Source: Paragordius varius (lineage: Eukaryota > Animalia > Nematomorpha). Taken from it: a DNA stretch of 64,000 nt. The stretch lies in NCBI GenBank assembly GCA_964247055.1, contig OZ176056.1:3100001-3164000 (forward strand), in the 5' to 3' direction. The notes beneath the pieces were generated by a model, which saw nothing but the letters and a program-made list of their open reading frames with translations, was not told where the DNA came from and searched no databases. This document shows positions 1-64,000 of this stretch, piece after piece; position 1 is the stretch's first letter; each line of letters starts with the position of its first letter. The position numbers were made by a program, and so were the translations under genes.

Positions 1-762
1 ACAATTGGTATTGATACGTTGCTTTTAAATGTTTTTTGATATATATGGCACTCGAGTTGGGCGAGTTCGGGATAATCATAATCAAAATATTTACTTTTTA
101 ATGCAATTATAATTGATCCATAAACTATTGTTTTTTAGTTTTCTTGACAGTTTTTTATTTTTCCAACAACGGCAGTTTGGGTACCGCTACTGCGCATGTT
201 TCAAAAAAGTCTTTCTTTCATCATCCGCAAATATATATATTTATATTTATATATGTTAAAATTTATTTTTCAATAATTGAAAAAGGTAATAAATGTAATA
301 CAACGTCAATCCATATAAACTATTTGTTTTTTTAGAAATTCGATTAATTTTATTGCTTTACACATAAAAACCTTCAATAGTTTATTAACTCAATGTAGAA
401 TGTCTAATGCCAGCCTTTTTTTTTGTAAAACATCCTAACAAATCATACAAATTTGTTATTATGAACATTGAAAAATAATAATAAAACAGGCAGCTAAAAA
501 TATTTGGTATAACTCACTGAACAAATAAACACTTATTTAACGAAAAACTGAAGTATTCTCAGTATCAGGGGTTACCTAAGGCGTAATTAAAATCTAATCA
601 ATAAATAAAATAAATTACGTTAATATTAATTTTTAGAAAGATCACAAAATTGTACTATAATATCAATTATTTTATTTATTTATTTTTTTGTTAAATAGCC
701 TACCTTATAAATAACTAATAAAAAGTAATTGATTTCTATTTTGTTATTTTTTGTAAACCATT

Positions 763-3700
763 ATGAATTATATTTGGATATTATTGAGCTGCACTTTGCT
801 ATATGATCAGTCATCTCCAGGTTTTATATTAATATTTCTATGTATTAATTTTGTCAAATTATCCATTTATTTGAATTTTAACCCGAATATATCATGTACA
901 TATGTGAGATTTAAAATTTCTTTATAGATTGTAAATTTATATAGGATCGTTAATACTATTCCCGCCTCTCTTTCTATTTCGCGGTTTCTTGAATAAATTT
1001 TACAATATCTTTGAAATTCGATACCACTGTCCATGCTTTTTCCTAATATTCTAAAAGACAAGTTTAACATTTAATTGATATTAACTAAGGGACACTCAGA
1101 ATTTAATTTTCATTAACATTTTTATATACCTTATAATAATATTTAATTTATAAAACGCAATAATTATGCCATGTCATTGATTAAAATTTGTTTTTGAACC
1201 AAAAATGGTATATATTTAAGGTTTCATTATATTTTTAAACGCGGTATAATTGCATTGCTAATTGGTTAGACCCAACCTTATATGTTATAAAAACAGTACT
1301 TTTGGCATTTTGTATATCCGTCGAAATTTATTAAAGACTCTATTTTTTACAATTCCATCTTTTCTTAAACTAATTTAGTTAAATATAACTGTGCCCAAAA
1401 ACCTCATTGTGTTCATTTTTAATCATTAAACTGTTTAAGAGGTGTTTCTTAACCTTTTTTGTTCACGCCACATCGAATTGAAAATAAAAATTTTGCGCGC
1501 CCCCCCCCCCCCCCCCCCCCCTTTCCCATAACAAAAAACAAAGAAAAACAAATATAAAATTTAATAAATTATTTTATAAATCATAATCAATGATAACGCT
1601 TGTTTCTGCACGGACAAATCTTGTAATTTGTAGATGAGATTATTGACTTTAATGATTTGTTTCTATATCTCCAAGGTATCCAATAAAAGTCGGGAATGCG
1701 CAAGATATAAAAATATGTATGAATCTAATGGATAAATGTTTATAATATTTAGTAAAATAATTACAAGTAAAAGAAAAAATAATTAGATAAAAAATGTGGG
1801 AATTTCCCAATCTTACTATGGTTAGTCCTCAATATTGTAAGTATATAATTTAAATTAAATAATGTCAATAAATTAATTATCAAATAATAGTAAACCAATT
1901 TTAGCATAACTTTAAGATCGTTTTTTCAAGTTCGCGCCCCCTAGATTTTTCTACTCCCTCAGGAATTGTCGCCATCTCCATTTAGTAACTACTAAATCTA
2001 CAGTAAAAACAAATAAGTCGTATTCAAATACAAATTATTATATATAATATAACATTTTTAGAACTAGTATCCTCTGCCGATGGTGTTTCGTTTGGAATAG
2101 TTGACGGTATTTTTATATCTAATTAAATATTTACTTGAATTAATATTGTCTTTTGAGTTAGTTATTTTTAAATAATTTAATTATGAAACATACATAAATC
2201 AGATCAATAAAAAATAATCATATAATTATATATTTCCTATATTTCAATTTCATTGGGATTATGTTATTTTAATATTCTAAAAAAATATATACCTTACTAT
2301 TTTTTTGGACCTTTAATCGTTTAATATTTGATATATTGTGGATAAATAATCATATTCTTAACGCTTACATAAAACAGGGGTGTCCAACAGGCGCTCTTCA
2401 AGCTTGAGAGATATATTAAATATAGAATTTTACAAAATCTTAGTCAAATTGATCTTCTTAAACAAATCTACTGAACAGATTTTCCCATTTTTTTCAATGA
2501 ACTAGCAAAAAGGGTTAAAATAGATAGTAGTTTGGACAGTGTTATGTTTAACACCTAATAAAATATTTGTTTATTCCCATATATTTTGCGAATTGGCCGT
2601 CGGATTTTTTGAGTCAAAAGTGCGGCCCGCGCGGCCATTTGTTTTGGGCACCTCTGGTTTAATATATTATCAATTATAATAGGTTAAAATAGAATATTGA
2701 AACTAACATGACAAATTAAATTTCGGGCAAAAAGTGTACGTGATGAATACACAAAAATAATTTTAAACAGTTAGTTGTATTTATCAAAAACATCATAAAG
2801 TTTTTTTTTATAATAAATGGCTGTAAAAAATTGAATATAAAACGATATTAATAATAATTAATAAGCGCAAAAACATGGGATATTTTAAAAGTATAAGGCT
2901 TTAGTTTTGGTTAAAAAACCTATTTTAACAACATTTTCAAAATTTTATGACATGTTAAATACATGTATTTTTTAACCCTAACCAGGAGATACATAACAGA
3001 AAAGACCATTTAAAGAATACCCTCCTTCTTTATTATGAATAGGTTTAATCCATGGTCTTAATTATAAGGATCTAGTAAACAGTATTGAAATTTTAACAAC
3101 CCCACAAAAATTTTTACCAAAATCTTGTTTTGTAAAAAATCTGATTTCAAGACGATTTACTATATGAATGCCGATACTTATTGTACATGCTTTAATCATA
3201 TGTATTCAATTATGCAAAAATTTAGCCATTTTTATTCATAAATTTTTATAACCGAAATTCCTAACAAAATGTCTGCTAAATCAACTATATTTCCCATATA
3301 GATGAAGATAGCATTGGATCATCTCATACGGAGATATCAGGTTATGCTTATTAATTTTGATACTTTAATGATAAAATTGATAATACATTAAACAAGGTCT
3401 ATTTTCGAAAGCGAAATTTGAGTTGATAAAATGCACACACATAGCTAGTGACATGTGTCATTATTTGATATGTATTTGTCATATGAAAGTTTGCATTTAA
3501 TGTAAGAATAATTTAATTTGGTTTCCATTAATTATTTAATTGATTGGTTGGTATGTTCAGTTATTCACTTCTATCATACCTATTAGTGAATGAAGGGAAG
3601 GCGCTTTGTGCAATCAGAATATACTTCTAAAATCTATTGTTGGCTCACTGTTTCTGGATGATCGGTTTAAATAAATAGCACAATTTGTTAATGTTTTGTG

Positions 3701-6700
3701 TTGTTAAAGATAAATATGTTTTGTATGCCTTTTGTAAAAATTTCCATCTTACAAAAGAAATACTTTTGTGGTAAGAATAATGTGACCAGATATTTTTAAC
3801 TTTGATGCAGTACAAAATTGAAACATACTTTGTCTGTTTTTACACCATCGGTGTGGTATATTACACAGTTTCCATAAAAAATATCCAGATAAAAAAATAT
3901 TCATATTCTGATAGGAAAATATCAGGATTATCATGGTGCTTTTGGTTTAAATTTTTAAATGCGGGGTCTGAAAATGCCATATTTTTTGGCTCTTTTAAAA
4001 TAAAATTCCAACATTTTGTAATAATTTTAAATATCGACTAAATATATTCTTAAAAAAATGCTTACTTTGAAATTTAATTTTTAGCAAAATTTTGTTAAAG
4101 CGTACTTCATACTATTTTGAGCATGATGAAAACGATATAAACGGTTGTTTTATACCATTTATATATATAATTTGATAATGCTAAACAATTTTTTTACTCG
4201 GAATTTTGATTAAAATATTCGTTCGTAATAAAAATTGTGTTTTTTCAATAATTCAGCAAAATTTGCAAACAAACCCAAATTAAAATTTTAAATGTTTAAC
4301 ATCATCAAATTATTTGGAAAAAGGGTTTTGTAATAGCTTAAAGCGTTTTACTGTTTCCATCAATTAAAAATAATTTGAATACGCTTCAACAAAATATTTC
4401 AAATTTGTTTATGCAAAAAAGTAAGATAACTAATAAAAATTAAAATTCACGAAAAAATTAAGAAATATCATACCTCCCACCTAATGAGTCTAGAAAACGT
4501 AAAACTCTTTATTTTATACGAAAATAAGGTTATTTAGAAATCATGTGCCATAAATATGGTACGGGAATAACAATTTTCTATATAACTTTTCATTTTATTT
4601 ATAACAAAAAATGAACATTCTAAACCTGATCAAACATTCAAATATCATAAATTAATTTTTTAATTTTAAATTTTGAGGCACCTCTTTTTACGGAAGCCCT
4701 GATTGAAAGAGCAATTAGACTGAATCTTACTGTGTGGACTCCAAATTATATAGTTTCGTCAGTGAGTGAAAGGCTGCAATAAATTTTATGCATAATCGAG
4801 CAAAAATATAAACCATTAAAATATAGGCCAATCTTAGTTTTATACCGCGAATGAGCCATTTCTTTACAAATTATGGGGTTAGTTTTACAGTGGGTACTAT
4901 ATTAACACTTCGATTCAAATTGGGGTATCTAAATACCCCAGACTACTGAAGGAAACGGTCCCAATTTAAATTTATGCTTCTATCCTGATAATAATTTTAT
5001 GAATATGCCAAAATATCTTGATAAAATTTTGTTTTGAAAAAAAAGTTCCATCTCAAACTACTTCGACGCCATTTTTATTTTACAAAATATTTTGCAAAAT
5101 ATCGTCTTCATTTATTTTTTAGGGTAAAACTAAAGCTAATTTTTTATGTAAATTACATCTAACATCGATAGAAATAAAAACGGTTTATTTTGTTTTATTT
5201 TATAATTTTACCATTGCACACATGTCAGGTGGACTAAATTTTTACCTTTCGGTTTTAGCTTAAAATAACTAATATCAAGTATGTTTGAATAAAGTTTTTT
5301 ATATACTTCGGTTTATTAATATCATATAAGTGCAAAATATTGCCATGGTTTCGATTCCGTCCATATTTTTTAAAGAATTTCATTTTAAACAGGCCTGGGG
5401 TATTTAACTACCCCAATTTGAATCGAAGGACTATAAATGAATGTGTTGTATCCAAGTGTTAAATTCTAAAATAATTTTTTCAATAAAAAATATACATAAA
5501 AAATTATTTTTTTTAAAAAAAGTATTACAAAAGTGGGCGCAGTACAGTCGCGGTTTTTTCTGAAAATCTAGTACTGTACTGCGAAAAACAGCCTATCTGG
5601 TCACACTAGGTAAGAATCAAAAAATAACACTAGACAACAAATTTTTTGTCACTCGGGTTTTTTGCATTTTCTGATATTTACCATCTTTAACAGTACTGAA
5701 ATAAAAATTAAAATTTCATTTAAGAATTTTGTTTAATTTGATTTTTTAGTTATGCGTCCTCTTTATCAAAATTACTAAAAAATGTTTTTCTTTGAAAATA
5801 TACAAGAAATGCCCTTTTGTATTATATCATTCGAAACTAAAATTTTTACATTGATAGTTAATATTGGAAGCGTTTTTGTTAATTAAAAACGAATGGATGA
5901 AAATAGCTGAAACTTCGTCTAGATGGCAATAATGAAATAAGATAACACAAGATAGTTTTTTTGAAAAACATTTATTTTTTACTTTTATGCCATTTAACAG
6001 CCATTTTTATGTTTTTTATTTTTTTCAAAAATTACCATCTCATCAAAATTAAGTATTTAGTTGGCTTATAAATTCAAAATTTCAAAGACTAAAAACAAGG
6101 TTTAAGGTATTTTTGATAATTTTGACGATTATGTAATAAATATACAGTGATATATGCATATTAATATTTACTAGTTAAAATATTTGTAAAGATAATTTGT
6201 ATTAATCAACCTTATTAAAAGCTTTTTCAAAAAAATTTTTTATTTTTATACTGTAACCCTAATAATTACATTAAAATAATTTATAGGACTAATTTAGTTA
6301 GTTTGCAAAAATTTTTGACTTATTTAAGGGTTGAAAAATTTATCATATAAACCCAAATAACTTTTACATCAGATTGATTTGAATAACAAACTACTATTCG
6401 AAAGATGGAGATTTTTGAGCTCTTCGAATGATATTATGGCTCTATATATATATATATACGTCTTGACGAAAATTTCGAGTTTAATGTTAAATCGGAGTCA
6501 AATATTATCGATGCTAAAAAAATAAAATTCTTAGGTATTGGACCAATTTTCTTTTAAGATATACTATTTATGTACTTTAATGAAATAAATTTAAATCTAC
6601 AAGAATGCCAGTTAAAAAAGTCAAAATTTGATCTCTAGTGTTATCATCAAATATATGGATTTATAGATTTATTAGGAATATAGGGTGATGATACCATTGA

Positions 6701-8547
6701 TACCTTACAGACCCGACTCACCCCATATAAAGTCCAAATATCGAATTAAAACCTTATTACAAAAAAGGCCGATAAAGAATAAAATAGTCTCTTTTTCAAA
6801 CACTAAACCAATTTTTAATTATTCGTTTGCTTTATGTCATTAAATCATATATTCAGTGTAAGTAAACCTGTTACATCCTGAAAATACCTATGCAGGTTTC
6901 ATGTAAATTAGCATTAACTTAAATTAACCTTTCATTTTGATTTCTGATTAGCTATGATTATTTAAAAAAACTTAATTTTCTTCTCTCTGTTTAACTGTAG
7001 ATAATATCTTTGAAGAGAAGTCAAAAAATCAAATATTTAATATCGGGGATGACTTAACAATTTGGGTCCAACTTTAAAGTCATCAGTAAAAAATTCGTTA
7101 GTTTTAATTACTTTTGAAATAAATATTTAAAAAATTATTTTTAGAACCAGTACCTCTGACGTATAGCGGTAATCAAATTACCATTGATTTCTCTCGAGTC
7201 ATACAAAAAAATCAATTGTACAATGTTACTATTTATCAGGACGATGAAACACTAAACACCATAAAAAATTCTTCGGAACTAAGCCCTTACATACATAATT
7301 TACCAAAAAAAATTGATGAATCGTATTTCGTATGCATATTTGTTTCAAAAGAAAGATACTGTTCTGATGTTTGGATGTCAGGTTAAATTGCAAAAAATTG
7401 ATATTTCTTACCTTCAAATGTTTCATAATTTTTATGTATATTCCTGGCAAATCATCTATTCAGGATCCGTATAATATGTATATAAAGGCAAAATTTAAAT
7501 TAATTGAATGGTCGTGATTCAAAAGATAAATCGTTCAAAGGTCCTTTTTAAATTACAATGCGCTCAGCTGACCGTTATAGTTTTCTGAAAACTTAAAATA
7601 TTGATCAAACCCTTAATATTATCATATAAGTGCCCATTGATAAGCCGCTTAAAAACCCATTTTTGAATTTCTTTAATTGAATGGAAAAATATAGTATCTC
7701 ACATTATATAATTAATAATTTGATTAAAAAAATAGTTCTAAATTTCACAAATGACAAGGGTTTATTATGTGAACTTCTAGATATATTTGTACATATTAAT
7801 TAACTCTTCTCTAATTTATTTATACAGGTTATCTTGTTGGCGGATCAGGACATTTACCAGCTAATCCAGGTATGACTAATTTCAATTTCATTTGTTGAAT
7901 TAATCAAATGTTGAATTACTAAATGAAGAAAAAAACATTATTCATAAAAAATTCAAAAATATGAAATTTTGAACTCTCCAAAAATTTTAAACCTTCATAA
8001 TGATATAACTATTTTTCCCTAATTAATGTAAAACATTATTTGAAATAAATAACAATTGAACTCATTTAAACCGGGGTGCCAACACGTGGTATTATTAACA
8101 AATCTTAGTATAATTGATAATTTTTTTTTAATTTTCAACGAACTATGAAAAATTGGATAAATTAATTTGTAGTTAAATTTTGTTCCTAAATTTTTTATTG
8201 TTAGATATCTATTATAATGCATATTGAAAATTCGACTCACAAAGCCATCTGTGTTAGTCTTTGTTTAAACCAATATTTATTTATTGTAAATTTAGAGGTA
8301 TATGACTATAATTTTCGATATGAATACCTTTGTAATTTGGATATCCAACTGCTTTGGTTATCAAACAACACAAAAGTTAAAATATATGAAGGAGTCAAAT
8401 GTGAAAATTTTTTGGGGGAGACATCCAATCACTCTTACATCATAAAATATGAATATTTTATTGCCAAGAAAAATCGAACATTTTGTCTACAAACGTTAAA
8501 TCAAAGTGATACGAAGTCTTTCGAGAGGATATCAATAGCGAAACCAA
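763..8547 (+). CDS. 5' half (or paralogue 1) of a secreted Ig/FN3-like modular protein with micro-exons
   Basis: Hand-built exons, all bounded by AG/GT and in phase 1: 763-820 (MNYIWILLSCTLLYDQSSP, signal-like), 2062-2106 (LVSSADGVSFGIVD), 3302-3340 (EDSIGSSHTEIS), 7145-7381 (PVPLTYSGNQITIDFSRVIQKNQLYNVTI...), 7828-7869 (YLVGGSGHLPANP), 8296-8547 (...IQLLWLSNNTKVKIYEGVKC...TSNHS...FCLQTLN). The two large exons are clearly homologous to the exons at 17666 and 20264. Exon connectivity is inferred and there is no transcript evidence. Confidence 0.6.
2375..2656. mobile_element. hAT-type MITE (CAGGGGTGTCCAA...TGGGCACCTCTG family)
   Basis: Imperfect terminal inverted repeats CAGGGGTGTCCAAC / GTTTTGGGCACCTCTG. 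Same family as 34727-35001 and 45206-45472. TSD not recognisable. Confidence 0.6.
4058..4430. mobile_element. Long-inverted-repeat (foldback) MITE, family E copy
   Basis: Arms containing ...AAAGCGTACTTCATACT...GCATGATGAAAACG... and its reverse complement. Related copies at about 19060-19445, 50040-50410 and 62420-62780. Boundaries approximate. Confidence 0.55.
4902..5462 (+). mobile_element. piggyBac-type MITE, copy 1
   Basis: TTAA|CACTT...AAGTG|TTAA ends. Subterminal inverted repeat CGATTCAAATTGGGGTA-N6-TACCCCAG abuts the left terminus and lies about 28 bp in from the right terminus. Confidence 0.85.
7001..7085 (+). pseudogene. Truncated, frame-disrupted Ig-domain exon (pseudo-exon or assembly indel)
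   Basis: Strong acceptor (ttctctctgtttaactgtag), then NIFEEKSKNQIFNIGDDLTIWVQL, similar to TFASIPKKVVANVGETITLSVKL of exon 15279. In-frame TAA at 7075-7077. The donor at 7086 gives 85 nt, one base more than a symmetric 84-nt exon. Confidence 0.5.
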
Positions 8548-9239
8548 GTAAAATTTATTATCATTATTAATTAAGCTAGATGCTAAATAGAGACAGGTTG
8601 GTTAGTTTAAAATTTTAATAAATAGATGCCTTTAAACTTAAGGTGCGGGCTGGCTAAAAAACTGTCTTAAAATAAAATTTTCTTAAAATATACAGATAAA
8701 ATAAATACAAAAAGCAAATATATTTTATCATGACTCCATTACCTTTTAATAGTTTGATATTGAGCAGAGGTGTTTTAATATATCCACTGATTCTATCGAG
8801 AAATTGATGGAACACTAAAGCTTACCCCACTTCAATTCCTGCTAAACTCTAAATAAATAAAATAATAAATAAACATTTACCAATTGAATATTTTCGAATA
8901 CGGTAATTAGTAACTCCAATAATAAGGGCATTGCTTTATAAAAAATCAGATTGCGGTTTTGAGAAATATGAATCCTTCGCTAAATAATTACCAAAAAATG
9001 TATAATAGTGGCAAGTATTCCAAAGATTATCAGATTGTTAAGGAAATAATTGATTAAATAAATGTAATGAATATAAAAAATTTTTAAAAACTTTACATCA
9101 CCACTCAAAACCAAAATTTTGGCAAAAAAAATATTTCTAAATTTAACAGAGGGCCACAAGTGGGGTCCGTAATCACTTGTTGGACACCCCTGTCCCAGAG
9201 CTATTTGATATTCGTCCAATATTAATCCGAATTTAAAAT

Positions 9240-9600
9240 TGCTTTCTTTAGTCTGTTGAGCTATACAAAATTTGAATGAATGTAAAATTGTAAAAAAATT
9301 CTTAAATTTTTTGCCACTATTTTTCTATATAATTTTTACATCGCTAATAGAATATTGTATATTATGGTTAGAAGCTTTCAATACATTTTACCAGTAAAAA
9401 CTTGATAAATCTTGATTATAATATCAGATGTTTGTTTCGATCGTGGGAGCTGTCCCAATTTTATACTCTGAAAGTCACTAAACTGTAAAAATATAAGCTT
9501 ATTATCTTATACATGGGAACAATGTTTAAAAACTTTAACTAAAATGACTTTCAAAATTGTAGTTTAAACAATGATCTTTGAGATGAATACCCCAGGTACT
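9240..9600 (+). repeat. Degenerate dispersed repeat (family D), paired with about 11780-12160
   Basis: Shared segments TGTAAAATTGTAAAAAAATTCT, CATTTTACCAG, GGAGCTGTCC(C/T)AATTT and ATACCCCA occur in the same order at both places. Confidence 0.5.
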
Positions 9601-9674
9601 AGGAGAAAAAAGTGAATAATGAAGTGTTAAGACTGCCTTATTTTTTAATCTTTTCTCTTGAAAAATGGACCTGT

Positions 9675-10309
9675 ATATATCATTTGCACTTCAAGAGTGT
9701 CCTTGAACAATTCAAGTTGGTCCTTGAACAATTCAAGTTGGTCCTTTAACTTTTTTGTTTTGTTTTTAACTTTTATCAATCAAATCAAGAATAATTCGTC
9801 TATTTTATTGTTTTTAACCCATTTTCTATCATTTAACATAAATTTTAAATCGATATCAACTTTTAATCTTTGAAAAACCGTATATCTTTATTAATTTCTT
9901 ATAATAAATTTAGATAATTATAAGATTTTAACACGAAATGAAAAAATATATAAGTTTTCTGGGTTATTAATTAAATATTTTCATTAAAAACATTTAAAAG
10001 TCAATATTTTGTTCAATTGAAAAAAAAATAGTTTTAAACAAAAAAGTGGTTTTTCAATAAAAAAATTTATTTTTAAATGAATAAATATATAATAAATAAA
10101 GAAAATTAGGTTAATAAATAATAATAAAAAAAATAAATGCAAAAATTATGGTTAAATCAAAATTTATAAATTTTAAGGACCAACTGGAACTGTTCAAGGA
10201 CCAACTTGAATTGTTCAATGACCAACTTGAATTGTTCAAGAACCAACTTGAATTGTTCAAGGACCAACTTGAATTGTTTAAGGACACTCTTGAAGTGCAA
10301 ATGGTATAT
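9675..10309. mobile_element. Foldback-like element whose inverted arms carry tandem 21-bp palindromic units
   Basis: The left arm TATATCATTTGCACTTCAAGAGTGTCC + 2 x (TTGAACAATTCAAGTTGGTCC) is the reverse complement of the right arm, which has 5 units (10175-10279) + GGACACTCTTGAAGTGCAAATGGTATA. The centre is AT-rich and non-coding. Confidence 0.75.
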
Positions 10310-10559
10310 TTCAATGTTTATATCAATAATATTTATTGAGCATGTGACGGTTCAGGTTAGTGCTACTATAATCCCGAAAGTACAATTATTTTAGGCATTC
10401 TACCTAAAATTAAAACCATTCAAACGTTTCAAAGAGTTAATTTTTTACCACTTTTAATAAATATTAGGGTTATAAGGTACCGTTTTTTGTAATCACAAAA
10501 AGGAAATTTATGTTTATGCTATTCAAAATATTATACATCGGCTTTTACACATTTCGCTC

Positions 10560-11400
10560 ATTTCTCAGCTAATATATGAATACTGGTTGTCGTTCGCGAA
10601 AATCCATTTGTCAAGACATTTTACCGTCTCCAAAAATATTGAAGTGCTATTCTATGAGGGTATCACCCATTGATGATAAAAGAAATAATAATAAGACAAC
10701 AAATTAGGAGGGTACAGGGAATTGAAATAGGTGGTTCGAGGAATGTATAGACTCCGGATCAAAATTTTATATAGATAATACCGCTAGGGTCTAACCAGAA
10801 ACAGATCATTTCTCTGAAGTGATTTAACCTTGTTATTGGGAGTCAGCTTAGTTGGTGGAAGCCACAATATTTTTTTGTTTTTGAATAATAGTTACTTCTC
10901 ATACATCCATTCAAAAATTATTTTTCGTGACGTTCTATCATTTGACTTTTGCAATTCTTTGATTAAGTTGCGTGAAAGCCATATACCGAGTTTATGCTTT
11001 GCTACATGTATTCTGCCAATTGTTATGTTGGGATATCATCCAACCTTGTTTAGCATTTTCACATTTATCTGGCCAGGCCAATACCCACCCTATTAATAAA
11101 GCATGTTCATATGTTTTGCCAGAAATCTATAGATTTCAATAGCCTTTTCTGATGGCAATAGGTGCCACAAATCTTTTTCAGGCGAAATTCGACATAATTA
11201 TTAATATGTGATAAAAATAAGGAGCTAGTTTTTGGCAAACCAAAATTGGTGTGTTGCTTAATGTAAGATCAATGTATTGGGGTCTGCATCATATTAATCG
11301 TCTGCGTACTTTTTGCCAAAGTTTGATCTTGAGCGAAAACAATATAGTTAATTGGCTCTTACGCAGTTTGATGAAGCAAGTTTTTAGCATTTTTAGGTAA
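10560..11400 (-). pseudogene. Decayed coding fossil, possibly from a non-LTR retrotransposon
   Basis: GC-richer island with long, stop-poor minus-strand frames (e.g. HTNFGLPKTSSLFLSHINNYVEFRLKKICG; KHKLGIWLSRNLIKELQKSNDRTSRKIIFEWM). Family not recognised with confidence. Confidence 0.3.
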
Positions 11401-12614
11401 AAAATTGGCAAAAATCATGTGCGGCCTGGCCCCATGCATATTTTAATATAATTTATTCAGTTCGCCAATCCCAAAATTGCTTTCAAAATATCATTATTAA
11501 TATTGATGTCTAGACCAGTGAAACTGACCAAAATGTTTAAAAGGCCAGAAATATTATATTTGTCTCAAGGGTCGCATATAATACCGATAAAAATTTTATA
11601 ACTGCATTTGTATATATTTATACTTCAAATAGGTAAATTAATAACTCTGGCCATAAAAAGCACTTCTAGGGCCGCATGCGTCCCGTGGATATCCATTTTG
11701 ATTACCTTTTGGGGTAGTTTTATATTCCAGAGCCATTTGATAAAATATCTTGAAAATTTTAAGGTATAAAGCCTAATATGTTTTCTTTAGCCTTTTAGGA
11801 ATATATTATACAAAAATATTGTTTAAACAATGTAAAATTGTAAAAAAATTCTCATCTCAAACTTTTTTGTCGCCATTTTTATATATTTTTTTAAATTGCT
11901 AGTGCAACAGGGAAATATGTATATTATGGTTTTAAAATGTAAACAATTAACTTATAACAGTTTTCAGGCTACATTTTACCAGCAAAAACTTCAAATTTCG
12001 ATTCAAATATCAGCTGTTGGTTCTAATCGTGTTTTGGAGCTGTCCTAATTTGACTCAAGAAGTCACAAAAATACAATGTTACATTTAAATTTTATATTAA
12101 CTTTCAAGTTTATTTACAAAACGGAGCTCTGGGAAATATAAATACCCCAAAAGGTAAACTAAGACAAAAAAGTGAAAAGGTACTTAAAGTTAATAAAGCC
12201 TTTTTAATGTTTGATAAAGAATTATGGCTAGAATCATAGATAAAAAGTCTTTGATTTTTTTAATTGTTCTAAAGAAATATTTCCGATTGTAGTGACTAAC
12301 CAAATTAAAATAATTAACAAGTATATGGTGTCGTAATTTAATTACAGAGTGGCTTATATCCATTAAAATATGTATAAGTGCCCATTTAAAAAGTTTTAAT
12401 ACAATGCCGATATTTTTGAGGTGAAATGAGGCTTGCTAACCAGATCTAAATATTTCAAGGGTAAATTCGATCTTATAGTGTATATTTTTGAGTGTTGTAA
12501 CCGTTAAAGATTACCGTTATATAAATATGAGAATAAGGCAAGCATTACTTAAGATTAAGATACATATTTTTTTTATTCTCATGTATATAAGTTTTTATTT
12601 TCATAGAAGTTAGA

Positions 12615-14567
12615 CTATATTTATAAAAATGGAAAATGCTGGCTTTGTGATTTGTTGGAAAACCGTTAGACTCATTCAAATCCAAATGTCGAAAAAATAT
12701 AATTGTTAATGAATGGCCGACAATAGCTTTGCCCTTTTTTGAATTAGGCCTTCAGTTCGGGCCCACCCGTGTACAAAACGGGCTTTTTCAAAAACTGAAA
12801 TCCACAAAAATCGTGTCTTTAAGACAATTTTTCGAAAAACGTGTTGGACCATTCAATTTAATATATAATATTTTTACTTATTTTCGATTGCGCCGAACAT
12901 AGTCGGCTTTTTAATTTAGGCCCTCTTTTTACCCGCCATCCCCGTAAAATGCTATTTTTTCAAAAAAACCGTCCACAAAAAGTTTTTAATCTATTTTTCG
13001 CCAAAGGTAGGAGACTGTAAAATTTTAATGAGGATTCTAGGTTTTCCCTGTTGTAAGGCAAAATTTAGTCGTGCATTTTTTTATTGGCTGCTGGGTAAGG
13101 AGATAACCACTAAAAACTGCTCCGTCATCTCGAAATAGCGTGCCTTTAAGGCTAAATTTTAGAACTATCAGGCCATATGAGTTCAACGGGTGACTAAAAT
13201 ATTACCCTTAACAATGCAAAAATTTAGGTAGCGCGGTTTTTTAAAATTATCAGTTAATTAATCCCTTAATGCCTTGAAAAATGCGCCACCATAAAATGAT
13301 TTTTTTACCAAAAACTAATGAGAGAATATGAAATCAGTCATTATTCCAGGTATTCTCCGTAAAAAGGCAAAAAATTTAATCAAGCGCCTTTTTGTATCAG
13401 CCTCTGGGTGGAGCTACCCGCCAACAACTGCCCATCATATCGATACAACGTGACTTTGGAGGCAAATTTTAAAAAAACTTATCAGGCCATAAGAGTTCAA
13501 TAAGGTGAAATTTTACCCGTAAAAAGTCAAAAATTTAAGTAGATTAGTTTTATTAAATTACCACTTAATTAGCCCTTGCCCTGCAAAATGCGCCCTTTTA
13601 GAATGACTTTTTGGTTTTGAGGCAATTTTTTAAAATCCCACGAGATCGAGCGTTTTGTTTCACCCCTGGTTAGGGGACTAGCGTAAAACTGCGTCACCAT
13701 ATCGATACAGCATGCCTTTGGAGGCAAATTTCAGAAAACCTATGAGACTGATAGGAACATCTAAAATCCATGAATACCAGATATTCCCCATATAAAGGCA
13801 ATTTTCCCGACGCTTTTTTGGAACTTGTACCCGGGGTTAGGAGCTACCTACCAAAAACTATGCCACTATATAAATTGCGTAGTTTTTAAGCTAGTTTACA
13901 GATGAAGCCATATGAGCTTATTAAAAGCTTAAAATATTACCCGTAACTAGGTAAAAATTAAGGTCAGTGTTTTTTTATTAACCGTTAATTTGGGGCCTTA
14001 ATGCCCTGAAAGAAAATAGGCCATCATATAACGATTATTTGAGATATATTTTCGAATAACCCATGAAACGATGGTATCAAAGATGATTTCAAATATTTGG
14101 CCTATAAAGGCAAAGAATTTAACTTAGCGCTTTTTCATATAGGTCTATGGGTAGGGTCTAACGGTTTAAAACTGAGTCGCCATATATAGGCGGTAATTTT
14201 CAAAAAAACCCAAGAAGCCATACGAGTTCAGCTATACATTTCTAGGGAATTCGTATAATATCATTTTTTTAAAAAGGAACCACATATGATTTACTTTTTA
14301 TATCCCTTAATGATTTCGAAAATATAAATTTTAAAATAAATCCAATAATAGTTGAATATTAACTTTAATAAGGGACAGTTTAAATATGGTCAATTCGAGT
14401 CAATATTTGAGCCTATGCCAAAACCCATAAAACAATAATAATTGAAGACATTCTTGTTATTAAATACGTTTTTTATTATTTTTTTATCTCCATTACCTCT
14501 ATTTATTGCAAATTATTAAGAATTATTGGTGACACTACGCCACAGCGAAGCGTGACAGGGCCATTAT
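12615..14567 (+). mobile_element. Non-autonomous Helitron, long type, copy H1 (ends degraded)
   Basis: 5' CTATATTTATAAAAATGGAAAATGCTGG shared with H2-H4. 3' hairpin CACAGCGAAGCGTGAC-AGGGCCA, with the terminal CTAG mutated. Colinear in inverted orientation with 30306-32590. Confidence 0.75.
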
Positions 14568-15278
14568 ATTATAATTGTTAAATTATAGTTGGGTATTGCG
14601 AATTAAATTAAAGTTATTTTGGAACCCAAAAAAGGGTTATGTTTTACGTCAAATATGATCTAACTCTTACGTAAAATGAGTGTTGGGATCCATGTAGAAT
14701 ATTAAATGTATGATAAATTACGCAAAATACTGTTCAAAGAGTGTATGTTTGTTTTTACAAAATATTTAGGATAATGAATATATTTGTGGTATTTTGAGGT
14801 ATATAAAATTACCTTTTTTCTGTTTGGGCTTTTGAATTTGTTAAAAATAATATAAGGGACGTATTTTCGATATTTTTACTTAAATGTAGCTGGCCCCTAT
14901 TGTCTCAATCTTTTAAGATTGTACGCGATACCATTTTGTCAATTGTAGCATTAGAGTTGCAAAATATGATATACCTTTTATTTGATGATTAATTTAACAT
15001 GGAAAAATATTACTCGTAAAAGATTTAAATTTTAATTGCCTTAGTAAAATTGTGCTTATTTGTTATAGAATATTCTCATATTGCAGCCAATAAAATCTAA
15101 AAGTTTTATTGGACAATATTGTAAATGATTTTTTTATCTAACTATATATTTTTAATTAGATTAAATACTTATTCTCTAAAACCAAAAACGGTTTTACAGA
15201 ATCTCAATTTTTGTGGCTCCCCAAAGATCCAATAAAAAAATTGACACATCATATTTTATAATCTTTTTACTAAAACAG

Positions 15279-18200
15279 ATACATTTGCTTCAATACCAAA
15301 AAAAGTTGTTGCAAATGTTGGAGAAACTATAACGCTCAGTGTGAAACTAAACATAGATGTTCAAAATTGCACAGGAATGTGGAAAATAAATGGTACGGTA
15401 ATTAAAGAAGGTTATAATCGAGAATCCTGGGATAAATACCAATATACAAAATCAAATGTTAACAAAAATGATAGTGGAACTTACACTTTTGTGGTTGGAC
15501 CTGAACCCACAAATATATATGTAAAAGTTATAGGTAAGTTTGATTTTTAAATGTAAATTTTTAAATTTTACATAACTTCTGTGTGCCGAAAATTAAAGAT
15601 ATCAACGGTTAATAATAAAGTAATGTTTCCATAAAATGTTTATGGTAAGAATGACATGTATGAACCAAAAAGAGAGTATATTTATTTATTAAAAAAACCA
15701 GTGTGCAGAAGAAAAAATAGCTACCATGGTCATAAGTCTTTACCGGTTTTTGTTAAAAAACATGTAATGAAAGGGATAATCTATAAGTTATATTGAAAAT
15801 ATTGTCTATCGGTGTACATTAAGCCCATATCTATATGATTGCGTCAAAAACTGATTGTTTTTTGTAGCAAAGCCTTCGTCAAGCGATAATTATCATCGAA
15901 ATTGTTGATGTACTGCTCCGCAGGCGTACATCGCATTGATGGGGAAAGGTATAGTTAGATAGCCCAGTTTGAGACTAGGGTGGCTGCGGAAGAATTTTTG
16001 ATAGAACCGATTCGAAGTTTCAATGTTTTTCTTGTTAGACTAGCATAATGTAGCAAAATCACTTTGCCATGTCTTCTGACTCATTCCGGAAATGCATGGA
16101 TTTAAAATCATTTGCTGGCTATAGTATTCTGTGTAAACGTTTACTTTAAACATCATACACAATAGCCCTCTGATACCACCAGACACAAAATATGAACTTT
16201 TTGTCAAAGCGAGAGCTATGAAGTTGCTGATGTAGCGGCCTGGTAATACAACTATGGTTTTTTGCGAAGGGATTCGACAATTTGATCTAGATTTTCTTGT
16301 GACGTTAAAGCAGGATGCCCTATTTTATTCTGGATTTCACATTAATCCGAAGAAAGCCCATTTACCGATTTATTGCTTTTTCTCATTGCTAATAGATGTC
16401 TTACGATTGTTTTTATATATAATTTTCTGTTAATTACCGTTGCGTTTAAGTTATATCACCCGAGATAACTTTCGAAACTTTATCGTCTTTAAGTAGGCTC
16501 CAAATCTCTATAACATTGAAATCACAACTTAATAGTTTAAACCATGTTACACATGTTTTTATCGATGGAGAATGTTCGCCATAAGTTATCAAAAATATAA
16601 CTTTTAGCTTTTTTTTAATGTAAGAAAAGCGATGGTGCCACAAATGGTCTTTAGGCACAAAATCATTATTAAATGATAAAAAAAAGACGCTACTTTTTGG
16701 CGTCAACGATCAAATTGGCTTCTGTATTAACACTTCGATTCAATTTGAGCAATCGATACCCCAGATTCAATTTAAGTTAATATTTTTATATAACTACTGA
16801 AGAAACCGGTCACAATTTAGATTTATGCTTCTATCCTAATAGAAAGAATATAAATAAGCTAATTTTTGAAAATCAGTTCCATGTCAAACTACTTCGACGC
16901 CATTTTTATTTTACAAATTTGCAAAATATCATGTTCATTTATTTTAAAGGTAAAATTAAAGCTAATTTTTTTAATCACATATAACATTGATAGAAATAAA
17001 AATGGGTTTATTTTGTATTATTTCGATTTAGCCAATGCACACATGTCACGTTGGCTAATTTTTACCTTTGGGTTTTACCTTAAAATAATTAATCAAGTAT
17101 TTTTGAATAAAATTTTCTATATATACCTGTTTATTAATTTATATAAGTGCAAAATTTTGCCATGGTTTCGATTCCTGCCATATTTTTTAAAGTATTTAAT
17201 TTTAAACAAGCCTGAGGTATCCAACTACTCCAATTTGAATCAAAGGACTGAAATGAATTTGTATCTATTTTAAACAAGTTCTTACTTTTAGCTGGCGTCA
17301 TCTCCTAGTTAAACCAGTAATGACTTATGACTATAACATAGGCGACGCATATAAATAGAGTTTTGAGTCTCTTTTTTCCTTTTTTTATAAAAGGATAAGG
17401 ACATATCTGGACATGTGAGGTTTAAATACTCGCCTGCCCAGGGCTGACAGTGATTGGAAAAATTGGGTTTCCGGGGTTTGAACTCTGGCACGGAGTGTAA
17501 CGGCGCCCTACTTACTATACCACATCTCTTTAGGTGACTGCATATCGTAATTATAAATTTCAGAAATCATAAAATTGAATTAAAACATGTTTTTGAGTTG
17601 ATTATTTTGGTAATTGGAAAAAAAGAGGGTGCTATTATAATTAATATTATGTTTTATTTATAAAGATCCTGTAGTCTTCCTTTATTCCGATCGGGTAATT
17701 ATTGATTTTTCTACGGTTGTGGAAAAAAATAAAATTCATAATGTAACCATTGATCTAGAGGAGGAAATGAATTTCGTATTAAATTCTACCCAACTAACGC
17801 CCTACACACATAAAATATCTCCAGATTTTGAAGGATATTTTCATATTGACATATCATCCGATTATTTAGAAGAATATTGGATGGTTACGGAAATTCCAGG
17901 TTAACATATTTAATATAAATTTATGCAGGCTGATCTGCACTTGTCAGATAAATAAGGTCTTATTGTTTAATTATTATATAAAATTGTGTAAATTTTCCCG
18001 CAACTTATTATGTTAGAACCGTCATAATAATTAAATATAATTATTATTAAAGGTTTTATCATAAAAGAGCCAAATTTTTGACTTAGAAAATTTTGGTAAA
18101 AAATTATATTATTTATGATTAAAACAGGGAATCAATCCTGAAATATAATTAAATCAAAAAATTATTTTACACGCTAATTTTTACATTAGTAAAACTTTAG

Positions 18201-21200
18201 TCAATATCTTCACTTCACACACAAAAATACTAAATCTAGACAACATATTTTTTTGAGGAATTTTTATTTCATTCATAATTCTCTTTTTCATTTATGTTAT
18301 TCAGTTCGTAGGAGAGTTGAAAACAAATTTAATATAAGACTAAATTTAAATGTCTGTCACGGTGTCCACAATAAATATCGTAATGTTATTATTATGATAA
18401 ATAAATATATCAGGATTATCATGGTACTTTTGTTTTGGCCTTCGAACGATCTAAGAAAGTTATATAAAATTTTGTGGTGAGTCTCCATATCATAAATTGA
18501 CAGAATTCAAGCACATTTTTAAAACAAAAGTTTTGGTGAAAGGAAAATGAATGAATGACAGCGTAGTTAATATTAACTTTTTGCTGGACTTCATAAACAA
18601 ATTTTCTGTAGGCTAATTTGTCCAAGGATAGACTGATTAGATTGGAGATTGTAAGGTGGGTGTTATCTGTTAATTGTTTTGACCATCTTTTTTAGGTCTG
18701 CCTCTTTTACATTTACCTTTACCCAACATGATTGTTTTCTCCAATTTGTTACGGATGACGTGGCGAAATAGCTTAATCTCCGTTTTGTTATTATTTTAAG
18801 TAATGCAATCTTAGGGTTAATTGTATTGTGGATTCATTCATTGGTAAGTTTGTCCGATCATTATTTACAAAGAGGCATTCTCCAGCAGGTTTGCTCAAAA
18901 GCTTGTTTATTTCAAAAATTATCATCAATAGATATGATAAACTACGTATGACAAGCAAAAATTATAATAATTTTAGAAGCGCGGTCGAAAGTTTTTAATA
19001 CCCGTCCAATATGGACAAGTACTCTTATGCATGCTGAATTTTGACATCCAAAAAATTGTAATGCGTGCTAAAAATTTAATTTATAGCAAAATTGTTGGAA
19101 GTTTTTTATATTTTGAAGCTTAATGAAAACGGTATAAAAAATTTTAAGACATTTAAACAGACATTTTCTACATAATTTGAATGCTGAACATTCTATCACC
19201 TTGTTATCTAATATAATGTTTCATTTCTCTTTAAATTTGGGTAAATTATATAAACAATTTGTATTGAACATAATTAACGAATGAAATCTGAGATGATAGA
19301 AATGTTCAGCATCATATCACATAGAAAAATTGTTTTTGTAAAATCATAAAACGTTTTTATATCGTTAGCGTGCGGCAAAATATTAGATGAACGTTTCAAC
19401 ATAATTTTGGTAAAAATTTAGTTTTTGAACAAAATATGCATTTCTTCAAAAATATGTTTTTAATTTTATAAATCTGCGTATGTTAAAATTTTTTAATGCG
19501 GTTTATCATTTTGTGTTAATTTTTATAAAGCCAGCCCATAAAAAATGGAACTTTTAAAGTTTTAAAAATAAAATTTTACTAAAAAATATTTGATGTTATA
19601 ATATTCGATAACTTTGCGATTTTCGAATCATAACTATTTTATATCACTTGTAAACCCCAAGCACCATGACTGTCTTAATTCATTTATCTATCAGAACAAG
19701 GATATATTACCCCGATTTCGGATGCAGTGTAATATAAATTAAATATTTTTTATTTTTTAAAAATTTATTTTTCTGAATATAGTCATGCCTAGCGTCAAAT
19801 TATATTATTTGGATAAACCGGGTGGTGTTAGCCTATATTGGGAACAAGGTAACGGAATATCTTACACTCTATTGGCCAATGAGACGTTTGCAAAAATTAT
19901 CAAACCATACTATTTTATATCATATGAGATGCTTGAAAAAAATAAATTCATTTTTATGGCATCCAACATGAGAGGACAAGCTAATATTACTCTACCTGAA
20001 TGTAATTTTTTGATAAAACCATAAATTTAATGTAAGCTTTTTATTGAAAAGGTTATATGATCGTATCCTAAATAAAATTTGATTGATTAGATCAAATCAA
20101 CACATAGTGTGAACGCTTAAAAGATATTTTTGAAAAAGATTAAAAACTGTTCGAGTTTGGATTATCTCTTTGACGAAATTTTAGGGTAAATATGCGAGTT
20201 CAATATGATTATTATTAGTTGCTTATTTCACCGCTATATTTAAATTAATATTCGAACATTTAGCACCCTTAATCTCCAATATTACGCATAAACCCATGCC
20301 CAACACCCCTGAAGCTAAAGAAAATAAAGCCAGACTAATTATATTAGAATGGGTTTCCAAAGCCACGAAATTTTCGATATATAAGGGAGAAAATTGTGAT
20401 TTGAAAACGCATACAACCACCAATCACTCTTGTCATTTAGTGATAGATGGATCGACTAGGAAAATATGTATTAAAGGTTACAATGGGAAATTCTTTGGTC
20501 CTTTTACAAATTACTCCTTAGAAGAATCAAGTATTTGGAAATAATTTAAACTTTTAGTTCTATAATACTTTGTGTAAATTTCAACTTTTTTACAAAAATA
20601 TGCTCATTTTCCAATAAGGTTTAATCAATAAAACAGTAACTTAATTTATCATCATCCCTACAGAGTTTTACATTTCTATACCTAATAGGGATTGTTTAAA
20701 CGGGCTGTTGCGATTATTATAAGTGTATATAACTTGCAAATATATAAAAAGAGTTGCGTATACAAAAATGTGTTTTCCTTATGCATGTACTTTTATAAAA
20801 TTAATAGCTTTGTAGTTACAGCCTGTTAGAGAAAACGTTATGCGTTTCATATCTATATTAATTCATCATAGAATTTATTTGAACAAATATTATTAAATGG
20901 ATGTAAAAATGGGTCCTTTTTTTCGGCTTATTATGTATAGGTATAATGGAATAATCGATGTTTGGACCATAGTCAAAATGTTTCTATATTGTTTTATAAA
21001 TCCTTGATTTAAATAATTATAATAATAATTGGTTTAATTTAAAAAGACCTAATCACAAATAATATTGCTAGTCCACTTTTTTTACTTAGATTTTCAATAT
21101 TTGCCAATTTTTTAAAATTAATTTAATATTTTGCAATACCATTTGTTCAAATATTGCCCAAAAAAACTGATCAAATTAATTTAGTAACTTAAAATGTAAC

Positions 21201-23063
21201 CCGACTTCCTTATACTATCATATTGAATTTGATATCCATGTTCTGATCTATTTCGCAACAGAATAGTTTTGGTATCAAAAGCAATAACCAAGTCTAAAGT
21301 TTCATAAAATGCGGATGAAAAATAATAGCAAATCATAGAAGTTTAAAATATATTTATGTGTTGTTTTTTGACAATCATTTAAAAGTGGACATTTAGATGA
21401 TTGGTGAAATTTTTAAGCATACATTAAGAAAGTCAACCAATTAAATGGCTTGTAATTAATTTTAAGATAATTAGCGGGGGGAGGGGGGGGAAGTATCAAG
21501 ATTGCGATTGTGTTATAGACCAATACTCCACATTGGCACATTTATCTGTTAGATGAGGGCATAAATATTAAATCATTCTTCGAATAAACAATTAAATAAC
21601 ATTTGGAAACAAAAAATAAATTGGTCTAAACACATATAACGCTAATGCTAATGCTAACCTCCAAAATTTAAAATATACCAGGCAGCAGTATAGTTACTGT
21701 AAAATATTGACGCAACAACTATCATACACAGCTTTTAATAATTATACTTTTAATAAAAATAATCGACTCGCAAAACAGTTTAGAGTGATAACGATTCAGC
21801 CTATAATGATTATATCCATTAGTACATTGTGTCATAAAATTTCAGGGGAATTTTTTTACAGGTTTTCTCATAATTTGTGGTATATCACAGTGACTGTCTA
21901 AAAATCTTAACATAAAAATTTTTCCAATAATTGAATTGTTGCAAATTAACCTAACTGTTTGAATCATTTGATTCGCTTAAGGTGTCAAAGAATCGCCACT
22001 TATTATATTTCGGAGTTTTTAGACTAATTGCATCATAATACGATAAATTCTAAGGATATTATTTGATAGCTAAAGAATTTGTAATGATGAGGTAAAAATA
22101 ATGAAATTAGTTATTTTATTTTTTCTGGTGCACATAAGCGCAGAATCAATTCCTTATATTGGATCAACTAGGAATTTATATTTATGAGCGGGCAAAACAA
22201 TCATTTTTTTATAAACCATTTACAGTTCAAATTCACCTTTAAACAAATCAAATTACCCATTACCCTAAAAATAAATTATGCGTTTTGATCAAAAATTACC
22301 TATACTATTTTTATATATTTAAACAATGCAATTTTGTGTAAAATCAATATAATACTGAAGAACTAATAAACTATGTGCCGTAAATAAATATATTACATAA
22401 AAATGATGAGTTATATTAACCCAACACCAAGGGTCAATTTGAATCGTAAATGGTATATATAAACTTCCTAAAATCAAGAAGAAAGATCATGGATCAAAAA
22501 CTGTAGATTATTATTAGAGATTTAAGGCTAATTTAAACTTAATCACTATATTTTTATTATTATATAATAGGTATTCCTATATTTATTTTAAATATAATTA
22601 GCTTCTGACACTGGTGCAAAAGATCATCATTCTGGTTATTCGGAAAAAAGTAACAATTTCAATGCATAACAATTTTTATCAATATCTAAATTTTTAATTT
22701 TTAATTTTAATTATATTGAACTAAAAATAAATTTATTTTTATTATAATTTAGGAGGTGATGGTGAATCAGGGTTACGGTATCATTCTGGATATAAAGGAT
22801 TAGGTACGTATTTTGTAAATATTATTATTATATTATATTTATTATATTCTAAGACAAGAATAATTTTTGACTGCTAACCGCTCTTAAAAGTTATCAATCA
22901 AAATATTTTATCGAAATATTCATTAGTTTTAATTCCCCTTCAGAATATATGATTGTTTAACTCTATTTAATTTTTATAATGACAAAAATTTTTATATAAA
23001 TAAAAATGTGTTTTTAATGAGGCATTTAATTATTTAGGTTTGTTGGATGACGAGGATACATAG
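15279..23063 (+). CDS. 3' half (or paralogue 2) of a secreted Ig + 3x FN3-like protein with a micro-exon tail
   Basis: Phase 1-1 exons: 15279-15533 is an I-set-like Ig (NVGETITLSV...W.ING...NDSGTYTFVV, canonical Cys absent); 17666-17899; 19783-20001 (GVSLYW...Y...FMASNMRG); 20264-20530 (IILEW...ICIKGYNG..FGPF); micro-exons 22602-22649 (SDTGAKDHHSGYSEK) and 22753-22803 (GDGESGLRYHSGYKGL); terminal 23038-23063 (LLDDEDT*). Many N-x-S/T sequons and no TM segment found. The link 20530 to 22602 is inferred; the gene could instead stop at 20544. Confidence 0.65.
15790..16680 (-). mobile_element. mariner transposon fossil (Mos1-like transposase pseudogene)
   Basis: Minus-strand remnants FVPKDHL, YGEHSPSIKTCVTWFK (helix-turn-helix region) and a degraded PHPPYSPDLAPSDY...EQ...LDE.FA.K...QYF C-terminus. 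Many stops and frameshifts. Confidence 0.75.
16727..17272 (+). mobile_element. piggyBac-type MITE, copy 2
   Basis: Starts TTAACACTTCGATTC and is colinear with 4902-5462. Right end degraded. Confidence 0.8.
17360..17526 (-). mobile_element. tRNA-derived SINE-like element
   Basis: The minus strand reads GATGTGGTATAGTAAGTAGG (A-box-like)...GAGTTCAAACCCC (B-box), followed by a GC-rich body and an A-rich tail. The cloverleaf stems do not pair, so it is not a tRNA gene. Confidence 0.5.
18590..18900 (-). mobile_element. RTE-clade non-LTR retrotransposon 3' fragment
   Basis: Minus-strand translation KRRLSYFRHVIRNKLEKTIMLGKGK.KRGRPKK...LDKLAYRKFVYEV matches the RTE C-terminal pattern. Confidence 0.7.
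19060..19445. mobile_element. Foldback MITE, family E copy
   Basis: Long imperfect inverted arms with central ATGCTGAACATT / AATGTTCAGCAT, similar to 62420-62780. Confidence 0.5.
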
Positions 23064-24486
23064 CTAATATCTCTTAGCCGAAACCATCTTTAATTAATAC
23101 ACGATCAATCAATAATTTAAATCAAATTCAACGTGTGATTCACAATTATTAAATTTAAATAAATTATGGGGGGCCAATTCGTATAAATTATGAGAGGGAA
23201 AATGTAATATTTTTGGAAAATTAAACTATGATATCAATTTTTTTATTATCGTTCACTTAATTTTATTTAAACCGTCTATTATTAGGGATATTACGAGTCG
23301 ATTTCCATAAATACATGTTACTTTGTAAAATAAAACTTTTCCAAAGGATATATCTAACTTACCTAGGCAAATGTTTTATATAGGCTTTCTTCAATACATT
23401 AAGTTATACGTAGTTATTAAAATTTTGTCTTCCTACCGCCGCGATATTCGAACTTTACGGAAAATATTCTTTTGAGCCACGTCTTTTACAGATAGTGTTT
23501 TCCTAATCTAGTAGTTTGAAGCGTTCGACTAAATTCTTTAGATTTGATCGGAATGTTCTTAAAAATCCTATGTATAATATCCAGGAAATTGTTTTAATGA
23601 CGCTTTCTTTTATTTAAAATTATTTGGATATTTAGTTTTTATCTAAAGATTTAACTAGAAGAAGGACCAAACACTAGGTTATATCAAATGAGTATTTTAT
23701 TTGAATGGTCTCTTCCGTAGACGTACTAAAACAAAGGCAAAATATTTTAGGTAATTTTTAAATTTCATGATTTTTCACGTGAGTGGCATTTCGAAAAAGT
23801 GTGGTTCATATCAAAATGCTTAATATAATTTTTAAGGTTATATGTTCGAAAACGTTCACTCTTTCGGTTGAATATTTTAATGTGGGAAAGAATTAAAAGA
23901 AGTTTAACATCTAACACACTTTTACCAAAGATTGAGAAAAAATCCTGCAAAAATTTATTGAGTAGGTAATTGTGATATTATAAAATTTATTCTAAAGTTT
24001 TTAAATTAAAATTGAACTGTTATTGGACGGCGTCTGACCAAATATTGATAATTTCACATAGTCTATATAAATGAACAACATATATTACGTTTACAGAAGA
24101 AATTTCTTGACATAATATATAATATATGATTTACAAATAAAATTGTGAAAAATGCCCTGTAACCTAAAAACTCATTTAAAACATAATATTAACTTCTTCT
24201 TTGAATCCAAAAAGAGGAATCGTCCCTCCACAAAAATTTTCTTAAAACTTGCATTTTAATTTCAATTATATCTTCTTTCAAGACAAAAAAGTATCTATTT
24301 CGCAGCTCAAATTCAAAAGTTTTATAATAAATTAATAATTTATTTTAAATAATAAAATAATTCAATCGGCCTGCGGGGGCAGGCAAATATATTTTTTTGG
24401 TTTTGTAAGTCGTAAATGCGATTTATGGTGTGGTTTGTGTTGATGATCCCACACCTGATAAACAAGTTATCAAACATCAATTACAT

Positions 24487-24775
24487 CAGTAATTCCCAAC
24501 CTTTTTTTGTTCAAGCATCACCAAATTGAAAAAATAATTCCGGGCCCCCCTTCCCTTTCTTCCCAAAGATACAAATGCAAAATTTATTTTAGTATTATAA
24601 AAATCATAATCAATAAGATCGTATGAATAATTGTGGATAAAATTCCATATCAGCGACAGATCATGATAATTTGCACCTGAAATCCTCATATACCTTTTAT
24701 TTGTTACTAAATTAATATTTAAATTGAAATCTCCAATTTTTTGCCCTCCCCCCCCCCCCCCCCCGGGAACAACTG
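24487..24775. mobile_element. hAT-type MITE with a poly-C tract
   Basis: Ends CAGTAATTCCCAACC / CCGGGAACAACTG. A similar, more degraded element with a poly-C tract lies at about 1436-1993. Confidence 0.45.
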
Positions 24776-25217
24776 ATATATATTTTTAAATATTAATTAT
24801 TAAAAACAATTTTAACCTATCAGCATAACATGTTACAAGAAAATCTGAGACTTGTAATAGCGTTTGAAATTCAAAAATTTTATCGACGTGTGATACGTTC
24901 CCCTTTGTTTCATTAAATATGTGATTTGTGGATTTGGCACATCATACGCTCCAACTGAAGACATTAAGGCATGGTGTATTTCTCACCCATACCAATTTAA
25001 AGCCCGTATACGAGAACTAATACTCAATACAGAATTGTTAAATGGATAACTTTGCACTGCGGGGCGTTCTTTAGCAGTAAACTTTTCATTGTTTTAAAAC
25101 TTGGCGTCGGTTGGAATGCCCGCTAAAGGTTGGGTCGCATTTTCCGTACATACAACGCGGGGAATGTAATCGACCACTTCATCGCAATTATATGATACAT
25201 ATATTGAAATTTTATAG

Positions 25218-28200
25218 ACAGAACGTAAAAATCATATAAGACAAATATTTGGTTTAAAAAGACAACCACCACTCTTTTTCCTACGTAAATTATTAATAAA
25301 TTCCAAGATGCCATATACAGTATATGTAAGGTGACCAGATTTTTTGAAGGAAAAAGCGGGACAAATCTGATAAAGGGGGGGTTATGAGGTGGGGGTGTAC
25401 AACCAAAAATCTTTATACAAAAAATTTATTGTAGTATTTATTTATTTTTAACACAAATACATTATAAATATAAAAAAATATTTAATTCCTTGGTATATTT
25501 TTTATTTGAGTGAATGCGTTTTAGCAGATTGTCATCATTTTATAAAATATTGTAGAAGTCTTCACAAGAATTTGTCAAATTATATTTGACAGATAAAATG
25601 GTAAAGTTTCAACATTTAAATTTGATTTTTCCGATGTCCACATATTTACTGTGGAAAAAACGCGCTCAGTAGCAGCGTTGGTTCCACGTAAAGATAATGC
25701 AAATTCTACAATTTTTAAATATTGTATGGAACATAGTTTGTTTCAAAATGATGAAATATTTCTAACCATTTCTTTTCTACCGTATTTTTTCCTGTTGTCC
25801 ATAATTTAAGTTTTTCTATTAATATAATTTATAACTAATGATATTTTAGAAAAAAGATATTTTCTGAAAGGTTACTTTTTGGGAATTTTTGGGAGATGCA
25901 GAAATGATTTTTGAACATCGCACCAATTCAATTCTGGTTTTATATCCAATGAAAATGATCAAGTTCATTAAATTGCACTGTCCAGTCTTCCAATAATCTT
26001 TACAGTTTGTATAAAACATTTTTAATGGTACAGGATTTGGCGATTTATTAAGCCTTGTTTTTCTAAATTATTTATAATATTGCGGATGGTTATTGGTATA
26101 AAATTATTTTATAACGTTTCTTGACATTGGAATTTTATGTTACTAACTTCATTGGCTACTTCGATTGCCGAAGTTTTGTCACTTTCTATCAATTTAATAA
26201 TATTTTGAAAGAGAGAAGCTTGATTATGTAGGAACTCTAACCATGTTGAAGAATCACTTTCAAAAAACTTTTCCAAAGTTGTAGGACATTTGTCCTGTGT
26301 TAAAAAAATAGGATTTTAAAGGATCATTTTTTAAAATTCCTTCTATAGCTGGCAGAAGAGCAAACCAACGAGTTTGACAATATCCAAGCATTTTTTAATA
26401 TTGAACTTCTGCATTCGCACAGAAATTCTTAAGCGTTTCAACGCGTACCGTGTATATAAAAATAGGAATATACATTAACAACTACATTTTCCACATCTAT
26501 GGGTAACAAATCAGCAGCTATTTGAATAGCGTTGTGTGTTATATGCGCTACACACCCAACGTCAATAATGGATTAAGATTATCTGCTAATTACTGAAACT
26601 TATTTTTTGTTCTCCTCCTGGCTTTTCCAACGAAGTTCGTATTGGTGTTGTCACCGCAATAATCGATGATTTTGTCTTTTAAATTATTTCCTAGAATATT
26701 CATTATTGAAGTAAAATTATGTCGGAATTCGCACCGGGTAGAGAAATAGAATTTAAAATTTTAATTTTACTCCGGTTTCTGGACCAAAATATTTTATTAA
26801 CGGGAAATATTTTTGTTTCCTGATTTGATACATCAGAGTAAATTAATTTTCAGCAAATCTTTTTGTTTTCAGAAAATGCATGCGGCGAAAGCACAATGCA
26901 TACAATGGCTTCAGCCTTTGTACGGGAACGAATAACATGTGAGGTACAATCCATGGATCTAATGGAATGATTGTGATTAACGCGTGAAAAGATAAAACGC
27001 CTTGGGCTAGTGCCAAATTCTTTTCTTCCTCTCCAAAAGCGGTTTTACGATAAAAATCATTTTGTAATATGATGCCACAATATCTCAACATTTTTTATGT
27101 TTCTGTGTTTCCATATGCTTTGTAATATCATGCTTACCGCCATGTGGTAGGGTGAACCCCTAACATAAAGCATTTAACAAATGATTATTTCTTCGTTTTT
27201 TGATACAAGGAAATTCTTTCATTAGATCATCGTTAAATTTACAACCTCTTTTTGTACTCATATTTTAAACTAATCTATATATTTATAAAAATGGAAAATG
27301 CTGGCTTTGTGATCTGGTACTGGAAAACCGGTGGACCCAGTCAAATCCAAACTTCGAAATAATCATTAATGAATGCCCCGACAATAGCTTCGCCCTTTTT
27401 TGGAAATAGGCCTCCAGTGCGGGCCCACCCAGTGGTAAAAACGGTTTTTTTTGAAAAAACAAGTCCACAAAAATAGTGTCTTTGAGACAATTTTCTGGAG
27501 AACGTGTTGGACCATTCAATTTCAAATATGATTTTTGTTTACTTATTTTCGATTGCGCCGAACATAGTCGTCTCGCTTTTTTGATTTAAGCCCTCTTTTT
27601 ACCCGCTCCCTCCGTATAATGCCATTTCTTTCAAAAAACATCCACAAAAATAATTTTTTAAATCTATTTTTCGCCCTTGGTATGAGACTGTAAAAATTCA
27701 CTATGGATTTTACGTATATCCTGTTAAAAGGCAAAAATTTTAGTCAAGCGTTTCTTTGATAATAGCTGCTGGGTAAGGAGAGCTACCCGCTAAAAACTGA
27801 TTTCTCATGTAACTTTGTGATGTGTTTCCGGAAAACCGGTGAAGCCAATCAAATCCAAATATCGAAAAAATATAATCATCAATAAATATCCCAAAAGCTT
27901 CGCCCTTTTTTGGAATTAGGTCCACAGTTCGGGCCTACCCGGTGTAAAAAACGGGTTTTTTTGAAAACAGAAATCCACAAAAATTGTGTCTTTGAGACAA
28001 TTTTCTGGAGAAAGTGTTGGATCATTCAATTTACTTATTTTCGATTGCGCCGAACATAGTCGTGCTTTTTTGATTTAGTCCCTCTTTTTACCCGCTCCCT
28101 TCGTAAAATGCCATTTTTTTCAAAAAACAAAGTCCACAAAAATAATTTTTTAAATCTATTTTTCGCCCTATTGAACAATATATTAGTATGAATGCTCCGT

Positions 28201-29270
28201 TTTAAAATTCCTATAAAATCATATCTATTAAATAATGTTTCGAAATAATCCACATATGTGGATCATTTTATTGTCCCTTATTTCAAATAGCCCTCCCCCC
28301 AGAAGTCCAAAGGACTTCCTCGGGCTGCGTAGCAGCTCGAGATTTACGCTAGTATTAATATAAAAAAATATTATATTACCTTAATTTTCTGGAGTAAACG
28401 TATAAGCTACCGATTTGTGATATTAATTTGTCTTTTTGATAATGTTGGAAGTAAGATTAGGAAGCAAAGTGTATAATCATATGATATAAATTAAAAAAAT
28501 AAATATTTTTAATTTGAAAATAAAAAACTTTAATTTAAAATTAATACAGATTTTAAAGATAACCAATGATAAAAAACTTAAACGGATAAAAAAAATAATT
28601 TATAAAAAATTTAGATGTATTTAAAAAAAATTTTTTTTATATAATCGTGAAAAAGCGGGACATTTTTTGTCAAACACTTGATGAACGTCACATTTGACTT
28701 TAAAAAAGTGACTTTCCACATTTAAAAATTCTACTAGGCCCATTAAAAAATCATCCAAAAAAGGCCAGCAAAAATTTTATTTATATCGAAACATTTATTT
28801 TTTATCTTTAATTCGGCTTAAATTACAAACTCGGAATCGGCCCTACAAAGGTTTTTTATAAAACAAATAAATAAAAAATGGTTGCCATATGAATTTTGGC
28901 TCAAAATTTAGTTCCGTGTATTTATAATTTTTTAAAAAATTTTCCCCTCCATAAATTAAATTATCTGGAAACTTACATGCGTAACATCAACCCCATTCGA
29001 AAAAATCAACGGTTATAATAGTGGCCTAAGCAAAAAGCATTAAACCAATGTTTAAATTAACTAAAATTAATAAAATATAATAAATAATTACTAAGTAATA
29101 AAATATTTCTATTTATTTTACATCAATAGATTTATTCCGGGAACAGTGAAAAATTGTTACAAGCTGCCATAATGTTTTATGGTACAGATTATTGTCTGGT
29201 ACCTACTATTGATATGGAAAATTACAGTGATGTTCCTCATGACAAACCAAACAAGATTGTGAATGTTTAA
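25218..29270 (+). CDS. Possible last two exons of an unidentified gene or pseudogene
   Basis: Open exon-like segments 25218-25325 (TERKNHIRQIFGLKRQPPLFFLRKLLINSKMPYTVY, phase 0) and 29130-29270 (IYSGNSEKLLQAAIMFYGTDYCLVPTIDMENYSDVPHDKPNKIVNV*) join in frame. The upstream sequence (24820-25217) is coding-like but stop-interrupted. No family recognised. Confidence 0.3.
25470..27261 (-). pseudogene. hAT transposase pseudogene
   Basis: ATG at 27261 (MSTKRGCKFNDDLMKEFP), then BED-finger-like HGGKHDITKHMETQKH, SFHAVNHNHSIRSMDCTS, CGDNTNTNF, GCVAHITHNA, TRWFALLP and dimerisation-domain IVEFALSLRGTNAATERVFS. Multiple stops and frameshifts. Confidence 0.9.
27274..28352 (+). mobile_element. Non-autonomous Helitron, short type, copy H2
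   Basis: A|TCTATATATTTATAAAAATGG start. GCTGC-GTA-GCAGC hairpin about 12 nt before the terminal CTAG|T. No TSD. Internal partial duplication with about 500-bp spacing. Confidence 0.85.
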
Positions 29271-29456
29271 TAACCAGATTTAACACAATAAAACTTTTAT
29301 TACAATTTAGTAATAAATTTTTGAATGCATATATAGTGAACCCGCCCCTATAACACTGAGCACAAAATCAGGTAATATATAATAATTCTGATTAAATATT
29401 TAATCTCTTAGATTATCAAAAATGGCTTTTGGTTTGGCCTTACATTGATTTAAAAA

Positions 29457-29963
29457 GTTAGTGCCACTTTTGTAGTAACTGCTTCATATCAAAAAATTTC
29501 CGTACATTATGCTAAATAAAGTTTTTTAGTGAAAGCTGAATGCATTACAAAAAATGAATATATATCATATACTAGAGTTTAAAACCAAAACAATATTTAT
29601 ATAAGGTTTAATGATCTGAGCCCCAAAAGTTTCATACTTTTGTCCACCTTCAAAATGGGCAAGTTTTTTTAAAAAAATAATACTAATTTTGGGATAATTT
29701 TTAAATATGGTTAGTGCCACTTTTGTAGTAACTGCTTCATATCAAAAAATTTCCGTACATTATGCTAAATAAAGTTTTTTAGTGAAAGCTTAATGCATTT
29801 CAAAAAATGAATATATATCATATACTAGAGTTTAAAACCAAAACAATATTTATATAAAGTTTAATGATCTAAGCCCCGAAAGTTTCATATTTTTGTCCAC
29901 CTTCAAAATGGGCAAGTTTTTTCAAAAAAAATAATACTAATTTTGGGATAATTTTTAAATATG
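29457..29963. repeat. Direct tandem duplication, 2 x about 253 bp
   Basis: GTTAGTGCCACTTTTGTAGTAACTGC starts at 29457 and 29710, and the two units are nearly identical. Confidence 0.9.
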
Positions 29964-30305
29964 GTACATTATGACAAATTTTGGACCTAACGTCTAAAAT
30001 AATAATTTATATTTTAGTGATATTCTTGGATTAAAGTAAAAAAAGTGGACAAGTTTTGTCATTTCCTAATATAGAGCAACCAAAAAAATGTAAATATAAC
30101 TCACTCGTAAGGGTAAAAACCGATACTTTTTTATTAAAATATATTATAACGAACAGTGTAATATACCACGTATCCTATAATCAGGTTATTATCGGGGAGG
30201 AAGGGGGAAGGGGTGGTAATTTAAATTTTTTCGATAAAAGCTTGATGATTAAATGATATATGGGTAAATACAGACATACAATACACCCCCATGTTTTTTA
30301 TGTTA

Positions 30306-32590
30306 CTAGTTGGCCCTGTCACGCTTCGCTGTGACGCAGTCTCACCGATAATTATTCCTAATAATTTGCGAGGTAATGAAGATAAAAAATAATAATAAAC
30401 ATATTTAATAAAAAAAATGTCTTTAATTATTTTTTTACGGGTTTTTGCATAGGCTCATATATTGTTCATTGACCATATTTAAACTGTCCCTTAATAAAGT
30501 TAATATTTAACTACCATTGGATTTTATCTCACCGATAATTATTCCTAATAATTTGCGAGGTAATGAAGATAAAAAATAATAATAAACATATTTAATAAAA
30601 AAAATGTTTTTAATTATTTTTTTACGGGTTTTTGCATAGGCTCATATATTGTTCATTGACCATATTTAAACTGTCCCTTATTAAAGTTAATATTTAACTA
30701 CCATTGGATTTTAAGATGTTTTACGATCATGGTTAAAAAAATGTGTTCACACAACTGGGATCAAGGAATATAAAAAGTAAATCATTAGTGGTCCCTTTTT
30801 AAAGGAAAGAATGATACAAATACCCCAGAAATGTTTTTAACTAAACTTGCATGACTTATTAGGTTGTTTGAAAATTAGCTCCAAAACCACGCTATTTTTG
30901 TATGGCGTCTCAGTTTTAAAGCGGTAAACTCCTACCCATTGACCTATATAAAAGCGCTGAGTTAAATTTTTTGTCATAGGGCAATATTTGGAATCATCTT
31001 TGATACCATCGTCTCATGGGTTATTCGAAATAATAACTCAACACTAAATAATCGTTATATGATGGTTTTTAGTGCATAAAAGCCCCAAATTAACGGCTAA
31101 TAAAAATGCCCGACCTTAATTTTTACCTAGTTACAAGTAATATTTTAAGCTTTTAATGAGCTCATATGGCTTAAATTATCTGTAAATTACCAAAACAACG
31201 ATTTCTAATAGTGGCGCCGCTTTTGGCGGTTATTTCCTTAACCAGGGGCAGGTATATAAAAGCGTTGGGCATTGCCTTTATAGAGAGAATATCTGGAATT
31301 ATCATGAATTTTCTATGTTCCTTTAGTCTCACAGTGAAATTTGGCACCAAAGGCACGCTGTATCAATATGATGACGCACTTTTACGCGGGCAGCCCCTGG
31401 GGAGAAACAAAAAACGCTAGATTAAAATTGTCTTAATTCGGGTAATACCTTGAATCACGATTGATTCCATATGCCCTCGCCTCTAAACCAAAGGTGGCGT
31501 TTTTTTAGGGCAAGGGCCTAATTAAAGGGGTAATTTAATAAAACCGCTCTGCTTAAGTTTTTCCTTTTTACAAGTAATATTTCGCCCTTGTTGAACTCAT
31601 ATGGCCTGATAAGTTTACTAAAATTTGCTATCAATATGGCGGTCACAGGCCAATATAAAAAGGACGTTCGATAAAAAATTTTGCCTTTATAGGGGAATAC
31701 CTGGAATCATCATTCATTCCATATGTTATTAATAGTTTTTGGAAGAATGGCTTCAAAATTATATAATCGTTCACTGATAGCACATTTTAGGGCTCAAAAA
31801 ACAACGCAATTTCGATGTGGTGGCGCAGTTTTAGATGGGTAGCTCCAGAACTAATACAAAAAAACGCTTGATTAAAATTTTTCCCTTTTTACGGATAATA
31901 CCTAGAATAAGCTTCCATGTGCTCTCATTAGTTTTTGGAAAAGTGCCTCAAAACTAAAAAATCATTCTTTGGTAGCGCATTTTTCAGTGCGTGAAGGGCC
32001 TAAACGGCTAATTTAAAAAAACCGCACAACCTAAATTTTTGCCTTATTACGGGTAATATTTTAAGCTTGAACTCATATGGCCTGATAGGTTTGTTGAAAT
32101 TTAGCCCCAAAGGCCTTATATTTCGATATGACGAGGCAGTTTTTAGCGGGTATCTCCTTACCCAGCAGCCAATCTTAAAAAACGCACGACTAAAATTTTT
32201 GCCTTTTAACAGGGACTACCTGGAATCTTTATTGAATTTTTACAGTCTCATACCCTGGGCGAAAAATAGATTCAAAAAATTATTTTTTTGGTTTTTTTGA
32301 AAAAAATGGCATTTTACGGGGAGAGCGGCGGGTAGAAAAAGGGCCTAAATTAAAAAGCGAGCCGACTATGTTCGGCGCCGAAAAAAATAAACCTATTTGA
32401 AATCGAATGGTCCTATACGTTTTCCGGAAACTTGCCTCAACTAACTGGGGGCCTAATTAAAAAAAGGGGGAAGCTATTGTCCGGGTATTCATTAATGATT
32501 ATTTTTCCGACATTTGGGTTTGAATGGATCTACCGGTTTTCCGGAAACAAACCACAAATCCAGCGCTTTCCATTTTTATAAATATATAGA
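30306..32590 (-). mobile_element. Non-autonomous Helitron, long type, copy H3
   Basis: The minus strand begins A|TCTATATATTTATAAAAATGG (32590) and ends GTCACAGCGAAGCGTGAC-AGGGCCAA-CTAG|T (30306). Confidence 0.85.
30340..30713. repeat. Direct tandem duplication, 2 x 187 bp, inside the 3' end of Helitron H3
   Basis: TCTCACCGATAATTATTCC starts at 30340 and 30527. Only one unit is present in the equivalent region of H1. Confidence 0.9.
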
Positions 32591-33388
32591 TTACCAACTT
32601 CATCTAATTATATATTGATCTAAATATAATTTGAATCGATGAAAACTTATTTGACGATGCTATATCATAAACTAATCCTACTGCTACCTTCCGGTGGTGT
32701 TGATTAAATTTTACAAATATCAGCATAGGGATGTACAGTCATGTATATGTAGAATTGACAGAAATTCGTTTTTAAATGATTATAATTTGTTTTTAATTGT
32801 TTTAATGTTTGATATGTCAACTTTCAACATGCGCATTTTTAAGCATTAAAATAATAACAGCTTATTTATTGTAAACAATTAAAAAAAGTAAAATCAATTA
32901 AAAACGTATATCTGACAATTCTAAACATACATGACTGTACTATAAATATATACTTCGCAAAAAGGTTTTGTCACAATAGTGGACTATATGTAATAGTTAA
33001 TTCGGATCAACTTATATACTCAAAAGATTATAATTTAAGGTCATAACAATGGTACCAATAATATTTTAACTATAGGTACATAGAATTGATTCAACTAGAA
33101 ATTAAAAACATTATTTAAAAAAGATAAAAAAAAACTATTTATATTGTTTTTATATCAATATATAATAAATGAGCTTATTATAAGGCAAATTAACCCATGT
33201 ATACATTACCTACAATAAATATTTCGAAGAAAGCGTCCTCTACAAAGAATTTTAATCTTTGTGACTCAAAAAACATGCATTTTTGTGCAGAATATTTCAA
33301 AATATTTACCTAAACAGTTTTAGCTAAAAAAACCAAATAATATTTATTGTAAATTTATATTTTAGGCATATGGATACATTTTTATTAA

Positions 33389-33862
33389 TTAATTTTGATT
33401 CAAATCTCGGGACAATACATACGCATCTGGGGGTTCAATATTTTTATAATAATTTTTCTCAATATTAAGAATTTTAAAATTGTGTTTAAGGTAAAATTTA
33501 AGCGCTTTTTCGTTACTTGTTTGAACATGCAAGTAAACAGTTTGAATTTTTGGATACTTTGTTGCCAATTTTATCACATAATCCAGCATAAATGATCCGA
33601 GTCCAATATTACGATAAGCTTCAAGACAACCCAATGTCATAATGTATAATTTAGGTTCTGGCGTATAATTAATTCTACAACAAACGCCACCAACTACAAT
33701 ATCATTGAAATATAATAATTTGGCTAGATCTTCATCCTCATTGCTGTATAAGTCATCATAAAATTTATCATTGTAAGATATAGGAAATATAATCGAGTTG
33801 ATTAATTTGATTAATTTCACGTTATGTTTGTTAATATCACCAAGTTGAATGTTATCTTTCAT
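33389..33862 (-). CDS. NAA50: N-alpha-acetyltransferase 50 (NatE catalytic subunit), single exon, 157 aa
   Basis: Family motifs IQLGDI..HN, IFPISYNDKFY, VVGGVCCR, LYIMTLGCLEAYR..GLG, VYLHVQTSNE.A..FY, YYKNIEP.DA..L. Intact ORF from ATG to TAA. Confidence 0.95.
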   Translation of the reverse strand: MKDNIQLGDINKHNVKLIKLINSIIFPISYNDKFYDDLYSNEDEDLAKLLYFNDIVVGGVCCRINYTPEPKLYIMTLGCLEAYRNIGLGSFMLDYVIKLATKYPKIQTVYLHVQTSNEKALKFYLKHNFKILNIEKNYYKNIEPPDAYVLSRDLNQN

Positions 33863-34030
33863 TGCTAATTATGCATAAATTTTGATATCACATCATATTA
33901 TTCGTGCGCAAAAAGGTTTAAATCTAAATATGAAATTTAATTAAAAAATTATCTTAAGGTCAACAATTATTAGCATATATATAAATACCTATGTGTATGT
34001 TATAAAGTGTTATATTTTTTATTTGAAACA

Positions 34031-37000
34031 ATGTTTTTTAATTTTATTTTTCTGATTTCAATTACTGAGCAATTATTAGTTCACGAGATCACACTATATA
34101 ACCGCATACATGATTTAAATCTCTATCTAAATGTGGAAAAAATCACTTATCCTTTAAATTAGTATTCTAAAATATAAATTTTACTATTTATTTATATAAT
34201 ATTTTGATCCATTTCTCATGACTGACTTGGGTTTGTCTCATAGAGACTAAAAAAATTTATAATGGAAATTTTCCAATATGATTAAATTGTCCCCTTGTTA
34301 GAAAAAATATTTTATAAAAGTACTTAAGCTAAAACCAGCGAATTAACCATTTATAATGATATATCATACACAATTATCCAGTTTTGTAGCAATTTACTAA
34401 AAAATAAATATTGGCGTCGAAAAATTCGAGATACTCGTTTACATTTTTACCTTTTTAAAATATATTATTTACATAGCCTGTAGAATGCATCCTTAAATTT
34501 GTTATCAAAAATAATTATTCTGAAAAAATTTATCTCGGATGATGTTGTTGGAATTTATATCATAGGTATTAGCCTGTTGCAATTGTAACGGAACACTACT
34601 TACTTAATTCCCCAATTTTAAGGGCACTAATTTCATAAAAATTTGACGTTTTTGGTAAAATTCAATATTTAAACAATAACTAAATTTATAATGTATTTTT
34701 GTTGACATACATAACATTATTCAAATCAGAGGTGGCCAACATGAGGTCCTCCGAGTCGAGAAAAATCAGAAATCCATAATTTAAAAAAATATGCTCATAA
34801 TATCTGAATAATTTATAATTCCTCAATTCTTTAACTAAGTCTATTGACAAGATAAAAAAATTGTATATTGTGTTTGCATTTTCCAAATATATGTTTGAGA
34901 TCTAGAAAATATCTTATGAATACCCATATACATTTTAATGCCCGCCAGGTGTTTTGTTTCAAAAATGCGGCCCGCGACGTTATTTGTGTTAAACACCCCT
35001 GATCTAAAAATTTTAATTTTGTAAATAATAAAGAATTTATTACAATAGCTCATCATTTTACGCCGGAGAAGCTACAATGTCTCAATTTCTGAACACTAAA
35101 TATGTCGTATCACTGCAAATCAATGGCAAAAATTTTGTAAATTATTTTTAATGCCATGGCATTTATTGCTTTTTATTTAATTGATAATTCAGAGCTATTT
35201 TATGAAATACTTCGCATATAAATATTTTTATTGTGTTTGTATATTGATTAGTATCAATAATTTTAGTTTGCAACATTTTACGATCATAAAAACGATACCA
35301 ATTTTGTGTTGGAGCCTATTAATACACATGATTCTAATAATAGCCTGTACTCTTTAAAGAGTTACATGGAAAACGACACCTCGCTTAATTATGGAACGTA
35401 TCAAGGTTTTATTAAAAGTTCAAATTAATTTAGCCAATGTTGCAATTTTTAAATTAGCAATCGTTGCATATTATATAAAATATTTAACCGTTTGTCTAAA
35501 TTTCAATAAATTGAATGTCGAAAAGGCAGATTAAAATGTAAATATAATACCTGTTATTATGTTTTACATACAGTTATTAAATGGGTAATAAAAAATATCA
35601 ATCAACGAAATCGCAGACGCCCTCGTCCGCGGATCTATTATATAGAAACGGGAATTTTTTATGCAAAAGATGATTTGTTTTTGGGTGAAGGCTTTATTTT
35701 CCACATCATTGCACAGGTAATTGAGCATAAATTAAGCAATCGTTATCAATAATATGATTTTAACTAGAATTACCTTTATTATTTTTATTAAAATAAAATC
35801 CCCCCAGAAAAATTTAGTAAAAATTGCACGATTGGGAATATAAACTCTAGCTTAACACACACTCATTAGAAAACATATCTTATGTTCTGGAAATGAAATA
35901 TTTTGATAAGGTGTTAAGGCTTGACCACCAACTAAATTTCAGACATAAAACAGCTAGTAATCACTATTTTTAATATAAACAAAGCGTTTAAAATATTTAT
36001 CTCAGATCTATTATAAATTTAAAACATTTGACAAAGATCCGAGTTTAAACTTTTGAAAAGTTATGACAACTTACGGTATGATGTGAAATACCTTACACTT
36101 CATACTTCTCACTTTTATATATAACTGTGTCTTATGTCTGAAACTAATTATTAAAATTTACTATTATAAAATCAAGAATTATAATACTATTTTATAATGT
36201 AAAATTTAGATAGTTTTGATCTAAAATAGGACCAATTCATAAAATGACTCTAAATAAATAATTACTAAAATTCAATCAAAAGCATATATTATTTTTGTTA
36301 TTATAATATTTAATCGCCAGCAATATTAAAATATAGATAATAAATCGGCATAAAGTTTCAGATAAACACTTTTACAGCATTTCTAAATATTTTTGATTAT
36401 AATATGTGATTCCTATACTTATGTTCGGAACGATATCCTCTATTTCAATATTAAAAAAAGTTTCTGAGGTGAATAATCTTTAAAATGTGAATTAAACACT
36501 TTTAAGCAATATTTTTAAAGTTTAAAAAGGCACATTTTTTTGAATTAATAGCCTTCATTGATGATATATATTTGCTTATCTATATACATAAGAGGTTTTT
36601 TATATTAAGGTTTTATTTTGACACAATAATAAATATTGTTTTTTTGACGTAAAATAAATAATTACAAATATTTTTATATTTATAATAAAAACTGAAATAT
36701 ACGGACAAAACGTAAAAATATAAAGTCAAATATTTTTCATAAAAGCTAACTCGTTGATTTAAATGGCAGGCAAAATGTGAAATAGAGATATATATTAACA
36801 AAACAATTCTATATTTTACAATTGTAACTTAATAGCTTTGAGTTGTTTTTTAGATCAAAATATTGTTACGTTTTGTAAGTATTTTTACTGTATATATTAT
36901 ATATTTTTCCTCATATCCACGTTAGGTCAATTACATCCTAAGTAATATTAATGTTGGTGCCAGATTGATACTAGTTGTCAATAATGTGTTCAATATCGAA

Positions 37001-40000
37001 GTAATGTATTAAATTGTTTATCATAATTAGATAAATTCATAGTAACCTCACATGGGTTTTTTAACACTTGGATACAATGCATTCCTTTCAGTCCTTCAAT
37101 TTGAATTGGGGTAGTAGGATACCCCAGGCCTGTTTGAAGTTAAATTCTTTAAAAAATATGGAAGGAAACAAAACCATGGCAAAATTTGCACTTATATAAC
37201 ATTAATAAACCGAAATATAAAAAATATTTCATTCAAACACTTGCTCTCCAAAGGTAAAAATTTAGTCAACGTGACATAAATGCATTAGTTTAATAAAAAT
37301 TAATACAAAATAAACCACTTTTTCTGTTTCTTCAATGTTAGATGTGATTTTAATAAAAAAATTAGCTTTAATTTTACCTTTAAGAATGAACATATTTCGA
37401 AAAAATGTTATAAAGTAAAAATGGCGGCAATTAGTTTGACATGGAACTTTATTTTAAAAACAAAAACTTTATTTAGATCACTTGGGTTATTTATATAATT
37501 TGTAGAAGCATAAATTAAATTGGGACCGTTTCAGCAGTAGTTTATTAAAAATATTAAAAACACAGTGTGGGGTATTTAGATACCCTAATTCGAATCGAAG
37601 TTATAACATGTCAAATTCATTGATAATAATCTATTTTTTTATCTTTAAAAATTAAGTTTTGAACAATAAACTCATTAAAATCTGAATATTAAACAAAAAT
37701 AAATTATATATTCACGAAAAAATAAATATTAACTAAAGAGAAATGTTTACTTATGGCATAAATAATCATTTTCTAATTTTTCTAAATTGATATCGCATAT
37801 ATTAGACGAAACAAACTTCAATTAATTATAATATATTATTCAGATTAAAATAAATATCAATAAATAAATTCATTTTTTAATTGTGAAATATTCTCTAAAA
37901 AACTACACAGTAAGCGCTAATAATAACATATGTTGATCTGCGTTGTGTTTTCATTAACCTTAAAACATATGTTGTTGTATAATTTAATACTGATATTTTA
38001 AAAAAAAACTTGAATTGTAAAGGGATAATAAAGGCAGAGATGTTAAACACACGCGGCCTTCCAATAAATTATTGCGGCGAGAATTTTCAATTATAAAATT
38101 TTACGGATTAAGTAAAATTTCTTTCCAAATTTTGGCAACGAACTAGTAAATAAACTTAGAATAAATAGTAGTTTTTATAGTTTTATATTTTAAACATATT
38201 ATATTTGGCTCGAAAATGAGGCCCGTGAAGCCAATTTTGTTGGCCTTTAATATAAAGTTTTTCTCATGATATTGAATGGAATTTAAAGATTTTTTCGCTT
38301 CAATTTTATGTAGCCTAATATTATATCTAATTTGCAACGGACGTATCGATATTTTGCAACGATTCCTCAATCTACCCATTTGGATTTATCGATATTAATT
38401 AGCAGGTTTTTATTTTGCTGTTTAAAGATTATGCAAAAAATTTCTCTCTAATTTGAAAAATCAACTCTCATTAAAAATTATTTCTGCAAGCTCAATTTAA
38501 ATGTAAATAGGATATTTTTAGAAATTATAGATCATATGACATATTTATTTAGATCTTTACGGGCTCCAACAGAATTTATGTGTAAGATTTTAATTTAATT
38601 TTTATGTGTGTAAATATTTTCGCTGAAATTCTTAAACTTTTAAACTTAATTTTATCGATATGTATGATCGGCTTAAAACTTTAGAAAAACCCTTTTATTC
38701 TAAAAATAATATTTTATAATGATCTTTTATTTGTAATTATATTATGGGTTTTGCTTTGATTTAATAGTCGGTAATTAAATATAATTGTCTTTATCGATTT
38801 TAACATTTGCATAAGAAATGACATAAATCTTTACTTTGTACACTATTGCTACATTAAATTTCTGACATGTTGGAAATATCCGCTTTAAAAGTGTCGCCAT
38901 ATCACAACTTTTTGTTATGGAAAAGATAGAAACGGATTTTGTATGGTTTTCAAAAGTTTGTATCGGCTGTATAGTGGCGTCCCCGGTGCACAGATCCTTG
39001 ATGACTGCTCTATATTTTGCTAGTGCCAAAATTTATAATATTAACCTAAATAAATTATTTTTATTGTGCGGCCGGGGCCTACCTAACCCATTACTACCTC
39101 TTGAGCTCTAATTTTTATCGATTTAACTGAAAAGTATACTGTTATATTTATACATTAACGATCGAGAATTCCGTAATATCTAAAGAATTTATATGAACAA
39201 AAGTTAAATCATGATTCGTGTTGGCCAATGATTGATTACTAGAAAAAAATATATAGAGAAAACTTGAAAATAATTTATTTGTTCATACAAGACAATTTTA
39301 AAGCGGTTAAAATTCAAACTTGGTAGGGGAGCGTTTGTAACTACCGTTTATGCATGCAGTGTTGCCTTTAGCATAGCGATTTTTTTTGATAAGTGTATAT
39401 TAACACTTGAATGCAACACATTCATTTTAGTCTGATTCAAATAGGGGTCTTGGGGACTCCAGTGTTTAATACCAAATATTTTTAAATAAATGGAACATTA
39501 ACGCATTTTATATTTTGCATAGAAATGTAAATAAAAGATTCATTTTGTGACTACTTATTTTATGGAATCACCGGGTGAAATTTAAATCGACATGAGATAA
39601 AAATAATGCAAGTTTAACCACTTTTTCTGTCTATATTAGATATTCAATAAAAATTAGCTTAATTTTAGCATATAATTATATAAAAACGATATTTTAAAAA
39701 AATATTAAATGGCATCAAAGTAGTTTGATAGGGAACTATTTTTAAAACTAAATTATATTTAGATATTTCGGCTTATTTATATTATTTTTTATTGGATAGG
39801 AGAATAAATTTAAATTGGAAACGTTTTTTCAGTAATGAAGTGTCAAATTGACAGATTTATATTTTATAAATGTAGTTGCGGGCCTAAGTGGACGCGGTTT
39901 ATGTACCAATGAAAGTCTTATGCTTATCAAAGACTATGGTTTGGCAATAGCATATACAATAACACACGAAATCGGACATTTGTAAGCCTTATAAATTAAA

Positions 40001-43000
40001 ATTTTTTAATATTTTTTAATGAGTTACAGTAAAATTTATAATCATGTACAGACAAAACGTAAAAACTACAAAAATATTGATTCAAATAAAACATTCATGT
40101 TATTTAAACCTTAATTTTTCCTACATTAACTGTTACCAAAAGGGTTATGCTGACCAAGTCGTCAATGATTATTTATTTTTCGACCATGGTCATTTAAAAC
40201 AGCTGTTTTTAAAAAATTGCCTATTTTTTTGGAAGAGAGATGGTAAGATTTTATTGTTTTTAATGGAGAAAGATAAATTTTATGATTTGTTAGAGGCAGA
40301 AATAACTTCATTAACGAAAGACAGAGAAATTATATTTTGTGGTGATTTCAATGGGCACGTGGGACAAAATAGGAGAGGTTTGCCTTGGCACGGTGGAAAA
40401 GGTTACGGGGTTATAAATGAAGAAGGGGCTAGTTTATTATGATTTGCCCAATCTTTTTGCTATAACAAATACTTTTTTAACTAAAAGGGATATCCACTTA
40501 ATTACCTACGAAAGTGGAAATAAGAATCACAAATCGATTATATTCTAGTAACACGAAAGTCTTTAAAGTTTGTTTTGGACTGCAAAGTGATATCTAACCT
40601 GCAGATTAGCACACACAATTTAATTATGTGTAAATATATGACAGATATACCAATAAATGCCAAAAAGCCTAAGCTTATAGCGCCGAAGGTAATTAAATGG
40701 GATTCCCTAAGAAACAGTAAAGAATGATTTGTAGAAACGGTAGGCATACTAGACAGGAACAGCGATCCAGAAAGTGTTTGGTCTCAGGTGGCAAAAAAAA
40801 TAAGAGAGGCGGGAGTTAAGGTGTGCGGAATGAAAGGTGGCAGAAATCAGGTTTATAGAGAGGCATGGCTGAAAGTCGAAAGAATAATTCTGAAATCGCG
40901 AGAAAAAAGAAAAGCTTTTAAAATGTGGAGGTTTACCCACCAAGTAGAAGACAAGAAAAAATATAAAAGGATTAATAAGGAACTTAAAAGGCTTGTAAGA
41001 TTGGTCATAAAAGAAAAGACGGCAATCATTATATAAAGAGTTAAACAGTAGCAAGGTCTAAACAAAGTTTTTAAAATTGCTCGACAAAGACACAGAAGAA
41101 AGCTGGACTCCCTTACGCGACAGCTATTAAAGATAAAAACGGCAAATTACTCGTTGAGGAAGCGAAAATATTGAAAAGGTGGAAAGAATATTTCCAGGAC
41201 CTTGAATTGGGCGTCAGACAAGTTTACCCGAAACACCAGATTATAAATCTGCGCATATTGAAAGTATAACAAAGTCCACGCTGGTTTAGAAGGGATGTCA
41301 ATAAATAAGGCTGCAGGTCCAGACGATATTAACATAAACTGTTGGAAAATATTGTCAGAGAAAGGTATTGAATTTTTGGCGGATATTTTTAATAATGTAG
41401 TTACTACAGGTATGATACCAACCGAATGGAAGGAGAGTTTCACTGTTCCTATTTTCAAGGATAAAGGAGATATTAATGATTGTAATAATTACAGAGGGAT
41501 AAGATTGATGTCGCATTATTTGAGAAAGTACTAGAGAAAAGAATAAGAAAAATGGTTAGTATAGAGGGTAATCAATTTGCTTTTATTCCAGGAAGATCGA
41601 CCATTGATCCGATTCACGCAGTAAGAAGGCTAATCGAGAAGCATATAGAAATGAAAAAGGAGTTGCATGGTATTTGTATTGATATTGAAAAGGCATTTGA
41701 CAGAATACCTCGGAGCACAATATGGTGGAGCTTAAGACGGAAAAAGGTCCCTAAAAGTTACATAAAGATTTTAAAAAGCATGTATTAATCACACCAAACC
41801 AAAATTAAAACACACCAGGGAATATCAGGTCCTATTAAAATAAACGAAGGGGTCTATCAGGGGTCTGCAATCAGCCCGTTACTATTTATAATATGCATGG
41901 ACGAATTTCAAAAGAAGTAGGGCAACATGATGGCTGGTATTTTCTTTATGCAGACGACCTAATAGTGCTGTCCGCCAAATTGCATGAATTAAAAGAATTG
42001 GTGGGTAAATTGATTGATGTGTTACGACGATGCGGATTAAAATTTAATAAAAAAACGGAACTGATAAATTTTGGCGGGAAAAAACGAGAAATAGAATTAG
42101 AAGAAGGGTGGGTATCAAAAGGTCAGGAGGAATGCAAATATTTAGGATCGATATTAGCAGCAGATGGCTCTTTAACACTTGATATTAATTTAAGAATTCG
42201 AAATAGTTGGGCAAATTATAAAAAGATCTCAAGTGTTTTGTGCGACAAAAATATTGACCTAAAAGTAAAGGGTAAGATTTACAGTGCTGTTGTACAACCA
42301 ACAATGATGTACAACTCACAGACATGGGCAATAAAGAAATCAGAAGAGAGGCACTTTGAGGTTACTGAAATGAGAATGCTTAGATTGATGTGCGGTGTAA
42401 CGAGGAATGACAAGGTGAAGAATGTCTACATAAGAGGAAGTACGGAAATCAAACCGGTAACGCAAAAGATGATGGTAATGTTTAAAATGGTTCGGACATG
42501 TTGAAAGAAGAGATAAAAATTACATTGGTAAAAAGATTGATGATTATATTGTGAAAGGCAAGAGGAGAAAAGGGCGCCCTAAAACGCGATGGATAGATAC
42601 AGTTAAGAGGGACATGGCAAAACTGAACCTAAAACGCCAAGACGCCTTAGACAGGGTTCTATGGCGAAATAGTTTACGGATATGACCGCTCGAAAGAGTG
42701 ATATCATATAAAGTAATTATTATTATAATATATTTTTTAGAAAAAATAAATTAAATATTTAAATATGCTTATTAAACAATTAAAATGAATCCTTATAACA
42801 TAAGCAAATATGCTTATCCAGTTATTACGAAAACAAAACAATCAAGCACTTTGCAAAATATCCAATTATTCCATATATGTGAAGCAATAAATTGAAAAAA
42901 TTTCTTATAAATTTCAATGATGAAAGAAAGTGTAAAATAAACTAGGTTTTTATTTGAAATATCCAATTTTTGAAGCTATGTATTTGAAGATCCAGAAGGC

Positions 43001-45759
43001 ACCAAACATGTGGCAAACAAAATTCTTTTGATTAAATTTGATTAAGAATATTTGTAAATAATAAATATTAAAAAAGTTTATAACACAAACTTTCAAGAAA
43101 AAACACGACATTATTAGTGAGACGCAAGTGTCGTTCGAACATTATTTTCACAATCCAATATCGCATGATGATTACTTAAATAAAAAGTGGTCGGTCATGA
43201 CGGTCATGACCATGGTTTGACTGGGTCAGACTAGACTTTTTTGAAAAAGCAGTCAAATGCACAACCCTAGTTACCAATAACATCTATATTCTCTATTTTG
43301 CGAAACAAAACTATGTGTTAAATTTAGAAATTCACAATTTAAAACATGGCTCTCTTTTTTTAAAACTGTATTTGTCTATAGTTTTTACGCTGTGCCTGTA
43401 AAATTTTTCAATTGTTATCGTATGTTTAGATTTGGTTGTCTCCATGATTTTAACACCACCGCTTGTGATCACCCAGATCGACGTGGCTTAATGCATTATG
43501 ACGTTTTCAAATACCAATTGCATAAATGGTCCGATTGTTGCCGAGCTCAAATTATTAATTTTATTGTGTGAGTAAAAAAATTTAATTTAAAAATTGAAAT
43601 TATACTGATATAAATGAAAAAAATCTAAAAGACTATTTTTTTCTAAAAAAGAAACTTGTTTTTTAATCTAACTTGTCATTTTGAGTAGAAAAATAATTTA
43701 AAATTGGTAAAACACTCAATTATATTACGTTTGGATACAGCACATTCATTCAGTCCCTCGATTTAAATTAGGGTAGTTAGATCCCCAGTTATAATTAAAT
43801 ATTTAAAAAATATTGAATAAATTGATACCCATGGCAAAGGTTGGCACTTATAATAACACTACAGAAATATAATAATAAATTCATTTATAATTACTTGATA
43901 TTACTTATTCAGAGGTAAAACCCAAAGTAAATTTAGCCATTATGACATATGTTATAAAAATTATGCAAAATATACCACTTTTTCTGTTTATATTAATGTT
44001 AAATTGGTTTTAATAAAAAAGTAAATTTTATTTTAGCCTTAGAATAAAAACCATATTTTCCAAAAATGTTGTAAAACAATGGCGTCCAAAGTAGTTTGAT
44101 ACGGAACTTTTTTTTCCAAAACTAAATTTTATTTAGATATTTTGGTTTATATTTATAGTTTTTATTTGGATAAAGCATATATTTAAATTTAAACCGTTTC
44201 TTTTAGTAGTTTTATAATAATATGAATTTTTATATTGTCGGGGGTATTTAGATCCCCAATTTGAATCGAAGTGTTAATTGAAAATTTATAGTTTATGTGG
44301 AAAATATTAAGGTTAAAAAATATAATGTCTTTGATCCTTATATTCATCGTTATCTTTCTATGTGTTTTTATAATTATAATTTTGACTCTACTGTACATCA
44401 TGGTACCAATTAATTTTAGACAAATGTTAGGTTGCAATTTATTAATTTATATTGGAAATTTTGGTTTTAGTTCCAATTCAAGCGAATGCATTAAAAATGG
44501 TATCCCAAAAAGCTTTTATCCACCTGTACACTTGCCCGGTCAGGATATAGATAAAGTAGTTTGTGCAAATCCACAATTTCCCAATGCCGAAACCATATAT
44601 TGGGTAAATAAATAAAATTTACAGTAAAAATTGTAATTAGGACGGACAAAATGTAATTAAAAGACAAATATTTTTGCAGCCAATTTTCAAACCTTATGAT
44701 TTTCCCTGCACAAACTTTTACCAGTTTAGATTACTGATGCTCATTTAGTAAACCAAAATTATGAGTTATACATATATAAATCAAGATTAAAAAGATATAA
44801 TTGATTGTCTTTTTACCAAAAAAATATATTTATTTTTTCTTTTTTACCCTTTGTCCGTATAATTTCAACTTTTACTGTATAACTTTAAGGATTACTGTAT
44901 CGTTAAAATATTCAAAAATACAATACGTGTATTTTTATTTTATAGTATTCGAATTGTACCACTGTACTCTGTTCATCTGATGCCAATTTTGAAACAGTTT
45001 TTGAAGCTAATTTCGTACCCTGGGATGGTTTTCCATGTATGAGTCGACGTGACGCCAATTTTATAGATTTCGAAACTGTTGATATGGACCAAGGCCCGAT
45101 CTCGAACGATAGCACAACAAATCAATATAATATAAATAATCATTATTTGTTATCTCAATCTTTCGGTGAGGTTATACACGCAATTGTTTTTTTCTTCTTC
45201 TAAAACAGGGGTGCCCAACACAAATGCGGGCCGCATTTTCAATTCAAAAGATTCAGGCGGGTCGCTTTTAAAATAAACATGGGCTCATAAATATTTTAAT
45301 AGATTTCAAACAAAAGACTGTAAAAGCAAACATTAGATTAAAATTTTTTAAATGACAATCTTATTCTAAAAAATTTGTTTAAAAATATCAATTGTACTAA
45401 GTTGTTAGCATATTTTCACAACTGTAGATTACCAAATTTTTCGCAGGCCGCATCGCATTTTGGCCACCTCTGCTCTAAAACATATTCCTTTAATAAACTA
45501 AAATTAATTTAGATGTGCTATCGGGGTGAATGTCGAAATCAAAGTCAAGTATTAAACCAATTACAAATTGGTTGGGGTCCTTGGTCCAATTGGACCGAGT
45601 GTGTTAATGGAAAGCAATTTCGTCAAAGGCATTGTCAATCTCTTCAGTATGTCTTTTTTTTAAAAATATTAAACTTTTTTTATACTAAACAATGAATATT
45701 TTTTATTGGTTAGGTTTGAATTATGCACAGGGGATTTTGTGACATCCGTTGATTGCTAA
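34031..45759 (+). CDS. Short ADAMTS-like M12B metalloprotease (pro-domain, catalytic, disintegrin-like, one TSP1)
   Basis: Frame-consistent exons 35049-35136, 35267-35405 (NFVLEPI), 35574-35716 (RNRRR furin site, YYIETG), 36926-37000, 38314-38405 (HLDLSILISR), 38553-38581, 39876-39981 (AYTITHEIGH), 43430-43567 (LFGCLHD...GLM...WSDC), 44471-44603 (LPGQ), 44946-45170 (WDGFPC), 45513-45646 (CYRGEC, WGPWSNWTEC..RQRHC), 45714-45759 (CTG...C*). These total 448 aa. The candidate signal exon 34031-34161 and the exon(s) between it and 35049 are unresolved. Confidence 0.85.
34727..35001. mobile_element. hAT-type MITE (intronic)
   Basis: TIRs CAGAGGTGGCCAAC / GTTAAACACCCCTG. Confidence 0.6.
37061..37606 (-). 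mobile_element. piggyBac-type MITE, copy 3
   Basis: TTAACACTTGGATAC... is the reverse complement of the right end of copy 1, and the interior is colinear. Confidence 0.8.
38800..39030 (-). mobile_element. mariner transposase N-terminal fragment (intronic fossil)
   Basis: KYRAVIKDLC resembles the mariner start EYRAVIKFL, followed by a degraded S.T..W..FKR-type helix-turn-helix segment. Confidence 0.4.
39400..39846 (-). mobile_element. piggyBac-type MITE, copy 4 (internally deleted)
   Basis: Starts TTAACACTTGAATGCAACAC and ends GAAGTGTCAA, having lost the subterminal palindrome on that side. Confidence 0.7.
40250..42735 (+). mobile_element. RTE-clade non-LTR retrotransposon, 5'-truncated and decayed, in an ADAMTS intron
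   Basis: APE endonuclease motifs IIFCGDFNGHVG and SQIDYIL. RT motifs KAAGPD, YRGIRLMSH, QFAFIPGRST, DIEKAFD, QGSAISP, YADDL, KYLGS. C-terminal RGRPK.RW. Broken by stops and frameshifts; ends in an (ATT)n-like tail. Confidence 0.92.
43726..44277 (-). mobile_element. piggyBac-type MITE, copy 5
   Basis: Ends ...TTGAATCGAAGTGTTAA (44277). The other terminus is degraded and the interior is colinear with copy 1. Confidence 0.8.
45206..45472. mobile_element. hAT-type MITE with 8-bp TSD
   Basis: TIRs CAGGGGTGCCCAAC / TTGGCCACCTCTG. Flanks TTCTAAAA / CTCTAAAA match at 7 of 8 positions. Confidence 0.75.
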
Positions 45760-46979
45760 CTAGTTTTGAGTGATTTACTTGCTGTTTTACCAAAATAATT
45801 TTGGTGAAATATTATATATTATCAATAAAATGTAATTTTTATGTTTACTTAAATAATTAAAGATGATATTCACAGATAAAGCAAAAATGGAAAACAAATA
45901 TCTATAAAATATCATAAAATAACTTTTATCCAAATTTAGCTTTTTAAAAAATATTTAATATTGAATTATTCGCATATTTAGCCAATCCATTATTTTAGTT
46001 TCACCAAATAATTAACAAAGAAAATGGCGTTTAAATTTAAGAAAAAAAATCATTATTAAAATATAGGCAACTAACTCGCTAATCATTGTAGAAATTTTTA
46101 TTTGGATATAAAAAAATTATATTAATCTATTATTACATAGTAGTCCAATCATTTTATCAAACACTCATAAACCGAAGAAAAAAATGTAAAAATGCAAATA
46201 TTCAAATTTATTAGCAAAACGAATTTTTATCAAATATATATTAGGCATGGTAAAAAAATTCTCATTTTTTGCGTCGACCCCATAATTGTGGATTTGGATA
46301 AAACCAATGAGGTGGATGCCGCATTACGTTATTGTATGGGTTAAATCCTTGCTGTGGATGCATGTAATGGCAATATAAAATCCCAAACAAACTGAATGCT
46401 CCAATTAATGTTAAAATATAATTTGCCAAGAATTTCATAAGGTTTCAGAGGGCAAAAAAATTTTTTTTTTCAAACGGGAAAAAAAAGTGAGATACCAAGA
46501 TGCGTAGTTAAATAAATTAAGTATAGTATTTAGGCATTTGCTGTCCACGCTTTTATACCTTTTTATTGGGTGGATTACTCATTTATTTTGTTCGTTATTG
46601 ATTGCGTCTGATATTTTATATAACTTTAATATTTGATCAGTTAGTAATGATCAAATAATATATGATTAATCATGCTCTATATATGTAGTGTTAAGAGGAT
46701 TAATTGTTATTTTTATATCTTTATTCAAATAAATTGATTTGTAATATATATGAGTAATATATATATCATAGGAAAAATATTTTAAACCAATTTTATTAAA
46801 AGCCTGTAAAGTTATATGTTAGATTTTTTTGCATATTTTTTTTTATTATGAAAAATTAAATTAATTTTTTTATACACCTATCATAAAAATATATGAGTCA
46901 TTCTCCGCATCGTGAATTTTTCGTTCAAAATATAATTGACATATTTTATTTTTTATTTTATAATATATTCTACAGATAA

Positions 46980-47904
46980 TCTATATATTTATAAAAATGG
47001 AAAATGCTGGCTTTGTGATCTGGTATCTCCCGACAAAAGCTTCGCCCTTTTTTTGAAATAGGCCCCCAATTCGAGCCCACTCCGTTTGAAAAACGGGTTA
47101 AACAGAAGTCCACAAAAATCGAATCTTTGAGACAATTTTTCGGAGAAAGTGTTGGACCATTCAATTTCAAATATGATTGATTACTTATTTTCGATTGCGC
47201 CGAACATAGCCGTCTCGCTTTTTTGATTTAGGCCCGCTTTTTACCCGCTCCCCCCGCAAAATGTCATTTTTTTCAAAAAACAAAGTCCCCAAAAATAATT
47301 TTTTAAATCTATTTTTCGCCCTGGGTATGAGACAGTAAAACAACATGGATTCCACGTATTCCCTGTTGAAAGGCAAAAATTTTAGTCAAGCGTTTCTTTG
47401 ATGATAGCTGCTGGGTAAGGAGCTACCCGCTAAAAACTGATTCCTCATGTAACTTTGTGATCTGTTTCCGGGAAACCGGGGAACCCAATCAAATCCAAAT
47501 ATCGAAATATAATCATTAATAAATGTCACGACAATAGCTTCGCCCTTTTTTGAAATAGGCCCCCAGTTCGGGCCCACCCCGTATGAAAAACGGGTTGAGA
47601 CAATTTTCCGGAGAACGTGTTGGACCATTGATTTAAAATATGATCGACTCACTTTTTTGATTTAGGCCCTCTTTTTACCCGCTACCCCCGTAAAATGCCA
47701 TTTTTTTCAAAAAACAAAGTCCACAAAAATAATTTTTTAAATCTATATTTCCCCCAAGTAAACAATATATTAGTATGAATGCACCGTTTTAAAATTCATA
47801 AATTATGTTTCGAAATCACTTTATTATCCCTTATTTCAAAGAGCCCCCCCCCAGAAGTCGGAAGGACTTCCTCGTGCTGCGTAGCAGCGCGAGATTTACG
47901 CTAG
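46980..47904 (+). mobile_element. Non-autonomous Helitron, short type, copy H4
   Basis: A|TCTATATATTTATAAAAATGG start, CGTGCTGC-GTA-GCAGCGCG hairpin, terminal CTAG|T. Colinear with H2. Confidence 0.85.
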
Positions 47905-50039
47905 TTAATCACTAAAAATGAAGGAGATTACATAAAATTAATAATCTTATAATCAATTTAAAAAAATTAGTCAAGATTTTTCAATTAAACCCCTGGACAG
48001 TACCTTATCCTCTGTTAAATACGCCACTAAAAAACGTTTCAAAGCACTTTATAGGATCATGTGGATTAATATCGCTATGAAAGCAAAAATATTAGTTTAT
48101 TTAATCACCACTTAGTTAAAGACGTACTGTGTTTAAATGGGTATTTTACATAACGAGGTAAGTAACATATAGGGGACCCCGTGAGACTATATGAATATAA
48201 TAATTTCATATATTTTTCATTTTAAGGCAGTAATTTTATAATCAGCAAGTTAGGGCCGCACATTAAATACGCCATCATATAGAATTAACATGGCGTTGAA
48301 GCATGTAGTATACTGAGACATAGATTTAATGATATATTTGTCAACAAAATTTTCGTCCATAGCTTTTTTAAAATTAACACATGGTCAGGTCTGCAGTTAA
48401 TCGTAAAACGGATCTAAACATAAAAGATGTATATGTAACAAAATGTTTCCTGTTTTTTTGCACAAAAAATATTAATTCACGGACTATGTTAACGACAAGC
48501 TACTACTGATAAATTATTTTTTTTGAATACATGCTTCACTGCGTTTTTAGTGCTGATTTTGAGATATTTTTCTGTGGTTCTGAACATAATTTGGAAAGAT
48601 AAAATCCAACATTTATGAAACTCAAGTCACTAAACAAAAGTTATCTATCCTACTTTGGAGATACTTGATAATGTAAACAAAGGCAAAAAGAGAGGCCGTG
48701 CTACTCGCTGGTCTAATCAGCTCAGGTACACATATATCTCCACACAATAACAAAAATGACCGTGAAAATGACAAGAATGATGAAATATTTTTACCAAAAT
48801 TGCTCGTCGACATCGATCATAAACATCATTCACTATCAATACAACCTTCAGATAAATCTAAGTTAATTAAATTAATTATTGATATGGATTAATAAATAAA
48901 TATTTATTAGCCACATTATTCGATAGCTAAAAGTTTCAAGATATTAAATAACTAAATGATAAATTTATGCAAAATTAGAAAATCGCTTTTTTGAACATTA
49001 GGTCAAATAAAATTAAATAATTTAAACGACAACAATATTTTATTAGTAATTTGTATCATACACATAAAATATTGAATTTAATTTTTCAGAGGGTTTTTAA
49101 AGAATTACAATAATTGAAGTTAAAAATCGTACTTTGGAATTTAAATCATAAACACGCGTTATCATGCGATAAAAGAAATGTAATTTTTATTCTTTTCATA
49201 GTGGTCTCTAATATTAAAAATGATTCAAGCCCTCATAAGAAAAGGAATTTTCCAATTTGCAAAAGCGAAAGTAGCGAATAATTTTGCATAAAAATAGACA
49301 GTGCAAAAAATCGATAAAATATCTGAAATATATGTGATATAAAAATCTCTTAGTATTCTCTTGTTGCATTTGTCTTAAGGTTTTAGGAGTGAAAGTTATA
49401 CACTTTTGTGCTAATCGCTGCATTTAAGGAAATGGCAACGCATATTATAATAAAGATATAGAGTGCTTCAATAAATATCATCAAAATATATCATAAGCTT
49501 TATTTAAAAACAAAACAATATTTATATCAAATTTTAATTTTTAGATGTGAGCGTCATGGTTTTGCTTCTCATTTGGGTTTGGTTTTTTTATATAAACTGA
49601 AATGCGATAAATAATTTAAAAATATGGCACATTGCTAAAAAAAATACCGATGAAATATATATATTCTGATAATGTATCAGGATTTCATGTTCCTTTTGCT
49701 TTTGGCAGTTACGAGTAATATAAGAAAGTTATTTACACTTTTGTGATAAGTTCGTCATAATTGTGGCAAAATTTGCGAGCATTTAAAGAAAAATATTTTG
49801 TTGAAGAGACAACGCTTTATTCCGAAAAATATCACCTATATATATATATATATATATATGATAAATTACATATAAAAGGCAAAACAATATTTTAAAAAAT
49901 AATTTTTGATGTAAGATAACCCCAATTTTTTTTGCCTTTTATAATGTGCTAGCCATCGTAAAATAAACGTGAAAAGGCCGACAGTGTACGATAAAAATTT
50001 TAATTGTATGTCAAATTATATCAACTAAAAACAATGTAA

Positions 50040-50410
50040 AAAATGCATTTTTATTATATAATTGGCAAAACTTTGTTTAAGCGTACTTCATACTCTTTTG
50101 AAACATGATGAAAAAGGTAAAAAACGATTTAAGATATTATAAAAACACTTTTCCATATAATAATATGAGGATGCTTTTCCTTCGCTTCAAAATTTTAATT
50201 TACAGTTTTCCTTTCAAATGTTGGCGTATATTTGTAAAAAACTGTAACCAAACTTAGGTGATTAATAAGTATAATTAATTATAGTGTTTTTAAAACTTAA
50301 AGCGTTTATGCTATTATGATTAAAAATAGCATGATACGCAAATTTGCTAAAAATGATATATTAAAAAAAGTATGCATTTTTTTAAAATATTTTAATTTAA
50401 AATTTAGCAT
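50040..50410. mobile_element. Foldback MITE, family E copy
   Basis: AAGCGTACTTCATACTCTTTTGAAACATGATGAAAA arm and an inverted partner ending GCATGATACGC...GCAT. It lies about 350 bp upstream of the Wee1 ATG. Confidence 0.5.
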
Positions 50411-50760
50411 ATAAATTTTTTATCGCGCAATCTGAGCATATTTGGGTTTATTTAAGAGAACTAACCCATTTTGAACGGCATCCAAAAAAATCAAATTTTT
50501 ATTTAGTAGCAAATTTGAAAGGATTTTATAAATTTAAATTTTTAATTTTATTTTACTCATTTTTAATAAATATATAAATTCAACTTTATTAAAAATATTA
50601 TAAGTAGCATTCATACTTTACCCGTTATAAATAAATTTATTCAAAAATCCTTGTTATTTTTACGCAATTTTCCCACCAAACATTTTACGTTCGGATTATA
50701 GTAATATTTGTTCACGTGACCTGCCACAATTTTTAAAAATTATTTTCGCACACATCACAT

Positions 50761-53558
50761 ATGGAATATCGCTACGAATTTATCGATAATTCTGAAATGA
50801 TTCTCCCTTCTTCACCTTTAAGCAAGAAATTAAGATCTAAATATGGGAAAAAACATTTGAAGCTTAATGGGAGTCCGCCTTGTATCCAATTATTCAAAGA
50901 TGAACACGATTCTGCTTATCATTCTAATATCTTTGATCATTCTACTCAATTTGGAACTCACAATAAGCTAAATAATGAATTTTATCATTCATCACCAAAT
51001 TTTGGACATAAACCATCTCCCAATTTACCTCAATACTTTGACCATCCAATATACCAATTAAGTCAACCAGAGAAAGGAGATGATTCCATAATTCAACCCA
51101 AAGTCAGCACCCAATCTTTTTGTCCAAGACCATTTATGCAATCATCAACCCCTATTCCTCCTGCAACGTTTGCAAACACCTCCATAAATTCACAAAAATC
51201 GTCTTTATCCACCAGTATGTCGTCTCTCTTTTCTGTTCCAAATTCGAATGAGGATGTATTACCCATGTTTGATCCCAATCTTAATTTGAGTAATTCCAAT
51301 AAAAATAATAGTATACAAACTGCTTCGACTTCTAAAATGTTTGATACTACATCGAATTCACACTATACCTCCAGTAATGATATCAAAATTATGGGTAACA
51401 ACAATCGAATAGTGCAAACAAACTCTTCACCGTCACCCCAGTTATCATTCATGAATCTAAATTTGTTGGATAAAGGGGGCGGATTGATTTTTCATAATGA
51501 AAATGACATTAATGAAGATAATATGGCTGAAATCGAAAGATTTAGTCCAACATGGTCAAACATTCAAAATGGCAGAATCATTGGTACTCCAGTTCAGGTC
51601 AGACGACCTTTCCGAAATTTGAAACGAAAACTCAATCTGCTCTCACGCGATAATCTTTGGGTGAATGACACACCTAGCAATTCCAACTGTGAAAACGAAA
51701 GACATAGTGCAAAATCTACGATCGATAATAAATTTTCATACAATTTATCGACAACAACAGAAAATGAATTTCAAACCCCACACATGAATCGTCGAAAAAA
51801 GTCGTCTGCCCAGATATGTCAGGAGCCGGAAATGGGAAACAAGTTTTTGTTTAATTTTTTATGCATTTAGCCAACATATAAATTCAGGATTTTTTCGCTT
51901 AATTTTTGTAGTTATATTTTTTTTACCCTGTTAACCAAAAATATTGTTTAGAATTCTTCTTCAAAGTAATCGCAGACTAAATTTGCGTTTATTAACTCAC
52001 CTACATAAACGAGTCAAATATTTGACCGATTTTTACATATTAAATATGTTTTTTTCCTAAGAATAAAAGTTTGCAATCAAAATGTAATTCCGATGTTATT
52101 GAAATAAAAAATTAGGGTTTATTAATTTTATATTTGAAACCTTTATCACTCTTAGATTCTCAATGAATTCTTCACCTAGTCTGCCCGTTAAGTCACCCCT
52201 ATTGTCCTCATCCTCGCCTCAACAACCCTTTAAGCTGTTAACAAAAACAGCTCTGTTAAAACAAATTGGAAATTTGCGTGAAAGTCAAGCCGCCCGTTAC
52301 TTTGAAGAATTCATTGAGATTGAACAGTTGGGAAGTGGTCATTTTGGAAACGTTTTTAAGTGTCGCAATCGATTAGATGGCTGTTTATATGCCATAAAAA
52401 AGTCACGGACCCCATTGACCCTTTCCAGTTCATTTACTGAGTGAGTATTCAATAAAAATTTTTGTACATATGATTTTATTTGAGAGTGGAGGATGTTTTA
52501 TGTCTCCTTTTTAAATTTAAATTGTTTGCTTGCTTGGGTTGTAATTTAAAGGGCAATTATAATCAATTATTATTGGTTTTAAAATTTATTGGTTGTTACC
52601 GATAATATTACAACAAATAGTTTATGATAGTGACTAATTATAGAAGTTGTGAGACTCGTTACTGGGTACAGTATTGAAAAATTAATTTTACATTTTTACG
52701 AAAACCTCTACATATACTATCGAAAAAAAGTCGACTAAACTACAGATTAAATCTGTAAAATAAATTTTTATTTTAATTTTACATTTATATTTAAAAATAT
52801 CAAGGTATACAGCCATTAAAGAGGTATGTGCACATGCTATCTTAGGAAATCATCCGCACATTGTTCGTTATTTTTCAGCTTGGGCCGAAGATGGGACCGT
52901 TTTTATCCAAAATGAATATTGCAACGGTTAGATTGTTTATTACACTAGATAATTTAATTTACTAAAGACAACAAACTCGTATAATAAGTGTAAAAGGCTA
53001 AAGTTTTTCTAAAGAAGGCTATATTTGATAAGGTAGGTTTTTGAATCAAATTTTTTGTTATGCGAAAAGGAATAGAGATGTAATGTAGGACGCTTTAATT
53101 CATATTTAACAGTCATATGAATAATATCAATGAAACAAGAATCAAGAAATTTTATGTTCTTTACGAATTATAAATATTAGTATTAGAGCTTTTAACTTTT
53201 ATGTTTTGTCCTTTATCCTTAATAATTTTAACTGTCCTTTTACACTTTTTGTTAAAATAAATTTTAATGTTTTTCATAGGTGGCACATTGGCTGATTTGA
53301 ATCGCCGTAATATAGCAAATCAAACGCAGGTGAGTGAACACGATTTAAAGCTTATAGCTTTGCATGTGGGGAAGGGTTTGAAATATTTCCATAGCCTTAA
53401 ACTTGCACATTTAGATATCAAACCTAGTATGTATTATACTTAATTTTTATATCCTATTAAACTCAATTATTTTATAATATAAATTAATATAAATTGTAGT
53501 TTAATGCCAGATAACTTTTTAGACATAAAAGAAATTTTATTACTAGGCAAAAAATTGT

Positions 53559-53601
<43 letters not shown>

Positions 53602-56600
53602 GTCTATAGAACCAATTTTTACTATAAAGACAATATTCAGTGATAAATTTTCAATATTCTGAGTTATTTATACCATAGTGCGATTATATAATTTAATTTT
53701 ATTACATTTTTTTCTATATTTATGATTGGATTAATTCATTGACCTTTTGGTTTATTGTGTCCCTCTCTTTTCTCTCCTTATGTAATTTGTGTTTTGGCGC
53801 TTAAATCCTTTTTATAGAGCTTTTGTAGAATAACGGAATTTATATGTGCCATAAATGATATTTGATGCCTCAATATATATTAGGGCATTCAAAGTTTATT
53901 GTACTTTGATATAAAATTTTATTTTAATTTTTAATTTTACTATATATTATATAATTTACGTTTTTTATCTTATTTTTGGGGGTTTTTATGTTGTAATATA
54001 CCTAAGGCGTTTTCTCACTCATTTTTTTCTTAGAAAAATTACCTGAAATGATTAATGTTAAAGTTATTTATATAATATTGTTAGCTTTTATATATCTCTC
54101 TTTTTGTGTAAATTTTTTTACTTAATAAATGTTTTTAATTACAAATATTTTTAAAATAAAATTTTTCGATAACTTTTTTTTAAAAAATAATTAACAAATT
54201 ACTTATTTTAATCCTAATTTCCGATTGCATATGTTCTTCTTTTGTTTAGAATAATTATTAGTTTTTTTATAATACCCTTTAATTATCATACCTTTATAAA
54301 AAACTTTTTTATGTTAAATAAAATGATAAATATTACAAAACCACATTGAATTTTTTTTCCGTTAATAATAAAAAATTACCATATTAATGTTATTATGTAA
54401 CATATAAAGTGGTTGTCTCCTATTGTCAATTGTTTTCATTCTGTTAAACATAAAACATAAAAAAGTACTTTTATTTTTGAAAAAAAAGTACTAATGATTA
54501 TTACAAATTGACAGGTGCAAACAGGTATATATTGTCCATTATGTAAGTTATAATAAATTAATGATTGTAAAATAATTAATTTTTTTTGGTTAACAAAAAT
54601 AAAAAACTAGTTTTGTCATCTGTGCATGAATATATACATCTTTTTTTGATAAAAAAGCTTAATATTTTCCTACAAAACAGATTGCATTTTCTTTTTTGGT
54701 TATATATAAGGTAACAATTTTATCATTAGGATGGATATATTTATAACTGAAACATTTCATGTTTTTCTCTCTGTAAAGAACAAATGGTTTTAATTGCATG
54801 TGGTGTGGTTTTATTTTTACATAGTATCGTCTCTATAAGAATATTTTATTTTTTCAGGAAACCTGTTGTTATAACTTAACTAAAATTAAATTCTGCGGTT
54901 TACAACGAAGCTTTAATTTGTATAAATGCCCTTAAATATAGAAAAATGACAATAGTTTAAAATTCAAAATGTTCGCATTACATCTCCAGGAGGTTACTAA
55001 AAAGTAAAATAACCCAAAAATTGTGCAATTTAATTAAATTTCTGTTGTTTTTCAACTTGCACACAATTTTTCCCTTTTATTTTGTTAGTTACCGCAATAA
55101 TTGTCAAATTAGAAATACATTAATTATTTAGCAAAATGATTTTGTCAAAGAATCGTAGTAAGTATTTATTTGATTGAATATTAAAATTTGACCCCGATAA
55201 ATATATATTGGATTCTCCTTTTTTGTAACGCTTACTGACCTATTTTTACCGCATTTTATGGCACAGGGAATTAGAATAAAATATTATAAAAGCCGATTAT
55301 TTTATTTTACAGACAAAATTAATGCGTGACATTGTCAATTTGTCATGTTTTGTTCTTTATTATTTATATAATACGATTAAATATACCAGTACAGGATTAA
55401 TAAGATAAATACAAAGAATTTTTTAACTTTCAATTGCTGTTTATTATAAAAAGAAAATTCATATTATTTTGATTTGATTAAAAGGTTTGTTTATAGAAAA
55501 ATAAGAATATAAATTTAACTAATCTGTTTAATATTATATACAAAATTGATAAAACGTCTCATTAGTTTGATTTATCTTTAAGGGTATGTATGATTTTGGG
55601 AAAATTATTAAACAATATATTTAAAAAAAACTTATTTTTGATTACTGCAAAAAGGGAAGATTTTATCGTCAAAATTTTTGGGTCAATTTCCAACCTAATC
55701 AAAAAAATGTTTTATTCCGGTTTTGGTTCAAATTTTATTAAAATGATTTTAATTTGGGTTAATTTCTGGCAGATCTCCTATTTTTTTAAGTACGAAATTG
55801 TTGTAAAATCATAAATGACAAAAAATTATTTATTTTTCATTATCATAATTGAAATATAAAATTTTAAAAATGACTTGAAGTTTTTTAACGTTTAGTTTAG
55901 GTTCAAATCCTATTTACATAAATTTATATTTTTTCATTCTATTTCATTTACAGGTAACATTTTTATAACGCGGTGTTCACCCACCGCTGTGCTTAACAAT
56001 TCCGATGAAGGCTTTGAATCCGATGATGAAAAACACGATTCTATGATTTTCAAAATTGGTATTATTTACTTTTTTAGAAATTATTTTAAATAAGCTATTT
56101 ATAAAATTCAAATATGTGAGATCTTTTTAGTTATTTAAACTTTTATTTAACATATTACAAGTTTTTGTGATAAGCAAATTAATTTCATGTCTCTAAATAT
56201 ATTTTTAAACTGAAAAAAAAATAAAATTTCCGTATATTAAATACTTTTTGATATATATATATTTTAGGTGACTTGGGTTTAGTTACTAGTATCCACGATC
56301 CTGAGGTTGAGGAAGGCGATGCCCGTTATTTACCGCTCGAAATATTACATGAGGATTATAGCGATATAACTAAGGCGGATATCTTTTCACTTGGCATGTC
56401 TCTCTTTGAAACGGTACGGTATTGTACAAAATTCTTGGGGTTAAATTAATGGTTTTACATATAAAAGCCTTTTCCCTCATTATAAGCCTTGAAAAATTTT
56501 AATGCTTAGATCATGGTTAATACTATATAATTTTGTTTTAATGGTTTAAAGTTTTTACTTTCCCCAAACTTAGTTGGGTTGCTGTCAATTTAAAAGAATC

Positions 56601-58134
56601 ATACTGGCCAAAAATATAAAGAAGAATTAATTATTTATTCATGCTAGCCTAGCATAAAAGATGTTTTTTTATCAATGGAAAAAATCAATATTAATTGAAA
56701 TTTGATTTAAAACCCATTTTTTTTCAAAAATTTGTTGCGGATAGAGTTATGTATATTTCTTGCAAATGGGATTAATGAATGGACTTTAATAATTTTGATA
56801 GTTTTAATTCTAATCTGTAATTTTTGAAAAATATCTTAAAGGCTATCAATAAACCATTACAACCGAATGGAGAGGAGTGGCAAATATTACGCACTGGCAA
56901 TATACCATACATTTCCTCCTATACAAGTCAATTCAATCTTTTGTTAAAGGTAAAAAACTTTTTAGTGAAATCATAATAAAAATAATTTCCTAAAATTGCT
57001 ATTAACGAATCCTATCATATAATAGACAAATTTCTTTTCATATCCAACCTCATAAAATAGCCGAATTTTATTACCCGTATTATATTAAATCTTTTATTTT
57101 CCTTTAGTCTATGTTAAATCCTGTGCCTAGCCAACGACCGACTGCCTCCAATTTAATCCATAATCCCTTGTTATGTCCCTTGGGGTGTAAAAGTAAAACA
57201 CAACTTAAACGTGAACTAAATGCCGAACGCTTTAAGAATACCATTTTGGCCAAGTAAAATATTTTGCTTTTTAAACAAATCTTTTCTATTTTTTGGATGG
57301 CTTTTTGGGTATGTATTAATAATTATTTATACGCATTTTTCTAGACAATTGGAGGACGCCCAAACTGAAAATATGTTGTATAAACGACAATGTTTAGGTC
57401 TCGATAATAACTACGCTCTTAAAATGCAGTTTAAAGGTAATAATTTTTAATTTGTGTTAAAAAATTTTGCACTTGCTTTTTTATCTATGCGATTCGTAAA
57501 ATTTAATTTTTAATGTATACGTTTAGAATCCAGTTTTAAAATTAATCATCGTATGAAATCTTCGGCCAATAAGCCCGGCAACAATATGCACAATTCCACC
57601 AACAAACAAGGCAAATTAACTCAAAAATTTTGTAAATCATCCACGACAACCATATATGAAGACAATAATTCAATGCCCATGTTATTACCATCAGAACAAA
57701 CTGAGTTTTTTGTTGATCAAAATTCTCAGCCTGCCATAAAATGTAAAAATCCATTTGCAATAAGTGGTCGCCGGGGTAGTTCAAACCTTTCATTACAAAG
57801 GAGTACCAATTGCTGTTTTTCTAATTTAACTTCACGTCTTGAAACAACAACTAATAGCGTTTTGAATCAGCGTATAAGCTCAAGTGCCAGTAAGTATCGA
57901 AGTAGTAATAAGAACAAAATGTTTAATTACGGTTCATGTAATATGTGTGCTGAACACCAAAATTTTTATAACAAAATGTCAAATTATGGTATGAATCCTA
58001 CGATCGTGCGAAAAGGTTCTGTTTCAGATGTGCGTCATTTCAAATCTAAAGCCCTATCTAGCGGTGTTCACCCTCTTATTACAATGGATGAAAAAAATTG
58101 CAAATCAACTGATAAAAATATGACTAAATTATAG
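50761..58134 (+). CDS. WEE1: Wee1-family cell-cycle kinase, 10 exons, 946 aa
   Basis: Exons 50761-51842, 52156-52440, 52805-52926, 53280-53426, 55954-56058, 56268-56413, 56842-56949, 57108-57253, 57345-57436, 57527-58134, all phases consistent. Motifs [90 protein letters not shown]. Confidence 0.95.
53563..53600. repeat. (TA)19 microsatellite in Wee1 intron 4
   Basis: Uninterrupted TA run. Shorter runs occur at about 6444 and about 49838. Confidence 0.95.
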
Positions 58135-60837
58135 ATTTTATAAATATTCTTTGGAAAATAATTATTATAGTTTTGAATAAACTAACAAAAATATTTAAAT
58201 ATCTGCATATTATAATCAAATATATTATTGCATCCTATATCTATATAAACGATCTCTATTTTCAGAATAAACTAATTTTGTTTTATATTTTTTATGATTC
58301 ACTCATATTAATATTAGTCTACTAATATCCAAAAAATTATATTAAATTTATATGGAAAGATTTATGTTTTTTCACAGATTTATCATCGCTTGCATATTAA
58401 GATTATTTTTATAAATATCAAATAGTTTGTGTGCAGTTTTAATAATAATTAAACCTTTGTTGAATACTGAATAAATTATGCGCATAATATATGGTTAGCC
58501 AATTTTTTAACTATATGATTTTTATAACTGGATCTCTTTTAACGCTTTTTATTATTTATTTATTAATTACCAAAGATATTTAACATAAAGTGTGCTAAAA
58601 TTGCTATTGCTCAATTTGGAGCATTTACCTTAAAAGCTAATTCTTAAATGAATCGTAAGCTTCAAAACTACAATTACCATGATAATCCCGATTTTTTTTT
58701 AGCAAGAAGATATGATTTTATTTACCATTTTCTCTGCCAGGTGACGCGTAACAGATTTAGAAAAAAATAGACTTATGATAAAAAATTTGGTTGTGCGTGA
58801 TAATTAAAATTAAATTATTTTTGGAACAATTTCCTTTACAGATCTTTAAACTTGTTACAAAAAAACAAAATTTATTTAATAGCAAAGAAATATGATTCAA
58901 TGTGGCATTATTTTTAAAGAATAAAACTTCAAAGCCATAAATTTAAATTGAAAGCAAGATTGTTTTTTATTGCGTATTAAATAGTGGTACTCAAACCGCC
59001 AGGCGCATACGATTAGTGCTTTTTAAGGTTCAATGTAATTACATTGGTTAAATTACATAAAATTTACCCCAAATTTCAACTCACTTCTATATTTATTTAT
59101 TTTTCAGTCTAGTTCCGTTTTTATATATTTTTTTCATTTAAAACTTTTTATAAGAATATCCGTCTTAACTCGTTAATTCGGTTTTGATCGCGTGCATTTG
59201 ATAAAATAGCTTTGAATGGTTCCAATTAAAAAGAAACATTTAAAGAATATCGCCATGATAAACCAAGATGTGCCTGCTTCCTGCAGATTAAACAATTTGT
59301 TTAGTGCAAAATTTGGTACTTTATGCATATAATATAAATTATATGGTGCACGGCCCTTGAGACAAAAATAATTTTCATTCGGCCCGTCAAATTTTTTCGT
59401 CAGTCTGATTTAAACGTTTACCCCCAAAATGCAGTGAATTATAATTAAATGGTATATTATGCTCATGTAATATTTTCAATCATTATATCAATTATAATAT
59501 GCATTAGGAATGAGCTGATAAACATTTTATACCACCGACACACAAAGCAATATCGTTTCAGTCTAATTTAGAAAAATGTATTTTTTTAAGTAATTTCATA
59601 AGGTTACCCCAGGATGTTATTATAGTTATTTTCTGACCTAATGAGCTTTCACACCCCGTGTTAACCTATTTTGATTGGAAATGTTCGAATTAAGGTTAAA
59701 TGAAGGAGTCAATGTATGTTTATTTCTCTTTTAACGAAACCGCCTTAAATAGCTGTTTCATAAAAATTTTGTTTTTCAAAAAAAGCTTAGGTGAACATCA
59801 TTTGCTAATTAATAATAAAATCATGTAGCCATTGAAAGGACCAGTTCAGACACAGAGTGTGATAGTTTTTTGAATTTCGCCAGATAACATATATAAAAAA
59901 GGGCTTTGTTATTGGTGGATACAAGAAAAAGAAAAAAAGTAACCATAAGTCAATTCCTTTTTGCTATATATGTGCTATCTAGCAATATTAAAAAATCCTC
60001 AATGTATATTTACTCAAATGTGTATCACATTTAAGCGATACCTACAAACAATAAATGATGATGCAAATGAAATTTATTTTTGAAAGCAAAAACTAATTTT
60101 TAATTTTATGATGTATAAGAAAAAAACTAAGATTTTGATGTATATATAATTTGATTTGGTATGTATTATCCATCCACCTTTAGCATCCGTACAATTCGAC
60201 ATATGTAGTTTCATTTTTTTTATTATTATACCTGTAGAAAAGCAATATAGATTAATTAAATATTATTATATTAACAATTTAAGTATGAAAAAAATTTAAA
60301 AAATAAATAGTTGATAAAGATTATATTATTAATTATGTTAGAGTTTGTAGCAATCAGCTTATTTTTAATTATCAAAAATTACTATCAAAATATAATCTCA
60401 TATTTCAATCATCTTATCTTAAAATAATCCTTACTTTTTGCATTGACATTGACTATTTTTAATCTTGCATTTATAATATTTATCGTTGGGGAGACGTTTA
60501 GCGAAACCGGCGACCTCAGAATTGCTTAGGATTTTGTAACAAGCCATTTGCGATCTAATACACAAGATTGATATATAAAATTATTTCGTTTCCAATTGTT
60601 TTATTAAATTATTTCGTTTATATTATGAATAGGAATTGGTCTTAGAAAATAAAAAATAGGTCTAGCTCATACATTTGTGCGTTATAATCAAGAAATGTAG
60701 GCAATAAACAGGTTAAATATTTCATTTAATATATGTGATAAAGAATCAAAACATTTAACTATTAACTTTTTTTAAACAATTTTTTAGGTGTTTGCAGTTA
60801 GTGCATTAATGAAATTCGGACCAACCCTGATTAATAC

Positions 60838-61017
60838 AGTAAGTATTTTAATGTTGCTTATACCACACTATAGCTGGGCAATTTGTAACACAGTAGTATA
60901 TGGAAAAAACAATTAACTGTTAAAAAATAATTTTTTTCTTTCTTTTTCATATACATTACTGTGTGGCGAAATGCCCCCAACTATAGTGTGAAATAAGCAA
61001 CCATTAAAATGCACACT
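60838..61017. repeat. Imperfect inverted repeat with arms of about 70 bp
   Basis: 60838-60908 is roughly three-quarters identical (by eye) to the reverse complement of 60943-61017, sharing GTTGCTTAT, CACACTATAG and ACACAGTA. Confidence 0.75.
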
Positions 61018-61501
61018 GTAATAATAAATCATTAATAAAATTGATAGAATTATATTAAACCCAGTCAAAATTGCATTGCAAGTCGGGTTAATATCCTTTA
61101 TTTTTTCTGTTTCGCTTGGTTGATCATTTGCTAAAGAAACAAATAAGATTAGTATATCAGTTTATTTAGACAGTTTGCTACTGGATTTTTCAGTTATTTC
61201 TTTAGCTCTTAGAATTATTTAAAAAACATTTTTATAAATGTAAAATTAAGTTAACTGGGCGCAATTTTCCACATAAATAAGTTTCTTTCAATTTTTCACA
61301 TTCTATTAATTTTAATAAATAAACGGTAGTATATGACATAAAAAAAGTTACATAAAATACCAAAATAATGTTAAACAAATTGATTAATATAAACCATTAG
61401 TTTTATATCATTGCTGCTGCAATATAAAATGGCTAAAATATAGAATTACCTCCTCTCGTTAATGCAAATAATAGATAAAACAAGAAATATCCTAAGATCA
61501 T
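60960..61501 (-). CDS. Small secreted or single-pass membrane protein, first two exons (3' end unresolved)
   Basis: Exon 61501-61450 (MILGYFLFYLLFALTRG, signal-like, G|GTAATT) and exon 61130-60960 (NDQPSETEKIKDINPTCNAILTGFNIILSILLMIYYYSVHFNGCLFHTIVGGISPH, hydrophobic stretch), both phase 1. A candidate terminal exon near 60430-60560 is not in a matching phase. Confidence 0.5.
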
Positions 61502-62419
61502 TTTTTGGATTTGGAAAAAATTTTTTAATCAAAATTGTTTATAATGAGTAAAATTAAAAATCTCGTTCTTTATATACAAATCTGATATAAACGAATAATT
61601 TGGCGTTGACATTAGAAAAATCTGAGTCATAACCCGATTTCTTCGAAAAAAATTATTACACGAAAAAAGCATAATCATCCCAAACTGGGTAAACACAGGT
61701 ACAAACTGTATAACTATTTTGAGAACTAAACTAAAAATAAAAAATTATCTTGTCAATTTATATTTATATTATTAAATTTGAAAAAACATTTAATTAATAA
61801 TATAGTATTTACTGGAAAATGCAGCTGTATATACACATATTATTGATTTCGCTATAAAAATTCTGATTAGTAATATTCGTTGAAATTCGTAAAACCCAAT
61901 TCTAAAAACATGTGTGCAGACCCATTTTATATGAAATCTTTTTCTGATGAATTTATATAAAAGTGAAATGGTCAAAAAATGTAATATTTATAAATAAATT
62001 ATCCTCTAAAGGACGGTTTTAATGCAGGTTAAGACTCATTCTCATAACATAATGCTTATGGTTATTTTCATGTTATTACTTCTCAATTTATGAATAATAT
62101 CGCGTCTGGATATAGAAATTTTGCATGGAGTTTAAATTGATTTATTTTAATGTACTATTAATAGTTGAATCCTAATTTAAGAGAAAAAAATGTATGGCAT
62201 CAAACTGATTGCTTCTCAAAATAGAGAAAATAACCTACTTTTGTATGGAGGTTTTATTGATTCATTTTAGATTATTATTAATAGTTGAATCCTAATTAAA
62301 ATAGTTAAAATAATTAAAATGCTATATAAGTGTTTAATAGTTTGCGAATTACTTTATTGAATTGTCAGCTTTCCGCTCTAGCACTAGGTCAAACTATGTC
62401 AACGAATTGTCAGTGATAC

Positions 62420-62780
62420 TAAATTTGGAATTTATCACAACGGTTAAATTTGTGTTTCAATGCATTAATTTAATAAACGCATCATTTTTTAAAAAAATTA
62501 TATATTTTGCACTAATTTTAGCAATATTTAGGGTACTTCATGCTATTAAGGCATGATGGAAACGGTATAATACTTTGTATTATCCATTTTTCTATTAAAG
62601 ATGCTGAACATTTTAATATCCTCGGAACTTTAAGTTGATGTGATAATGTTCAGCATCATCGAGTATAGAAAAAATGTGATAATAGATTCTTATTTTTATA
62701 CCGTTTCCATCATGCTTCAAAATAAAATAAGTACGCTTCAACAAAATTTTACTAATATTTTATATTTGAAAAAGCATTTG
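62420..62780. mobile_element. Foldback MITE, family E copy
   Basis: GCATGATGGAAACGGTATAA / TTATACCGTTTCCATCATGC perfect 20-bp inverted pair plus ATGCTGAACATT / AATGTTCAGCAT. Confidence 0.65.
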
Positions 62781-63035
62781 AGATTATTTATTTATGATGC
62801 CATCTAGCACCGAGGTGTCCAACACAAATTTTAAGAGCCACATTTTTTAACTTGAATATTTATTGTATCATGCGCATAAAAAAGAAAGTATTTTTAAATT
62901 TGGCCCAATCCTAAACATATTGATATTTATTTTAAATGGCGGGGGTATAAAAGGTCCATAAAGTTATGAATATTATTAATTTAATTAGTTGATGTTTAAA
63001 ATATTATCAAAATGTTAAAACGTTGCCCTCTAAAA

Positions 63036-63621
63036 TTAACACTTCAATTCAAGTTGGGGTATCTAAATACCCCAGACTAAATTTGAGTAAGGATTTTTAA
63101 AAAACTACTTAAGGAAACGGTCCCAATTTAAATTTATCCTTCTATCCTGATAAAATTTATATAAATATGCCAAAATATCTAAATAAAATTTTGTTTTGAA
63201 AAAAAATTCCATGTCAAACTACTTGGCCGCCATTTTTATTTTACAAAAATTTTGCAAAATATCGTGTTTATTTAATTCTAACGTTAAAATTAAAGCTAAT
63301 TTTTTATTTTAATAACTTCTAACATTGATAGATATAGAAAAGCTGTTTAGTTTGAATTATTTTTTAATTTACCATTGCACACATGTCACGTTGACTAAAT
63401 TTTTACCTTTCGGTTTTAGCTTAAAAAAAATATATCAAGTATTTTTGAATAAAATTTTTTATATATTTGGGTTTATTAATGTTATATAAGTGCAAAATTT
63501 TGCCATGGTTTCGATTCATTCCATATTTTTAAAATAAGTCAATTATGAACAGGCCTGGGGTATTTAAATACCCCAATATGAATCGAAGGGCTAAAATGAA
63601 TGTGTTGTATCCAAGTGTTAA
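63036..63621 (+). mobile_element. piggyBac-type MITE, copy 6
   Basis: Both TTAA|CACTT and AAGTG|TTAA ends intact, with the same asymmetric subterminal repeats as copy 1. Confidence 0.85.
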
Positions 63622-64000
63622 ATATAGACTGGGTTTTTGACAAAGAATATGAAATTTTACATCAAAAAATTCTGTTTAGCAATCAGAGGTGATATATTAA
63701 CGGAGGCCATATCCAAAAATTATATCACGATTAAGATTCGGTTCTCAAATGTAATATATTTTAATTGATATTATTTGGGATGGAGCATTTAGCTAATGCG
63801 GGTGCAAATTTTAGACTGGGAACAGTAATCAAAAAAGTAATAATAATTTTTTATTCTCATTCTCTAAAAATAAACGAACCATACAAATTTGCTGGTTGTA
63901 GATAATATTTAGGATATTTTACCCTAAGTTCACCTAATAGGAGGCAAAATTGAAACATACATGTTGTTACCATAATATTATTAAAACGCATGCTTTCGAA

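Follow-up and report, generated by a model that had tools for sequence, protein, structure and literature searches.

Uniform phase-1 introns are a known hallmark of exon-shuffled extracellular modules, as in the class 1-1 mosaic proteins described by Patthy (PMC8001218). In the sponge aggregation factors, a clustered secreted family, 154 of 155 introns are in phase 1, and it has been proposed that the resulting symmetric exons aid alternative splicing (PMC5400394). The schistosome micro-exon genes (MEGs) consist mostly of very short symmetric exons of 3-81 bp, with 10-20 of them per gene (bioRxiv 10.1101/2023.06.21.545858).

We analysed a window of 64,000 nt from the horsehair worm Paragordius varius (contig OZ176056.1 of assembly GCA_964247055.1, positions 3,100,001-3,164,000, forward strand), in which a sequence-only reading had marked micro-exons interleaved with Ig and FN3-like exons. 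Rebuilding its exons returned 13, a single set that agreed exactly with the numbers it had given (Table 1). When joined, the predicted model has 1773 nt, which read as 590 sense codons closed by the only stop (591 codons in all), and matches the open frame of about 590 residues reported before; the joined frame was used for counts only, and domain searches were run exon by exon. All 11 internal exons are bounded by AG..GT, begin and end in phase 1 and have a length that is a multiple of 3, and the claim that any of them can be skipped in frame is correct. The region 359-23063 is probably best explained as one exon-shuffled gene for a secreted glycoprotein, belonging to a small family that diversified in the germ line.

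Table 1. Predicted features of the locus in window coordinates, with the evidence for each. P1-P5 are the sister copies described in the text.
Feature	Position	Strand	Evidence
Upstream block, read as promoter and 5' untranslated region	359..762	+	alignment with P1 and P3
Exon 1, start codon and signal peptide, phase-1 donor	763..820	+	read directly; 13/19 residues common to sister copies; donor kept
Micro-exon m1, 45 nt, phase 1-1	2062..2106	+	45-nt counterpart with both splice sites in P1-P5
Micro-exon m2, 39 nt, phase 1-1	3302..3340	+	splice-site score only; without paralog support
Ig0 remnant, dead Ig-like exon	6988..7074	+	matches first third of the 258-nt Ig0 of P1-P4
Module exon A (A/D type, FN3-like sandwich)	7145..7381	+	59-62% protein identity to sister A, identical boundaries
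Micro-exon m3, 42 nt, phase 1-1	7828..7869	+	42-nt sister counterpart at another position
Module exon B (B/F type, predicted FN3-type fold, two invariant cysteines)	8296..8547	+	58-61% identity to sister B; phase-1 donor kept
Module exon C (Ig-like)	15279..15533	+	54-57% identity to sister C; 36-37% to Ig0
Module exon D (A/D type)	17666..17899	+	49-56% identity to sister D
Module exon E (FN3-like by sequence pattern)	19783..20001	+	51% identity to sister E, identical boundaries
Module exon F (B/F type)	20264..20530	+	36-41% identity to sister F
Micro-exon m4, 48 nt, phase 1-1	22602..22649	+	57-nt sister counterpart
Micro-exon m5, 51 nt, phase 1-1	22753..22803	+	48-nt sister counterpart
Terminal exon, acidic tail and stop	23038..23063	+	read directly; conserved in P1-P5, where the stop comes two codons later

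Further upstream on this contig, at a distance of 150-300 kb, lies a sister lineage that comprises four copies in tandem units of 51 kb each (P1-P4) and one broken copy, the pseudogene P5. Since P1-P4 are 93-99% identical to one another, they count together with P5 as one independent comparison, not five, and the four tandem copies could in part be an assembly duplication. Twelve of the 13 window exons have counterparts in the sister lineage, the exception being the 39-nt m2, and the six module exons and their counterparts are all bounded by AG..GT and in phase 1-1. The longest conserved stretch of the locus outside the exons is the upstream block (~400 bp); window positions 359-822 align with P1 and P3 at 71% over ~500 bp (E 7e-47). 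A genome-wide count of the family's Ig exons gave nine intact ones, all explained by five genes, and strong matches were found on this contig only, with the best match elsewhere on contig 4 at 11.66-11.84 Mb (E about 1e-3). The window copy, the four tandem 51-kb copies and the pseudogene appear to make up a small family that is confined to this contig.

Whole exons differ between the two lineages, and the evolutionary losses among these differences kept the frame. The Ig0 exon is dead in the window gene, where ~200 bp are deleted, a stop follows and no phase-1 donor remains. The m3 counterpart lies in the sister copies between the signal exon and m1, unlike in the window gene; it is intact in P5, its donor has changed from GT to AT in P1-P4, and P2 carries an additional 1-nt deletion. 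With one exon deleted, one disabled by a splice-site change and one micro-exon relocated, the family illustrates exon shuffling.

The five micro-exons, of 39-51 nt each, supply 225 of the 1773 coding nt (12.7%), and none of them appears as an open reading frame, which bears out the earlier remark that they are absent from the ORF track. On the window alone they are unconvincing, because the interval 821-23037 holds 71 open AG..GT phase 1-1 candidates of the five lengths and any symmetric exon keeps the frame; the sister copies appear to raise them above chance. Four of the five, together with the signal and terminal exons, form islands of 72-75% identity amid introns that cannot be aligned with the sister copies, and every length change of a conserved micro-exon between lineages is in frame. 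Intact copies keep the splice sites of three of the four conserved micro-exons, and the 42-nt exon keeps them in the broken copy P5 only. The m1 counterpart in P1-P5 measures 45 nt (72-74% identity), and that of m4 measures 57 nt and is located ~140 bp upstream of the 48-nt m5 counterpart (score 46-48 vs. 21-25 for the null), the length differences in both, 3 nt for m5, being in frame and the splice sites kept. Comparison of the window gene with the sister copies gave a pooled micro-exon dN/dS of 0.52. No counterpart of m2 was detected in any of P1-P5; its splice-site score is the highest among 140 candidates outside the training set and ranks fifth of 144 overall.

We considered and rejected the idea that the micro-exon islands are repeats, as the m1, m2, m3 and m4/m5 regions each match only themselves in a DNA search of the genome, a search too insensitive for the 72-75% identical sister copies, which came from local blastn and a candidate scan. 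An alternative last exon after F, at 22185-22410, was likewise discarded. This stretch is conserved with the sister copies and offers an acceptor and a short frame to a stop; the genome search showed at least 1420 first-look candidates for it and copies of ~76-80% identity spread over many contigs, which marks it as a high-copy interspersed repeat.

Ig and FN3, the names under which the module exons had been reported, appear to hold at the level of fold and fail at the level of family profiles, as no Pfam family scores above its curated cut-off for any module exon of the window or the sister copies. Exon C reaches 23.3 bits for I-set (cut-off 23.7) and 24.3 bits for Ig_3 (cut-off 30), with lower scores for the sister Ig exons, and fn3 (PF00041) matches no exon at E up to 10 for the window exons or up to 1 for the sister exons. 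In the Ig exons, a core tryptophan and a D-x-G-x-Y motif are invariant and the canonical cysteine pair is replaced. Structure models of the A/D and B/F types are all-beta sandwiches whose structural matches are dominated by FN3 domains at middling scores (TM 0.55-0.74, Z 6-7.4); the exon A model has a pLDDT of 80 with FN3-type matches at Z 6-7.4, and the exon B model a pLDDT of 82 with FN3 matches at a TM of up to 0.74. With A/D and B/F modelled and E judged by its sequence pattern, the modules are predicted to fold as Ig/FN3-type beta sandwiches.

Searches for more distant sequence relatives returned little. With the A/D profile, exhaustive HMMER yielded no relatives and only two weak matches, one to a bacterial Big_5 repeat protein and the other to a protein without an informative Pfam match. 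The profiles of the three module types showed no relation in profile-profile comparison, and leads from the ESM Atlas were all generic Ig-like and FN3 ones below 0.9. The genome is similar to that of a louse in size and G+C; a search for the arthropod cuticle R&R domain came up empty, which is weak evidence against an arthropod origin, since the controls gave no signal either. Within the gene, exon D is 32% identical to exon A in the A/D alignment and 43% over the matched stretch. The module order shows that a triplet of Ig, A-type and B-type modules was duplicated within the gene long ago, giving Ig0-A-B followed by C-D-(E)-F. The product would contain one Ig-like and five FN3-like modules of three sequence types, each an autonomous beta sandwich; the micro-exons would encode short segments rich in glycine, serine and aspartate, and a short acidic tail would end the protein.

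Most likely the product is a secreted glycoprotein of ~590 residues, as predicted from its hydrophobic N-terminus, sequon enrichment and lack of a transmembrane-like window. The N-terminus, read from the sequence, is hydrophobic and is a predicted signal peptide. Both related observations of the sequence-only reading were confirmed: the many N-glycosylation sequons amount to 16 N-x-S/T sites vs. 6.6 expected, a number that none of 2000 shuffles reached, and the absence of a transmembrane segment is reflected in a maximum 19-residue Kyte-Doolittle value of 1.33 in the joined model.

Between the window gene and the sister copies, dN/dS of the module exons is 0.26-0.69, which together with the pooled micro-exon value speaks for coding constraint. 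Between P1 and P3, the median divergence over 100 aligned columns is 0.02, with 0.21-0.26 for exon F and 0.16 for exon A, and these two exons are where homologous sequence has diverged most; amino-acid change in the youngest copies is concentrated there. Exon F is hypervariable among P1, P3 and P5. For the P1/P3 pair, dN/dS is 3.6 for exon A, 3.2 for Ig0 and 1.7 for F, and a Fisher test on Ig0 and A gave p = 0.018. The p values of 0.02-0.05 belong to exon subsets chosen after seeing the data, and pooling the seven module exons gives 0.13. The synonymous divergence of exon F is also raised (0.21), so that exon-level gene conversion would fit as well as positive selection. The apparent selection signal in the youngest copies is modest. 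Gene conversion from the window gene was rejected as the source of the P1/P3 differences, as most differing residues match neither state there.

Two other accounts of the locus concern its unity and its integrity. The sequence-only reading had preferred one gene over two tandem paralogs, and we reach the same view: the single upstream block with its signal exon and the B-to-C gap of 460 bp in P1 point to a single secreted-protein gene. It is very improbable that there are two genes, the first ending after B at a stop (8568-8570) reached by reading through the donor and the second starting with an unseen signal exon before C. The internal duplication of the triplet would suit such a pair, read-through of the B donor meets a stop after seven codons in the window and three in P1, and ATG-led hydrophobic open stretches precede C in the window (15125-15232) and in P1. 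However, these stretches are not conserved between the lineages, whereas the real signal exon is 68% conserved, and they have poor phase-1 donors, for which reasons we rejected a second signal exon before C. Conserved upstream block, tail and C-terminal micro-exon pair each occur only once per unit. The B-to-C gap in P1 is short although other introns reach kilobases, alignment found no similarity between the gaps of the two lineages, and every copy retains B's phase-1 donor and C's phase-1 acceptor. We also regard it as improbable that the window copy is a decaying or unexpressed duplicate whose open exons are mere relics after loss of the first Ig exon. Ig0 is indeed deleted and stopped in this copy, and another member, P5, is clearly a pseudogene. 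Yet, although synonymous sites differ from the sister lineage by 0.5-1.1 and stops arise easily in a genome of 27% G+C, all 13 exons are open and all splice sites intact; dN/dS is below 1 in every exon, sequons are enriched, and loss of a phase 1-1 exon leaves the frame unbroken.

A further account takes the in-frame skippability of the exons as the basis of a combinatorial system, in which skipping many subsets of symmetric exons would yield a varied set of secreted proteins by the strategies of both MEGs and Dscam. The sequence-only reading took this step, which we do not follow, and we consider such a system unlikely. Every skip would keep the frame, the gene has survived the evolutionary loss of whole exons, which indicates that shorter products are tolerated, and the family evolves fast. 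But uniform phase 1 is expected in any mosaic of extracellular modules, where it is forced on exons that lie between phase-1 introns; it is a textbook mark of shuffled modules and not evidence for combinatorial splicing. The small micro-exon share of the coding sequence contrasts with MEGs, which are built from 10-20 very short exons. There is no tandem array of alternative exon versions, as each module type occurs once per position, and no membrane anchor. RNA exon skipping would at most be an added layer.

The one-gene, exon-shuffled reading is in keeping with the described systems to differing degrees. Like the class 1-1 mosaic proteins (PMC8001218), the window gene has one beta-rich module per exon with flanking phase-1 introns and a phase-1 intron after the signal peptide, kept in the sister copies, and its modules have been duplicated, lost and moved without a break in frame. 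Unlike them, it has two module types, of three, for which no sequence relatives could be detected beyond this genome (HMMER for A/D; Pfam blank for all), and its short linkers also sit on symmetric exons of their own. The sponge aggregation factors (PMC5400394) likewise form a cluster of genes for extracellular proteins that evolve fast and have almost exclusively phase-1 introns; they contain Calx-beta, Wreath and VWA domains instead of Ig/FN3-like ones and belong to a different phylum, the window protein is far smaller, and nothing in it points to allorecognition. Like the schistosome MEGs, the locus has an exon for a signal peptide and long introns around symmetric micro-exons, it evolves rapidly, and its product is predicted to be secreted, but only 5 of its 13 exons are micro-exons and its bulk consists of folded modules, so that it is not a mostly-micro-exon gene. 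Dscam also combines Ig-like and FN3-like modules and has its variety in particular exons; the window gene, by contrast, lacks alternative-exon arrays, a transmembrane segment and a cytoplasmic tail, ends in a short acidic tail instead, and shows its variety between gene copies, not between splice forms.

Taken together, every module and linker lies on its own exon between phase-1 introns, which is the usual exon-shuffled architecture. The protein may be an extracellular binding or recognition molecule, and gene duplication, the gain and loss of exons and positive selection would create its variety in the germ line. What is known here is the phase-1 module mosaic architecture, and what is new is that the copies differ by whole exons and that exons A and F are the ones that diverged most between P1 and P3. 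The locus gives no grounds for claiming a new mechanism of protein diversification. The exon map is a usable annotation of a gene that ordinary gene finders would probably split or strip of its micro-exons. A more far-reaching idea, which we hold to be rather unlikely, is that this parasitic worm has a germ-line-diversified recognition system, in which A, F and parts of the Ig exons are kept hypervariable between tandem copies, the surrounding introns are homogenised, and exon gain, loss and relocation, possibly with RNA skipping, add variety. If true, the family would add a new analogue, confined to one lineage, to the variable families of immunity or host interaction. As a lineage-restricted secreted family in a horsehair worm, these genes are a reasonable candidate for a role in host interaction or immunity.

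Exon recovery was carried out in the window (G+C about 27%), which lies in an assembly of 110.6 Mb in 44 contigs. The arthropod cuticle domain was looked for in this genome and gave no match, although the controls of that search gave none either. Stop-free stretches of the plus strand were listed, phase 1-1 boundaries were set on the six long ones, and all open AG..GT phase 1-1 stretches of 45, 39, 42, 48, or 51 nt were enumerated as micro-exon candidates. The sequence-only reading had stated coordinates for the first and last exons only, and one 13-exon combination matches its numbers. When these exons were joined, we obtained a frame of 1773 nt (591 codons) with the last codon as its sole stop; the G+C content was 30 to 45% in the exons versus 27% in the introns. 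The joined frame served for counts, and database and structure tools were given individual exons. The predicted product has the two properties claimed for it, many N-glycosylation sequons (16 in the joined frame versus 6.6 expected by composition, a number reached in 0 of 2000 shuffles) and no transmembrane segment, as no 19-residue window beyond the N terminus has the hydrophobicity of a membrane span.

Predicted exons of the window gene (m, micro-exon; positions are those of the window)
Feature	Position	Strand	Basis
Signal exon	763-820	+	Open frame, phase-1 donor
m1, 45 nt	2062-2106	+	AG..GT, phase 1-1; counterpart in sister copies
m2, 39 nt	3302-3340	+	AG..GT, phase 1-1; without sister counterpart
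Module exon A	7145-7381	+	Phase 1-1; sister counterpart
m3, 42 nt	7828-7869	+	AG..GT, phase 1-1; sister counterpart elsewhere in gene
Module exon B	8296-8547	+	Phase 1-1; sister counterpart
Module exon C	15279-15533	+	Phase 1-1; just under I-set cut-off
Module exon D	17666-17899	+	Phase 1-1; sister counterpart
Module exon E	19783-20001	+	Phase 1-1; sister counterpart
Module exon F	20264-20530	+	Phase 1-1; sister counterpart
m4, 48 nt	22602-22649	+	AG..GT, phase 1-1; 57-nt sister counterpart
m5, 51 nt	22753-22803	+	AG..GT, phase 1-1; 48-nt sister counterpart
Terminal exon (tail)	23038-23063	+	Stop codon

Sister copies were sought by an exon-by-exon search of the whole assembly, the family count that had been proposed as a check, and this placed the window gene, four tandem copies (P1-P4), and a broken dispersed copy (P5) on one contig. 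P1-P4, at 2.79, 2.84, 2.90, and 2.95 Mb, have the exon order and strand of the window gene and occupy a tandem array of four roughly 51-kb units with one family gene each (2.79-2.97 Mb; loci L009-L013 and L016-L022). Their exons run signal, m3-like, m1-like, Ig0 (an Ig-like exon), A, B, C, D, E, F, m4-like, m5-like, and tail, all boundaries are phase 1, and wherever an exon differs in length from its window gene counterpart, the difference is a multiple of three. Protein identity to the window gene is about 50 to 60% for most exons and 36 to 41% for exon F, and the introns are unalignable. Since P1-P4 are 93 to 99% identical to one another (98.5-99% for P1/P2 and P3/P4, 94-97% pair versus pair), we count them as one independent lineage; the array may reflect a real recent amplification or may owe part of its extent to assembly duplication. 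P5 is a partial copy on the minus strand at 4.783-4.803 Mb (L014, L015). It has no signal exon and has lost four module exons (Ig0 to C), and these losses, a stop within exon D, and a 1-nt deletion in exon E mark its sequence as that of a pseudogene. A profile of the family Ig exon found nine intact exons genome-wide, all within five genes, plus the window remnant. The next-best matches were on contig 4 (E about 1e-3, with at least three weak ones at 11.66-11.84 Mb), and anything there would be distant kin at most.

The window gene region contains 71 open phase 1-1 candidates with the five micro-exon lengths, and symmetry by itself is enough to preserve the frame, so the micro-exons alone prove little. 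Four of the five proposed micro-exons are nevertheless backed by sister counterparts. A 45-nt counterpart of m1 with both splice sites kept was present in 5/5 sister copies, the sister lineage carries a 42-nt counterpart of m3, and the counterpart of m4 (57 nt) lies directly upstream of that of m5 (48 nt). The homology of m1, m3, m4, and m5 forms islands of about 75 to 115 bp with 72 to 75% identity amid unalignable introns, and a genome search found no repeat character in them. Between the window gene and the sister lineage, dN/dS was 0.52 for the pooled micro-exons, similar to the module exons. No counterpart of m2 was found in the sister copies. It ranks first by splice-site score among the 140 candidates left out of training, with a matrix trained on the other exons; since it was probably picked on like splice features, m2 stays an unproven candidate exon despite this score.

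The locus had alternatively been described as two tandem paralogous genes, and the comparison between copies argues against this. Conservation extends furthest in a block of about 500 bp that the window gene has in common with the sister copies (71% identity, E 7e-47), comprising about 400 bp upstream of the ATG and the signal exon. The B-to-C gaps of the two lineages had nothing in common on alignment, and the gap is only 460 bp in P1. The phase-1 donor of B and the phase-1 acceptor of C are preserved in every copy, conservation of ATG-led open stretches 5' of C was not found across the lineages, and each unit has one tail. Together, the single upstream block, the short P1 gap, the kept junction, the unconserved ATG stretches, and the one tail lead us to read the locus as a single gene. 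Internal resemblance was observed between Ig0 and C (36-37%), A and D (32-41%), and B and F (13-27%); we take the gene to have arisen when an Ig/A-type/B-type triplet was duplicated internally, with E added.

The Ig and FN3 labels given to the modules hold for the predicted fold and fall short at Pfam cut-offs, which no module exon exceeded; exon C reached 23.3 bits against I-set (cut-off 23.7). For the A/D and B/F types, AlphaFold predicts all-beta sandwiches (pLDDT 80 and 82) whose best structural matches are mostly FN3 (monobodies, fibronectin, gp130, NCAM, CD45, and cytokine receptors) at middling scores (TM 0.55-0.74, Z 6-7.4). Profile-profile comparison among the three module types showed no relation. 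The A/D profile was also run exhaustively with HMMER against 1.84 billion representative proteins and gave two weak matches and nothing else, one a bacterial Big_5 repeat protein and the other without an informative Pfam match. Because that collection does not include this genome, the result shows a lack of relatives among the other organisms sampled and is silent on annotation here.

Two kinds of change between copies are new relative to the sequence-only reading. One concerns whole exons. Of the Ig0 exon, the window gene retains the opening third (6988-7074), beyond which about 200 bp have been deleted and a stop follows. The m3-like donor GT is AT in P1-P4, and P2 additionally lacks one base; the P5 pseudogene keeps the GT that the intact copies have lost. 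Judged from this splice site, the m3-like exon is disabled in P1-P4, as expected once use of an exon ceases. Its position also differs: the window gene has m3 in the intron from A to B, and the sister lineage has the counterpart in that from the signal exon to m1 (L011:3554-3595, within the P1-P4 array). The homology across the two positions spans only about 75 bp, and neither lineage has a trace of m3 at the other's position.

The second kind is exon-centred divergence between P1 and P3. In a whole-gene alignment, median divergence per 100 aligned columns was 0.02, and the most diverged stretches, with non-homologous insertions set aside, were exon F (0.21-0.26) and exon A (0.16). The dN/dS values were highest in A (3.6) and Ig0 (3.2), followed by F (1.7), C (1.3), and B (0.35); D and E do not differ between the two copies. 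Fisher tests gave p = 0.018 when Ig0 and A were combined and p = 0.13 across all seven module exons. The differences are patchy, and the majority match neither state of the window gene. Since synonymous divergence is raised in exon F too, exon-level conversion from an unsampled donor explains it as well as positive selection does.

Several other elements were observed in the window. A block of about 200 bp at 22185-22410, conserved with the sister copies, mimics an exon (acceptor and short frame) and was rejected as a high-copy interspersed repeat: a first look at the genome gave at least 1420 candidates, and the scored copies, about 76 to 80% identical, are spread over many contigs in both orientations, often flanked by short inverted matches (MITE-like). 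One repeat of about 500 bp occurs in two window gene introns (4880-5520, 16740-17300) and in sister-copy introns; its 75 to 90% translated identity in all three frames indicates DNA-level similarity, and it is probably a transposon fragment. The B-to-C intron holds 21-nt tandem repeat arrays at 9690-9750 (2.9 copies) and 10175-10285 (5.3 copies), whose consensus units are largely mutual reverse complements, so that the arrays make an inverted pair with about 430 bp between them. On the minus strand, 33389-33862 is an intron-less ORF whose 157 residues include a GNAT acetyltransferase domain (Pfam Acetyltransf_1, E 9e-16) and have no exact match in the public protein collection. Retrotransposon ORFs with marked G and A skew lie at 40044-42504 (+), the second matching RVT_1 sub-threshold (29.0 versus 29.6 bits). 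At 50761-52444 (+), an exon with a protein-kinase domain start (glycine loop; Pkinase 25 bits, under cut-off) comes after a long serine/asparagine-rich open frame, and the two probably belong to one multi-exon kinase gene.

Modules bounded by phase-1 introns, with one following the signal peptide as well, form the classic class 1-1 arrangement, for which Ig and FN3 modules are cited as examples (PMC8001218); the window gene is likewise all phase 1, including after the signal exon. In a sponge clustered extracellular family, 154 of 155 introns are phase 1, and its authors too proposed symmetric exons as an aid to alternative splicing (PMC5400394). The proposal that the locus combines the strategies of micro-exon genes and Dscam was not supported. 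Micro-exon genes are defined by 10 to 20 very short exons making up the gene (bioRxiv 10.1101/2023.06.21.545858), whereas micro-exons are just 12.7% of the window gene coding sequence, and Dscam requires alternative-exon arrays and a membrane anchor, neither of which the window gene has. Taken together, the class 1-1 architecture, the sponge precedent, and these missing features make the locus a fresh, lineage-restricted example of an already known kind of gene.
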